This document shows positions 1 through 64,000 of a DNA stretch of 64,000 nt, piece after piece. The translations under genes and the position numbers were made by a program. The notes beneath the pieces were generated by a model. That model was not told the DNA's origin, searched no databases, and saw only the letters and a list, made by a program, of their open reading frames with translations. The stretch comes from Sphyrna mokarran (taxonomy: Eukaryota): the NCBI GenBank assembly GCA_024679065.1, contig JAGIQG010000009.1:102114001-102178000 (forward strand), read 5' to 3'. Positions within the stretch are counted from its first letter, which is position 1. Each line of letters opens with the position of its first letter.

Positions 1-1015
1 TCAGGTAGAGAAGAGCTGGGGGAGAAGGGAGGGGTGGGGGGGGCAGCTGGCTGGGTAATATGATGTTTCGGAGAGTAAGTGAGGATTAAATAGCCTCCTT
101 CTGAGCTGTAGGGATTCTTTTCAATAATTCTTCTTCAGAGCAAAGAATCAGAGACTGGAAACCTTAACCTTGCTGCTCTCTCACAGATGCTACCAGACTA
201 CTGCATTATCCCAGCACTTTGTATTCATCTCACATTTCCAGAATCGGCAAGACTTCGCTTTAGTTACAATAAATGCAAGATGGCTACTAATAAATCCAAT
301 TGAGAAATAAGAGGAAATTTTTTTCTTGCGAAGCTGTTGAGTCAAAGAGCTTGGATGCTATAAAAATGAAATTAGACATGCTAAGAAAGGATGGAAATGA
401 AGAATATGCAAAATGTTGAAATGGGGTAGATGGGATGGAAGGAGGCTCATGTAAAATATAAACACTAGCTCAAACTAGCTGGGCCAAATGGTCTCTCACA
501 ATTCTGCATATGCTATGTATTTTCTGAGTTCTTAAACTGAGGCTGTTGATAGTATGGTGGATAACATGAGAGACAGATATGCTGGCATTTAGTCGCACAG
601 TGGTCAGAAGGTTGGAGAACTTGCCTAACTTCCTGTGTAATCTCACAGGAAGTAAAGCGAACCACTACAATCTCCAAAGAGACAAAGCATCATTCCAGCA
701 TTCTTGCACCTTAGTTTCATTGATTTAAAATTATATTTTGGAATTTGGGTCCCAAAGGCAAAATAGGCATTGGTTTCCCTTAAGCAGGGCCACCTTCTTG
801 GATCCTTGCAGTCAACATGATGAAGGAGCTCTCATAGAGTCAGGGAGTGCTAACATTTTGACTGAATCACGATGAAGAATAATATAGGATAGGGTGTGAA
901 CTGACCTGTCGCTGATCCTCTGGTAGTCCTATTTTGGGCAGAAGTTTAATTTGCCTCAAGTTGCTATGTAATTCCCATACTTCAGTGGCTGCCTGTCCAA
1001 TTACTTTAAAGTTCA

Positions 1016-1297
1016 GTCATTAGTGTCACAAACAGGCTTTCATTAGCACTGCAATGAACTTATTGTGAAAATCTGCAGTAGCTAGCAACATTTCAGGTAC
1101 ACTGAGGGAGAATTTAGCATGACCAATGCACCCTAACCAGCACATCTTTTGGATTGTGGGAGGAAACTGAAACTCATGCAGGAAACCCATGCAGACACAG
1201 GAAGTGTGTGCAAACTCCACACAGACAGTGACACTGAGCCAGGAATTGAACCCAGGTCCCTGGTGTTGTGAGGCAACAGTGCTAACCATTGTGTCAT
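1016..1297 (-). mobile_element. tRNA-derived V-SINE
   Basis: A/B-box head (GGTTAGCAC, GGTTCAATTCC) plus V-domain GTGGAGTTTGCAC...TTTCCTCCCACA. Confidence 0.85.
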
Positions 1298-4224
1298 TGT
1301 GACTTGCAGTGTTTTGGTACCACATCACTATCCTGGGTTCTCTGCCCAAAAGCAGGTCCTTGAAGATTTATTTGGTGAAGCATGGATGTACATTTGCTGT
1401 GACTTTCTTTAACCCACGGACATGGTGAGAATGTAATTTCCCAGTTTACCTTAGCCAGGAGGAACTCAAATCCCATGTTTCTGGCATGAATCAGAACGTC
1501 CCTTTAAAAATCTAGCCAATTTAACCAGTCCCCTAGTGTTTTGGTTCAACTTTTCAAATGGAAATTATTTTGTTTGGAATTGAATTTAGGTAATTTCTTT
1601 GGCTTTTCTTCATCATTTACAAGAAAATTTTGAAAACTTCAATATCCTTTTTTGTGTCAAGAAAACCTCAAAGAATCTACATATTCACAACTCATTATTT
1701 TATCAAAAAGGTTGCAATCTCACTCAGAACGTAGTCCTGCTCCACACTGAAATCCAGATTTATTGCATCAATTTCCATCATCATCTATTTTTCTACTGTG
1801 AGAAACTGGGATACTTTTTCTTGATAATTTTCATTTTAATTTATCATAAAATTAAAGAGGAGCTGCTAGTTGTTTTGTGTTTCCGTTAGATACGTTTATT
1901 TGAGAAGGTTTCTTTGGCTTACTTGCTCGACACGTCTCAGTCAAGACCTGCTTGCAATAAAGTCTATCTTCTCTTATGTGTGGCTTCCTGTCCACTTAAC
2001 CACCAAAGTCAAGACCATGGACATTAATTTGGGCTCTATGGAGCAGGAAACTGCAAGGTAGAGATGCAGAGCAGAGAACTGTGCAGTACAGTTGCCTTCA
2101 ACAGCTATTATTCAATTCTAAATACTCCACAATTGGCAGCCAATGCCTTCAGGGCATTGTAGCATTGGCAATGCTTCAGAAATACTTAATTGACTGCAAA
2201 GTATTTTAGGACTTTTAAACTTTAAGGGGCTAAAGTGATCAAGGGATACGCTGGAGGGAAGATGGGATCAGGATATTGAATTTGATGATCAGCCATGATC
2301 AAAATGAATAGTGGATCAGGCTCGGAAGGCCAAATGGCCTATTCCTGCTTCTAGTTTCTATGTTTCCATGTCATAAAAGGCGCTATTTAAATGCATTCAT
2401 TCCCTCCATTGCCAATGTACCCTGGCAGCATTATGCACTGTGCTCAGGATGCACTGCAGCAATTTGCAAGCCTCCTTTGGCAACACTTTCCAAATCTGTG
2501 TCCATTAACTCTAGAAGGACAAGGGCAGCAAGTTCATGGGAACACCACCACTTGCAAGTTCCCCTCTGAGTCATTCACCATCCTGACTTGGAAATATATC
2601 ACCATTCCGTCACTGTCGTTGGGTCAAAATCCAGGCACTCCCTTCCTGACAGCACTGTGGGTGTACCTATATCACATTGACTGCAATGCTTCAAGAAGGT
2701 GATTCACCATCACTTTCCCAAGAACAAATAGGAATAGTCAAACCCACTCACATCCCATGAAAGAGTAGAAAATAATCCTTTTTTTGAAAGGATTTCTCAT
2801 AACATACCTCTTTGACTCAACTTTTGTTCACCTGCCCCAATATCTCCAATTGTCTGGATGTCAAATTTAATTAGATAGACGCCATCTGAAGTCATTGAGG
2901 CCATTTTACTGTGTTAAAGACAGGTATTAATGCACATTGTTAAAGATGGATTTATACAGCTGAATCCATTGCGACACAAGAATTTGCTTTTGAAATTCAT
3001 TAAAAGGTCAATCAAAAATAAGATCGAAACCATGACTTATAAACTAAAACTGCACATATTGCCAAAGATTAGTTGATGTTTTATTTACATTTAACTTCCT
3101 ATGGGTATAATTTCCTGTCAGAATTGGGGTTAGCAGCACAGGGAATTAGAATTTGTTTCCATGCAATACTTTCCCTCACACTCCAAACCGTTAACATGAA
3201 AATTACAGCTCAGTTCACATTTGACTGTTACTCAAAAATAAAATCCATCACACAATGAGCACAGCGGTTGTGAGTGTCGCTTTCATGTTCAAAATTATGA
3301 GGGGAAGAGATAGTGTGGACAGAAGAAAATTGTTTCCCTTGATGGAGAATTCTAGAACCAGGGGACATAGATACAAATAAAGTGGCTATAGGTGTAGAGG
3401 GGACAGGGAGAAGAATCTTTTCATGCAAACGATGTCTAAAATTTTCTGCTGGAGTTGGTGATGGAGGCAAAGACCTGAACTCTTTTAAAAAGTACCTGAA
3501 TCTTCACTTGACTGCTGTAAGTTACAGTGCTATGGGCCAGGTGCAGGAAAGTAGGATAGAAAAGACACCTGGGTGTCCTTGGGCTGATATGAACAAAATG
3601 GGCTGAATGGTCTCCTTCTGTGCTGTAACATTTCTGTGATTCTCCAGCTATTAAGATCTCACCATGGGAAATTATCTCATTCTAATTCTGTTAACAAACT
3701 TTTTGCAAAATATTTTTATTCTCCATTTTACTTATTTTCCTCAAGTGGAAATGAATTCATGTAAAAAAGTATGAGACCTTTTCTTTAATATAGATTCTAT
3801 TACATAGGAACATGTCATTTGATCAAACTGGTCCAATACATCCCAGTGTTTCTACACTGCACAAACATTCTGTGCTCTCATTATCTTTTCTTACCTTCCC
3901 TGCCCTTTTCTTGCCTGTGAGAAGCTGGCTTCCCCTAAAAAGCTTCACCATAGCCATTAGATATGACACCAACTTCCACAATCTCCATAAAATACTGTCT
4001 CAGTTCTATATTTGACTTGGTTTTATTGATAATCTTATATTATTCCACTTGTTCTGGACTCAATTACAGTCACACACTTGAAAGAGATTAACTGCTAATG
4101 AAATGTTTTGTTTAAGCAGATTTAAGTTCTATTTGCAAAGCTATTGCTGATCAAAGAACAGGAAACTATCCCCAGTAATAGGTTTGAAGAAAATGATTCG
4201 ATTTTATACTTTCATTATATAAGC

Positions 4225-4867
4225 TGTTGTTGTGGTCTTTGATGTTCACCCTTTTACTTTGCATACTTCAAGTAACCAGACCAAGTCACAGAGTTCTCTT
4301 AAACAGCTGTTTTTAATTCAAACTATACTGCAAAGATGCTGGAAAGTCACAGGGCAGAGCCAGTAACTAGCCAGAATCCAGAATTCAAGAATAGATGAGC
4401 AGTTATAGTTTCAAATTCAATTACAAATAATTGACAAATACCAATCAAGATTTAGGAGTTTTATGAATAGCTATTGATTAAGGTTACATCATTCATAAGG
4501 TACAGATATTAACACCGATCTCAATCACTTCATGCTTGCTTAATTATAACATCCAATCAGTGTAAAGATTTAATCATATTAGCTGACCTAATCATCATTG
4601 TTGCAAGTTATCATTGATGTCCCAGTTTTGTTGGTCTCTATGATTACAATTCCTGCCCCCAGTGCCAGATACCTGGTTTATGAATTCTCTCAGACTAAAG
4701 GCCTTATTATGAAGAAAGGTCTATGAAGATGACTTCTATAAAGCCCTCTTTTCTTTTTCCCCACAGAGCAGTTTGTGATTTTTAAATGTGATTTTCTTTC
4801 AATCAGGATAGGCCATCTGGCTCTGCTCAGAGTAGATTTTAAGGTTCTCACTGAGATATGGACTACA
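4225..4867. mobile_element. Probable solo LTR; a related copy (32287-35664) is the target of the Tx1 insertion
   Basis: Shared AGAGTTCTCTTAAACAG and ATCCAATCAGT blocks; TGTTG...CTACA ends. Confidence 0.4.
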
Positions 4868-6261
4868 TTCTGACCCAAATCGAGTTGGATGTCCTGACTG
4901 GGATGCTGCTTAGAAAGTCTGGCTGATTAGAGGCTCTGTCCATGGTAATGGTTAACTGAGGCTCTGATTGGGATACCAGTCAGAGATTCTGGTTGGGATG
5001 TGAGGCACAACTTTGATTTGCTGTGGAACTCAATATGGGATTCTTGTTTGGAAACATGGGACTGAATTTTACATGGGGGGAATCGGTAGGCCCAACTCCT
5101 GGCCTAAAGATCAGGAGTGAGCCTGCCGTGCCTAACCTGCTTACCCCCTCAGACATTTTACAGTTTTCAGGCCACTGTTTGACTTGAGGCAAGTTTTCGA
5201 TCCCCAGTGGACTGTAAACTTCATCTCTGAGAGCTGCAGCCAATCAAATGATGGGAAGCGCTGCTGGACAAGCAGCGTCATCGGGGGCCGTGGCCAGTAC
5301 TGAGATTTCAGGCAGTTTGAAAGAAAAGGAATCATGGATTCGGGAAAGCAGCGAGTCTGAAGTCCTGCCAGGTTGGCAATTGACAAGAGAAGAGGAAAAT
5401 GTGGGGGTTGGAAATAGTGGAGGAAATAGGGATAGGGCCTCTGAACCAGGAACACCACCCACTCAAGCCAACAGTGATACCATCAGCTTTCACCTGACTG
5501 CTAGATGATTAATGCTGGGTTCCCACAACACTGCAAAAAATATCCCAGTGGGAGAGGTCCCTCAGCCACTTAAGGTCCTCACTTAGCCCATGCAAGGGCA
5601 ATTAAGTTAACGAATGCCTCATAGTGGTTATAGTACCTGTAGGGGAAAGATTGGTAGATGATGAATTCTGTGCCATCTCCACCCTCCCCAATTTTACACT
5701 GCACACGCTTGCCACCGCAACCCTGGGAAGTGTAAAATCCTGGGCATTGTGTTTGACCCTTGCTGATTGCGATTTCGCAACAGTTCATTGCCCCAGTTGC
5801 AGTAACTGCAAAATAACTGCAAGAACAAATTCCTCCAAGCATCGTTTTCACAGTGTTTTTAGGATTTAAGAAATTCCTTCCCAGGAAAGTAGTATTCAGC
5901 CAGGCCTTAAGTATTCTAAAACTTGAGGTAGGCATTTATTTAACTCAAGGAAGAGAAAAAAAAATATATTGCCTTTTCTGAACTTGAGTTGTGGAAAAGA
6001 ATTTCACAGTTAGCTCAATATGTTATAAGTGTGATAGCAACATAGCAGCAGGAGTCGGCCTATTCCGCACCTCCAGCCTGCTCTGAAATGTAACTAGAAC
6101 AAGGCTGATTCTTTCCATCATCACACAATATCCCCACATCCGTTAATGTCATTGGTGTCAACAAATCTCTCAACCTCTGCTTTGAATGTACTCAGCGACT
6201 GAGGCTCCAGAGGCCTCTAGGACAGAGAATTAGCTTGGTCCTGTGCGGCCTACCTTTTAGA

Positions 6262-6545
6262 GTCCCTACAATATAGAAAGAAGCCCATCGAGTCTGCACC
6301 AACTTTCTGACAGAGAATCTTATCCAGCCCTCTCCCCTGGCCTAAGCCCATAACCCTACACATTTACCATGACTAATCAACCAAAACTGCACATTGCTGA
6401 ATTGTGGAATGAAACTGGGGCACTCAGAGGAAACCCATGCAGACATGGTGAGAACATGTAGCCTCTGTACGGACAGTCACCCAAGGCTGGAATCGAACCC
6501 AGGGCCTTGGAGCTGTGCTAACCACTCTTCCACCATGCCATGCTG
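6262..6545 (-). mobile_element. V-SINE (HE1-like)
   Basis: Same head and core with a CR1-type tail. Confidence 0.7.
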
Positions 6546-7674
6546 AGACTGTGTCCTCTCAACCACGGAAACATCCTTCCTGCATCTACCCTATCACACT
6601 CTGTAAGGATGTTGTACACATCAGTGATGTCAGCTCCTATTCTTGTACACTCAAAAGAGTACAAAGAATAAAAAACTCAATAATCTTTCAGTGGTTGAGG
6701 CAGGTACAATAGCGATAGTTAAAAAGTGTTTGGATAAATACATGGATGGGAAAGGATTAGAGGGATGTGAGCAATTGTGACTAGCTGCGAGTGTACTATG
6801 GTCAGCATGGATTAGTCAGACCTCTTCTCGTGCTGTATTGTTCTATCGCTTATATTGTAGCAAGACAGCAAATACAACACACAGCAAACTTCCAGAACAG
6901 TCGGTGAGATAAGTTATTTTCATTGACATTGAATGAGGAATAAATACTGACCGGAGAACTCCAATCTCTTCTCCCTAAATAGTGTAGCAGGATCTCAGAG
7001 TGCACACAATATTGGTCTCACCAATGATCAGGTATGGGGAGTTTCTGGTCGAGTCCCATCAAATGCATTGCCATTATTGAGGCTTTTACCGAGGATCCAT
7101 GTGAGATACAAGAGCAGCGAGGTGTCTGGGGTTTTCACACTTAGAGATTGGGCTGCATGAAGCGGCTGTACACAGGAAGCAGTCTGTGGCTCTTGCTGCG
7201 GTTATTGGTGCAGTAAGTGGAACTGCTCCAAGCGAAGGCTGCAGTCTTTAAACGTTACACATCAACAAGAGGCCAATTTCTAATGCAAACTGTGTGGGCA
7301 AGTTAACAACGTACAGTTGTGCAATGGTGCTGTTTTTATGGCAAGTGGAAGGTATCAGTCTTTGCTTCGAATGTTGTGGGTTTGCATTCTATGCCAGATA
7401 AATAATCAGACATTGTCCAGGAAGAAATGAGAGAAAGATGACTCTAAGAGACACCACTCCAAAACAAGCCAGGGGCAGGCAAGGAGAAAAGCACCCTTGA
7501 ACTGCTGCAGCTGGTTTGGAGATTAAACTCAATCCAGGGACCTGAGCACAATTTCTAATCCGATTCTTCCAGTGTGGAGGTGTCATCCTTCAGATATGAT
7601 GTTTAGCTGAATTCTCAGGTCACATTGCTTCCTGATGAACTGGCCACTGTTTTTCTCCAATCAGCAGGTTTCAG

Positions 7675-8005
7675 AACCATAGAATCCCTACAGCACAGGT
7701 AGTGGCCTTTCGGCCCATCAAACCTGCTCTAACTCTGAAAGAGCATCTCAGACAGATCCACTTCTCCCTCTCCCTGTAACTCTGCACATTTACCATGGCT
7801 AATCCATCTAACCAACACATCCCTGACACTGAAGGGCAATTTTGCATGGCCACATGACCTAATCTGCAATTCTTTGGAATGTGTGGGAAAACTGGAGCAT
7901 CCAGAGGAAATCCTACAGACATGAGGAGAACGTGCAAACTCCACACAGGGTCAAGACTCCAATCGAACCCAGATCCTTGGCATACAGGCTAACCACTGTA
8001 CCATC
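7675..8005 (-). mobile_element. V-SINE (HE1-like)
   Basis: Same head and core with GGGATTCTATG tail. Confidence 0.8.
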
Positions 8006-8089
8006 AGAGTAGTAGGACCCTGGATGTAGTGATCTCAGGATTACTGCCAGTGCCACACGCTAGCAATAGCAGAAATAAGAGGATAAATC

Positions 8090-10550
8090 AGATGAATGTG
8101 TGGCTGGAGAAATAGTGTCCCAGTGGATTTAGATCCATGCAGCATTAGGAAAGATCTGGGGAAGGTGTACAATTTGGGCAGGTTACATCTGGGCAGAGTT
8201 AGAACTGATATCCTCACGGGGGGTTTTGCTAATTCCATTAGGAAGGTTTTAATCTTGTATGGCAGGGGGGAATGTGAACCAAAGAGTAGACTTAGATGGT
8301 TCAGAGTCAGATCAGGAAACAAGAGGTAGAGTATTAGTAAATAATATAGTCAGCCAGACAAACAAAACAAGTGTTAAAAAGCATCCAGTAATGGAAATTG
8401 AGGGGGTTGAACTATTTATAATTCAATGCAAGATAGATTAGAAATTAGGAAGACAGACTAAGGATAGACACAGATAGACACCTGGCAGCATGATGTCATT
8501 GCTATAATAGAAACCTGGCTAAAGGAGGTAACACAATGAGCAGCTCGATATCTCTGTGTGGAAAAACAATAAGTGGATAGCATCATTAGTTAAATAACCA
8601 GTTATAGTTGTGTACTAAATGGGTTAACAAATGAAGCTTTATGGGCTGAGTTTAGGAATAAAACAGGAGCAAGCCCACTACTAGAATTAGACTACAAATG
8701 CCCAAATAGTGAAAGGGAGATAGAAGAACAAAAACGTACTCAAGAATAAGAAAGCAATAGTAGGAGACTTTAACTATTCCAATATCAACTGGCTTTCAAA
8801 CAACATAAGGAGCACTGAGAATGAAAAATATGTGTACTATGTTCAGGAGTCTTTTTAATCAATATGACAAGTCTGACATGAGGAGACGCAATTCTGGATT
8901 TAGTCTTGGGAATTGAAGATGGACAAGTGGGTGAACAGACAACAGGCAATCATATTGGGGATCATGACCACAATTCCATTATATTTAGTATTATTGTTAA
9001 AAAGGACAAGGATAATTTAGGAGTAAATATTTTAAACTAGGGGAAGGCAAGTTTTACAAAACTAAGAAATGATTTGGACAAAACTGCTATAGGACAGATC
9101 AGTGGTAAGCACTAATAAGCGGATCTTTAGGGTACAAAGCAGGCACGTCTCTTCCAAGAATATGAATGGTACTGTCAAATCTAGAAAAACAGAGAGGAAT
9201 ATTAAACAGAAAAAGAAAGCTTATGATAGTCACAAAAAACTCAACACTGCAGATAGCCTGGAGGAGTTTGCAAAGTATAGGCATCAATACAAAGAAGAAA
9301 TAAGGAAATCAAAGTGAGGGCACAATAAAATATTAGCAAGCAAGACTAAGAAAAACACAAAGATGTTTTACTGTTACGTAAAGAGCAAAAGAATGGTTAA
9401 GGAAAAAATGGGACCTATCAGAGAGATGAAGGGTTCTTGTGTGAAAATGCAAAATGTAAGGGAAGAACTTTAAATGAATTTTTGTCTGCATGTTCACAAA
9501 GGAAAGGGATGTTACAGTAATCCAAGAGGGGCAGTGTGAAATATTGGATAAAATAACCATCACAAGACAGGAAGTGTTAGAGGAGTTGGAATCCTTAAAA
9601 CTGGATTAGGACAGGATGGATTGGTCCCTATGATATTACAAGATACCAGCAGGAAATACCAAATGCTCTGAGGATTATTTTCCAATCATCACATCAGTTC
9701 CAAAGGAGGAATGCAAATGTGGTTCCATTGTTTAAACATAGTACAAAGGAAATGCTAAACAATTAGAGGGAGTTAGTCTAACTTTGGTAGTGGAAAAATT
9801 ATTAGAATCAATCCTAAGTGATTGGATAAATTGACATGTATTGTGTGCAGTTCTGGTCACCACATTACAGGAAGGATGGAATTGCTCTGGAGAGAGTGCA
9901 GAGTAGATTTACTAGAATGTTGTCAGTGTTGGGCAGTTGTCACTATGAGGTGAGAGTGGGGTTGTTTTCCTTGGAACGGAGAAGGCTGAGGGATGACATG
10001 ATTGAAGTATACACAATTCTGAGAGGTTGGAGAGAGTAGAGAAGGGGAAACTGTTTCCCTGGGCAGAGGGTTCAAAAACCAGAGATCATAGATTCAAGCC
10101 AAGTGGCAGGAGAATTAGAGGGGACACGAGAAAAAACTTTTACACATAGGATGGTGGGTGTCTGGAATTTGCTACCTGAGTTGGTGGAGGTAGAGACCTT
10201 AAAGTCTTTTAAAAAAAAGTCTCACAACACCAGGTTAAATCCAACAAATTTATTTAGAATTATGAGCTTTCGGAACACTGCTCTTTCATTAGGCAAGCAG
10301 CCACTCATCTGATGAAGGGGCAGCACTCCGAACACTCATGATTCCAAATAAGCTTGTTGGACTTTAACCTGGGTTGTGAGACTCCTTACTATGCCCACCA
10401 TAGTCCAAAACCAGCATCTCCACATCTTTTAAAAGTGTGTTGAGTGCTGTAAGCTGCAGAGCTATGGGCTGGGTGCAGAAAGATAGGATTCAAAAGGACA
10501 CATGAACCTTGGGTCATCATGATGGGCTGAATGGCCCCTTCTATGATTCC
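8090..10550 (+). mobile_element. Old degraded CR1 LINE (esterase, endonuclease and RT remnants)
   Basis: LHLGRVRTDIL, ETWL and GDFN-like remnants; YCVQFWSPHYRKD; LFSLERRRLR. Confidence 0.8.
10218..10425. mobile_element. Short Penelope-terminus fold-back inserted in a CR1
   Basis: AGTCTCACAACACCAGGTTAAATCCAACA and its reverse complement; degenerate CTGATGA...GAAC core. Confidence 0.75.
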
Positions 10551-10686
10551 AGGTAAAGTTGCTGTAGTCCCAAATGACTATAGGCTGCTCTCCAGCCATT
10601 CAGCCAACAGAGCTAAATCAACCCTACTGCTAAGTCTCTGTTCATTATATTTGCATAAATTGGTTGCTGTGTCTCTTACAGTACAA

Positions 10687-11383
10687 AGTCTCACAACATC
10701 AGGTTAATGTCCAACAGGTTTATTTGGTAGTAAATGCCACTAGATTTCAGAACGCTGTTCCTTTGTCAAGTGAGTGCAGAATTTTATCCACAAACAGAGC
10801 ATATAAAGGCACACACAGTTTACAGAATATCGATTAGAATGTTAGTCTTTACACCTAACCAAGTCTTAAGGTGCAGACAATGTGAGTGAAGATCACATTA
10901 AGCATAGATTAAAGAGATGTGTATTGTCTCCAGACAGGACAGTAAGTGAGATGTTGCAAATTCAGGCAAGTCATGGGGGGTTACAGATAATGTGACATGA
11001 CATGAACTTGATTTTGGATTCATGTCACACTATCTGTAATCCCCATGACTCGTCTAACTTGCAACATCTCACTTATTGTCCTGCCTGGAGACAATACACA
11101 TTTCTTTAACCTATGCTTAATACTGCCTCCACTCACATTGTCTGCACCTTTAAGACTTAAATAGCAGATTAGTTGTAAAGACTCACATTCAAATCAGTAT
11201 TCTGTAAACAGTGTGTGCCTTTATATGCCCTGTTTGTAAGCAGAATTTTCCACTCACCTGACGAAGGAGCAGTGCTCCGAAAGCTAGTAGCGTTTATTAC
11301 CAAGTAAACCTGTTGGACTTTTAACCTGGTGTGTGAGACTTCTTACTGTGTTTACCCCAGCCTAACACTGGCATTTCTACTCA
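10687..11383. mobile_element. Non-autonomous Penelope fold-back (~320-bp inverted arms)
   Basis: Arms match the termini of 53073-55945; flanked by direct repeat TCTCTTACAGTACAA (10672-10686, 11384-11398). Confidence 0.85.
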
Positions 11384-11697
11384 TCTCTTACAGTACAACA
11401 GCTTGACAAGTGTTTAAGTTACCTACAAGGTACTTTGGAGTGGGGATGGGGAACAGTGCTCTGAGATTATAAAAAGAGTGATATAAATACAACTGAAATG
11501 CAATGAAATGAATTAGAATGTTTGGCAAGAGTGCATTAGATCAAACAGACTGCCACAAAAAGCCAACCAGCGCAATCCTTCCCTTTATTCAGCCTGAACT
11601 ACATGGCACTCGCCCCACAATAACTTGGTTTAATTTAGTTGTATCAAATCACCTAGGACAGATTAGACTCCAGGAATTAGTAGAAAAAGGACCTTTC

Positions 11698-11964
11698 TGT
11701 TTTTCGGCTTTTTGACTAAGATTAAGAATAGTATCAAAATCCTGCACTTGAGGTTACACCGAGGCTTCATTTGAAGCACTTTTTTAAAGCAACATCTAGG
11801 CTTTTTGGCTAAGCCTTGAAGAAGGTGCAATGCCCACTCCAATCAGCTTGGAAGATGTAGATCAAGCCCAGGGCAGGAGGTGGGATGCCTGTTTTATCAG
11901 CTTGGATCTGGAATGTCTCCCTTGCTGAGACTTTGATTGGATTGAATTGGATATATAAACAAAC
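11698..11964 (+). mobile_element. U2-snRNA-headed short retroposon
   Basis: 11698-11735 matches U2 nt 3-40 at 30/38 (U2 sequence from memory); non-U2 body; A-rich tail; 14-bp TSD AAAAAGGACCTTTC at 11684-11697 and 11965-11978. Confidence 0.75.
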
Positions 11965-12819
11965 AAAAAGGACCTTTCCTCACAACTGATATCATAGATG
12001 GTACCACTTTTCAGATCAGAAAAAAAGAGGAAGGACAATAAGCTCAGATCAACTTAAAGAAAATAACCTGTTCAGCAGGGAATGCTGAATTGATCTGACT
12101 AGAAAAGGAAACCTGTTCTTCTCACATGGTCTAGACTGCACGTGACTCCAGTCCCAATGGAAGTTCCCTTCTAAATGTTATCAGGACAAGACTAGAAATG
12201 GGCAATAAATTTCAGCCTTGCTAATGACCCACAATTCACAATGGTATACATTTTAAAAAAATGACCTCAGAGCCTTAGAAAATTTTTGTGGCAATTTTAA
12301 CTTGAGACTAGGATGGAAAATATTGAGCTAACCACCCATTAGATAACCACTTAATGCTCATTTCTGTTAGAAAAACAAAATTAAGGTGTGTCTATGTGCG
12401 CGTGTGTGCGCGTGCGTAATAGGAGGCAAATTTGATATGGTGCATTTTATGCAATCGCTTAAACCTTAAAATTTCTCAGGTGCTGCAACCAGCTTTGCTA
12501 AGATATTTCAACACCGTACTTAGTCAGTGTTAATTCAGAATTCAGGTCTTGAATGTAAACCAACTCATTTCCAGTTTTGTTTCTTCTTTATATTTTAGTC
12601 ACTGAGCTATGTTACAGGGATAAATCTTTTTTTTTAAAACACTTATCGAAGTTTCCTCTTCCAGAGGTACTTTTGTACCTCCTCAGTAAGATAAAAACAA
12701 CAGACACCTCACATTCTTCATTTCAAAGTTATTTTGCAACATTACTTGATGGAAATATGAGTTGGCAATGACTTAGCGAGGATGGCAGGATATTTAAGAT
12801 TGTTCAGTGGAATCAACAT

Positions 12820-13110
12820 GCATAGAATTCATACACACAGGAGGCTATTTGATCCATCAAGTCTGTACTGACACCTTTGCCATGTGCCCCCATGCACTTT
12901 AACACACTAATCCTCTAATCTACATACTAAGGGGCAATTTATCATGGCCAATCCAGCTAACCTGTACATCTTTGGAGTGTGGGAGAAACTGGAGCACCCA
13001 AAGGAAACCCATGCAGACGCGAGGAGAATGGGCCAGAGTCTGCACAAGACTAGAATCATACCTGAGATCCTGGTGCAGTGAGGCAGCAGTGCTACTTACT
13101 GTGCTGCCTG
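12820..13110 (-). mobile_element. V-SINE
   Basis: Same head and core. Confidence 0.7.
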
Positions 13111-13200
13111 TGGCTTTAACTATGCCAAAATGCAGAATAGTATCATATTTTAAAGAGAAATCACGGTTCTAATTCTGGATGTTAATGATAACAGAACTAT

Positions 13201-14348
13201 TGTTAAGGACGAGATCAGAAACAAAGATATGTTATGAAGTTAGGCTAGAACCTAACTTTTACATTTGATTTGGGGCATTAGAGTGAGCATAATATGTTTC
13301 ACTCCAGGTATGATTCAAATGATTCATTTGGAAGTTTTATCAAAATAAGCTTTATTTAAAAGCACAGTTACAATATAGAAAAAGAATTAGCATAATTTTT
13401 ACCAATTAAAATACTTAAACATGACAAAATATAGTTCTTAACAGCTAGCTATCTCTCCTGTTCCAATGTAACAATATCCCCATAGACATAAACCCCATTT
13501 TAAGATCCAGTTAGCACAGAAACCAATGATGCTTACATGGGTACTAGATTTCTGGCCTTCTAACAACTCTGGACAGTGATCCAGACAGATACTAATCTTC
13601 TAATTCTAGTGCAGTAAGCTCCAGAGAAAGTGCTACCCCCAAACAGCAGAATCTCAAAAAGAAATTTATTCCCAAGCAGATTCTAGTCTTCAAATTTCAG
13701 AGACAGTAAGAAATACAGAGAAAAATGACCTCTTTCTAAAGATCCCCAAAAGGAAACTGCCTTAACTTCTTTGTGAGAGCCTAGCTTTTCACCCAGTAAT
13801 ATGACATTAATTGTCAATCTACCTAATCAAGCCCTACTCTGCAATATCCTAGGGCAAAACACAAAATGACAGAACACTGCATTAGTTCAGATTCAAACAA
13901 ACATTACAGCAATTAAGATCAATTATGCTGCTGCAGTAATAATACAGTGCTGCTGTGCATAAACAGAATGGTTCTGATAATGAAAATGAACTGCAACAGC
14001 ACATCCTGCACAGACAACATGATAAGCAATGGGCAACACTATAGCATAGTGATTAGCATTGCTGCCTCACAGCACCAGGGACCTTGGTTCGATCCCTGGC
14101 TTAGCTCACTGTCTGTGTGGAGTCTGCATGTTTCCTGTGTCTGCATCGTTTTGCTCTGAATGCTCCAGTTTCCTCCCACAGTCTGAAAGCCGTCCTGGTC
14201 AGGTGCAGTGACCCGAGCAGATGCCTGAGTGTGGCTACTCGGGGAATTTCACAGTAATTTCATTGCAATGTTAATGTAATACTTACATGACTAATAAATA
14301 AAGTTTAGTTGACTTTACATACATTTCTTAAGGCAAAGTATCATCGCA
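13201..14348. mobile_element. Probable solo LTR with a SINE inserted at ~14030-14310
   Basis: TGTT...CA ends, near-TSD CTAT/CTAC, reverse AATAAA near the left end. Confidence 0.4.
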
Positions 14349-17300
14349 CTACTTAGTTACAATAATCTAGTCCTTGTCTTAACCAGTCTTAACCATTAAG
14401 ATTTAAAGATTAAGAGATAAACAGAGGAGAGAAAGAGAAGGATGATGAATTAGAATCAATTCAGGCACAGAAAAAAACTAAATTAGATTGTCATATATTG
14501 GGTGAAAATATATTGGTTGAAAAGCTAGGCTTTCACAAAAAACTTAAGGTGGTTTCCTCTGTGTGATCATTAGAGAGAAGTCATTTTCTCTCTCTCTCTT
14601 CCTCTCTTGGAAGTTTAGAGACTGGAATCTGCTGGGGAATAAATTTCTTTGAGATTTTGTTATTTGGGGTGGCACTTCCTCTAGAGGTTGCTGCATGAGG
14701 AAGGGTAAAAAAGTAATGGAATTAAAAAGTGAGAACAAAACTGAAAAATTAATATTTGAAGAGTTAAAATCTTCAACAACTCATTAAGTGAAGGAAAAAA
14801 GCTCCGCAGATTAAATTATTTACTCTCTGAGAAAGGGATTTTGATCAGCTGACATTAACAATAAATTGTCTTTAAATATCACATTCAACTTGGTAAAATG
14901 ATCCAAGGTTTTCACGGAGTGACAATCAAACACAATTTGTCACCAGCTACATGCTTGATCAATAGAGGTAAGCAATAAAGACCATTTGAGGAGGAAAGGG
15001 ATGAAGAGAAGCAGAGATGTTTAGCGACGCCATTTCAGAATTTAGTTCCTTGACAGCTCTGAAGGTATTTAACCATCAATAGTGGAGCAATTAAAATCAG
15101 GAATGTTCATGAGATGGGAATTGAGAATAGCAAGCATCTCAGAGGATTGTTGGGCTGGAAGAAATTATCAAAATAGGAAATGGTGGAGCTACCAATAGAC
15201 ATGAATATTAGGAAGAGAATGTCTGAACAGGGGAATTCCTTCAACAGGAGTACAAGAGTGATGGTGAATGAGACTTGTTGCAAATTAGAAAACAATCACA
15301 AGAGTTTTGAGTGACTCCAAGTTTACAGAAAGTGGAGAATAATTACCCTGTTGAGAGAAGTGTGTTTAGGAGATTCATTGCAAAACTTAGCTTTCCATTA
15401 GGCGTTCAGTATGTACTTAATGTGAAAATGCATTCATCAATTTGTTTACAAAATGTGAACATCACTGGCTGGGCTGGCATTAATTACCCATTTCTGTTTC
15501 AGAGGGCATTTAAGACTCAACCATATTGCTATCGGAATCTGGAATCACATATAGGCCATTCCAGGTAGCAGATTTCCTTCCCTGAAGGACATTAGTGACT
15601 GAGATAGATTTTTGCAACAATGACAATGGTTTCTGTGGTGAGAGAAACAGAGTTAATATTTTGAGCCCAATATTACCTGTCTTTTAGTTTTATCTTTGCC
15701 TCCATATTCCTGGAGTTAACAAGTTTTTGTTTCACTGCTATCCTATTGAATCCCTTCAAGGAGGACCCTGACAAAATATTTCATTTCATTCAATTTTGAC
15801 AGTTGATACTAAAATGCAAAAAAATCCACTGCCTGTGTTTACATTGAATCATAATACTAAAAGATTTTCAAAATAAGGGATTATTTATGCATTTTATGCA
15901 TTGAGGCTGGAGTGTGGGCTGAAGATTTTGTTGGATTGTCTTTCAAGGTATATTCTAATTAATTAGCACACTAACAATAGTAACTGGCAGTTGCAAACCT
16001 TTTAAAGTGAGTTTTGGCTTGTTATCTTTAACTTGCATTGTGCATTTTCTGTCTTCTATTCCCAGATCGTATTTGTTTTCCCTGAAAGTTGAATTGCCCA
16101 GCTGAAAGAAATAATCACATAATTCTGTTTCCCAGATCATATCTGTTTTCTTCTTAAAATTCAGTGCCTCTCATTTTCCAAGACATCTAATAAATAGCCC
16201 CAAAAAATCCGACCGTGCTAACTGAAAGAATTGACATTTCCATTCACTTTCCTGACCCCTGGACATCTCAATGTGCACCACACGGAATAGTTCCAGCACA
16301 GAATGAGATAGACTTTCCATTTGAGACATAATAGGGGAATTTCTGCCAACATTCATTTGAAATTGAGCTGGCCAAATTAAGTTTAAATTTCAATTCAAAA
16401 TGATTTACACAATTCTACCATGAACCAGTGCATTTGGGCAATGTAATTGAATGTAATTGTTCATTTTATTTCTTTTTTTTTAATTTCATCCATAAAGTTC
16501 CAAAGCCAATGCTCAGAATGGACTGGGCAAACTCAAACTTATTCCTTGCTTGGTCCAAAAACGAAATATAATTGAATCTAATTCATAGTCCCCACAAGAG
16601 AGATAAACAAAATCCCAGCTGACAAGATAAGGCATCTTGGACTTGATGCGACCATGCTCGATCTGAGCCAAAAGGTTGAGAAGAGATGTACTCCTTGGCA
16701 TATTTGAGATTGGCGATCTGGTGTAGCTCAGTTGAGTTTAGAATGGATGTAATCAGTAGAAGATAAGCCTTTAGTAATAAAGGTGTCCAGTCCTCCAACT
16801 GATTTAAAAATCACTGAAGTAACCTTAAAAATCAATGCTAACCAGGTCTAAAGAGGTGTCAGTTGGGTGGTTGGCTAAGCTATGTTGCCATTGGTGTCAG
16901 GAGAACTAGCTAGGGTAAATGCATGAGGTTAGGGCCTGAGTGGGATTATGGTCAGTGCAGACTCAATGGGCCAAATGGCACTGTGATTCTATGATTAAGT
17001 AACTTTATTGGTGTAGGTTTTTTTAATTGAATACATCAGAACACAATAAAATTTTTAACAAGTGCCTACACATCAGCTGAGTGCCTGGTTAGAGTGTGAT
17101 GCAAAAATGCTAACCCTAATCCTCACAATGGTTTTTAGGCATCTCTTCGGACGGAGTCCTCATCTCACCCTGTGTAATATCGTTAACAATAACCATCAGC
17201 AGCAGCTCCGGGGCATCAAGAGGTTGCACCAGGGAGAGGGAGAGAGAGAGCGCATGCAGCTCTGTCAGAGGTACCGCTTTGGAATCAGATTGTAAACTTT

Positions 17301-17879
17301 ATCTTATATTAAGTTGATCTTTCTCTACACCCTAGTTATAACATTACATTCTAAACCCTCTCCTTTCCTTCTCTGTGTGCATTGTCTGTATAGCAAACAA
17401 GAAACGATACTTTGCATTGTATCCTAACACATATGAGAATAATAAATCAAAATTAAACTGAAGCCTCATAGCTGGACTTGAAGCAACTTTAAAAATATAT
17501 AATTTTTAAAAAACACAGAAAAAACTGAAACTGAGTAGATCCTAGTCCCGTAACACTATTTCCAAATGCATTAGAGGGAAACTCAGTCAAAACTTACCCT
17601 GTCTAGCTCTGATCTGCAGCTGTCCTGTGCAGCGGCTGAGGTGAGGCTGACTTTGCAGATACAAATAGGAGTTGAAAATCAATGTTTTAAGTCAGACGTG
17701 TATAAGCAAAATAAGTGTTTTTGTTCTCTCTCTCTCGAGAACTTGGGCTGTACAACTCTTTGGGTGGATTATGTGTAGAATTACATCACCGTAAGTAGTG
17801 AGAAGGATGTGTGTTTGCCCGGCTGGCTGTGACGGAAAGGTCTCACGTATAGGAGCTGATGGTTTAAAGAGGGGAGCTA

Positions 17880-18045
17880 AACCTGGGCGGATACCACCTA
17901 ACCTTTCTCAAGCAGCGATGCCATATTATCACCCCCCGTTTCTGTTTGAAAACCCGTGCTGGTACCAAGCTGATGTTTCACTTTCTCAACTCTTAAACGC
18001 TTTGATTCTTGGCATGATGCAATGACCTGGTCACTTCCGCTGACA
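17880..18045 (+). promoter_or_regulatory. Putative TATA-less immune-type promoter: GC box, IRF-E/ISRE, C/EBP-ATF and ETS sites
   Basis: GGGCGG 17885-17890; GTTTCACTTTC 17975-17985 (reverse GAAAGTGAAAC); TGATGCAAT 18015-18023; CACTTCCG 18032-18039 (reverse CGGAAGTG); 240-390 bp upstream of the ATG. Confidence 0.55.
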
Positions 18046-18069
18046 AGAGGAGAAATTGTGTTCTCATTC

Positions 18070-18260
18070 GGGCTGGCTGTGCAGTGACAGGGGGGTTTCT
18101 GGTTTTGCAGTGACAGGGGGGTTTCTGGTTTTGCAGTGACATTGGGGCTGCTGGCTGTGCAGTGACAGGAGAGGTGCTGGCTGTGCAGTGACAAGAGAGG
18201 TGTTGGCTGTGCAGTGACAGGGGGGTTTCTGGTTTTGCAGTGACAGGGGGGCTGCTGGCT
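18070..18260. repeat. Short tandem repeat (~24-30 bp units, core TGCAGTGACA, ~7 copies) in the putative 5' UTR
   Basis: Units such as GGCTGTGCAGTGACAGGGGG and GGTTTTGCAGTGACAGGGGG repeated immediately before the ATG. Confidence 0.85.
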
Positions 18261-18276
18261 CGCTGGAGATCTCGCT

Positions 18277-18349
18277 ATGTACGGAACAAGACATTGCTCT
18301 CAATTTACCGATGTTTTCTTGCTCACCGGTTGCTTCATATTCCTCTGCG
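18277..18349 (+). CDS. Exon 1 (signal peptide) of an IgSF type-I membrane receptor: MYGTRHCSQFTDVFLLTGCFIFLC
   Basis: ATG at 18277, hydrophobic leader, strong donor G|GTAAGT at 18350 in phase 1, matching the phase-1 acceptor of the V exons; promoter-like motifs lie just upstream. Confidence 0.8.
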
Positions 18350-18589
18350 GTAAGTTTACATCTTTTTGTTTCATATCCTCCATCAGGGTCATTCTGTCTC
18401 GGAGTTCCCTGTCTGTCTGCCTGTGTGTGTGTGTTGGAGCTGGGAATTCAGCCCTCGCTGATCTATAGTGGATGAAACTCAGCTATTTCTTCATATCTTC
18501 ATTCTCCTTCAGTTTGAGAGCAGAGATATTCGGTGACACTTTCTATCTCGACACACTTATACCGACTAGCATGTGTTCCAGACCCTCAA

Positions 18590-20875
18590 ATTATAACTGG
18601 GATTTAATAATGTATTAACTGAACCCTCTGACTGTAGCTGAGATTTAATAATGAGTTAACTGGACCCTCTGACTATAGCTGGGATTTGATAATGAGTTAA
18701 CTGGACTCTTTAACTGTAGCTGAGATCTAATGATGAGTTAACTGGACCCTTTAACTGTAGCTGGGATTTAATAATGAGTTAACTGGACCCTTTAACTGTA
18801 GCTGAGATCTAATAATCAGTTAACTGGACCCTCTGACTGTAGCTGGGATTTGATAATGAGTTAACTGGACCCTCTAACTGTAGCTGGGATTTAATAATGA
18901 GTTAACTGGACCCTCTGACTGTAGCTGGGATTTAATAATGAGTTAACTGGACCCTGTAACTGTAGCTGGGATTTAATAATGAATTAACTGGACGCTTTAA
19001 CTGTAGCTGGGATTTAATAATGAGTTAACCGGACCCTGTAACTGTAGCTGGGATTTAATAATGAGGTAACTGGAACCTTTAACTGTAGCTGAGATCTAAT
19101 AATCAGTTAACTGGACCCTCTGACTGTAGCTGGGATTTAATAATGAGTTAACTGGACCCTCTGACTAGCTGGGATTTAATAATGAGTTAACTGGACCCTC
19201 TCACTGTAGCTGGGATTTAATAATGAGTTAACTGGACCCTGCAACTGTAGCTGGGATTTAATAATGAGTTAACTGGACCCTGTAACTGTAGCTGGGATTT
19301 AATAATTAGTTAACTGGACCCTCTAACCGTAGCTGGGATTTAATAATGAGTTAACTGGACCCTGTAACTGTAGCTGGGATTTAATAATGAGTTAACTGGA
19401 CCCTGTAACTGTAGCTGGGATTTAATAATGAGTTAACTGGACCCTCTCACTGTAGCTGGGTTTTAGTAATGAGTTAACTGGACCCTCTGACTGTAGCTGG
19501 GATTTAATAATGAGTTAACTGGACCCTGTAACTATAGCTGGGTTTTAGTAATGAGTTAACTGGACCCTCTGACTGTAGCTGGGATTTAATAATGAGTTAA
19601 CTGGACCCTGTAACTGTAGCTGGGATTTAATAATGAGTTAACTGGACCCTGTAACTGTAGCTGGGATTTAATAATTAGTTAACTGGACCCTCTAACTGTA
19701 GCTGGGATTTAATAATGAGTTAACTGGACCCTGTAACTGTAGCTGGGATTTAATAATTAGTTAACTGGACCCTCTAACCGTAGCTGAGATTTAATAATGA
19801 GTTAACTGGACCCTGTAACTGTAGCTGGGATTTAATAATGAGTTAACTGGACCCTCTTACTGTAGCTGGGATTTAATAATGAGTTAACTGGACTCTATAA
19901 CTGTAGCTGGGATTTAATAATGAGTTAACTGGACCCTCTTACTGTAGCTGGGTATTAGTAATGAGTTAACTGGACCCTCTCACTGTAGCTGGGTTTTAGT
20001 AATGAGTTAACTGGACCCTCTGACTGTAGCTGGGATTTAATAATGAGTTAACTGGACCCTGTAACTGTAGCTGGGTTTTAGTAATGAGTTAACTGGACCC
20101 TCTGACTGTAGCTGGGATTTAATAATGAGTTAACTGGACCCTGTAACTGTAGCTGGGATTTAATAATGAGTTAACTGGACCCTGTAACTGTAGCTGGGAT
20201 TTAATAATTAGTTAACTGGACCCTCTAACTGTAGCTGGGATTTAATAATGAGTTAACTGGACCCTGTAACTGTAGCTGGGATTTAATAATTAGTTAACTG
20301 GACCCTCTAACCGTAGCTGGGATTTAATAATGAGTTAACTGGACCCTGTAACCGTAGCTGGGATTTAATAATGAGTTAACTGGACCCTGTAACTGTAGCT
20401 GGGATTTAATAATGAGTTAACTGGACCCTGTAACTGTAGCTGGGATTTAATAATGAGTTAACTGGACCCTCTTACTGTAGCTGGGTATTAGTAATGAGTT
20501 AACTGGACCCTCTCACTGTAGCTGGGTTTTAGTAATGAGTTAACTGGACCCTCTAACTGTAGCTGGGATTTGATAATGAGTTAACTGGACCCTGTAACTG
20601 TAGCTGGGATTTAATAATGAGTTAACTGGACCCTCTTACTGTAGCTGGGATTTAATAATGAGTTAACTAGACTCTATAACTGTAGCTGGGATTTAATAAT
20701 GAGTTAACTGGACCCTCTTACTGTAGCTGGGTTTTAGTAATGAGTTAACTGGACCCTCTAACTGTAGCTGTCATTTAGTAATGAACTAACTGGACCCTCT
20801 AATCGTAGCTCGATTTAATAATGAGTGAACTCGACCGTCAATTCGTAGCTTGATTTACTAATGACTTAACTCAGC
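18590..20875. repeat. 41-bp minisatellite, ~55 copies, consensus GAGTTAACTGGACCCTGTAACTGTAGCTGGGATTTAATAAT
   Basis: Head-to-tail units without spacers, degenerate at both ends, in intron 1. Confidence 0.97.
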
Positions 20876-22463
20876 CTCTCTCAAGTCTTTGATAATGTCA
20901 GATGTTCTTGAGTGGCAAGTTTTACAAAATTTCAACTTGGAAGAAATGGCTTTACAGAGGAATACCCTTGATTATTTTTTGAAAAAGAGTTTATTTAAAG
21001 CATTCAATGACAATTAGAGATGAGAAATAAATGTCCCTTCAATGAATAAAAAATACAAAACATTTCCACTTGAAAACTAGAGAATGTTCAAAAGCTCAAC
21101 TTGTCGGCATGTTGCACTCTTAACTCCCTCAATACAAACGTAATGCTTTCGATATTCTCAACGTACATTCCCCGTGAGGCTAACAATCTGAAGATAAAAC
21201 ATTTCAATTTGAAAAGTTATAACAAATGCAATGGAATTCACTTTTTTTTCTCCATACTGCATGTTCCACTCCGAATTGCTGGAGTATAATTTCAAACCCC
21301 TCAATAATTACAATCTATAATCCATGTCAGGCTCACACCCTGAGGGATTTGACAATCTATCCATCCACTCCATGCATTGTGGCTGTAAACATGAATGAAT
21401 AAAGAAAAATCAGAATGAGATTAGCACAAATATCTCAGGATTGTGGAGCTAGAGGAGATTACACAGATAGGGGTGAAAAGCCATGGAGGCAATTGAAAAT
21501 AAGGACGACAGTTTTAAATTTCCTTGATTGGGAGCCAGTGTTGGTCAGTGAAAACAGGGGCAACAACAAACAGGGATTCGCTGAAAATTAAGACATGGGC
21601 AGCAGAGTTTTTGATAAGTTTAAGCCAATGGAGGGTAGGTTATTGGAGACCAGCCAGGATAAGATGCAAGGGAGATATCCCTGGGACCCTGACTAATCGT
21701 TAATTCTCAGTCAGCATTATTCAGACATGATCACAAACGCTAGTTGTAGGATCTTACTGTTTGTAATTTGTTTGTGTTGTATTTCCTGAATGACAACAGT
21801 GATCAGAAACTGCTTATTATCAGCTGTAAAGGACTTGCAATACAGACAGTTTACAGATTACTGACTAGAATGAGAATCTTCACAACAGGTAAACTGTCTG
21901 TGCTGTTATATGCACTCTCTGAGGCCAGAGCTCTCCTTTCGCCTGGTGAAGGGGCAAACACCGAAAGCTTGCGAGTTTACTATCAAATAAATCGGTTGAA
22001 CTTAAACTTGGTGTTGTCAGACTTCTTATTGTGCAAGGCATTATACAGAGCCAAGTTAGAGTCTGTGGACAAGTTGCCTGTGGTGTTTGCTAGTTTTGAA
22101 GTGCAGTCATTGTTCTTTTGCCAACTAAAATAATTTTGGTTTGGCAGACAAAGGAAATAAAGGTGCGAAAGTGTAAATTCTCACAACCTCACTCTTTGAT
22201 GAAAATGGAGGTGTTTTGTAACTTTAAACTAATGGGAGTTAAGTCCTGACATTGTCAGCGGAATCAAATCAATTTGAGCTAAAGTCATATTGACTAGAAA
22301 TCATTCCCTCCTCACCAGCTCTGCCTGACTTGCTGAGTATTTCCAGCATTCTGTCCTTTTGTTTCAGATGTCCACCATCTGCAGTATTTGGAGCTTTAAT
22401 TTCATTGAGGGATAATCTAATCGAAATTGTTAAGGGATTGGCAGAAAAATGATTCCCTTAGGA

Positions 22464-22803
22464 GGGGCAGCATGGTGACATAGTTGTTAGCACCACTGCC
22501 TCACAGCGCCAGGGGCCCAGGTTCAATTCTGACCTTATGTCACTGTCTTTGTGGAATCTGCACATTCTCTCCGTGTCTGTGCAGGATTCCTCCAGGTGCT
22601 CTAGTTTCCTCTCACAGTCCAGAGATGTGTGAATTGGGTTGATTGGCCATGCTAAATTGGTCCTAGTGACAGGGGGGATTAGCAGGGTGAATATGTGGAG
22701 TTATAGGAATGGGGTAAGGGTGGGATTGTGGTTAGTGTGGGCTCATTGGGCCAAATAGTCTCCTTCTACACTGTAGGGATTCTAAGATTCTATTCTATGA
22801 TTC
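22464..22803 (+). mobile_element. V-SINE (HE1-like), full length
   Basis: GGGGCAGCATGGTG head, B-box GGTTCAATTC, V-domain, GGGATTCTA tail. Confidence 0.85.
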
Positions 22804-23107
22804 TCTGATGTGGGAATTCAGAATAAAGAGTGCAAATTTTAGAATAGAGGTAGACAATTCTCGAGTGAAATTGGACACAGTGGTTGGCAGAAACTTCAAA
22901 CATTCTCTATTCAGTCCTTATTAGAGAAGTAAAAGGGGTTCAGATAAGATGTAACAATAAAGAATAAGTAAAAGGAAAACTAGCAAAACTTACTGGAAAA
23001 AACTCACTGTGCAAACAACAAACACCATTAAACTAATCAGCCAACAATTTCCTGAATGCACATTGCAATCAAAATGTACACACTATATTCCAACTTAACT
23101 AAATAAA

Positions 23108-23722
23108 ATGATTTGTATTGATTTATTATTGCCACATGTATTAGCATACAGTGAAAAATATTGTTCCTTGCACACCTTACATAACATACTGTTCATAAAG
23201 AAGGAAACAAGGATGTAGTGTTACAGTCATAGCTTGGGTGTAGAGAAAGATCAACTTAATGCAAGGTAGGTTCATTCAAAAATCTCATGGCAGCAGGGAA
23301 GAACCTGTTCTTGAGTCATTTGGTACACGACCTCAGACTTTTGTATCTTTTTCCTGATGAAGAAGGTGGAAGAGAGAATGTCCAGGGTGCATGAGCTCCT
23401 TAGTTATGCTGGCTACTTTTCCAAGGCAGCAGGAAAGTGTAGACAGAATCAATAAATGGGAGACTGGTTTGCGTGATGGATTGGGCTACATTCACAACCT
23501 TGTGCAGTTTCTCGTGGTCTTGGGCAGAGCAGGAGTTATACCAAGCTGTGATATAGCCAGAAAGGATACTTTCTATCCTGCTTCTGTAAAAATTGGTGTG
23601 AGTCGTAGCTGATGTGCCAAATTTCCTTAGTCTTCTGAGAAAGTAGAGGCATTGGTGGGCTTTCCTAACCATATTGTCAACATGGGGCAATGATGACAGG
23701 TTGTTGGTGATCTGGATCTAAA
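23108..23722 (-). mobile_element. Rex1/Babar-like LINE 3' fragment (related piece on + at ~17200-17455)
   Basis: KAHQCLYFLRRLRKF and FYRSRIESILSGYITAWY; AATAAATCAA-type tail. Confidence 0.75.
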
Positions 23723-23725
23723 AAC

Positions 23726-26700
23726 TTAAAGAACAAAGAACAAAACAGCACGGGAAACAGGTCCTTCGGCCCAACGAGCCCACACCGCCACCTCAATGTT
23801 CCCGCTTCCACCCATGATTCCTGTGTTTATAGATCTATGCATTAGAATCAAATTTGTTTTCCCAATCAGCCTTAGAGCACATTTTTGGAGTGTGGGAGGA
23901 AACCGGAGCTCCCGGAGAAAACCCACACAAGTATGGGGAGAATGCACAAACTCCCATAGACACAGGCCCAAATCCATGCATCTGCACAGCACAGTGATAG
24001 TCACTGAGCTGTTGTGTTGCCCCTCAACTGGTCTAATTCATAGAACATAGAACATAGAACATTACAGCGCAGAACAGGCCCTTCGGCCTTTGATGTTGCG
24101 CCGACCAATTATGATAAAAGCAATGACCCTCCAAACTAAACCATTCCCTTCTCTTCCATAAACTTATCAACTAACCTCTTAAACGCCACCAAGCTTGGCG
24201 CATCTACAACTGCTGCAGGCAGGGCATTCCACTCCCTAACCACCCTCTGGGTAAAGAACCTACCTCTGATATCCGTCCTATAACTATCACCCCTTAATTT
24301 AAAGCTATGTCCCCTCGTGCTAGCTTTCTCCATCCTAGGAAAAAGGCTATCACTGTCCACCCTATCTAAACCTCTAATCATCTTATATGTTTCGATAAGG
24401 TCCCCTCTTAGCCGCCTCCTTTCTAACGAAAACAACCTCAAATCCCTCAGCCTCTCTTCATAAGACCTGCCCTCCATACCAGGCAACATCCTGGTAAACC
24501 TCCTCTGTACCCTCTCCAATGCCTCCACATCTTTCTTATAATGTGGGGACCAGAACTGCACACAATACTCCAAGTGCGGCCGCACTAGAGTTTTGTACAG
24601 TTGCAACATGACGTTGCGGCTCCGAAATTCAATCCCCCTACCAATAAAAGCTAAGACTCCATATGCCTTCTTAACAACCTTATCGACTTGACTGCCTACT
24701 TTCAGGGATCTATGCACATATACACCAAGATCCCTCTGTTCATCAACACTATTAAGAATCCTACCATTAGCCCTATACTCTACACATTTATTATTCCTGC
24801 CAAAGTGCATTACCTGACACTTTTCCACATTAAACTCCATTTGCCACCTCTCGGCCCAGCTCTGCAACTTGTCCAAGTCTCTCTGCAAACTATAACACCC
24901 CTCTTCACTATCTACCACTCCACCGACTTTGGTGTCATCCGCAAGTTTACTAATCCATCCTTCAATACCCTCATCCAGATCATTTATAAAAATTACAAAC
25001 AGCAGGGGCCCCAAAACAGACCCCTGAGGTACACCACTTGTCACCGAACTCCACGATGAATATCTCCCATCAACCACCACCCTCTGTCTTCTATCTGATA
25101 GCCAATTCCTAATCCAATTAGCTAAATCACCCTCTATCCCATACATCTGCATTTTCTGCAGAAGCCTTCCATGGGCCACCTTATCAAACGCTTTACTAAA
25201 GTCCATATATACCACATCAACTGCCCTACCCCCATCCACGTCTTTGGTCACTTTTTCAAAAAACTCAGTAAGGTTAGTAAGGCACGACCTACCCTTCACA
25301 AAACCATGCTGACTATCCCCTATCAATTCATTTCTCTCTAAGTAACTATAAATCCTATCCCTAATAATTCTCTCCAATACTTTGCCCACAACAGAAGTAA
25401 GACTCACTGGCCTATAATTCCCTGGAAAGTCTCCCTTCCCTTTCTTGAACAATGGGACCACATTCGCTATCCTCCAGTCTTCCGGAACTATACCCGTAAC
25501 CAACGACGACCTGAAGATCAGAGCCAGAGGCTCTGCAATTGCCTCTCTCACCTCCCAGAGAATCCTAGGGTAAATCCCATTCGGCCCAGGGGACTTATCT
25601 AACTTCAAATCCTCAAGAATATCTAGCACATCCTCCCTATCTACTTCAATACTTTCCAGTTTGCAACCCTGTACCTCAGTGTTCTCCACAACTACATTTA
25701 CATCTCCCTGCGTGAATACCGAAGAGAAATATTTGTTCAGTGCCTCTCCAATCTCTTCAGGCTCCACGCACAACTTCCCACTGCTGTCTATGATTGGCCC
25801 TAATCTTGCCCTAACCAATCTTCTATTCTTAACATATCTAAAGAAAGCTTTAGGATTCTCCTTAATCCTATCAGCCAAAGTCTTCTCGTGTCCTCTCTTA
25901 GCTCTCCTCAATTCACTCTTTAGCTCTCTCCTGGCTAATCTATAGCTATCCATTGCACTAACTGAGCCTTCAAGCCTCATCCTGACATAAGCCTCCTTTT
26001 TCCTTTTAACCAGCGAATTAACTTTTTTCGTACACCAAGGTTCCCTTACTCGACCATTTCCTCCTTGCCTGACAGGGACATACTTATCAAGGACTCGCAG
26101 CAGCTGCTCCTTGAATAAGCTCCACATTCCAGATGTTCCCAGTCCCTGTAGTTTCCTAGTCCAACCTATGCACCCTAATTCTCTCCTGATGGCCTCATAA
26201 TTACCCTTCCCCCAGCTATAACTACTGCCCCCAGCTTCATGCCTATCCCTATCCATCACTAAGGTGAACGTAACCGAATTGTGGTCACTATCACCAAAAT
26301 GTTCACCAACTTCCAAGCCTAACACCTGGTCTGGCTCATTGCCCAGCACCAAATCCAATGCAGCCTCACCTCTAGTTGGCCTATCTACATACTGAGTCAA
26401 AAAACCTTCCTACACACTTTGTACAAAAACTGACCCCTCTAACGAGCTAGAGCTAGAGCTATTCCAATCAATATTAGTAAAGTTAAAGTCCCCCATAACA
26501 ATTACCCTATTACTTTCACTCCTGTCCAGGATTGACTTTGCAATCCTTTCCTCTACCTCTCTAGAACTTTTAGGAGGTCTGTAAAAGACTCCCAACAGGG
26601 TGACCTCTCCTCTCCTGTTTCTAATCTCAGCCCATACTACCTCAACAGACAAGTCCTCATCAAACTTCTTTTCTGTCACTGTGATACAGTCTTTGACTAA

Positions 26701-28350
26701 TAATGCCACTCCTCCCCCACTTCTACCTCCTTCTCTACTCCGACTGAAGCATTTGAACCCCGGAACCTGCAACAACCATTCCTGTCCCTGCTCTACCCAA
26801 GTCTCTGAAATGGCCACAACATCGAAGTTCCAGGTACTGGTCCAAGCTGCAAGTTCCTCCACCTTATTGCGAATACTTCTTGCATTAAAGTATACGCATT
26901 TCAAACCATGCCCTACTCCACCCGTACGCTGCTGTGTTTTACAGTTCTCATCTATGACCCCCCTGTTCTCGTCCCTCTTAACATCCAAACTACTCAGGAT
27001 CCCACCCCCCCTCTGAATCAGTTTAAAGCCCCCTGCATAGCCTTTGCAAATTTTCTCCCCAAGATATTGGTTCCCCTCTGGTTCAGGTGTAGACCATCTC
27101 TCTTGTAGAGGTCCCACCTATCCCAGAATGAGTCCCAATTGTTCAGGAACCTGAACCCCTCCCTCCTGCACCATCCCCGCAGCCATGAGTTCAAACATTC
27201 CCTCTCTCTGTTCTTCTCTAAACTATCCTGTGGCACAGGCAAGAGTCCAGAGATAACCACTCTGCCAGTTTTGGCCCTAAGCTTCCACCCCAACTCCATA
27301 AATTTCTGTTTAATATCCCCTTCCCTTGTCCTACCTATATCATGTGTCCCTACATGAACTATGACTTGGGGCTGACTCCCCTCTCCCTTAAGAATCTTAA
27401 AAACCCACTCTGCGACATCCTGGACCCTGGCCCCTGGGAGGCAACACACCAGCCTTGAATCCCTTTTATTACTATTTACTCTCCTATCTGTCCCCCTAAC
27501 TATGGAGTCTCCAATTACCAAGCCCAATCTCTTATTCCCCCTACCCACCTGAGCATTAAGCATACACTAATGACGTGGAGCACTAGGATACTCGAGAAAA
27601 ATCCAATAGCAGCCCTCTTACGACTCATCCGTGTATGCCCCTTGTTGATGGACAATGAGATGGACCGAAGTACCTGTAGGATAAAACAGAAATACATCAA
27701 CATCATTCACAATTTATGCAATTCCCAGGGAACTCCCAAGGCTCATGATCCCTATTTAAAATCAATTTTCTATACCCCTCCGTTCCCATTCTGTTCATGT
27801 GCCCATCTAAGTATCTCTTAAATAACTCCAGAGTGCCTGCCTCCATCACTTTACTTGACAATGCGTTCCATATCCCCACAACCCTCTGTGTGACAAAACC
27901 CCGTCAAGCAACCAAATTATACCTTACCCCCCTCACCCTAAGTCCGTGAGCCCTCGTTATATATGATTTCAAACTAGGAAAAAGCTTACTGCTGTTTACT
28001 CTATCTATTCCCCTCATAATCTTGTACACCTCTATTACATCTCCTCTCAGTCTATGTCTTTCTAAAGAAAACAGTCCCAATTTGCCTACCTTCCTCATAA
28101 CTCAGACCTTCCATACAGGCAGCATCCTGGTAAACCTCCTCTGCACTCTCTCCAGAGTCTCCACGTCCTTCCGGTAGTAAGGCAACAAGAACTGGACACA
28201 GTATTCCAAATGAGGTCTAACCAACGATTTATATAACTGCAACATTAAAGGCCAGCTCTTGTACTCTATACCCCTTCCTATAAAGGCTAGCTTTCTTCAC
28301 AACCTTCTCCACCTACTCTGCCACCTTCAGAGACTTGTGCACCTGCACTC
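23726..28350 (-). mobile_element. Older CR1 copy (family X, long 3' UTR) split by the young CR1: parts 27551-28350 and 23726-24038
   Basis: Both parts are collinear with the + strand copy at 30560-31731; its 3' UTR is interrupted after GTATGCTTAA. Confidence 0.85.
24039..27550 (-). mobile_element. Young CR1-clade LINE (HER1-like), 5'-truncated in ORF1: SGNH esterase ORF1 remnant, ORF2 APE plus RT with one in-frame stop
   Basis: GDSIVRG esterase motif; CVYFNARS, ETW and GDFN endonuclease motifs; NYRPVSLTS, DFSKAFD, GVPQGSVLGP and LADD RT motifs; (TTCTATG)n tail at 24039-24061. Confidence 0.95.
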
Positions 28351-28624
28351 CCAGGTCCCTTGAACTTGAAGCTCTTGATCATTTTCACTTCATCCCTGTT
28401 GATGTGGACAGAGGTATGTCCTCTTTCTTGAAGTTGGTGACTTTTTCCTTCATTTTGTTGACATTGAGGGAGGGATTATTTTCACCACACCAATTCACCA
28501 GACTACACCAAATGTAATAGGTAATCACTTGTTTTCAAAGCTGTTTAGGAACATTATGGTAGTCAGTGGTTTGATGCTGTTTAGTAGCAATGAATAAAAT
28601 ATATATGGAAAACATTGCATTATA

Positions 28625-28975
28625 AGAACAAAAACAGAAAACGCTGGAAAATCTCAGCAGATCTGACAGCATCAGTGGACTGAGAAGCAGAATTCTCTGG
28701 CTGTTCATGCCTCGCCAGCGAGAATGGAGAATTTGGCTGAATCTCCATTCACTGCAGTGGGACTGGAGAATCTCAACCACGGGCAAGATTGGAGAATTCT
28801 GGCCAGGAGCTAACATTTTAACTCTGGATGATTTTTCATCATGAGCTCTGAAGAGTCACTCAGACTTGAAACATTAGCTCTGCTCGCTCTGCACAGATGC
28901 TGGCTGACCTGCTGAGATTTTCCAGTATTTTCTGTTTTTGTTCAGATTCCAGCATCTGCAGTAATTTGCTTTTAT
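28625..28975. mobile_element. Second family of fold-back Penelope-type termini, with a small inverted-repeat element nested at ~28685-28805
   Basis: AACAAAAACAGAAAACGCTGGAAAATCTCAGCAG is inverted relative to CTGCTGAGATTTTCCAGTATTTTCTGTTTTTGTT; related pieces at ~130-265, 22290-22390 and 29090-29175. Confidence 0.55.
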
Positions 28976-29242
28976 ATTCCATTAGTGGGCTTTGTTTGTT
29001 GAAAGTGTTCAGTAGCATGAAGGCAGAGAAACCATGTCAACTTATTGGTAACTCCTGAGACAATAGGCCATAAACCAAAGATCTAGAATTCTGAAGAGTC
29101 ATTCAGGTTCAAAACGTTAATTCTATTTCCCTCTCCATGGATACTGCCAGACCTGCTGAGTTTATCCAGCATTTCAAACACAGGAATTCATTAAGATTAT
29201 GGCTTATGTGATTGTGATCTCAACTCCAATTTGGATTTTCCA

Positions 29243-29570
29243 GAGCAGCACAGTGGCACAATGGTTAGCTCTGTTGCCTCACAGTGTCAGGGACCTGGGT
29301 CTGATTCCGGCCTCACTATCTGTGAGGAGTTTGCACATTCTCTCCATGTCTTCACGGATTTCCTCCAGGTGCTTGGCTTTCCTCCCACAGTCCAAAGATG
29401 TGCAGATTAGGTTGATTGGCCATACTAAATTGACCTGAGGTTGGGGGGATTAGCGAAGTAAATATACAGGGTTACCGGATTAGGGGCTGGGTGAGATTGT
29501 GGTTGATACAGACTCAATAGGCTAAATGACCTCCTTCTGCAGTGTAGGGATTCTACTATTCTGTTCTGTG
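29243..29570 (+). mobile_element. V-SINE (HE1-like)
   Basis: Same structure as 22464-22803. Confidence 0.85.
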
Positions 29571-30559
29571 ATACCTATCTGTCCCCCCATAACCACGACA
29601 TTAACAGCTGCAGTAAAATATCCCTAGTGTTATATTCAGTTATCTTGACAGTAAATGCCAACATTCTGTTTGCTGTACCAGAATCCCTGTATTTCACTGT
29701 GTTTTGCAATCCCTCTCATTAATTAGCATACAAATTTTCTATTTTTCCTGGGCAACATTCCCAAAACAAAAAGCAAATGCAGGAATTATTAGAACCTAAG
29801 ACCAGGAGGATACTATTTAGACCCTCAAACCTATTACAGTTTCCCATTCCAGATTTGCCCCATACCCGTAAAACATTTGAACAACAAACATCTGTTAATT
29901 TCTGATTTTTGCAGAAGAGAGTTCCAACTTTCTGTGGAGGGACACAAGCCAGTTGGATTTTTGGGTATAGAGTATTTATTGCCCATCCCTAATTGCCCTT
30001 GAGAAGGTGGTGGTGAGCTGCCTTTTCAAATGGTTGCAGTCCACGTGCTGTGGATTTATACCCAATTACATTAGGGAGGGAATTCCAGGATTTTGACCCA
30101 GCAACTGTGAAGGAATGTGTATTATAAGAATTGCTAGTTCCAGATGCTTGGATTAATAATTCTGAGGATGAGGATTTCAATCTCACTGTGGCCATTTGAA
30201 AATTTGTATTTGATTTCAGGAGGTGGCAATCAAAAGTGGGTATCAGTGATAGTCAATATGAATTCATAACATAACTGCTTCATCATTCCCTGTCTGGATT
30301 TATATATAACTGCAGTCTCTCAATAGCATGATTCACTCTGAATTGCGCTCTGAAGCCACTCAAACATATCAAATCTCAAACCGCTAGCACTGTCTTCAGA
30401 CAACTAGAGATTGGCAATAATTACTCAGGCCCCAAGAATAGGACAATTGTCTCCAAACTGAAAAATAATAGAGATGATAGAGCAATTACCAAGAGATAGG
30501 ACAAGAGAAATGTGAGAAAATGCACTTATAGGGTAACACCAGAGTTTGTTAAATGAAGC

Positions 30560-31731
30560 ACAGGAGAAAGAATGTAGGGGAGAGGTATATGACAAAGGGT
30601 AGAACTATTAAGAATATAGAAACGCAGAGGGACCTGGGGGGTGCAGGTCCACAAGTCTCTGAAGGTGACAGACAGGTGGAGAAGGTTGTGAAGAAAGCAT
30701 ATGGTACGTTAGCCTTTATAGGAAGGAGTATGGAGTACAAGAGCTGGCCTTTAATGTTGCAATTGTATAAAACGTTGGTTAGACCTCATTTCTGGTACTG
30801 CGTTCAGTTCTTGTCACCTTACTACTGGAAGGACGTGGAGACTCTGGAGAGAATGCAGAGGAGGTTTACCAAGATGCTGCCTGGTATGGAAGGTCTGAGT
30901 TACGAGGAAGGTAGGCAAATTGGGGCTGTTTTCCTTAGAAGGATGTAGACTTAGAGGAGATCTAATAGAGGTGTACAAGATTATGAGGGGTATAGATAGA
31001 GTAAATAGGGTTAAGCTTTTTCCTAGGATGGACTCAAATAGCACGAGGGGTCATGGGCTTAGGGTGAGGGGGGTAAGGTACAATTTGGATGCTAGAGGGA
31101 GTTTTTTCACACAGAGAGTGGTGGGGGTATGGAATGACTTCCAAATAAAGTAGTGGAGGCAGGCACTCTGGAGTTATTTCAGAGATACTCAGATGGGCAC
31201 ATGAACAGATGGGAATGGAGGGATAGAAAACTGATTTAAAATAGGGATCATGATGATGATATTGAGTGTTTTTATCGTACAGGTGCGTCGGTCCGCCTTG
31301 TTGTCTGACAAGGGGCATATACGCAATGGGTCATGAGAGGGCTGCTCTTGGATTTTTCGAGAGTATCCTAGTGCTTCACGTCGTTAGTGTATGCTTAACC
31401 TGGACCATTTGATGGGCAACACGACAGCTCAGTGACAATCGCTGTGCTGTGTAGATACATGGATTTGGGCCTGTGTCTGTGGGAGTTTGCGCATTCTCCC
31501 CGTGCTTGCGTGGGTTTTCTCCGGGTGCTCCGGTTTCCTCCCACATCCCAAAGATGTGCTCTTAGGCTAATTGGCAGAACAAATTCTCCCTAAATTGTCT
31601 CAAATTTGGTTTTAATCCATAGATCTATAAGCATAGACGAGGATCACGGGGAGAAGTTGGAACATCGAGGTGGCGGTGCAGGCTCATTGGGCTGAAGGCC
31701 CTGTTTCCCGTGCTGTTTTGTCCTTTGTTCT
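30560..31731 (+). mobile_element. CR1 family X 3' fragment (left boundary of the triplication)
   Basis: RT C-terminal motifs KAYGTLAFI, LVRPH, LFSLE, then a long 3' UTR ending in TTGTTCT repeats. Confidence 0.9.
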
Positions 31732-32607
31732 AGATTGCTAAATGTCAGAGTGATTTAGTTACTAGGTGGGTGATGTAATAACTAGTGAATGCCTCTCCAT
31801 TCTCAATACACAGGTCTTGGTTTTCTTTTATTTATTGAAGCCAATGGAAATTAGGATTGGGAGAGTTTTTTCTCATTCATTTGTCGGAAATAAGCATTAC
31901 TGGCTGGCCAGCATTTATTACCCATTCCTAATTGCTCTTGAGAAGGTGTAGTGAGCTGCCTTCTTGAACTGCTGCAGTTCACGTGCTGTGGATTTTCCCA
32001 TTAGGGAGGGAATTCCAGGATTTTGAGCCAGCAACTGAGATGGAACAGTGAAATATTTCCAAGTCAGGATAGTGAGTGGCTTGGAGGGAAACTTGCAGGT
32101 GGTGGTGTTGCTATATATTTGCTCCCCTTCTAGATGAAAGTGGTCTTCAGTTGGAAGGTGCTTTCTAAGGATTTTTGGTGAATTTCTGTTGAGTGGATCA
32201 CTAACACTGGTTTTAAAGTACCAATATTATATAAAGTCAAGTTCAACATGAAAATGCCTTTGATTTTTATCTCAGATTTTCAGATTGTTGCAGGCTTTAA
32301 TGTCAGACTTTTAATTGATCACAAGCTTACTCTTCATGTAACAAGCTGAGTAATAGAGTTCTCTTAAACAGTTATTTTAATACAAACTATAACAAGGACA
32401 TAGGGAGGGTACAGTTCACATCCCTGTAGCTAGCCAAAAGTGGTACATTCCAAGATACAAAGGCAATTAAAGTTTTCAAAATCGATTACAAGTAATTAGC
32501 ATAAACTAATCATAATCACTTTAAACTTGCTTCATTATAATATCCAATCAGTAAGAAAACTTCATGGTACAGCTCATTTCTGTATCTGTGGATCACTCCC
32601 ATTTTCT

Positions 32608-35423
32608 TTCCAAAAATATACTTTATTCATAAATTTCAAATAAACCATTTCAAAATTACATGTCTTGAATTGCAAAAGCAGTGCAGAATCCAAACGTTCA
32701 TACAGTTCTATACAAAGTGCATTCAAATCATTTCAAAACTTACTAACTCTACATGCCCCAAAAACCGCCGTGTACCGCCACTGCTCAGACCGGCGCACAG
32801 CAACCCCCTATTCCCAAAAAATATACTTTATTCATACAAACTCAAACAATCCTTCAAATTACATGAGTTTGTATTGCAAACAGTGCAGAACTAAAACAAA
32901 AACTTTTAAAATAATTCTACACAAATTACAATCATAACATGTCAGAACTTACAAATGTACACATGCTCAAAAATTACTGTGTGCCATTGTTGTTCAGATT
33001 GGCACAGTTACGCAGGCCGAGGGTATTCTGCAGTTCCCTCTGCAGGGCCTTGGATCTGCCTTTGTTAAAAGGCCTTATAGTGTGACCTTTTCCCATTGTG
33101 CCTTTGCGGCAGCTGTCCCAAGCTTCAGTGCCTCCCTCGCACGTAGTCCTGGACCTTGGAGTGTGCCAGTCTGCAACACTCGGTCGAGGACAGTTCTTTC
33201 AACTGGAAGATCAGCAAGTTTCAGGTGGACCAAAGTGCGTTCTTCACTGAGTTGATGACCTTCCAGCAGTAGTTGATATTCGTCTTGGTGTGTGAACCCG
33301 GAAACAGCCCGTAGAGCACAGAGTCCTGTGTCGTCAAGCTGATTGGGATGAACCTCGACAAATACCACTGCATCTCACTCCAGACTTCTTTGAAAGGCAC
33401 ATTCCACAAGGAGGTGTGCGACTGTCTCATCAGCCCAGCAGCCGCTTCGACAGCAGCGTGCGGTGCTGTTGAGACCTGGAGTGTGCATAAAGGATCTGAT
33501 GGGGAGTGCCCTTCTCACCAGCAGCCAAGCCAGATCTTGGTGCTTGTTTGTAAGTTCTGGTGATGAGGTGTTCTGCCAGATGACACTGACAGTTTGCTCA
33601 GGGAACCATCCGACAGGGTCCATCATCTCCTTTTCTCTCAGGACCTTAAGGACATTACGTGCTAACCACTGCTTAGTCGCCATGTAGTCAAAGGTGTGTT
33701 TGTGGAAACATTTCTCCGCGAAGGACAGGTGCTGTGGTACAGTCCAACGACTCGGAGCGTTCTGCAGCAGTGTGGCCAGACCCATTCCCCGTAATACTTG
33801 GGATAGGTACAACATCAAAAAGTAACGGCACTTGCTGTTGGTGTACCGAGGATCTACGCACAGCTTGATGCAGTCACACACAAAGGTGGCCATCAGGATG
33901 AGAGTGGCGTTGGGAACATTTTTCCCTCTGTTCTCTGGAGATTTGTGCATCGCCTCCCTCTGGACGCAATTCATCTTGGATCCCCAGATGAACTTGAAGA
34001 TGGCCTGCGTCACTGCTGCAGCACAGTATCTGGGGATAGGCCACACCTGCACCATGTACAACAACACGGACAGCACCTCGCACCGGATCACCAGTTTTTC
34101 CCTGTGATGGAGAGGGAGTGTAACTCCCACCAGCCCAATTTCTTCCTGGCTTTCGCGATGCGCTCGTCCCAGTTTTCAGTGCATGCCCCTGCCGCTCCAA
34201 ACCATATCCCCAGTACCTTGGATTTGTCTGCCCAGTTCCCAAAGAACATGGTCTTGTTCTTACCTGGTTGACTTGGCTCCTGAGGCCAGCTCGAACTGCT
34301 CACAGACCTGGAGGAGCCTGCGAACAGACGAACGGTCCGAGCAGACAGCCACGTCATCCATGTACAGGGAGGCTTTAACCTGTGTGCCTCCGCTGCCTGG
34401 GATTGTCACCTCTTTGATGCCTGGGTCGCTTCTTAGGGCCTCAGCAAGGGTTCAATGCAACACACAAAAAGGACGGAGGAGAGAGGGCAGCCCTGTCTGA
34501 CTCCAGACCTGATTTGGAAGCTATCTGACTCCCACCCATTGACTGAAACTGCGCTACTGATGTATGTGTAGAGCAGCTGGATCCAATTGCGGATACCCTC
34601 CCTGAAACCCATTTTGGAGAGCACATCCATCCTGTTGCGATGCGAAATTCTGTCAAACGCCTTCTCCTGGTCTAGGCTGATGAGGCAAGTATCCACCCGC
34701 CTGTCCTGCACGTAGGCGATTGTATCCCCGAGTAGTGTGAGGGTATCAGAGATCTTCCTGCCGGGTACAGCACAGGTTTGATCAGAATGGATCACTGACC
34801 CCAGAGCAGATTTGACCCGGTTGGCTAGATGATTTTGGCTAGAATTTTGTAATCCGTGTTCAATAGTGAAATGGGTCGCCAATTTCTAATTTCTTCCCTT
34901 TCCCCCTTTGCTTGTAGATGAAGGTGATGATGATGCCTTTCCTCATGGATTCTGACATCCTGACTTCCAGAAGCATACTCTCGTATACTTCCAGGAGGTC
35001 TGGGCCCGTCAAGTCCCACAACGCCGAGTAAAACTCAGCCGGTAAGCCATCCCTTCCAGGAGTTTTACCCTTCTGAAGGGACTCGACGGCCTTCGTCACT
35101 TTGTCCAGAGATACCGGTCTGTCCAAGTCTGACCGGTCTAAGAACTGCGCGATAGACAACAGGAAAGACTGGAGGCCGTGCTGTCTGTTCGCTTCAGGTC
35201 GTACAGTCCGGCATAGAAGGATTTCCAGATCCTCAGAATGTCAGAGTGTGATGACCTTACCGAGCCGTCTTCTTCCTTCAGGCTGCTGATCATAGAGGTT
35301 TCTCTGTGTACCTTCTGGAAGAAGAAACACAAGCACTTTTCATCCTGTTCCACAGAGGGGACGCTGGACCGGAAGATGAACTTGGCAGCCTCCGAGGCAA
35401 ACAGCGAGGCTTGCTGGCTCTTC
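32608..35423 (-). mobile_element. Tx1-clade (L1 group) LINE, 5'-truncated and frameshifted, copy A
   Basis: KTPGRDGLPAEFY, NWRPISLLN, DQEKAFD, GVRQGCPLS, YMDD, C-terminal CCHC; AATAAA and A-rich tail; TSD ATCACTCCCATTTTCT at 32592-32607 and 35424-35439. Confidence 0.92.
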
Positions 35424-35876
35424 ATCACTCCCATTTTCTAATTACAGATGTCTGATTTATGTGCTTTGCCAGACTAAAGACCTTGTTGTCTGTCTGTGAT
35501 GACTCTTATAAGAAGACCTTTGTTTTTCAGCCTGTGCGATTTTTAAACTTCTGTGACTACTAACCCTTCCACAGACCATTCTATTCCTTTCCCCGTGTGG
35601 GATTACTGTGTATTCTATTTCCCTCCCCCTTGTTCTCTTTCTATTCAATGCTGCACTTTCTACAATATCTCAGCAGTAATACGGCTTCCTCTGGGAGCTC
35701 CAGTTTCCTCCCACAGCCTGAGAAACATGCTGGTTAGGTGCACTGCCCATGCTAAATTCTCCACTTGTCTCAGTTCACTCCCATTTCTCCTTTTGTGCAG
35801 AGTTTAATTTATTGGTGGGAGAAACACTGTCAAATGTGACTGAAAACTAATTCACTTTTCCTTTCTGTTCATGCAG

Positions 35877-36269
35877 CCTCAGGAAGCAGTCTTACAGTGA
35901 CAGTCCATCAGACAGAAGTGAATGGAACAGTGAAGCAGTCTGTCCTTCTCCCTTTACGCTACTCCACTTCTACAAACTACTCCATTTTAAGGTTATACTG
36001 GAGTTTATTTCCCAGAAACACTCCATTTGTGAAGCTGACCCGATCAAACTGCTCTCCAGACCCTGACGGATCTGGGTATAACTGTTCAGATCGCCTGATG
36101 ATAACTCCTTCCTACCGGGACCGAATTCACCTCCATCCAGAGAATGGATCCTTGTTACTGTGGAATGTACAGTCCAATGATAGCGGCATCTATGTGTTCT
36201 CTGTTTATGATGATGATGCGGGCGCAATCAGGAAAGGCAATGTGACTCTAACAGTCTATAACAGAACAG
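35877..36269 (+). CDS. Ig V-set exon copy 1 (CD2/SLAM/CEACAM-N/HEPACAM-like, no B-F disulfide)
   Basis: Branch-like AACTAAT, polypyrimidine tract and CAG acceptor; AG|GTAAGA donor; 393 nt, phase 1-1, open; motifs VNGTVKQSVLLP, W in strand C, YRDRIHLHPENGSLLL, DSGIY, GNVTLTV. Confidence 0.9.
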
Positions 36270-36589
36270 GTAAGAATTCACAATCTCCTTATTAAACTTT
36301 TCCTTCCAGAAAGGGGATTCTGGGAAATTAGTTAAAACTGTTTCAAACTACTGAAGTTCCCGAAAGGCCTTCAGTAAGATACCAGATATGAGCTTGATGA
36401 GAAATGTGAGAAGATATGGGGCAGGTGTGTAAAATGTCTTTCCCACCTCCTACCGTGGCTGAAATGAGAATTCTCCTCCATGAACTGATCACATACAATC
36501 ATACCACTGGGCCGCCGCTCGCCAAGGGCCGGGCCGCCGCTCGCCGAGGGCCGGGCCGCCGCTCGCCGAGGGCCGGGCCGCCGCTCGCC

Positions 36590-37652
36590 AAGGAATACAA
36601 GTATAGGTATCTAGATGGATAAGTAACTGGCTTGGTAATAGGAGAAAGAGAGTAATAGTGTAGGGTGTTTTTCTAGCTGGAGGTTGGTCAATAGTGGTGT
36701 GCTGCAGGGCTTGGTACTGGGACCTCTTCTATTTGTAATATATATAAATGACTTGGAGGAGGGAGTAAGTGGAGTGATCAGCAAGTTTGCTGATGACATA
36801 AAGATGACTGGACTTGCGGATAGTGAGGAGTTTTGTCAGGTGATGCAGCAGCACATAGATAGGCTGGTAGCTTGGGCAGATAGATGGCAGATGGAATTCA
36901 ATCCTGATAAATGTGAGGTGATGCATTTCAGGAGAAAGAATGTAGGGGAGAGGTATATGATAAAGGGTAGACCTATTAAGAGTATAGAAACGCAGAGGGA
37001 CCTGGGGGTGCAAGTCTTTGAAGGTGGCAAAGCAAGTGGAGAAGGTTGTGAAGAAAGCATATGGTATGCTAACCTTTATAGGAAGGGGCATAGAGTACAA
37101 GAGCTGTTTAAAGTTGTAGTTGTATAAAACATTGGTTAGACCTCATTTGGAATACTGCGTCTAGTTCTGGTCGCCTTACTACTAGAAGGACATGGAGACT
37201 CTGGAGAGAGTGCAGAGGAGGTTTACGAAGATGCTGCCTGGTATGGAAGGGTCATGAGAGGGCTGCTCTTGGACTTTTCGAGAGTATCCTAGTGCTTCAC
37301 GTCGTTAGTGTATGCTTAACCTGGACCATTTGATGGGCAACACGACAGCTCAGTGACTATCGCTGTGCTGTGCAGATACATGGATTTGGGCCTGTGTCTG
37401 TGGGAGTTTGCATATTCTCCCTGTGCTTGCGTGGGTTTTCTCTGGGTGCTCCGGTTTCCTCCCACATCCCAAAGATGTGCTCTTAGGCTAATTGGCAGAA
37501 CAAATTCTCCCTAAATTGTCTCAAATTTGGTTTTAATCCATAGATCTATAAACATAGACAAGGATCACGGGGAGAAGTTGGAACATCGAGGTGGCGGTGC
37601 AGGCTCATTGGGCTGAAGGCCCTGTTTCCCGTGCTGTTTTGTTCTTTGTTCT
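36590..37652 (+). mobile_element. Chimeric CR1 family X copy at junction A/B (~430 bp missing)
   Basis: RT fragment (SGVLQGLVLGP, FADD) joined directly to the 3' UTR at 37250. Confidence 0.85.
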
Positions 37653-38528
37653 AGATTGCTAAATGTCAGAGTGATTTAGTTACTAGGTGGGTGATGTAAT
37701 AACTAGTGAATGCCTCTCCATTCTCAATACGCAGGTCTTGGTTTTCTTTTATTTATTGAAGCCAATGGAAATTAGGATTGGGAGAGTTTTTTCTCATTCA
37801 TTTGTGGGACATAGGCATTACTGGCTGGCCAGCATTTATTACCCATCCCTAATTGCTCTTGAGAAGGTGTAGTGAGCTGCCTTCTTGAACTGCTGCAGTT
37901 CACATGCTGTGGACTTTCCCATTAGGGAGGGAATTCCAGGATTTTGAGCCAGCAACTGAGATGGAACAGCGAAATATTTCCAAGTCAGGATAGTGAGTGG
38001 CTTGGAGGGAAACTTGCAGGTGGTGGTGTTGCTATATATTTGCTCCCCTTCTAGATGAAAGTGGTCTTCAGTTGGAAGGTGCTTTCTAAGGATTTTTGGT
38101 GAATTTCTGTTGAGTGGATCACTAACACTGGTTTTAAAGTACCAATATTATATAAAGTCAAGTTCAACATGAAAATGCCTTTGATTTTTATCTCAGATTT
38201 TCAGATTGTTGCAGGCTTTAATGTCAGACTTTTAATTGATCACAAGCTTACTCTTCATGTAACAAGCTGAGTAATAGAGTTCTCTTAAACAGTTATTTTA
38301 ATACAAACTATAACAAGGACATAGGGAGGGTACAGTTCACATCCCTGTAGCTAGCCAAAAGTGGTACATTCCAAGATACAAAGGCAATTAAAGTTTTCAA
38401 AATCGATTACAAGTAATTAGCATAAACTAATCACAATCACTTTAAACTTGCTTCATTATAATATCCAATCAGTAAGAAAACTTCATGGTACAGCTCATTT
38501 CTGTATCTGTGGATCACTCCCATTTTCT

Positions 38529-41348
38529 TTCCAAAAATATACTTTATTCATAAATTTCAAATAAACCATTTCAAAATTACATGTCTTGAATTGCAAAAGC
38601 AGTGCAGAATCCAAACATTCATACAGTTCTATACAAAGTGCATTCAAATCATTTCAAAACTTACTAACTATATACATGCCCCAAAAACCGCCGTGTACCG
38701 CCACTGCTCAGACCGGCGCACAGCAACCCCCTATTCCCAAAAAATATACTTTATTCATACAAACTCAAACAATCCTTCAAATTACATGAGTTTGTATTGC
38801 AAACAGTGCAGAACTAAAACAAAAACTTTTAAAATAATCCTACACAAATTACAATCATAACATGTCAGAACTTACAAATGTACACATGCTCAAAAATTAC
38901 TGTGTGCCATTGTTGTTCAGATTGGCACAGTTACGCAGACCGAGGGTATTCTGCAGTTCCCTCTGCAGGGCCTTGGATCTGCCTTTGTTAAAAGGCCTTA
39001 TAGTGTGACCTTTTCCCATTGTGCCTTTGCGGCAGCTGTCCCAAGCTTCAGTGCGTCCCTCGCACGTAGTCCTGGACCTTGGAGTGTGCCAGTCTGCAAC
39101 ACTCGGTCGAGGACAGTTCTTTCAACTGGAAGATCAGCAAGTTTCGGGTGGACCAAAGTGCGTTCTTCACTGAGTTGATGACCTTCCAGCAGTAGTTGAT
39201 ATTCGTCTTGGTGTGTGAACCCGGAAACAGCCCGTAGAGCACAGAGTCCTGTGTCGTCAAGCTGCTTGGGATGAACCTCGACAAATAACTTCATCTCACT
39301 CCAGACTTCTTTGCAAAGGCACATTCCACAAGGAGGTGTGCGACTGTCTCATCAGCCCAGCAGCCGCTTCGACAGCAGCGTGCGGTGCTGTTGAGACCTG
39401 GAGTGTGCATAAAGGATCTGATGGGGAGTGCCCTTCTCACCAGCAGCCAAGCCAGATCTTGGTGCTTGTTTGTAAGTTCTGGTGATGAGGTGTTCTGCCA
39501 GATGACACTGACAGTTTGCTCAGGGAACAATCCGACAGGGTCCATCATCTCCTTTTCTCTCAGGACCTTAAGGACATTACGTGCTAACCACTGCTTAGTC
39601 GCCATGTAGTCAAAGGTGTGTTTGTCGAAACATTTCTCCGCGAAGGACAGGTGCTGTGGTACAGTCCAACGACTCGGAGCGTTCTGCAGCAGTGTGGCCA
39701 GACCCATTCCCCGTAATACTTGGGACAGGTACAACATCAAAAAGTAACGGCACTTGCTGTTGGTGTACCGAGGATCTACGCACAGCTTGATGCAGTCACA
39801 CACAAAGGTGGCCATCAGGATGAGAGTGGCGTTGGGAACATTTTTCCCTCTGTTCTCTGGAGATTTGTGCATCGCCTCCCTCTGGACGCGATTCATCTTG
39901 GATCCCCAGATGAACTTGAAGATGGCCTGCGTCACTGCTGCAGCACAGTATCTGGGGATAGGCCACACCTGCGCCATGTACAACAACACGGACAGCACCT
40001 CGCACCGGATCACCAGGTTTTTCCCTGTGATGGAGAGGGAGTGTAACTCCCACCAGCCCAATTTCTTCCTGGCTTTCGCGATGCGCTCGTCCCAGTTTTC
40101 AGTGCATGCCCCTGCCGCTCCAAACCATATCCCCAGTACCTTGGATTTGTCTGCCCAGTTCCCAAAGAACATGGTCTTGCTCTTACCTAGTTGACTTGGC
40201 TCCTGAGGCCAGCTCGAACTGCTCACAGACCTGGAGGAGCCTGCGAACAGACGAACGGTCCGAGCAGAAGACAGCCACGTCATCCATGTACAGGGAGGCT
40301 TTAACCTGTGTGCCTCCGCTGCCTGGGATTGTCACCTCTTTGATGCCTGGGTCGCTTCTTAGGGCCTCAGCAAGGGTTCAATGCAACACACAAAAAGGAC
40401 GGAGGAGAGAGGGCAGCCCTGTCTGACTCCAGACCTGTTTTGGAAGCTATCTGACTCCCACCCATTGACTGAAACTGCGCAACTGATGTCTGTGTAGAGC
40501 AGCTGGATCCAATTGCGGATACCCTCCCCAAAACCCATTTTGGAGAGCACATCCATCCTGTTGCGGTGCGAAATTCTGTCAAACGCCTTCTCCTGGTCTA
40601 GGCTGATGAGGCAGGTATCCACCCGCCTGTCCTGCACGTAGGCGATCGTATCCCTGAGTCGTGCAAGGCTATCAGGGATCTTCCTGCCGGGTACAGCACA
40701 GGTTTGATCAGAATGGATCACTGACCCCAGAGCAGATTTGACCTGGTTGGCGATGATTTTGGCTAAAATTTTATAATCCACATTCAATAGTGAAATGGGT
40801 CGCCAATTTCTAATTTCTTCCCTTTCCCCCTTTGCTTGTAGATGAAGGTGATGATGATGCCTTTCCTCATGGATTCTGACATCCTGACTTCCAGAAGCAT
40901 ACTCTCGTATACTTCCAGGAGGTCTGGGCCCGTCAAGTCCCACAACGCCGAGTAAAACTCAGCCGGTAAGCCATCCCTTCCAGGAGTTTTACCCTTCTGA
41001 AGGGACTCGACGGCCTTCGTCACTTTGTCCAGAGATACCGGTCTGTCCAAGTCTGACCGGTCTAAGAACTGCGCGATAGACAACAGGAAAGACTGGGAGG
41101 CCGTGCTGTCTGTTCGCTTCAGGTCGTACAGTCCGGCATAGAAGGATTTCCAGATCCTCAGAATGTCAGAGTGTGATGACCTTACCGAGCCGTCTTCTTC
41201 CTTCAGGCTGCTGATCATAGAGGTTTCTCTGTGTACCTTCTGGAAGAAGAAACACAAGCACTTTTCATCCTGTTCCACAGAGGGGACGCTGGACCGGAAG
41301 ATGAACTTGGCAGCCTCCGAGGCAAACAGCGAGGCTTGCTGGCTCTTC
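38529..41348 (-). mobile_element. Tx1-clade LINE, copy B (duplicated with the unit)
   Basis: Same ends and TSD (38513-38528, 41349-41364). Confidence 0.92.
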
Positions 41349-41801
41349 ATCACTCCCATTTTCTAATTACAGATGTCTGATTTATGTGCTTTGCCAGACT
41401 AAAGACCTTGTTGTCTGTCTGTGATGACTCTTATAAGAAGACCTTTGTTTTTCAGCCTGTGCGATTTTTAAACTTCTGTGACTACTAACCCTTCCACAGA
41501 CCATTCTATTCCTTTCCCCGTGTGGGATTACTGTGTATTCTATTTCCCTCCCCCTTGTTCTCTTTCTATTCAATGCTGCACTTTCTACAATATCTCAGCA
41601 GTAATACGGCTTCCTCTGGGAGCTCCAGTTTCCTCCCACAGCCTGAGAAACATGCTGGTTAGGTGCACTGCCCATGCTAAATTCTCCACTTGTCTCAGTT
41701 CACTCCCATTTCTCCTTTTGTGCAGAGTTTAATTTATTGGTGGGAGAAACACTGTCAAATGTGACTGAAAACTAATTCACTTTTCCTTTCTGTTCATGCA
41801 G

Positions 41802-42194
41802 CCTCAGGAAGCAGTCTTACAGTGACAGTCCATCAGACAGAAGTGAATGGGACAGTGAAGCAGTCTGTCCTTCTCCCTTTACGCTACTCCACTTCTACAA
41901 ACTACTCCATTTTAAGGTTATACTGGAGTTTATTTCCCAGAAACACTCCATTTGTGAAGCTGACCCGATCAAACTGCTCTCCAGACCCTGATGGATCCGG
42001 GTATAACTGTTCAGATTGGCTGGTGATAACTCCTTCCTACCGGGACCGAATTCACCTCCATCCAGAGAATGGATCCTTGTTACTGTGGAATGTACAGTCC
42101 AATGATAGCGGCATCTATGTGTTCTCTGTTTATGATGATGATGCGGGCGCAATCAGGAAAGGCAATGTGACTCTAACAGTCTATAACAGAACAG
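41802..42194 (+). CDS. Ig V-set exon copy 2
   Basis: Same splice signals as copy 1; 6 nt differences from copy 1 giving 2 aa changes (RLM to WLV); open frame. Confidence 0.88.
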
Positions 42195-42473
42195 GTAAGA
42201 ATTCACAATCTCCTTATTAAACTTTTCCTTCCAGAAAGGGGATTCTGGGAAATTAGTTAAAACTGTTTCAAACTACTGAAGTTCCCGAAAGGCCTTCAGT
42301 AAGATACCAGATATGAGCTTGATGAGAAATGTGAGAAGATATGGGGCAGGTGTGTAAAATGTCTTTCCCACCTCCTACCGTGGCTGTACTGAGAATTCTC
42401 CTCCATGAACTGACCACATACAATCATGCCACTCCGGGCCACCGCTCGCCGAGGGCCGGGCCGCCGCTCGCCA

Positions 42474-43533
42474 AGGAATACAAGTATAGGTATCTAGATG
42501 GATAAGTAACTGGCTTGGTAATAGGAGAAAGAGAGTAATAGTGTAGGGTGTTTTTCTAGCTGGAGGTCGGTCAATAGTGGTGTGCCGCAGGGCTCGGTAC
42601 TGGGACCTCTTCTATTTGTAATATATATACATGACTTGGAAGAGGGAGTAAGTGGAATGATCAACAAGTTTGCAGATGATATAAAGATGGCTGGACTTGC
42701 AGATAGTGAGGAGCATTGTCAGGTGATGCAGCAGGACAAATAGGCTTCTACCTTGGGCAGACAGATGGCAGATGGAATTCAATCCTGATAAATGTGAGGT
42801 GATGCATTTCGAGAGAAAGAATGTAGGGGAGAGGTATATGATAAAGGGTAGACCTATTAAGAGTATAGAAACGCAGAGGGACCTGGGGGTGCAAGTCTTT
42901 GAAGGTGGCAAAGCAAGTGGAGAAGGTTGTGAAGAAAGCATATGGTATGCTAACCTTTATAGGAAGGGGCATAGAGTACAAGAGCTGTTTAAAGTTGTAG
43001 TTGTATAAAACATTGGTTAGACCTCATTTGGAATACTGCGTCTAGTTCTGGTCGCCTTACTACTAGAAGGACATGGAGACTCTGGAGAGAGTGCAGAGGA
43101 GGTTTAACGAAGATGCTGCCTGGTATGGAAGGTCCATGAGAGGGCTGCTCTTGGACTTTTCGAGAGTATCCTAGTGCTTCACGTCGTTAGTGTATGCTTA
43201 ACCTGGACCATTTGATGGGCAACACGACAGCTCAGTGACTATCGCTGTGCTGTGCAGATACATGGATTTGGGCCTGTGTCTGTGGGAGTTTGCGCATTCT
43301 CCCCGTGCTTGCGTGGTTTTCTCCGGGTGCTCCGGTTTCCTCCCACATCCCAAAGATGTGCTCTTAGGCTAATTGGCAGAACAAATTCTCCCTAAATTGT
43401 CTCAAATTTGGTTTTAATCCATAGATCTATAAACATAGACAACGATCACGGGGAGAAGTTGGAACATCGAGGTGGCGGTGCAGGCTCATTGGGCTGAAGG
43501 CCCTGTTTCCCGTGCTGTTTTGTCCTTTGTTCT
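42474..43533 (+). mobile_element. Chimeric CR1 family X copy at junction B/C
   Basis: Same structure as 36590-37652. Confidence 0.85.
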
Positions 43534-44398
43534 AGATTGCTAAATGTCAGAGTGATTTAGTTACTAGGTGGGTGATGTAATAACTAGTGAATGCCTCTCC
43601 ATTCTCAATACACAGGTCTTGGTTTTCTTTTATTTATTGAAGCCAATGGAAATTAGGATTGGGAGAGTTTTTTCTCATTCATTTGTGGGACATAGGCATT
43701 ACTGGCTGGCCAGCATTTATTACCCATCCCTAATTGCTCTTGAGAAGGTGTAGTGAGCTGCCTTCTTGAACTGCTGCAGTTCACATGCTGTGGACTTTCC
43801 CATTAGGGAGGGAATTCCAGGATTTTGAGCCAGCAACTGAGATGGAACAGCGAAATATTTCCAAGTCAGGATAGTGAGTGGCTTGGAGGGAAACTTGCAG
43901 GTGGTGGAGTTGCTATATATTTGCTCCCCTTCTAGATGAAAGTGGTCTTCAGTTTCTAAGGATTTTTGGTGAATTTCTGTTGAGTGGATCACTAACACTG
44001 GTTTTAAAGTACCAATATTATATAAAGTCAAGTTCAACATGAAAATGCCTTTGATTTTTATCTCAGATTTTCAGATTGTTGCAGGCTTTAATGTCAGACT
44101 TTTAATTGATCACAAGCTTACTCTTCATGTAACAAGCTGAGTAATAGAGTTCTCTTAAACAGTTATTTTAATACAAACTATAACAAGGACATAGGGAGGG
44201 TACAGTTCACATCCCTGTAGCTAGCCAAAAGTGGTACATTCCAAGATACAAAGGCAATTAAAGTTTTCAAAATCGATTACAAGTAATTAGCATAAACTAA
44301 TCACAATCACTTTAAACTTGCTTCATTATAATATCCAATCAGTAAGAAAACTTCATGGTACAGCTCATTTCTGTATCTGTGGATCACTCCCATTTTCT

Positions 44399-47228
44399 TT
44401 CCAAAAATATACTTTATTCATAAATTTCAAATAAACCATTTCAAAATTACATGTCTTGAATTGCAAAAGCAGTGCAGAATCCAAACATTCATACAGTTCT
44501 ATACAAAGTGCATTCAAATCATTTCAAAACTTACTAACTATATACATGCCCCAAAAACCGCCGTGTACCGCCACTGCTCAGACCGGCGCACAGCAACCCC
44601 CTATTCCCAAAAAATATACTTTATTCATACAAACTCAAACAATCCTTCAAATTACATGAGTTTGTATTGCAAACAGTGCAGAACTAAAACAAAAACTTTT
44701 AAAATAATCCTACACAAATTACAATCATAACATTTCAGAACTTACAAATGTACACATGCTCAAAAATTACTGTGTGCCATTGTTGTTCAGATTGGCACAG
44801 TTACGCAGACCGAGGGTATTCTGCAGTTCCCTCTGCAGGGCCTTGGATCTGCCTTTGTTAAAAGGCCTTATAGTGTGACCTTTTCCCATTGTGCCTTTGC
44901 GGCAGCTGTCCCAAGCTTCAGTGCGTCCCTCGCACGTAGTCCTGGACCTTGGAGTGTGCCAGTCTGCAACACTCGGTCGAGGACAGTTCTTTCAACTGGA
45001 AGATCAGCAAGTTTCGGGTGGACCAAAGTGCGTTCTTCACTGAGTTGATGACCTTCCAGCAGTAGTTGATATTCGTCTTGGTGTGTGAACCCGGAAACAG
45101 CCCATAGAGCACAGAGTCCTGTGTCGTCAAGCTGCTTGGGATGAACCTCGACAAATAACTTCATCTCACTCCAGACTTCTTTGCAAAGGCACATTCCACA
45201 AGGAGGTGTGCGACTGTCTCATCAGCCCAGCAGCCGCTTCGACAGCAGCGTGCGGTGCTGTTGAGACCTGGAGTGTGCATAAAGGATCTGATGGGGAGTG
45301 CCCTTCTCACCAGCAGCCAAGCCAGATCTTGGTGCTTGTTTGTAAGTTCTGGTGATGAGGTGTTCTGCCAGATGACACTGACAGTTTGCTCAGGGAACCA
45401 TCCGACAGGGTCCATCATCTCCTTTTCTCTCAGGACCTTAAGGACATTACGTGCTAACCACTGCTTAGTCGCCATGTGGTCAAGGGTGTGTTTGTGGAAA
45501 CATTTCTCGGCGAAGGACAGGTGCTGTGATACAGTCCAACTACTCGGAGTGTTCTGCGGCAGTGTAGCCAGATCCATTCCCCGTAATACTTGGGACAGGT
45601 ACAACATCAAAAAGTAACTGCACTTGCTGTTGGTGTACTGAGGATCTACGCACAGCTTGATGCAGTCACACACAAAGGTGGCCATCACGATGAGGGCGGC
45701 ATTGGGAACATTTTTCCCTCTGTTCTCTGGAGATTTGTCCATCGCCTCCCTCTGGATGCGATTCATCTTGGATCCCTAGATGAACTTGAAGATGGCCTGC
45801 GTCACTGCTGCAGCACAGTATCTGGGGATAGGCCACATCTGCGCCATGTACAACAACACGGTCAGCACCTCGCACCGGATCACCAGGTTTTTCCCTGTGA
45901 TGGAGAGGGAGTGTGACTCCCACCAGCCCTATTTCTTCCTGGCTTTCGCGATGCGCTCATCCCAGTTTTCAGTGCATGCCCCTGCCGCTCCAAACCATAT
46001 CCCCAGTACCTTGGATTTGTCTGCCCAGTTCCCAAAGAACATGGCCTCACTCTTACCCTGGTTGACTTTGGCTCCCGAGGCCAGCTCAAACTGCTCACAG
46101 ACCTGGAGGAGCCTGCGAACAGATGAAGGGTCCGAGCAGAAGACAGCCACTAAATTCCATGTACAGGGAGGCTTTTATCTGCATACCTTCACTGCCTGGA
46201 ATTGTCACCCCTTTGGTGCCTGGGTCCCTTCTTAGGGCCTTGGCAAGGGGTTCAATGCAACACACAAAAAGGACGGAGGAGAGAGGGCAGCCCTGTCTGA
46301 CTCCAGACCTGTTTTGAAAACTATCTGATTCCCACCCATTGACTGAAACTGCGCTATAGATGTCTGTGTAGAGCAATCGGATCCAATTGCGGATACCCTC
46401 CCCAAAACCGATTTTGGAGAGCACATCCCTCATGTTGCAGTCCGAAATTCTGTCAAAAGCCTTCTCCTGGTCTGGGCTGATGAGGCAGATATCCACCCGC
46501 CTGTCCTGCACGTAGGCGATCGTATCCCTGAGTAGTGCGAGGCTATCAGACACCTTCCTGCCGGGTACAGCACAGGTTTGATCAGAATGGATCACCGACC
46601 CCAGAGCAGATTTGACCCGGTTGCCGATGATTTTGGCTAAGATTTTATAATCCACATTCAATAGTGAAATTGGTCGCCAATTTCGAACTTCTTCCCTTTC
46701 CCCCTTTGCTTGTAGATGAAGGTGATGATGATGCCTTTCCTCATGGATTCTGACATCCTGCCTTCCAGAAGCATACTCTCATATACTTCCAGGAGGTCTG
46801 GACCCGTCAAGTCCCTCAACGCCAAGTAAAACTCAGCCGGTAAGCCATCCCTTCCAGGAGTTTTACCCTTCTGAAGGGACTCGACGGCCTTCGTCAGCTT
46901 GTCCAGAGATACCGGTCTGTCCAGACTGTCCTGCTCACCGTCATCTAAGACCTGCGCGATAGACGACAGGAAAGACTGGGAGGCCGTGCTGTCTGTTGGC
47001 TTCAGGTCATACAGTCCAGCATTGAAGGATTCCCAGATCCTCAGAATGTCAGACTGTGATGATCTTACCGAGCCGTCTTCTTCCTTCAGGCTGCTGATCA
47101 CAGAGGTTTCTCTGTGTACATTCTGGAAGAAGAAACAAGCACTTTTTGTGCTGTTCCACAGAACGGACTCTGGACCTGAAGATGACTTGGCGGCCTCCGA
47201 GGCAAACAGCGAGGCTTGCTGGCTCTTC
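44399..47228 (-). mobile_element. Tx1-clade LINE, copy C (duplicated with the unit)
   Basis: Same ends and TSD (44383-44398, 47229-47244). Confidence 0.92.
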
Positions 47229-47701
47229 ATCACTCCCATTTTCTAATTACAGATGTCTGATTTATGTGCTTTGCCAGACTAAAGGCCTTGTCGTCTATCT
47301 GTGAAGACTCTTATCAGAAGACCTTTGTTTTTCAGCCTGTGAGATTTTTAAACTTCTGTGACTACTAACCCTTCCACAGACCATTCTATTCCTTTCCCCG
47401 TGTGGGATTACTGTGTATTCTATTTCCCTCCCTCTTGTTCTTTTTCTATTCAATGCTGCACTTTCTACAATATCTCAGCAGTAATACGGCTTCCTCTGGG
47501 AGCTCCAGTTTCCTCCCACAGCCTGAGAAACGTGCTGGTTAGGTGCACTGCCCATGCTAAATTCTCCACAGAGTTGCCTCATTTTCCACTTGTCTCAGTT
47601 CACTCCCAATTCTCCTTTTGTGCAGAGTTTAATTTACTGGTGGGGGAAACACTGTCAAATGTGACTGAAAACTAACTCACTTTTCCTTTCTGTTCATGCA
47701 G

Positions 47702-48094
47702 CCTCAGGAAGCAGTCTTACTGTGACAGTCCATCAGACAGAAGTGAATGGGACAGTGAACCAGTCTGTCCTTCTCCCTTTACCCTACTCCACTTCTACAA
47801 ACTACTCCATTTTAAAGTTACGCTGGAGATTATTTCCCAGAAACACTCCACTTGTGACGCTGACCCGATCAAACTGCTCTCCAGACCCTGATGGATCCCA
47901 GTATAACTGTTCAGATCGCCTGATGATAACTGTTTCCTACCAGGACCGAGTTCACCTCTATCCAGAGAATGGATCCTTGTTACTGCGGAATGTACAGTCC
48001 AATGACAGCGGCGTCTATGTGTTCTCTGTTTATGATGATGATGCGGGCACAACCAGGATAGGCAATGTGACTCTAATAGTCTATAACAGGACAG
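47702..48094 (+). CDS. Ig V-set exon copy 3 (most divergent)
   Basis: Same splice signals (branch AACTAAC); 18 aa differences from copy 1; open frame, phase 1-1. Confidence 0.9.
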
Positions 48095-48371
48095 GTAAGA
48101 ATTCACAACCTCCTTATTAAACTTTTCCTTCCAGAAAGGGGATTCTGGGAAATTAGTTACAACTGTTTCAAACTAATGAAGTTCCCGAAAAGCCTTCAGT
48201 AAGATACCAGATATGAGCTTGATGAGAAATGTGAGAAGATATGGGGCAGGTGTGTAAAATGTCTTTCCCACCTCCTACCCTGGCTGTACTGAGAATTCTC
48301 CTCCATGAACTGACCACATACAATCATACCACTGGGCCACTGCTCGCCGAGGGCCGGGCCGCCGCTCGCTG

Positions 48372-49877
48372 AGGAATACAAGTACAAGTAGCTAGATGGA
48401 TAAGTAACTGGCTTGGTAATAGGAGACAGAGAGTAATAGTGAAAGGGTGTTTTTCCAGCTGGAGGTCGGTCAATAGTGGTGTGCCGCAGGGCTCGGTACT
48501 GGGACCTCTTCCATTTGTAATATATATACATGACTTGGAAGAGGGAGTAAGTGGAGTGATCAGCAAGTTTGCTGATGACATAAAGATGGCTGGACTTGCG
48601 GATAGTGAGGAGCATTGTCAGGCGATGCAGCAGGACATAGCAGGTACCTTGGGCAGATAGATGGCAGATGGAATTCAATCCTGATAAATGTGAGGTGATG
48701 CATTTCGGGAGAAATAATGTAGGGAAGAGGTATATGATAAAGGGTAGACCTATTAAGAGTATAGAAATGCAGAGAGACCTGGGTGTGCAAGTCTTTGAAG
48801 GTGGCAGAGCAAGTAGAGAAGGTTGTGAAGAAAGCATATGATATGCCAGCCTTTATAGGAAGGGGCATAGAGTACAAGAGCTGTTTAATGTTGCAGTTGT
48901 ACAGAACATTGGTTAGACCTCATTTGGAATACTGCGTCCAGTTCTGGTCGCCTTACTACCGGAAGGATGTGGAGACTCTGGAGAGAGTGCAGAAGTACCC
49001 GGATGCTGCCTGGTATGGAAGGTCTGAGTTATGAGGAAAGGTTAGGTAAATTGGGCTGTTTTCTTTAGAAAGACAGAGACTGAGAGGAGATCTAATAGAA
49101 GTGTACAAAATTATGAAGGGTATAGATAGAGTAAACAGGGTTAAGCTTTTTCCTATGTTAGAATCAAATATCACAAGAGGCCGTGGGCTTAGGGTGAGGC
49201 TGGCAGGGTATAATTTGGATGTAAGATGATTATGGGGTATGCAACGCACTGCCAAGTAAGGTGGTGGAGGCAGGCATGCTGGAGTTATTTACGAGATACT
49301 TAGGCACATGAGTGGAATAGGGATGGAGGGATATGGTAGACTGATTTAAGTAGGGATCATGAGCCTTGGGACATTCCTGGGAATTGCATAAGTTATGCAT
49401 GATGTTGATGTATTTCTGCTATTATCCTACTGGTACTTCGGTCCGCCTTGTTGCCTAACAAGGGGCATACATGCGATGGGTTGTGAGATGGCTGCTCTTG
49501 GATTTTTTGAGAGTAGCCTATTGCTTCACATCATTAGTGTATGCTTAAACTGGACCAGTTGATGGGCAACACGACATCTCAATGACTATCATGTTGCTGT
49601 GCAGATACATGGATTTGGCCCAGTATCTGTGGGAGTTTGCGCATTCTCCCCGTGCTTTTCTCCGGGTGCTCCAGTTTCCTCCCACATCCCAAAGATGTGC
49701 TCTTAGGCTGATTGGTGAAACAAATTGTCCCTAAATTGTCTCCCCAATTTAGTTCCAATGCATATTTCCGTAAACATAGACAAGGGTCATGGGTGGAAGT
49801 GGGAACGTTAAAATGGCAGCGCGGGCTCGTTGGGCTGAAGGTCCTGTTTCCCGTGCTGTGTTGCTCTTTGTTCTTTG
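48372..49877 (+). mobile_element. CR1 family X copy (right boundary of the triplication)
   Basis: GVPQGSVLGP, FADD and LVRPHLEYC motifs followed by the complete family X 3' UTR. Confidence 0.9.
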
Positions 49878-51062
49878 AGCATTGGGCTGCTGCTCTCCGA
49901 GCGCTGGGCCACTGCTTCCAGTGTAGTAGCTGGAGCCAGAGAGCTGCCTTTTAGAGGATTTCACCCCCCATCCCATATCTGTGCCCTCAGCCCACCACAG
50001 AACCCTTGTGGGTGTGTTTCTCACAGAGCACTCACCCTGCTCCCCTTAATACAGGTGATAGGTGGCATCCACTGTAGGGCTCTTGCCATTTAAAATATCG
50101 AGCCCCATAACTGAGGGACAGAAGTCTGACCTTCACCACCTTAAAGATATATTATGTGAGGTGATGTCAGTGAATTCTGGACTAACTTTTCTTCTGGGAG
50201 CAACACAAGCAGTACACACTACCACACTCACCCTACACCCCCTCTCCCACTTGCTGCCTCCCCCTCCCCTCTACCCCCAGCCCACCTTGTAAAACCCAGG
50301 CAGGAGTTGTAAATTCCACCTCAAATGGGGGTGAGTTTTACAGCATCTCTTTCAGCTGCGGGATGGGAAATCCATGGAGCCAGTGAGAAATAGCAGAATG
50401 CACAGCAAGGAAAGTACAAAACAGAAAACTGAGCAGGGGGGCTGAAGCTGGTTAGCTGAACAGACGAAAGGTGAGGAGTTGTGTTCAGCGAGGATCAGTG
50501 CTGGGATTACTGCTCTTCAGAATTTGTATAAATAATTTGAACAGTGAAATTCAGAACTCAGATTCAAAATATGTGGATGATATTTGGGCCCACACATTGC
50601 ATGCTGGTGTTTGTACTCCACTGAAACTTCCAACCATCTTTCCTTATTTAAATCTATCACTGTAACCATCTCTCTCCAAACATTTTCCCGACTTTCTCTT
50701 AAATGCATCTAAATTATTTGCTTCAACCATTCTCGTGATAGCAAGTTCTAAATTCTCACCATTCTTTGAGTAAGGACATGCCTTCTGAAATCTTGGCAGT
50801 CTTACATTGATGGCCTTTGATTATGCTCTTTCCCCACATGCATTTTAACTTTTGATCATTTAAATGCCTCTGTTAGCTCCCTATTAACCCTCAATTTTCA
50901 AGATAAACAGACCTTGGCTGGGATATTTAACATTTTCCTTTCTGGTGTTGGAGAAATTAGTGGAGTGCACATCCCCATCCTAACTGTCTGTCCCACAGCA
51001 ATTACCACTCCAACAATGTTAATTAGCTGAAGCCGGGATTTCTGCCTCTTCCTCCTGTGACT

Positions 51063-51170
51063 GGTGGGCACAGTAAGAAGTCTGACAACACCTGGTTTAA
51101 ATCCAAATAGTGTTGTCAGACTTCTTACTGAGTTTACCCCAGTCCAACGCCAGCATCTCCACATCATGAC
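51063..51170. mobile_element. Minimal Penelope-terminus hairpin
   Basis: CAGTAAGAAGTCTGACAACAC...GTGTTGTCAGACTTCTTACTG followed by the family tail CAGCATCTCCACATCATG. Confidence 0.7.
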
Positions 51171-51539
51171 TACTATCAACACTGGTAGGCACCCCAGAGG
51201 TTGGAATGGTTCATCAGCCCCAAAACAATAATTTAACCAGACAAATTTCCTTGAACATTTTGTCTTTTATTACAGTGCACATTTAAGGGGCTGCGTTCCT
51301 GGTGGATTTGTTTAGTGATGTTTGAAAACAGTGACTTCTGCCCCTCCACCTCAGAGAATTGCAGGCCGATCAGATTGTCTCTCAGCTGCCTCTGCAACAT
51401 CTAAAGCTGTAATGGACAGGACTGGGACTGGAAGCACTGCCCACAGTCATTGGGGTCCAGAACAAGGAAAATGTGGGGGGTCTTAGGGCAGGTTGATTGG
51501 CCATGGCACAGGAGGATGGGCATTGCAAAAAAAAAATTA

Positions 51540-52915
51540 ACTTCTCTACAATCCTTTTAGTTGTAATATTATGTAATGCAATGGCCTCTGGAAATCTAGT
51601 GGACACGTCCATTATGGTCAACAAATACTGAGACCCACTGTTCATTTTAAACAGAGGACCAGTGCAATCAATTGGGACCCTAGTAAATGTTCCTCAGTGC
51701 AAGAATGTGCATTAAGGATGATGGTTTTATTACCACTTGGGCTTTTTCAATTACATGAAATGGGTGACGTGTGGCAGAATTATCCCAAGGCAATAAAGGT
51801 GTTTTTCTATTTTAGTTTGAGATTTTCATACCCTAAATTGACTTCCTACTGATATCTCATGTGCTATCTGCAAACCTTTTCTATAACCCAACTGTAATAC
51901 AACTTTATGAATTTTGGTTTATTTTGCACACACCTGAATAGAAAAATCTCCACTTTTTCATTAAGACATTATTGCCATTGTAATAACATGTTGGAATGCA
52001 CCCAGATTTTCTTTCTGTGTATGTGTTCTGATACAACTGCTTTACCTCTGTATCTTTCTGTTGTAATTCTGCAAACCTTCCTGAAATAAAAATATCCGCT
52101 TCGTCCTCCACCTGTTCTTGTTCTTTATCACTCAGCAGGTGAAAGATTGTTTCTGATAACACAACTTCAGCTCCTTATCTTTTCTCCTTGATTCCTCCTC
52201 CTCCTGTCTCAACCTGTGTCTGTGTTACCACGCAGTCAGAAAACATCCCAGGATATACTTCCCGTAACACCTCAAGTTGTTTGATTTTCCACAGTAACCA
52301 CCTGTAATCCAGCTATATTGTTAACCAGGGTGAACTGTCTCCCTGTCTGTTTTACTCTGACCATCACTTCACCACTTTTCTCCAGAATCTGTAACCTTAC
52401 CACTTAATAGAACGTTACTTTCTTCAGCACTTCTTCCAAATATCACCACCTTTTCTGACAATACTCCTTCTGAACCATATATTTCCTCATTTCCCACCAT
52501 GAAAGATTGACTTTCTTACTATGAAAGATTGATTAACATGAGTAAACCATATCCACACAATTAAACTCTTCAAAAAGATCTGACACTTATCAACCAACTT
52601 CTGAGCAGCCTGTCCATTTATTTGCATCTCCTTCAGATTCAACTATAGTTTCCTTTGACAATGAATTAAGCCCCACTGGCTCAATATTGTTTTATTTCTT
52701 TAGATCTGTCGCAACTGCTTCAATTCTTCTTATTGCGACTGCTTTATTTAGAATTGAATTTTATCCAATTCCAATGTTACACACTGTGTCCTCTGGCAAA
52801 TTTAAATGCTGAGCTATCACTGAAACTACCTCTGCCTTACTTGCCCCCTCAGGCACAGTCAACTGCACCCCATTCATCAACTCCAAAAGATTTGTTTTAA
52901 CCACCTTTTGAAAGC
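51540..52915 (-). mobile_element. Degraded Gypsy-type LTR retrotransposon internal region
   Basis: Integrase remnant QYLLTIMDVSTRFPEAIAL, with upstream gag/protease-like remnants. Confidence 0.65.
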
Positions 52916-53072
52916 AGGGTGTCAGGGGCGGGCAGGGGGGAGGTGTTGTTGGAATTAGCATACAGTTGGCAGCACACACTCTAAGATTCACATTCTTGAC
53001 TGCAGAGGACGATGTATTCTCTAAATCATGGAGTTCCTGATTACTACATTTCTATACTGCTCTCCACTGGAC

Positions 53073-55945
53073 AGTCTCACAATACCAGGTTAAAGTTCAA
53101 AAGGTTTATTTGGTAGTAAACGCCACTAGCTTTCAGAGCACTGCTCCTTCGTCAGGTGAGTGGGAAATTCTGATCACAAACAGTGCATATAAAGGCACAC
53201 ACAGTTTACTGAATACAGATTAGAATGCAAGTCTTTACAGCTAGTCAAATCTTAAATGTGAGTGCAGACAATGTGAGTGGATATAGGATTAAGCGTAGGT
53301 TAAAGAGGTGTGTATTGTCTCCAGACAGGACAGTCTGGAAAGTGAAATGTTGCAAGTTCAGGCAAGTCATGGGTGTTACAGATAGTGTGACATGAACCCA
53401 AGATCCCAGTTGAGGCCGTCCTCGTTTGCAGTACTTGACTATCAGTCTCTGCTCAGCGACTCTGCGCTGTCATATGTCGTGAAGGCAGCCTTGTAGAATG
53501 TTTACCCAAACGTCAGAGGCTGAATGCCTGCGACCACTGAAGTATTCACCAACAAGAAGAGAACAGTCTTGCCTCATGATTGTCGAACGGTGTTCATTCA
53601 TTCGTTGTCGTAGTGTTTGCATGGTCTCCCCGATGTACTATGCCTTAGAACATCCTTTCCTGCAATGCATCAGGTAGACAATGTTGGCCGAGTTGCAGGA
53701 ATATGTACCGCGTATCTAGTGTTCTCACGTGAGGTGATGGCATCTGAGTTGATGATCCAGCATGTCTTGCAGAGATTGCTGTGGCAGGGTTCTGTGGTGT
53801 TGTGGTCACTGTTCTCCTGAAGGCTGGGTAGTTTACTGCAAACAATAGTCTCCTTACGGTTGTGCAGTTGTTTAAAGGCAAGATGTGGGGATGGCCTTGG
53901 CAAGATGTTCGTCTTCATCAATGACATATTGATGAGTCCAGAGAAGATGTTGTAGCTTCTCTGCTCCAGGGAAGTACTGGATGATGAAGGGCACTCTGTC
54001 CACCTGTCCCACGTTTGTCTTCTGAGGAGGTCGGGGCAATTTTTTGCTGTGGCACGTTGGAACCATCAATCGATGAATCTAGTGCCATATCCTGTTCTTA
54101 TGAGGGCATCTTTTAGCATCTGGAGGTGTCTGTTGCAATCCTCCTCATCTGAGCAGATTCTCTGTATATGAAGGGCTTGTCCATTGGGATGTCTTCTTGA
54201 GAGTGTTTAGGGTGGAAGCTGGAGAGGTGGAGCATCATGAGGTTATCTGTGGCTTGTGGTACAGTGAGGTGCTAAGGTAACCATCCTTAATGGAGATGCT
54301 TGTATCCAAGAATGCAACTGATTCCGGAGAGTAGTCCGTAGTGAGTCTGATGGTAGGATGGAACTTGTTCATGTGATTATATAGTTGTTTCAGTAATTGT
54401 TCACCATGAGTTCAAAGGAGGAAAATGTTATCAATGTTTCTAGTGTATGTAGCATTGGTTGAAGGTCCTGTGCAGTGAAGAAGTCTTGTTCGAGCCAGTA
54501 CATGAATATATTGGCACATTGAGGTGCGAATTTGGTCCCCATGGCTTTCTTGTGTGTCTGGATGAAGAACTGGTTGTTGAAGGTAAAAACATGATAGTCC
54601 AGGTTGAAGCGGATGAGTTGTAATTGGAATTGGTTGCATTCTTGGATGCATGCATCTCCATTAAGGACAGTCACCTCAGCACCTCACTGTACCGCAAGCC
54701 CACAATAACGTCACGATGCTCCACTTCTCCAGCCTCCACCCTAAACATGTTAAAGAAGTCATCCCCTACAGACAAGCCCTCCGTATACACAGGATCTGCT
54801 CAGATGAGGAGGATCACAACAGATTCCTCCAGAAGCTGAAAGATGCCCTCATAAGAACAAGATATGGCACTTGACTCATCAATCGACAGTTCAAATGCGC
54901 CACAGCGAAAAAACCACACCGACCTCCTCAGAAGACAAATACGGGACATGGTGGATAGAGTACCCTTTGTCATCCAGTACTTCCCTGGAATGGAGAAGCT
55001 ACAACATCTTTTCCGGAGTCTTCAACAAGTCATTGATGAAAATGAACATCTTGCCAAGGCCATCCCCACATCCCTTTCTTGCCTTCAAACAACTGCACAA
55101 CCTCAAACAAATCATTGTTCACAGCAAACTACCCAACCTTCAGGAGAACAGTGATCACAACACCACACAACCCTGCTACAGCAATCTCTGCAAGATATGC
55201 CAGATCATCGACATGAATGCCAGCATCTCACTTGAGAATACCAGCCACCAGGTACATGGCACATACTCTTGCAACTCAGCCAACATTGTCAACCTGATAC
55301 ACTGCGGGAAAGGATGTCCTGAGGCATGGTACATTGGGGAGACCATGCAAACACTACGACAACAAATGAATGAACGTCGCTCGACAATCACCAGGCAAGA
55401 GTGTTCTCTTCCTGTTGGGGAACACTTCAGCGGTCACGGGCATTCAATCTCTGATCTTCAAACAAATCTCAACTCTCTTAAACAATCTCCAAGGCAGCCT
55501 TCACGGCACACAACAGCACAAAGTCACTGAGCAGAAACTTGTAGCCAAGTTCCGCACACATGAGAAGGCCTCAACTGGGACCTTGGGTTCATGTCACACT
55601 ATCTGTAACTCTCATATCTTGCCTGGGCTTATAACATCTCACTTACTGTCTTGTCTGGAGACAATACACATCTCTTTATCCTATGCTTATTGCTATCTCC
55701 ACTCACATTGTCTGCATCTTTAAGACTTGATTAGGTGTAAAGACTCACATTCTAATCAGTATCCTGTAAACTATGTGTGTTTTTATATGTCCTGTTTGTG
55801 ATCAGAACTCCCACTCATCTGACAAAGGAGCAGCACTCCGAAAGCTAGTGGCGTTTGTTACCAAGTAAAAATGTTTGACTTTAACCTGGTGTTGAGAATT
55901 ATTACTGTGTTTACCCCAGTTCGATACTGGCATCTCCACATCATG
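53073..55945. mobile_element. Penelope-like element in inverted (fold-back) arrangement: minus arm 53073-~54640, plus arm ~54640-55945
   Basis: RT remnants (AMGTKFAP, FLDACIS, LYRKPT); GIY-YIG region (CNSANIVNLIHC..C..AWYIGET); the same terminal repeat at both outer ends. Confidence 0.88.
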
Positions 55946-56975
55946 ACAGCTTTCTGAGACACAGTGTATTAGTCTACACTGTGGCTGTTATCCCTGCAGC
56001 TTTCCTCCTTTTCCTCGTAGGTAGTGAGTGTGTTGTACCTGTTAAACAGTGTCTGTAGCTATAAATTAATACTTCATCACATCAAAGTCCCAGTTCAATC
56101 CACTAGCCAGCTTATAGCAAAAGGACTTCAATTTTCATTTATCAATTAGCCAATTGCTGCCCTGTGATATTACTCAGTATTTCTTTAGTTAATCTCACAG
56201 TGGCCTCCCTCTGTCCACTACCTCTGCATTGAAGAATCTGTGCTCTCAAACCATAGCACACCCTCTGTCTGCCATCGTTTATCTCCACTATTCTCTCTCT
56301 CAGACCTCCCACTCTTCTCACAGTGCTGGGGTTCTTCTTTGCTGCTGCTTTGTTCCTGCTCACACACTCCCACAGTTCTCTCAGTACTTTCTCACTCTCT
56401 CTGCCGGTGTTTGATTTCCTGCTGTACACCTGGAACTCCAGCTGCTCTCACTGTTTGCCTGTCTGTCAGTCTCTGCCGTCACTCTTTGTTGAACTCCTGA
56501 ACCACCTGCTGTGCTCCCAGCTGCAACTAACCAACTTGCAGAATGAGTGTATCACTGGCAAATAAACTTCAACCCAGCTAATAGGTGCTACATTTACCAC
56601 AAACTGTTTGGAAAGGAATTGTCCACTTGTGGTGGAAGAATAGAGGGGTCTTGGGGTATAGATACAAAGATCACCAAAACAATGGCTGATAAGGCCAGAA
56701 ATAAACCAAATGCAGCAATTGGCGGGGGGGTGAAGCAGCATTGGATCAAATTGAAAATCAGATAGCGACAGAAGTAGAGGGCAGCACCTTGGAACATTGG
56801 TTAGCACCGCTACCCCACAGCTCCAAGGACCTGGGTTCGATTCCCGGCTTGAATCACTGTCTGTGCGGAATTTGAACATTCTCTGCATGTCTATTTCTTC
56901 CCAACTCCAAAAGTGTACGGGTTTATAATGCTAAATTGTCCCTTAGTGTCCTGGGACATGTAGGTTAGAGGGATG

Positions 56976-59320
56976 AACATAGAACATAGAACGTAGAACA
57001 ATACAGCACAAACAGGCCCTTCGGCCCACGAGTTGCACCGATCACATCTACCAATCCACAGACCTATCTATAACCCCCTATCCTATTCTTTTCCATATAC
57101 TCATCCAGAAGTCTCTTAAAAGACCCCAGTGAGTTTGCCTCAACAACCTCCAACGGCAGTTGGTTCCATTCACTCACCACCCTCTGAGTGAAAAACCTAC
57201 CCCTGACATCTCCTTTGTATTTGCTTCCCTGCACCTTAAATCTGTGTCCTCTCGTAGTGACCATTTCAGCTCGGGGAAATAGTCTCTGAGAGTCCACCCT
57301 ATCTATTCCTCTCAACATCTTATAAACCTCTATCAGGTCGCCTCTCAACCTACGTCTCTCCAGTGAGAAGAGTCCCAGCTCCCTCAACCTATCTTCATAA
57401 GACCTGCCTCCCAATCCAGGCAGCATCCTTGTAAATCTCCTCTGAACTCTCTCAATAGCCTCTACATCCTTCCTATAATGAGGCGACCAGAACTGCGCAC
57501 AATACTCCAACTGGGGTCTGACAAGCATCATTACCTCCTGACTCCTAAATTCTATTCCTCGATTAATGAAGGGCAGTACGCCTTCTTGACCACTTCCTCC
57601 ATCTGCGAGGCCGATTTAAGAGTCCTATAGACCCGGACTCCGAGATCCTTCTGCTCTACAACACAGCTAAGACTCCTACCCCTTATATTGTACTCCTTCA
57701 TCCCACTAATCCTGCCAAAATGGACCACTACACATTTATCCGCATTGAAGTCGATCTGCCACTTCTCCGCCCAGTCTTGCATCCTGTCTATGTCCTGCTG
57801 CAACTTTTGGCTTCCCTCCAGACCATCCACAACACCACCAACCTTTGTATTGTCGGTGAACTTACCAACCCATCCCTCCACTTCCCAGGGATCTGTTCTG
57901 GGACCCCTGCTGTTTGTCATGAAAATGACAAACAGCAGGGGTCCCAGAACAGATCCTTGGGGCACTCCACTGGTTACTGACCTCCATGCAGAACAAGACC
58001 CATCCACAACCACTCTCTGCCTTCTGCCGGCAAGCCAGTTCTGGATCCAAGAGGCCAAAGCCCCTTGGATCCATGCCCTCTCACCTTCTCCAGAAGCCTT
58101 GCATGGGGGACCTTATCAAACGCCTTACTAAAGTCCATGTACACTACGTCCACCGCCCTTCCTTCGTCAATGTGTTCAGTCACATTTTTGAAGAACTCAA
58201 CTAGGCTCGTAAGCCATGACCTGCCCTTGACAAAACCATGCTGACTATTTCTAATCAGTCCAAACTTCTCCAAATGTTCATATATCTTATCCCTCAGAAG
58301 CCTCTCTATCAGCTTACCAACCACTGAAGTCAGACTCACCGGTCGGTAATTTCCTGGACTATCCCTGTTCCCTTTCTTAAAGATAGGAACCACATCCGCA
58401 ATCCTCCAATCCTCCGGAACCTCTCCCATTTCCATGGACAACGCAAATATCATCGCCAGGGGCTCTGCAACCACTTCCCTCACCTCCCACAATAACCTGG
58501 AGTACATCCCATCCGGTTCCGGCGACTTGTCTATCTTGATAGAATTTGACAGGTCTAACACATCCTCCTTCCTAACATCCACATACTCAATCTTTTCCGT
58601 ATGCCTCAAACCTGCAGTGCAATCTCCCAGTTCACTTTTCACTGTGAATACCGAGGCAAAGTACTCGTTAAGCACTTCTGCCATTTCTTCCGGATTCACA
58701 CAGACTTTTCCCCCTTCACCTTTTATAGGCCCTATCCCTTCTCTTCTCATCCTTTTACTTTTCACGTATTTGTAGAAGGCCTTGGGATTCTCCTTAATCT
58801 TACCTGAGAAGGCCTTCTCATGACCCCTTCTGGCTCTCCTAATTTCTTTTTTAAGTTCCCTTCTACACACCTTATACTCCTGTAGATCCCTAACATCCCC
58901 TAGCTCTCTGAACCTTTTATATACCTTTTTTTTCTTCCTAACTAGGTTTACCACTACCTTTGTGCCCACGGTTCCTGTGTCCTACCAGAACCTCCTTGAC
59001 TCCTCGGAACATTGTCTTGCAGTGTCCCAGACAAACATTCTTTGAAAATCCGCCACTTTCCTTCTGTACTCTTCCCCAAGAACACCTCCTTCCAGTTTAT
59101 ACATCCAATTACCTGCCTAATGTTTTCATATTTCCCCTTACTCCAGACATACAGCTTCCTAGCCTGCCTGATCCTATCTCTTTCCATTGCTATCGTCAAA
59201 GAGATAGAATTATGATCTCCATTCCCAAGATGCTCGCCTACCATGAGATCCGACACCTGCCCTGGCTAATTAGCAAACATCAGGTCAAGTACAGCTTCTT
59301 CTCTCGTAGGCTTTTCCTAC
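56976..59320 (-). mobile_element. CR1 LINE, 5'-truncated and frameshifted
   Basis: NYRPVSLTS, DFSKAFD, GVPQGSVLGP, LVRPQLEYC; (TTCTATG)n-like tail at 56976-57000. Confidence 0.92.
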
Positions 59321-59799
59321 GGATGAGCAGCATAAATATATGGGTTGACAGGAATAGGGCCTGGGTGGGATTGTTGTTGATGCAGATCTGACGGGTCAAA
59401 TGGTCTCTTTCTGCACTGTACAGATTCTATGAAACTTGGACAGTGTTGGTTACACCACATTTGGAGGATTGTAAACAGTTCTGATCTCCATGTGATAAAA
59501 GAGAACATAAAGAAACTGAGGAATCCAATACATACAGACAATGGGGCAGGCTATATAATGAGCGCTTAATAAAATTCTGCTCATGTTGCATCACTGAACA
59601 CGTCCAACGTTTTATAATTTTGTTTTCATACTTACATTTATTTCATTTTGAAAAAATCGAACTAATTCCAATGTTCATATGTTAATTGAGTTTACCTATA
59701 AATAACGTCAGTGTCTATTATTAGACCACTGGCCATTTCAACTTAAATTCTGGCTTTTTTGATCTCCATTTTTAGAATAATCAAATTGTTTTGTTACAG

Positions 59800-59946
59800 A
59801 CAGTGTGACTTCTAGCCCAACACATACAAGCCCAACAACTGACATGAATAAAGTCAAAAATATCGGTGTCCCTGCTGCTACTGCTGCTGTGAGTCTCCTC
59901 GTTATTCTCATCTGCTTGTACTTGGTGCAGACCAGGAAACACACAG
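59800..59946 (+). CDS. Stalk plus transmembrane exon: DSVTSSPTHTSPTTDMNKVKNIGVPAATAAVSLLVILICLYLVQTRKHT
   Basis: TTGTTTTGTTACAG acceptor, AG|GTATGT donor, 147 nt, phase 1-1; S/T/P-rich stalk, ~22-aa hydrophobic helix, basic stop-transfer RKH; absent from the ORF track. Confidence 0.85.
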
Positions 59947-60479
59947 GTATGTGGCTGCTCTGACTGATGGGAATGACTGTTAGATGTGACAGAGATCTGA
60001 TCGTGGTTTCAGCTGGTTTAATAGGTGATAAATTTCAACTATGGGTGAGGGACTAAGATGTGTCATTTTGATTCAACTGGTTGTCCAATCTTCACTTCTA
60101 TTGAGTTCCATACTAAGGGAAGTTGGATACGGATATATTGGATAGTAAATTCCGTATCACCGGTTTTTACAGTATTGGCCACCATCAAAAGTACAACCTA
60201 TAGTCCAATCACTGAATGAATCAACTGTCAAACTACCATTCTGGAAAATTAAGTCATCCTATAATGAGGGACATTCAATTCTTGCACTGCCTGCATCCTC
60301 CCCTCCATAATGGCACAATGGTTAGCACTGCTGCCTCACAGCGCCAGGGAGCTAGGTTCAATTCCCAACTTGGGTCACTGTCTGTGCAGAGTTCTCCATG
60401 CTGATTCTGTGCATTGGCTTGCTAAATTCTCAGAAAATGCACGGTGAATGCATAGAACTCCAAGGTGAAGAAATCAAAA

Positions 60480-61005
60480 TAAGTCAAACGTTCGTTAGGC
60501 CACATTTGGAATACTGCATCCAGTTCTGGTTGCCACACTACCAAAAGGACATGGAAGCTTTGGAGAGAGTACAGAAAAGATTTACCAGGATGTTGCCTGA
60601 TATAGAGAGTCTTAGCTATGAGGAGAGATTGGGTAAACTGGGGTTGTTCTCCCTGGAAAGACGGAGGATGAGGGGAGACCGAATAGAGGTGTACAAAATT
60701 ATGAAAGGCATAGATAGAGTGAACAGTGAGAAGCAAAGGGTTACAAGTTCAAGGAGGTGGGGGGCAAGGTTTAACACGGATGTCAGAGGGACATATTTTA
60801 CACAGAGGGTGCTAAGGGCCTGGAATTCACTGCCAAGCAGGGTGGTGGAGGTGGACACACTGGGATCGTTTAAGACTTATCTGGATAGTCAATAAACAGA
60901 CTGGGTATAGAGGTATACAACTGATTAGCTTAGTTGGAAGCATGAGCAGCTTAGGCTTGGAGGGCCGAAGGGCCTGTTTCCTGTGCTGTATTGTTCTTTG
61001 TTTTT
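60480..61005 (+). mobile_element. CR1 3' fragment lying between the two halves of a SINE (60308-60400, 61018-61200)
   Basis: VRPHLEYC and LFSLERRRMRGD; SINE head upstream and SINE tail downstream. Confidence 0.8.
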
Positions 61006-61624
61006 GAATTGCTAAATGTGTTTCCTCCGAGTACTCTGGTTTCCTCCTGCGGTCCAAAAGATGTACCAGTTACATGCTTTGGCCATGCTAAATTCTCCCT
61101 CAGTGTATCCAAACAGACACCGGAATGTGACAGCGAGGGGATTTTCACAGTAACTTCACTGCAATGTTAATATAAGCCTACTTGTGACAAAAAATAAACT
61201 CCAACTTCACATGTATCTGATCTGTGCTTCTCTGCGTATCCTTCTCCCCATCCTAGTTATGTCTCTGAGAGGCTCCAGCAGGATGGAGGGCTCTCTGTCC
61301 ACACTGACACCTCTGGGGAAAGAAGGAAGAGTTGGAGATAATGGTTGAATGATGGAGAATGCATGGACAAAACACATTACACTTCAGCTGCCATTGTAGT
61401 TTGCAATCTGTCTCATTACACCATCTAATTATCCTCTTCAGTGTGAGCTGGTGTTCAGTGATACAATGATGGCTTGTAGTAGAGGACGATCAGTAGAGGG
61501 AGTCAATCATGAAGAAATAAGATAAATTCCTGTTACTAGGAGAATGAACATTTCACATAAGGCAGCTATCTGTCAGTCTGGTAGAGAACTTAAACATTTA
61601 TCTAATGGAATAGTGAAAGTTTTA

Positions 61625-61913
61625 AATGTATTTATTAGCATGACAAGTTGGCTTACATTAACGCTGCAATGAAGTTACTGTGAAAATCCCCTAGTTGCCA
61701 CAGTTCGGGTACACTGGGGAGAATTTAGCATGGTCAATCCACCTAACCCATACGTCTTTCAGACTATGGGAGGAAACCAGAGTACCCAGTGGAAACTCAT
61801 GCTGACACTGGGAGAACATGCAGGGTCCACATAGACAGTGACCCAGGGAATCGAACCCAGGTCCCTGGCACTGCGAGGTAGCAGTGCTAACCACTGCACC
61901 ACCATGCCGCCCA
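61625..61913 (-). mobile_element. V-SINE
   Basis: Head GGGCGGCATGGTGGTGCAGTGGTTAGCAC on the minus strand; same tail as 1016-1297. Confidence 0.85.
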
Positions 61914-62067
61914 GTAGACATGAACCATTGATTTATACGATTGCTGGACAGCAACAACTGACTTGCACAATTACTGGATATAAATGTATGGTTTTCAGTG
62001 ACAAATCAAATGCAAACCATTGATTTGAAGGACCCATAGGCACAAACCATTTATTTATACCATTAAA

Positions 62068-62335
62068 AGTAAAGTTTATTTATCAGTCGCAAGTAGTTAC
62101 AGTGAAAATTCCCTCGTCACCACGTCTGGTGCCTGTTGGGATACACTGAGGAATAATTTAGCATGGCCAAAGCACATCTTTCAAACTGTGCAAGGAAACC
62201 AGAGCACCCAGAGGAAACCCACACAGACACGAGGAGAATGTGCAATCTCTACACAGACAGTAACCAAACTGGGAATTGAACGGGAGTCTCTGGCGCTGTG
62301 AGGCAGCAGTGCTAACCACTATGCCTCAGTGCTGC
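62068..62335 (-). mobile_element. V-SINE
   Basis: Same family as 61625-61913. Confidence 0.8.
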
Positions 62336-62764
62336 ACACTAACCATTGCTATTTATTGATTTTCACCTACAGTAGTAATTTGTATAACTGCTCGTGCATT
62401 AATGATTTACAGAGCTTGGCACCATGAGTTTGCATATTTACAATGTCCATGATACTTCTAAGATCTAAAAAAAGAATTACATCACTAATGTATGTCAAAT
62501 TTATTGGCCAACAGGGAGATTTAATTTGGGGTTTTCTGAACTCTCACCAATTTTTTTGTGTGTTTTCAAATAATGCATGCACAATAATGTAGGATGATTT
62601 CATCAACCTCCTGGAAGTTCTGACAATCTGGCTGGACCTTGTTTCCTTTTACAGATTTTAAATATCAGTGTAAACTCAAGGATTGGGGCTTTGGTGTCTG
62701 TAATTAACCAATCACGTTCTCAGACAATGCTCTTCATGGTGAAGGAATCAAAATAAATCAAATT

Positions 62765-63538
62765 ACTAATGCATTTTGCAAGGTCCAATACAGATGGGAA
62801 ATATACAGTAAATGGCAGAACCATTAAGAGTATTGGTAGGCAAAGGGATCTAGATATACAAGTACACAGGTCACTGAAAGTGACAATGCAGATAGTCAAG
62901 AAGGCATACGGCATGCTTACCTTCGTTGGCCAAGACACTGAGTTTAAAAATTGACAAATCATGTTGCAACTTTATAGAACCTTAGTTAAGCCCCACTTGA
63001 AATGTTCAATTCTAGTTGCCTCATTACCAGAAGGATGCAGAGGCTTGGGAGAGGTTACAGAAAAGATTTACCAGAATGGTCCCTGGTGTGGAGGGCATTA
63101 GCTATGAGAAAAGGTTGGAGTAACTTGGTTTGTTCTCAATGATACGATGACGGTTGAAGGGAGCAAATTGATAGAAATCTACAAAATTATGAGAGGCATG
63201 GACAGAGTGGAGAGTCAGAAACTTTTTCTCAGAGCGAAAAAGTCAATTATTAGGCACAGGTTTAAGGTGCAAGGAGCAAGATTTAAAGAAGATGTACAAA
63301 GCAAGTATTTTTACACACAGGGTGGTGGGTGTCTGGAATTCGCTGCCAGGGAGATAGTGAAAGCAAATACGATAGTGACTTTTAAGGGGTGTCTGGACAA
63401 ATATATGAATAGGATGTGAATGGAGGGATATGGTCCCTGGAAGGGTAGGGGGTGTTAGTTCAGTCAGGCAGCATGGTCTTTGCAGGCTTGGAGGGCTGAA
63501 GGGCCTGTTCCTGTTCTGTAACTTTCTTTGTTCTTTGA
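62765..63538 (+). mobile_element. CR1 3' fragment
   Basis: MHFARSN, RDLDIQVHRSLK, KAYGML, IYKIMRGMDRV; TTTGTTCTTTG tail. Confidence 0.85.
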
Positions 63539-63688
63539 ACTAAATACAAAATTGGAGCTGGCGGTGTCCAATTTAAAAGCATTAGCAAGCTCTTTCTGTT
63601 GTCTCTTCATCATGTTTTACATAGATTTGCATTTTATCTTTCACACAGTATAAACAATTCTGTTACTAACGTGAGTGTTTCAATTCAG

Positions 63689-63744
63689 GTTGCCAGCAGC
63701 AACAGGATTCGGCTCTCATGGAAACATCTGTTCAGCCTATTGAG
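63689..63744 (+). CDS. First cytoplasmic exon: GCQQQQDSALMETSVQPIE (gene continues beyond window)
   Basis: Perfect TACTAAC branch point 63664-63670, TTCAG acceptor, GAG|GTAAGA donor; phase 1 to 0 and open when joined to the TM exon. Confidence 0.75.
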
Positions 63745-64000
63745 GTAAGAAGGAACTGGATTATTGTGAGTCAAGGTTCTGGTAAAGGAAAATAGGGAAG
63801 GTAAATATTGTCAATTGTCACAAAAAGCATCACAGTGTTTCACATTATAGAAAACTCATTTCACTTGTTAATTTTCTACTCTTCTTTCTCTTGAAAATTT
63901 TGATTTCTTAGAAAGGGAACAAGTTCTGGCTGAATAATTCATTAATGAATTAAATTTAAATTCTACCAATTAATATGATAAGATTCGAACTACCGTTCCT

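What the first reader, a model, noticed from the sequence alone, without database searches (positions are those of the whole stretch)
18277..63744. Spliced IgSF receptor gene with a tandem array of interchangeable V exons (L-V1-V2-V3-stalk/TM-cyt)
Seen: six exons with consensus splice sites and matching phases give one open frame, 485 codons with all V exons or 223 with one, still open at the window end. All three V exons are 393 nt, phase 1-1, with intact splice signals, so any subset can be spliced in frame between the single leader and single TM exon. I found no C2 exon between V3 and TM. Known: CD2/SLAM/HEPACAM proteins are normally V plus C2, and CEACAM/SLAM N domains are pathogen-driven. 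Inference: a lineage-specific shark immune or adhesion receptor that expanded by exon duplication rather than gene duplication. It would give either a V-V-V ectodomain or cassette/mutually exclusive V choice onto a shared TM and tail, a germline diversification mode independent of RAG.
Basis: partly seen in the sequence, partly recalled or inferred. Interest (0 to 1): 0.9.

Follow-up and report, generated by a model that had tools for sequence, protein, structure and literature searches.

The report
Shark receptor gene, V exon triplicated
This is a real shark cell-surface receptor gene whose single binding-domain exon was recently copied into three tandem copies, a way of growing already known in the related CEACAM/PSG gene families, and nothing yet shows that the copies are used as alternatives.

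Summary
I read all six exons in the window. tblastn with the closest annotated relative, a 280-aa single-V protein of Mustelus asterias, finds each of them.

The three 393-nt V exons lie in a 5.9-kb tandem triplication that also carries LINE debris. The middle unit is a clean recombinant of the outer two, as one unequal crossover would leave.

All three V exons stay open and keep the family's conserved residues. Their differences avoid conserved columns (P=0.006) and lean towards the C, C', C'', F and G strands (P=0.036).

The lack of a C2 exon is normal for this family. Its elasmobranch members are L-V-TM-tail proteins of about 250-305 aa.

Serial multi-V proteins made by exon duplication are already described for rodent PSGs and reptile CEACAMs (PMC10440875, PMC13278318). 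Annotated relatives in a stingray, a duck and a frog show the same.

I found no feature that would enforce an either-or choice of V exon. No RNA run was listed, so exon usage is untested.

Interest is moderate to low: a new member of a known kind.

The parts
18277..18349 (+). Leader exon: ATG plus 24 codons and 1 base, donor gtaagt, phase 1
   Evidence: Read. It matches residues 1-24 of the Mustelus asterias protein P0004, 18 of 24 identical by my count of the printed alignment (tblastn E 4e-8).
31328..37248 (+). Tandem unit U1 of the 5.9-kb triplication
   Evidence: Self-blastn: 31328-36549 against 37249-42476 is 98.45% identical; against 43131-48374 it is 95.2%. Three-way alignment.
33375..35434 (-). 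Decayed LINE fragment inside U1 (copies in U2 at 39291-41359 and in U3 at 45161-47239). It was duplicated together with the V exon.
   Evidence: ORF list. The U2 copy hits Pfam RVT_1 (1.4e-25) and zf-RVT (4.2e-9).
33607..33686 (.). Switch point of the recombinant middle unit, in U1 coordinates. Upstream of it U2 matches U3; downstream U2 matches U1.
   Evidence: Odd-one-out pattern of 280 variable columns.
35877..36269 (+). V1 exon, 393 nt, phase 1-1, V-set domain
   Evidence: AlphaFold model with mean pLDDT 91.3 and V-set strands.
37249..43130 (+). Tandem unit U2, a recombinant: 5' part like U3, 3' part like U1
41802..42194 (+). V2 exon, 393 nt. It differs from V1 at 6 nt: 3 synonymous, plus R72W and M74V.
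43131..49028 (+). Tandem unit U3. Its 3' 3.6 kb is about 6% diverged from U1 and U2.
47702..48094 (+). V3 exon, 393 nt. It differs from V1 at 27 nt and 18 amino acids, and carries a ninth N-glycosylation sequon (N19).
59800..59946 (+). Ser/Thr/Pro-rich stalk, transmembrane helix and stop-transfer exon, 147 nt, phase 1-1
   Evidence: Hydrophobicity scan, reading, tblastn to P0004 residues 155-209 with E 4e-9.
63689..63744 (+). First cytoplasmic exon, 56 nt, phase 1-0, donor gtaaga. The reading frame is still open, and the tail exons lie beyond the window.
   Evidence: Reading. tblastn to P0004 from residue 207, E 4e-5.

Best explanation
The window holds the 5' two-thirds of this shark's copy of an elasmobranch-wide gene for a small type I membrane receptor. 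The gene has a leader exon, one CEACAM/CD2-like V domain without the canonical disulfide but with a C-x10-C clamp, a stalk/TM exon, and a cytoplasmic tail that carries an ITIM and a second tyrosine motif in the orthologues. In this lineage a 5.9-kb piece of intron holding the V exon and LINE debris was duplicated in tandem. Much later, one unequal crossover between the two units added a third, recombinant unit. All three V exons keep frame, phase and identical splice signals. The default product is therefore most likely a V-V-V ectodomain on one TM and tail, with exon-skipped shorter isoforms possible, as in other multi-domain IgSF genes. Shown here: the exons, their homology, the triplication, its recombinant structure, and the constraint on all three copies. 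Inferred: serial inclusion of the exons, an inhibitory function (the tail is outside the window), and diversification of a ligand-binding face.
For: The exons and phases were read directly. All six exons are found by the Mustelus orthologue P0004. Relatives exist in at least 15 elasmobranch species, most as 250-305 aa single-V proteins with conserved 'ELTYSLLQW' and 'ETIYAF' tail motifs. The triplication is shown. Both unit junctions are the same (37249 and 43131 both correspond to 31328), and the odd-one-out pattern switches once at 33607-33686, which fits a single unequal crossover. There is evidence of constraint. No stop or indel has appeared in any copy although the surrounding noncoding DNA is about 6.3% diverged; under neutrality P(no stop) is about 0.29 and P(no indel) about 0.15. 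Only 1 of 20 columns that vary among V1-V3 falls in the 38 columns invariant in 11 outgroup proteins, against 5.8 expected (P=0.006). Of the 20 variable positions, 12 lie on the C, C', C'', F and G strands, against 7.8 expected (P=0.036). Of these 12, 11 have the strand parity opposite to the conserved core residues, by my reading. For serial use: the V-to-V junction keeps the frame, and annotated relatives are serial multi-V proteins. These are Hypanus sabinus XP_059827191.1 with an 88-aa exact V repeat, Anas acuta XP_068553178.1 with six V domains 72-91% alike, and a Leptobrachium protein with five. The published CEA-family cases are rodent PSGs with 3-8 N domains, CEACAM11-14 with two N domains only, and tuatara CEACAM1L4 with three N domains only (PMC10440875 passages; PMC13278318 section 11).
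Against: There is no transcript evidence at all: no RNA run was listed, so read laying could not be used. No protein from the window's own species was found in the databases. The multi-V relatives are pipeline predictions whose RNA support I could not see, and the Hypanus model is visibly ragged, with two partial V domains. dN/dS between V1 and V3 is about 1.1 (NG86), which alone would also fit relaxed constraint. The triplication could not be checked against reads. The inhibitory tail is inferred from orthologues only.
Confidence: 0.6

Rival explanations
1. Cassette or alternative V usage. Transcripts carry one V exon, or varying subsets, so that one gene gives receptors with different binding faces on a shared TM and tail. 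The strict form is mutually exclusive choice.
For: All three exons are symmetric (phase 1-1) with identical splice signals, so any subset stays in frame. V1/V2 and V3 differ at 18-20 amino acids, weighted towards the C, C', C'', F and G strands. Exon-skipping isoforms are common in related genes: twelve CEACAM1 splice variants in a rattlesnake (PMC13278318, section 11), and several isoforms of differing length among the bird relatives.
Against: Nothing enforces exclusivity. Double inclusion keeps the frame, the introns between V exons are about 5.5 kb, and all sites are GT-AG. The only complementarity between a site upstream of every V exon and a site in intron 1 is a SINE-like core, which matched at 18 further places outside the three V-flank copies, on both strands. 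V1 and V2 differ by only two residues, so a 'repertoire' would hold barely two specificities. There are no RNA data.
Confidence: 0.2
2. Only one V exon is used, and the other copies are silent by-products of a segmental duplication that have not yet decayed.
For: The duplication took intron and LINE debris along, so it was not selected exon by exon. The V1-V2 flanks are nearly identical, hence young. Overall dN/dS is about 1.
Against: V3 and V1/V2 are about 6-7% apart, yet both are intact (joint neutral probability about 0.04). Their differences avoid conserved columns (P=0.006). The splice signals are unchanged in all three, so the spliceosome has no evident reason to skip two of them.
Confidence: 0.1
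3. The middle unit is an assembly artefact, for example two haplotypes of one segment placed in tandem. The true array then has two V exons.
For: U2 is exactly a 5'-U3 / 3'-U1 mosaic. A false duplication of the segment [3' part of U1 + 5' part of U3] would look the same. The two copies differ by only 0.6-1.7%. I could not check read depth.
Against: There are no N runs in the window. The same mosaic is what a real unequal crossover gives. The copies differ at 91 mismatched positions and in 112 gap columns, including patches of about 6% difference, which would be a lot for two haplotypes of one segment. Even if this were true, two diverged V exons would remain, so the core of the finding stands.
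Confidence: 0.1

Closest known systems
Mustelus asterias LOC144496850 (XP_078073544.1, 280 aa) and its elasmobranch orthologues (Scyliorhinus, Carcharodon, Cetorhinus, Heterodontus, Heptranchias, Hemiscyllium, Chiloscyllium, Stegostoma, rays). All are 'uncharacterized protein' in NCBI.
   Same: Same exon plan: leader, V, stalk/TM, short cytoplasmic exon. The V domain is 70% identical and the leader nearly so. It also has the C-x10-C pair, no canonical cysteines, and dense N-glycosylation sequons.
   Different: These proteins have one V domain; the window has three V exons. Their ITIM-bearing tails are visible, whereas here the tail lies beyond the window.
Multi-N-domain members of the CEA family: rodent PSGs (3-8 N domains plus one A domain), CEACAM11-14 (two N domains), tuatara CEACAM1L4 (three N domains only), gecko CEACAM1L1 (N-N-N-C-C)
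   Same: An IgV-like domain without the canonical disulfide is multiplied by tandem duplication of the V exon within one gene and read in series. The families evolve fast and differ between lineages (PMC10440875 passages; PMC13278318 section 11).
   Different: Most of those are secreted or keep an IgC domain. Here the protein is TM-anchored with, by homology, an inhibitory tail and no IgC domain. Membership of the CEA family is not established for this gene.
CEACAM1 (inhibitory, ITIM/ITSM)
   Same: The N domain lacks the disulfide. The best single-sequence PDB matches are CEA and CEACAM6. The TM exon is followed by a short first cytoplasmic exon whose length is not a multiple of 3: 56 nt here, against a 53-bp exon in CEACAM1 (PMC13278318, section 11). 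The orthologues' tails have two tyrosine motifs.
   Different: There are no IgC domains. The leader is not split one third into the V exon. The profile search puts JAML and CD276 ahead of the CEACAMs. Close bird relatives are abundant in ducks, which that preprint says lack complete CEACAM genes.
Hypanus sabinus XP_059827191.1 ('CEACAM3-like'), Anas acuta XP_068553178.1 ('CEACAM5-like isoform X6'), Leptobrachium leishanense A0A8C5R4T6
   Same: They are relatives of the same V domain (54%, 37% and 34% identity) and are annotated as serial V-V-... proteins with one TM. The V-V junction of the stingray model is of the same short form as predicted here.
   Different: These are independent duplications in other lineages. 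They are pipeline models, not shown transcripts.

Membership tests
Immunoglobulin V-set domain (Pfam PF07686) | Profile match above the curated cut-off and a V-type beta sandwich with C' and C'' strands | tested here: met
   35.5, 34.9 and 31.8 bits against a cut-off of 26. AlphaFold model with pLDDT 91.3 and strands A, A', B, C, C', C'', D, E, F, G. Foldseek finds V domains only, with TM-scores up to 0.81.
CEA family (CEACAM/PSG) | N-terminal IgV-like domain without the canonical B-F disulfide | tested here: met
   The only cysteines are C58 and C69. F107 stands at the F-strand position where I expect the canonical cysteine; that placement is my reading, not a tool result.
CEA family (CEACAM/PSG) | CEACAM N domains are the closest sequence relatives | tested here: inconclusive
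   With the single sequence against PDB, CEA (3.7e-8) and CEACAM6 (1.3e-5) rank first, mostly by summed weak stretches. With the family profile, JAML (3.6e-10) and CD276 come ahead of CEACAM6 (2.6e-8). NCBI's automatic names vary between CEACAM3-like, CEACAM5-like, HEPACAM-like and 'uncharacterized'.
CEA family (CEACAM/PSG) | [quoted passage not shown] | tested here: inconclusive
   The leader exon holds 24 codons. The V exon begins (A)SGSSLTV, so at most a few leader residues lie in it. I did not predict the cleavage site.
CEA family (CEACAM/PSG) | Location in the syntenic CEA locus (LIPE, BCL3, TOMM40 and others) | not testable with these tools
CEA family (CEACAM/PSG) | Relatives in other classes are the genes that specialists call CEACAM | tested here: inconclusive
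   Bird relatives are numerous in Anas. PMC13278318 (section 11) reports no complete CEACAM gene in Galloanserae. This speaks against membership, but I did not compare the sequences themselves.
CD2/SLAM family | A membrane-distal V domain followed by a C2 domain | tested here: not met
   No C2 exon in the window or in the orthologues.
Mutually exclusive exon cluster (Dscam type or vertebrate MXE pairs) | A mechanism that forbids joint inclusion: frameshift with NMD, steric hindrance from a short intron, U2/U12 incompatibility, or docking and selector RNA pairing | tested here: not met
   393 nt is a multiple of 3. The introns between V exons are about 5.5 kb. All sites are GT-AG. The one candidate docking/selector pairing, 23 nt, is part of a high-copy SINE-like core. 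The list of mechanisms is recalled, not taken from a paper read here.
Variable first-exon arrays (clustered protocadherins, UGT1A) | Each variable exon has its own promoter, start codon and signal sequence | tested here: not met
   The V exons begin at acceptor sites in phase 1, with an in-frame stop just upstream. The only leader match is at 18277. The defining feature is recalled.

The most novel reading that the evidence does not exclude
The three V exons are used as regulated alternatives. L-V1/2-TM and L-V3-TM isoforms, perhaps specific to cell type, would put two different ligand-binding faces on one inhibitory tail, so that exon duplication within one gene does what paired or duplicated receptor genes do elsewhere. 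The excess of V1-V2 differences inside the exon (6 in 393 nt, against 0 in the 1,190 flanking nt) would then mark ongoing diversifying selection or patchy gene conversion.
Probability: 0.15. Interest if true: 0.6.

Novelty: new member of a known kind. Interest (0 to 1): 0.35.

Why it matters
The locus gives a clean, datable example in a cartilaginous fish of how IgSF receptors gain domains. A repeat-flanked intron segment with its V exon is duplicated, and an unequal crossover then adds a third, recombinant unit. The copies stay intact and differ mostly on one sheet of the domain. It also draws attention to an elasmobranch-wide family of single-V receptors with ITIM-bearing tails and an unusual C-x10-C hairpin. 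Databases list this family only as 'uncharacterized', and my three paper searches found no study of it. It does not, on present evidence, reveal a new way of generating receptor diversity.

Tried and rejected
RNA evidence. The look-up of sequencing runs with the V3 exon (kind rna) listed no run, so read laying was never called. Expression, exon usage and copy number by read depth are all untested.

The window's own species. No protein from it was found with P0004 as query (154-490 aa range), with the V1 exon (72-228 aa range, no hit), or with P0012 region 1-200 (207-660 aa range). This is no evidence of absence.

The exon differs at 27 of 393 positions (6.9%), against 196 of 3,121 (6.3%) in the noncoding DNA of the same unit part (Fisher p=0.66). 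It holds only against the nearest +-500 bp (38 of 955, p=0.035) and not against +-1000 bp (p=0.35). I do not count this as shown.

V1 versus V2. All 6 differences in a 1.58-kb span lie in the exon. But I chose that span after seeing the data, and over the whole 3' part the exon rate (1.5%) equals the noncoding rate (1.7%, p=1.0). U1-U2 differences come in patches in general.

Docking/selector pairing for mutually exclusive splicing. A 23-nt complement lies between a site about 170 nt upstream of each V exon and 23891-23913 in intron 1. It turned out to be the core of a SINE-like repeat that matched at 18 further places in the window on both strands. Rejected.

Fold-level family assignment. Foldseek against PDB gives generic V-set neighbours: VCBP3, PD-L1, CAR, Nav beta subunits, CD84 and CD48. 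It does not discriminate between families.

Self-blastp of the multi-V relatives returned nothing. I replaced it with motif splitting and pairwise alignment.

A search for hidden Ig exons between V3 and the TM exon found none. Of 24 open segments of 75 aa or more, I sent 10 to Pfam. I judged the other 14 by eye to be transposon-derived or to overlap tested segments, and did not send them.

Papers. I made three searches. I read passages of PMC3628338, PMC4079198, PMC5112662 and PMC10440875, and passages plus the whole of section 11 of PMC13278318. I opened no supplements. The supplementary sequence lists of these CEACAM papers, and the little-skate ESTs named in PMC3628338, could show whether this family is what they call cartilaginous-fish CEACAM.

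Full report
**What is there**

The window has no N runs.

- The leader exon is 18277-18349: an ATG, 24 codons and one base, with donor gtaagt.
- The three V exons are 35877-36269, 41802-42194 and 47702-48094. Each is 393 nt, preceded by ...ttcatgcag and followed by gtaaga, and each is in phase 1-1.
- The exon at 59800-59946 is 147 nt, in phase 1-1, and encodes a Ser/Thr/Pro-rich stalk, a 21-residue hydrophobic helix and a basic stop-transfer.
- The exon at 63689-63744 is 56 nt, ends in phase 0 and has donor gtaaga.

The exon lengths add up to 485 codons with three V exons, or 223 with one. Every search was made exon by exon, and the joined step was left out.

**It is a real gene**

Each V exon reaches Pfam V-set above the curated cut-off. 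A full HMMER scan of 1.84 billion representatives with V1 gave 317 proteins at E<=0.001.

- The best single-V hits are elasmobranch proteins of about 200-300 aa. The closest is Mustelus asterias XP_078073544.1 (P0004, 280 aa, 70% identity), followed by proteins of Scyliorhinus, Hemiscyllium and several rays.
- A word-index search with P0004 added Scyliorhinus torazame, Carcharodon, Heterodontus, Cetorhinus, Heptranchias, Chiloscyllium and others. Nearly all of these are 250-305 aa with one V domain.
- tblastn of P0004 against the window found the leader, the three V exons, the TM exon and the cytoplasmic exon, in order, and nothing else credible.
- The orthologues run leader, V, stalk/TM, tail with no C2 domain. 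Their tails carry a conserved ELTYSLLQW motif, which fits the ITIM consensus quoted in PMC13278318 section 11, and an ETIYAF motif. That part of the gene lies beyond the window.
- Of 24 stop-free + strand segments of 75 aa or more between V3 and the TM exon, I sent 10 to Pfam and none had a hit. The other 14 looked transposon-derived or overlapped the tested ones.

**The V exons sit in a segmental triplication**

Self-comparison shows three tandem units of about 5.9 kb: 31328-37248, 37249-43130 and 43131-49028.

- Each unit carries, besides the V exon, a decayed LINE on the minus strand (RVT_1 and zf-RVT) and a LINE 3' fragment on the plus strand at its end.
- The array is bounded by two direct copies of the same repeat, 81-83% alike. 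Both internal junctions are identical, so the third unit arose by homologous exchange between existing units and not by a new breakpoint.
- The odd-one-out pattern at 280 variable columns is clear-cut. Upstream of 33607-33686 (U1 coordinates) U2 goes with U3; downstream U2 goes with U1. One unequal crossover between two older units leaves exactly this pattern.
- In the 3' 3.6 kb, which holds the exon, U3 differs from U1 at 196 of 3,121 noncoding positions (6.3%). In the 5' 2.4 kb all three units are within about 1%, so some homogenisation has also occurred.

**State of the three copies**

V1 and V2 differ at 6 nt: three synonymous changes, plus R72W and M74V. V3 differs from each of V1 and V2 at 27 nt, which is 18 amino acids against V1.

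- dN/dS for V1-V3 is 1.13 (NG86). dN (0.075) is close to the noncoding divergence (0.066).
- Taken alone that would fit neutrality, but the pattern of changes is not neutral. Only 1 of the 20 columns that vary among V1-V3 falls in the 38 columns invariant in 11 outgroup proteins, against 5.8 expected (P=0.006).
- No copy has a stop or an indel. By simulation P(no stop) is 0.29, and from 17 noncoding indel events P(no indel) is 0.15.
- Using the outgroups to infer the direction of change shows derived changes on both the V1/V2 and the V3 lineages.
- An AlphaFold model built on a 50-sequence alignment is confident (pLDDT 91.3) and is a V-set sandwich with a long C'-C'' hairpin clamped by C58 and C69.
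- Of the 20 variable positions, 12 lie on the C, C', C'', F and G strands, against 7.8 expected (P=0.036). By my reading, 11 of these 12 have the strand parity opposite to the conserved core residues, so they should point outward. I could not reach the model coordinates to measure exposure.
- There are 8 N-glycosylation sequons in V1 and V2 and 9 in V3.
- The earlier scan note on the atypical V domain (s1-887665) is confirmed. The note that the exon is more diverged than its intron (s1-887611) holds only against the nearest 500 bp (p=0.035). It fails against the same-age noncoding DNA as a whole (p=0.66).

**How it most likely works**

All three exons have the same strong splice signals, and a V-to-V junction keeps the frame. 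I found nothing that would forbid joint inclusion.

- The exon length is a multiple of three, the introns between V exons are about 5.5 kb, and every site is GT-AG.
- One 23-nt complementarity links a site upstream of each V exon to a site in intron 1. It is part of a SINE-like core that matched at 18 further places in the window.
- The V exons have no leader or start codon of their own, so this is not a variable first-exon array.
- The default expectation is therefore a V-V-V ectodomain, with skipped isoforms possible.

Relatives support this reading.

- A stingray model (Hypanus sabinus XP_059827191.1) has V repeats with an 88-aa exact repeat and the same short V-V junction.
- A duck model has six V domains 72-91% alike.
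- A frog protein has five V domains.
- These are pipeline predictions, and the stingray model is ragged.
- In print, rodent PSGs have three to eight N domains, grown in part by exon duplication, and CEACAM11-14 have two N domains only (PMC10440875, passages).
- The tuatara CEACAM1L4 has three N domains only, and a gecko CEACAM has N-N-N-C-C (PMC13278318, section 11).
- In Xenopus, runs of N exons were counted as one gene (PMC5112662, passage).

**Family**

The domain resembles CEACAM, CD48 and 2B4 N domains at the sequence level, but weakly. A family profile ranks JAML and CD276 ahead of the CEACAMs, and the fold search is generic.

- Features like CEACAM1: no canonical disulfide, a TM exon followed by a short frame-changing cytoplasmic exon (56 nt here, 53 bp in CEACAM1 according to PMC13278318), and two tyrosine motifs in the orthologues' tails.
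- Points against membership: no IgC domain, a leader that is not split in the CEACAM way, and abundant duck relatives, although that preprint finds no complete CEACAM gene in ducks.
- Synteny could not be tested.
- I therefore call it CEACAM1-like in design and leave membership open.
- Cartilaginous-fish CEACAMs in the papers I read rest on little-skate ESTs (PMC3628338 and PMC4079198, passages). I could not compare those, and I did not open the supplements.

**What could not be done**

No RNA run was listed, so there is no evidence on expression or exon usage. There was also no read-depth check of the triplication.

A false duplication of the middle unit cannot be excluded (about 0.1). Even then, two V exons about 7% apart would remain.

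**Verdict**

The gene is real and the triplication is very probably real.

It is unsupported in its main claim, that the V exons are interchangeable or mutually exclusive as a diversification system.

This is a new member of a known kind, namely CEA-like IgSF genes that multiply their V exon. It sits in a family that is itself uncharacterised. Interest is 0.35.

Noticed in passing
window 18581-20871: A 41-bp minisatellite with 56 copies and 91% matches fills 2.3 kb of intron 1, starting 230 bp after the leader exon.
   Followed up: no
window 18072-18260: A 26-bp repeat (also read as a 104-bp period, 7 copies) ends 17 bp before the start codon, so the likely 5' UTR or promoter is itself repetitive.
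   Followed up: no
window 24136-27563, minus strand: A LINE with long open frames lies in intron 1: a 181-aa GDSL-esterase-like ORF, a 235-aa AP-endonuclease ORF and a 754-aa RT ORF. GC skew is strongly negative there. It looks young.
   Followed up: partly
window 35683-35772 and 18 further matches (e.g. 1107-1187, 12936-13009, 22584-22658, 61718-61848): A SINE-like core of about 80-90 bp occurs on both strands throughout the window. One copy lies about 170 nt upstream of each V exon.
   Followed up: partly
window 53080-54325 and 54626-55894: Two 1.2-kb arms, 82% alike, lie in inverted orientation about 300 bp apart, with related 0.3-kb pieces at 10687-11384. A 240-aa stop-free segment at 54808-55527 (+) overlaps one arm; its 219-aa ORF 54871-55530 has no Pfam hit.
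   Followed up: no
window 36092-36098 (V1) and the matching sites in V2: The V2-specific changes are three substitutions within 7 nt (R72W, M74V). V1/V3 also differ by four adjacent double substitutions within single codons. This may point to short conversion tracts or multi-nucleotide mutations.
   Followed up: no
P0012 (Mobula birostris XP_072115140.1) and P0172 (Amblyraja radiata): Two annotated ray relatives seem to run from the TM region into transposon-derived sequence. By eye, the P0012 tail resembles LINE RT-tail ORFs of this window, and P0172 carries Pfam RVT_1. These are probably mis-annotations.
   Followed up: no

What the first reader, a model, noticed from the sequence alone, without database searches (positions are those of the whole stretch)
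35877..48094. V1 and V3 exons are more diverged than their flanking intron, with changes clustered on the predicted binding face
Manual count V1 vs V3: 27 nt differences in 393 (~7%). Of these, 21 are non-synonymous (18 codons, three with double substitutions: Y>R, G>Q, P>V) and 6 are synonymous, with no stops or indels. The ~430 bp of intron just upstream differs at only ~13 sites plus one indel (~3%). Changes cluster in strand C (RLYWS>KLRWR), C' (FVK>LVT), the C'' region and the FG loop/G strand (AIRK>TTRI). V2's two changes (R>W, M>V) also fall in C''. The GFCC'C'' sheet is the ligand face in CD2/SLAM/CEACAM. Inference: diversifying selection. The overall dN/dS is only near 1, so this is suggestive rather than proven.
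Basis: partly seen in the sequence, partly recalled or inferred. Interest (0 to 1): 0.72.

Follow-up and report, generated by a model that had tools for sequence, protein, structure and literature searches.

The report
Shark receptor with triplicated binding exon
A shark gene predicted to encode an inhibitory immune receptor carries three copies of its outer-domain exon; the third copy is no more diverged than the transposon DNA around it, but its amino-acid changes crowd onto the predicted binding face, likely through selection by pathogens.

Summary
The counts are right (27/393 nt; 21 nonsynonymous, 6 synonymous; 13 intron changes), but the headline comparison is a comparator artefact. V3 lies in a 3.5-kb tract (45475-49020) that is about 6% diverged throughout: exon 6.9%, Tx1 7.1%, CR1 6.9%, all non-exon 6.2% (P=0.33). 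The chosen 430-bp intron sits in the tract's lowest stretch (P=0.004). Exon-wide dN/dS is 1.2; site-model tests are borderline (P 0.02-0.07). The clustering holds: 9 of 18 changed residues fall on 20 outward GFCC'C'' positions (10 changes per 44 nonsynonymous sites versus 6.2% neutral, P=3e-4; core 1 per 67), although front versus back sheet is not significant (P=0.15). The gene is one leader, three in-frame V exons, one transmembrane exon and an ITIM tail. It belongs to an unnamed jawed-vertebrate single-V receptor family with arginine-transmembrane partners; V domains group by species (AU p 4e-77), as in paired receptors. The two partners here are inverted and broken. An independent run shows V1, V2, V4 and V5 letters but no V3-private letters, so V3 may be polymorphic.

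The parts
18277..18349 (+). Leader (signal peptide) exon, 24 codons plus one base, phase 1; the only leader-like match in 384 kb
   Evidence: close to the Mustelus protein P0003 N-terminus
31328..37249 (.). Repeat unit 1 (about 5.9 kb: CR1 end, SINE, intron, truncated Tx1 element, V1, CR1 piece)
37250..43134 (.). Repeat unit 2; both junctions (about 37250 and 43135) are the same fusion with a few bases of microhomology
43135..49024 (.). Repeat unit 3; first 2.3 kb 0.5-1% from units 1/2, remainder about 6% from them
45475..49020 (.). Diverged tract with a sharp left edge near 45475; holds the Tx1 5' part, V3 and a CR1 piece
   Evidence: (24/2295 left vs 215/3515 right against unit 1)
35877..36269 (+). 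V1 exon, V-set domain without the B-F disulfide, C58-C69 pair, phase 1-1
41802..42194 (+). V2 exon, V1 with R72W and M74V
47702..48094 (+). V3 exon, 18 residues from V1; 9 of them at outward front-face positions (38, 40, 42, 50, 52, 104, 117, 119, 125); one extra N-glycan sequon at 19
47241..47701 (.).
59800..59946 (+). Stalk and uncharged transmembrane exon, phase 1-1, single copy
63689..63744 (+). First cytoplasmic exon (end read by eye). The last coding exon, with ITIM LTYTVI and a second tyrosine motif IIYALA, lies about 1.3 kb past the window end (locus L023)
   Evidence: motif consensus recalled

Best explanation
The three V exons belong to one gene predicted to encode an inhibitory (ITIM) receptor of an unnamed paired-receptor family; V1/V2 and V3 diverged at the neutral pace of their surrounding DNA overall, with the core likely held by purifying selection and the outward GFCC'C'' face likely driven apart by selection from binding partners, most likely pathogen adhesins. 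Shown: gene anatomy, frames, tract structure, equality of exon and transposon divergence, excess of changes at front-face positions, species-wise grouping of V domains. Inferred: a microhomology-joined duplication created the junction, unequal crossing-over added a third unit, and the 6%-diverged tract carrying V3 is either a long-lived allele brought in by a crossover near 45475 or an old duplicate whose first 2.3 kb was later homogenised (about even odds). Inferred: the gene would thus offer two or three binding specificities from one inhibitory tail, either as stacked domains or, as the catshark gene models suggest, one V exon per transcript. Ligand, expression and splicing are untested.
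For: Front-face outward codons: 9 of 20 changed vs 1 of 34 core, 3 of 14 back-sheet, 5 of 62 loop/other; 10 N changes per 44.2 sites vs neutral 6.2% P=3e-4, vs 7.1% P=9e-4, vs 10.5% (about the tract's highest window) P=0.014; similar with two other definitions of the face. Holds when adjacent doubles count once (P=9e-4 to 1.3e-3) and without CpG transitions (7/40 vs 5.3%, P=0.005). Model pLDDT 90.9 with strands as assumed; F-strand parity agrees with the printed CEACAM alignment (108 = Q89, 110 = I91), residues named as binding-face in PMC8013792 (passages). Front positions vary more than back positions in 8 shark (P=0.014) and 20 bird/turtle relatives (P=0.001). Both lineages carry front changes, and V3's 9 derived changes are all nonsynonymous and absent from V4/V5. 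Tx1 decay from the family majority is of similar depth in both halves, shared in the first half and mostly private in the tract, so it is a fair neutral clock. Paired setting: two inverted paralogues 46 and 61 kb upstream share only the exon +/- about 12 bp (87-91%) and are followed by an Arg-type transmembrane exon homologous to catshark P0010; ITIM and Arg-type V domains pair by species in this genome, catshark (92%) and epaulette shark (92%), and a clade of the 5 Arg-type domains is rejected (AU p 4.4e-77). This matches the indicators listed in PMC13278318 and the Xenopus CEACAM pattern in PMC5112662 (passages).
Against: Exon-wide numbers are neutral-like: 21 N seen vs about 17 expected at 6.2%; M0 omega 1.1-1.7, not different from 1 (P 0.23-0.69); M1a vs M2a P=0.067 (V1-3), 0.055 (all five), 0.020 (without V4), and the top sites are adjacent double changes, which are as common in the non-coding tract (40/180 vs 7/27) and are known to mislead such tests (10.1101/165969, search listing only). 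Front vs back sheet P=0.15; front vs loops in sharks P=0.31; in V3-V5 and V4-V5 the front excess is not significant (P 0.11-0.12). Classes were drawn from strand alternation after the changes were known, without coordinates; C'' parity is uncertain. The F-strand centre of the face (106, 108, 110) is unchanged. V1-V3 carry changes at 26-27, where position 27 is serine in all 28 relatives scored, which suggests some relaxation. The Arg-type partners are broken here, so a working pair is absent in this genome.
Confidence: 0.6

Rival explanations
1. Neutral drift of a redundant exon copy: after duplication V3 or V1/V2 evolved with relaxed constraint, and the front-face pattern is chance plus ordinary tolerance of surface residues.
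For: Exon equals flanking transposon divergence; omega not different from 1; changes at the otherwise invariant position 27; front vs back sheet P=0.15; activating partners are pseudogenes.
Against: Under uniform drift 3.4 of 21 N changes would be front-facing, 10 are (P=8e-4); the front rate (23%) exceeds the neutral rate rather than merely reaching it; no stop, indel or splice loss in three copies; core 1/67 (P=0.075 below neutral).
Confidence: 0.22
2. The V1/V3 differences were imported by exon-limited gene conversion from the inverted Arg-type paralogues, not fixed by selection in this gene.
For: Exon-limited similarity to V4/V5 and species-wise V tree indicate that conversion has happened; V3 shares 11 states with both V4 and V5, and 4 sites are split between them; V2's codon 74 matches V4/V5.
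Against: Those 11 states are as easily ancestral (several also in Mustelus); V3's 9 derived changes are in neither V4 nor V5; V1-V3 group apart from V4/V5 (91/94); exon divergence needs no extra source beyond the tract's age.
Confidence: 0.08
3. Selection on the face is real but driven by a host ligand or by self-recognition (homophilic specificity), not by pathogens.
For: CEACAMs use this face for homophilic binding too (PMC8013792 passages); the F-strand centre is conserved while the rim changes.
Against: Repeated inhibitory/activating pairs kept alike by conversion in opposite orientation are the pattern tied to pathogen decoys in PMC5112662 and PMC13278318; no co-varying host ligand is known.
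Confidence: 0.1
4. History A (independent of the selection question): V3 is an ancient allele of the same exon, joined in cis to V1/V2 by a crossover near 45475, i.e. a heterogeneous duplication that fixes heterozygosity.
For: Sharp breakpoint; the first 300 bp after the junction differ by 6/301 while the bases before it differ by 18/271 (P=0.006), so the junction looks younger than the V1/V3 split; no donor paralogue for the tract found elsewhere in the genome; run X1 shows V1/V2/V4/V5 letters and none private to V3.
Against: 6% over 3.5 kb needs a very old balanced or introgressed allele; divergence dips next to the exon instead of peaking; loss of V3 in X1 is also explained by unequal crossing-over from an old duplicate; contigs show presence, not absence.
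Confidence: 0.45
5. History B: an old tandem duplication (6%) whose first 2.3 kb was later homogenised by conversion, while the part holding the selected exon escaped; unit 2 is a recent recombinant (first half like unit 3, second half like unit 1).
For: Unit 2 is 0.48% from unit 3 in its first half and 0-3% from unit 1 in its second; unit-1-specific changes rise toward the left edge; patchy divergence inside the tract. Escape of selected regions from conversion is recalled theory (Teshima and Innan), not seen.
Against: Crossovers alone cannot homogenise unit 1's first half; a conversion tract would have to run to the edge of homology; left edge 2% vs right edge 6.6%.
Confidence: 0.45
6. The tandem array is an assembly artefact (haplotypes written in tandem).
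For: Units 1 and 2 are about 1% apart; reads of the assembled individual were not among the listed runs.
Against: Three distinct units exceed two haplotypes; a defined microhomology junction occurs twice with small differences; an independent run holds both unit-1-type and unit-2-type letters, with V1/V2-type pieces at about twice the depth of V4 and V5 pieces (24.5-26 vs 9.9-11.8; weak, the tool warns depth is no copy number).
Confidence: 0.07

Closest known systems
Xenopus and reptile CEACAM paired receptors (PMC5112662, PMC13278318; passages read)
   Same: ITIM gene with activating-type partners in opposite orientation; similarity limited to the V exon and its splice sites; nonsynonymous changes piling up on the CC'C''FG face; V domain without B-F disulfide, with the Arg-Asp pair (R82, D101).
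   Different: No IgC domains; long C'-C'' hairpin closed by C58-C69; partners have an Arg in the transmembrane segment rather than an ITAM-like tail; the family is annotated full length in chicken and ducks, where PMC13278318 found no complete CEACAM gene; here the V exon is multiplied inside the inhibitory gene.
Unnamed single-V family in public annotations (e.g. Mustelus LOC144496850, catshark LOC119975690/LOC119976513, epaulette shark LOC132832807/LOC132832679, chicken LOC771657, platypus LOC114812908)
   Same: Same V domain (73% to Mustelus), same order of parts and tyrosine motifs; catshark isoforms X1 and X2 of one gene carry different V domains; chicken and duck models carry two to several tandem V domains.
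   Different: All 13 elasmobranch hits have one V per protein; three V exons with an 18-residue split are seen only here. No tested function is annotated for any member seen.
CD2/SLAM family
   Same: V-set fold without B-F disulfide, GFCC'C'' face as presumed binding surface; a V+C Ig gene of this general build lies about 65 kb downstream (family label is my recall).
   Different: No C2 domain between V and membrane; no complete ITSM in this gene.
Heterogeneous gene duplications such as mosquito ace-1 (PMC6121789, abstract read)
   Same: Two divergent versions of one locus held in cis on one chromosome.
   Different: Here the unit is one exon inside a gene, and the allelic origin is only about even odds.
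Amphioxus VCBP3 V domain (2fbo, 1xt5)
   Same: Best structural match, Z 16.2, rmsd 2.5 A over 123 residues.
   Different: 20-21% identity; Z within about 1-2 of VSIG4, Siglec-15, B7-H3; shared fold shows no function or kinship.

Membership tests
Paired inhibitory/activating Ig receptors | Inhibitory member with cytoplasmic ITIM | tested here: met
   LTYTVI in the last exon; LTYS/LVYS-type motifs in shark relatives; consensus recalled
Paired inhibitory/activating Ig receptors | Partner with near-identical ectodomain and charged transmembrane residue | tested here: met
   Arg-type partners in epaulette shark P0103 and catshark P0010 (92% V identity); in this genome V4 and V5 have the homologous exon but with a stop and a frameshift
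Paired inhibitory/activating Ig receptors | Exon-limited homogenisation and opposite orientation | tested here: met
   417-bp match only, minus strand; V tree by species, AU p 4.4e-77; orientation tested in this genome only
Paired inhibitory/activating Ig receptors | Opposing signalling and a shared ligand shown by experiment | not testable with these tools
   none
Diversifying selection on the exon | Exon more diverged than neutral flanks | tested here: not met
   6.87% vs 6.19%, P=0.33
Diversifying selection on the exon | Exon-wide dN/dS significantly above 1 | tested here: not met
   M0 vs omega=1 P 0.23-0.69; V2-V3 pair alone P 0.06 or 0.02 by site weighting
Diversifying selection on the exon | Site model with omega>1 class preferred | tested here: inconclusive
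   M1a-M2a P 0.067, 0.055, 0.020 in three data sets; own implementation; driven by double changes
Diversifying selection on the exon | Nonsynonymous rate on the binding face above neutral | tested here: met
   10/44 vs 6.2%, P=3e-4; face from strand alternation
CEACAM | N domain without B-F cysteines, Arg-Asp salt bridge | tested here: met
   No cysteine in strands B or F; R82 and D101 present; feature from PMC4079198 passages
CEACAM | IgC domains after the N domain in the ITIM member | tested here: not met
   V joins stalk/TM directly in the shark relatives with a TM; exons found here match that build
CEACAM | Absent as complete genes in fowl | tested here: not met
   Chicken and duck members are annotated full length while PMC13278318 reports no complete CEACAM in Galloanserae
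CEACAM | Synteny with CEACAM loci | not tested
   flanking non-Ig genes were not identified
CD2/SLAM | V plus C2 ectodomain | tested here: not met
   no C2 domain in shark relatives
CD2/SLAM | ITSM TxYxxV/I | tested here: not met
   second motif reads IIYALA; consensus recalled
PD-1 | V domain with canonical B and F strand cysteines | tested here: not met
   shark PD-1 keeps C54 and C123 (PMC12151841 passages); these V domains lack them

The most novel reading that the evidence does not exclude
An undescribed paired-receptor family that runs from chimaeras to birds and platypus repeatedly multiplies the V exon inside its inhibitory gene; in this shark an ancient balanced allele (V3) was captured in cis beside V1/V2, so that one ITIM gene carries a switchable cassette of pathogen-escape binding faces, one per transcript, after its activating decoys died.
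Probability: 0.2. Interest if true: 0.75.

Novelty: new variant of a known kind. Interest (0 to 1): 0.5.

Why it matters
Paired receptors under pathogen pressure are well known in mammals, frogs and reptiles, but I found no description of this family or of such pairs in sharks in the six searches of the held library that bear on it (subscription papers are not covered). The locus gives a compact, testable case: three nearly identical domains that differ mainly on one face, a neutral clock beside them, a copy that may be polymorphic, and dead activating partners. If the cassette reading holds it would be an allele-to-exon route to receptor diversity in a shark. It is also a clear example of how choosing the nearest intron as neutral control can mislead inside a mosaic tandem repeat.

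Tried and rejected
No RNA holder listed, so splicing and expression were not examined. The divergence of DNA beyond 49020 in run X1, the best test between histories A and B, could not be measured. ESM Atlas gave no answer for V3 or for P0003. No complex prediction was obtained. Protein search at near length found nothing. Earlier scan findings: none by place or sequence. Fold searches list only generic V-set domains; CEACAM N domains are not among the shown rows, which excludes nothing. Ectopic conversion of Tx1 from other copies as the cause of its 7% divergence was considered and largely rejected: most changes are rare or absent among 27 other copies, although polarity is uneven (64 derived in unit 3, 29 in units 1/2, 12 unclear of 105; P=4e-4), which I cannot explain. 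No leader exon was found for V4/V5. A small cytoplasmic exon suggested by relatives was not found. Searches for the Teshima-Innan model and for a shark mutation rate returned nothing usable, so no age in years is given. Supplements of PMC13278318 and PMC4079198 were not opened and may list shark CEACAM-like sequences.


Full report
Setting. The window is from a 2.77-Gb shark-like genome (G000, contig C1548). The nearest named protein is from Mustelus asterias (73% over the V domain). A 5.9-kb unit is present three times (31328-37249, 37250-43134, 43135-49024), each with one 393-nt V exon. Searching 384 kb with shark relatives gave one leader exon (18277-18349), V1, V2, V3, one stalk/transmembrane exon (59800-59946), a cytoplasmic exon (from 63689) and a last exon about 1.3 kb past the window with LTYTVI and IIYALA. 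All V exons are phase 1-1 with the same splice signals, so any subset keeps the frame.

Check of the counts. V1 vs V3: 27 nt, 21 nonsynonymous in 18 codons, 6 synonymous; dN/dS 1.21 (1.57 with transition weighting), not above 1. The upstream intron has 13 differences in 410-441 aligned sites and one indel.

The comparator. Unit 3 is a mosaic. Left of about 45475 it differs from units 1 and 2 by 24/2295 and 11/2295; right of it by 215/3515 and 199/3515. Within the right part the exon (6.87%) equals the Tx1 part (7.08%) and the CR1 piece (6.9%); against all non-exon sites (6.19%) P=0.33, and 34% of 316 windows of exon length are as diverged. Tx1 is a fair clock: against the majority of 27 other copies its total decay is about 6.6-7% in the homogenised half, nearly all shared, whereas in the diverged half totals are 3-11% and the shared part falls from 7% to 1-3%, the rest being private; polarity is uneven, 64 vs 29 of 105 sites with 12 unclear.

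Codon models. My own M0/M1a/M2a code on V1-V3, V1-V5 and V1-V3+V5 gave omega 1.7, 1.1, 1.3 (none different from 1) and M1a-M2a P=0.067, 0.055, 0.020; the top sites are mostly codons with double changes, and adjacent changes are as frequent in the non-coding tract (40 of 180 vs 7 of 27). Using V4/V5 as outgroup, 9 nonsynonymous and 2 synonymous changes map to the V1/V2 stem, 9 and 0 to V3, 4 are unclear and 3 synonymous ones separate V1 from both V2 and V3 (read); 18:2 has P 0.035-0.084. Suggestive only.

The face. The AlphaFold model (pLDDT 90.9) is a V-set fold with a long C'-C'' hairpin (strands 49-60, 67-75) and invariant C58/C69. No coordinates were returned, so I classed residues by alternation along the predicted strands, anchored on W41, L53, Y105/F107 and L124; the F-strand parity agrees with the CEACAM alignment and with binding residues Q89 and I91 in PMC8013792 (passages). 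Changed residues: front outward 9 of 20, back outward 3 of 14, loops/other 5 of 62, core 1 of 34. Front nonsynonymous rate 10/44 vs neutral 6.2% P=3e-4; vs other non-core residues P=0.001; vs back sheet P=0.15; two other definitions of the face (21 and 12 positions) give alike results. Outward positions 38, 40 and 42 of strand C all differ, none of the inward ones. The result survives counting doubles once and dropping CpG transitions. In 8 shark and 20 bird/turtle relatives the front is more variable than the back (P=0.014, 0.001), though not more than loops in sharks (P=0.31), and the 18 sites are more variable than others in sharks (P=0.002) but not in birds (P=0.14). Against: classes were drawn after seeing the data; V3-V5 and V4-V5 show no significant front excess; the F-strand centre is unchanged; position 27, serine in all 28 relatives scored, is R or P here.

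The family. Relatives occur in chimaera, sharks, rays, newt, caecilian, frogs, turtles, birds and platypus, nearly all annotated as uncharacterized (20 of the 150 listed representatives were looked up by name). Many tails bear tyrosine motifs; others are short with an arginine at the start of the transmembrane segment. In G000 two inverted paralogues lie 46 and 61 kb upstream; V4 has a stop at codon 20, V5 is open, and both are followed by an Arg-type transmembrane exon with a stop and a frameshift. Their similarity to V1-V3 is confined to the exon and about 12 bp either side. In a tree of 19 V domains, ITIM and Arg types pair by species (epaulette shark 100/100; catshark 91/83; this genome 94/98), and forcing the 5 Arg-type domains together is rejected (AU p 4.4e-77). 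This is the pattern described for Xenopus and reptile CEACAM pairs (PMC5112662, PMC13278318; passages), but the gene fails CEACAM, CD2/SLAM and PD-1 membership tests. In catshark, isoforms X1 and X2 of one gene carry different V domains on the same stalk and tail, an independent V-exon duplication with one V per model; X2's first exon does not look like a signal peptide, so this is a lead only. Chicken and duck models stack V domains in one chain.

History and polymorphism. Both junctions are the same microhomology fusion, so one duplication plus one unequal crossover likely made three units. The first 300 bp after the junction differ by 2%, the last bases before it by 6.6% (P=0.006), which favours V3's tract having entered as an already divergent allele; an old duplicate with later conversion is about as likely. 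In run X1, of 40 listed differences from V3 (206 more not shown) I checked the 28 outside high-depth repeats: 26 are unit-1 letters and 2 are V4/V5 letters; of 8 listed pieces the 5 on or near the exon match units 1/2, unit 2, V4 or V5 exactly by count; at V3-private codons 66 and 77 the other letter takes the whole depth (7 and 6 contigs). Contigs show presence, not absence, but this hints that V3 is not fixed and that the duplication is real.

Verdict. Observation partly confirmed; interpretation partly supported. Most likely an inhibitory paired-type receptor with a triplicated V exon whose copies diverged at a neutral overall rate but with a selected binding face (0.6). New variant of a known kind; interest 0.5.

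Noticed in passing
G000 C1548:102052315-102052718 (V5, minus strand) and the exon about 1.2 kb after it: V5 is open and its next exon has an early stop before the membrane segment, so if expressed it would be a short secreted V domain, a possible soluble decoy; no leader exon was found for it.
   Followed up: partly
window 18581-20871: 41-bp minisatellite, 56 copies, 230 bp after the leader exon; a 26-bp repeat (18073-18260) lies just before the start codon.
   Followed up: no
window 36509-36593, 42434-42476, about 48335-48372: 22-bp GC-rich repeat after each V exon with 3.9 copies in unit 1 and 2 in unit 2.
   Followed up: no
window 24139-27566, minus strand: Nearly whole CR1-type LINE: open frames of 757 and 235 aa separated by one stop, and a 182-aa upstream frame; family label recalled.
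   Followed up: no
window 53077-55897: Inverted pair of about 1.25 kb at 81.5% identity with frames resembling a Penelope-type endonuclease (label recalled).
   Followed up: no
L029:2283-7329, minus strand (about 65 kb past the window end): V exon plus constant-type Ig exon of a CD2/SLAM-like build.
   Followed up: partly
about 92 kb upstream of the window start; L074, L075, L076: More distant members of the same V family on this contig: a frameshifted V 92 kb upstream and open V exons at 102.52, 102.72 and 106.62 Mb.
   Followed up: no
V1-V3 codons 63-74: V2 matches V3 at codons 63 and 65 but V1 matches V3 at 72 and 74, while V2's 74 matches V4/V5: likely small conversion patches among the copies.
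   Followed up: partly
P0023 (Amblyraja) and P0075/P0077 (Mobula): Public gene models of this family contain transposon-derived segments and are probably mis-predicted.
   Followed up: no
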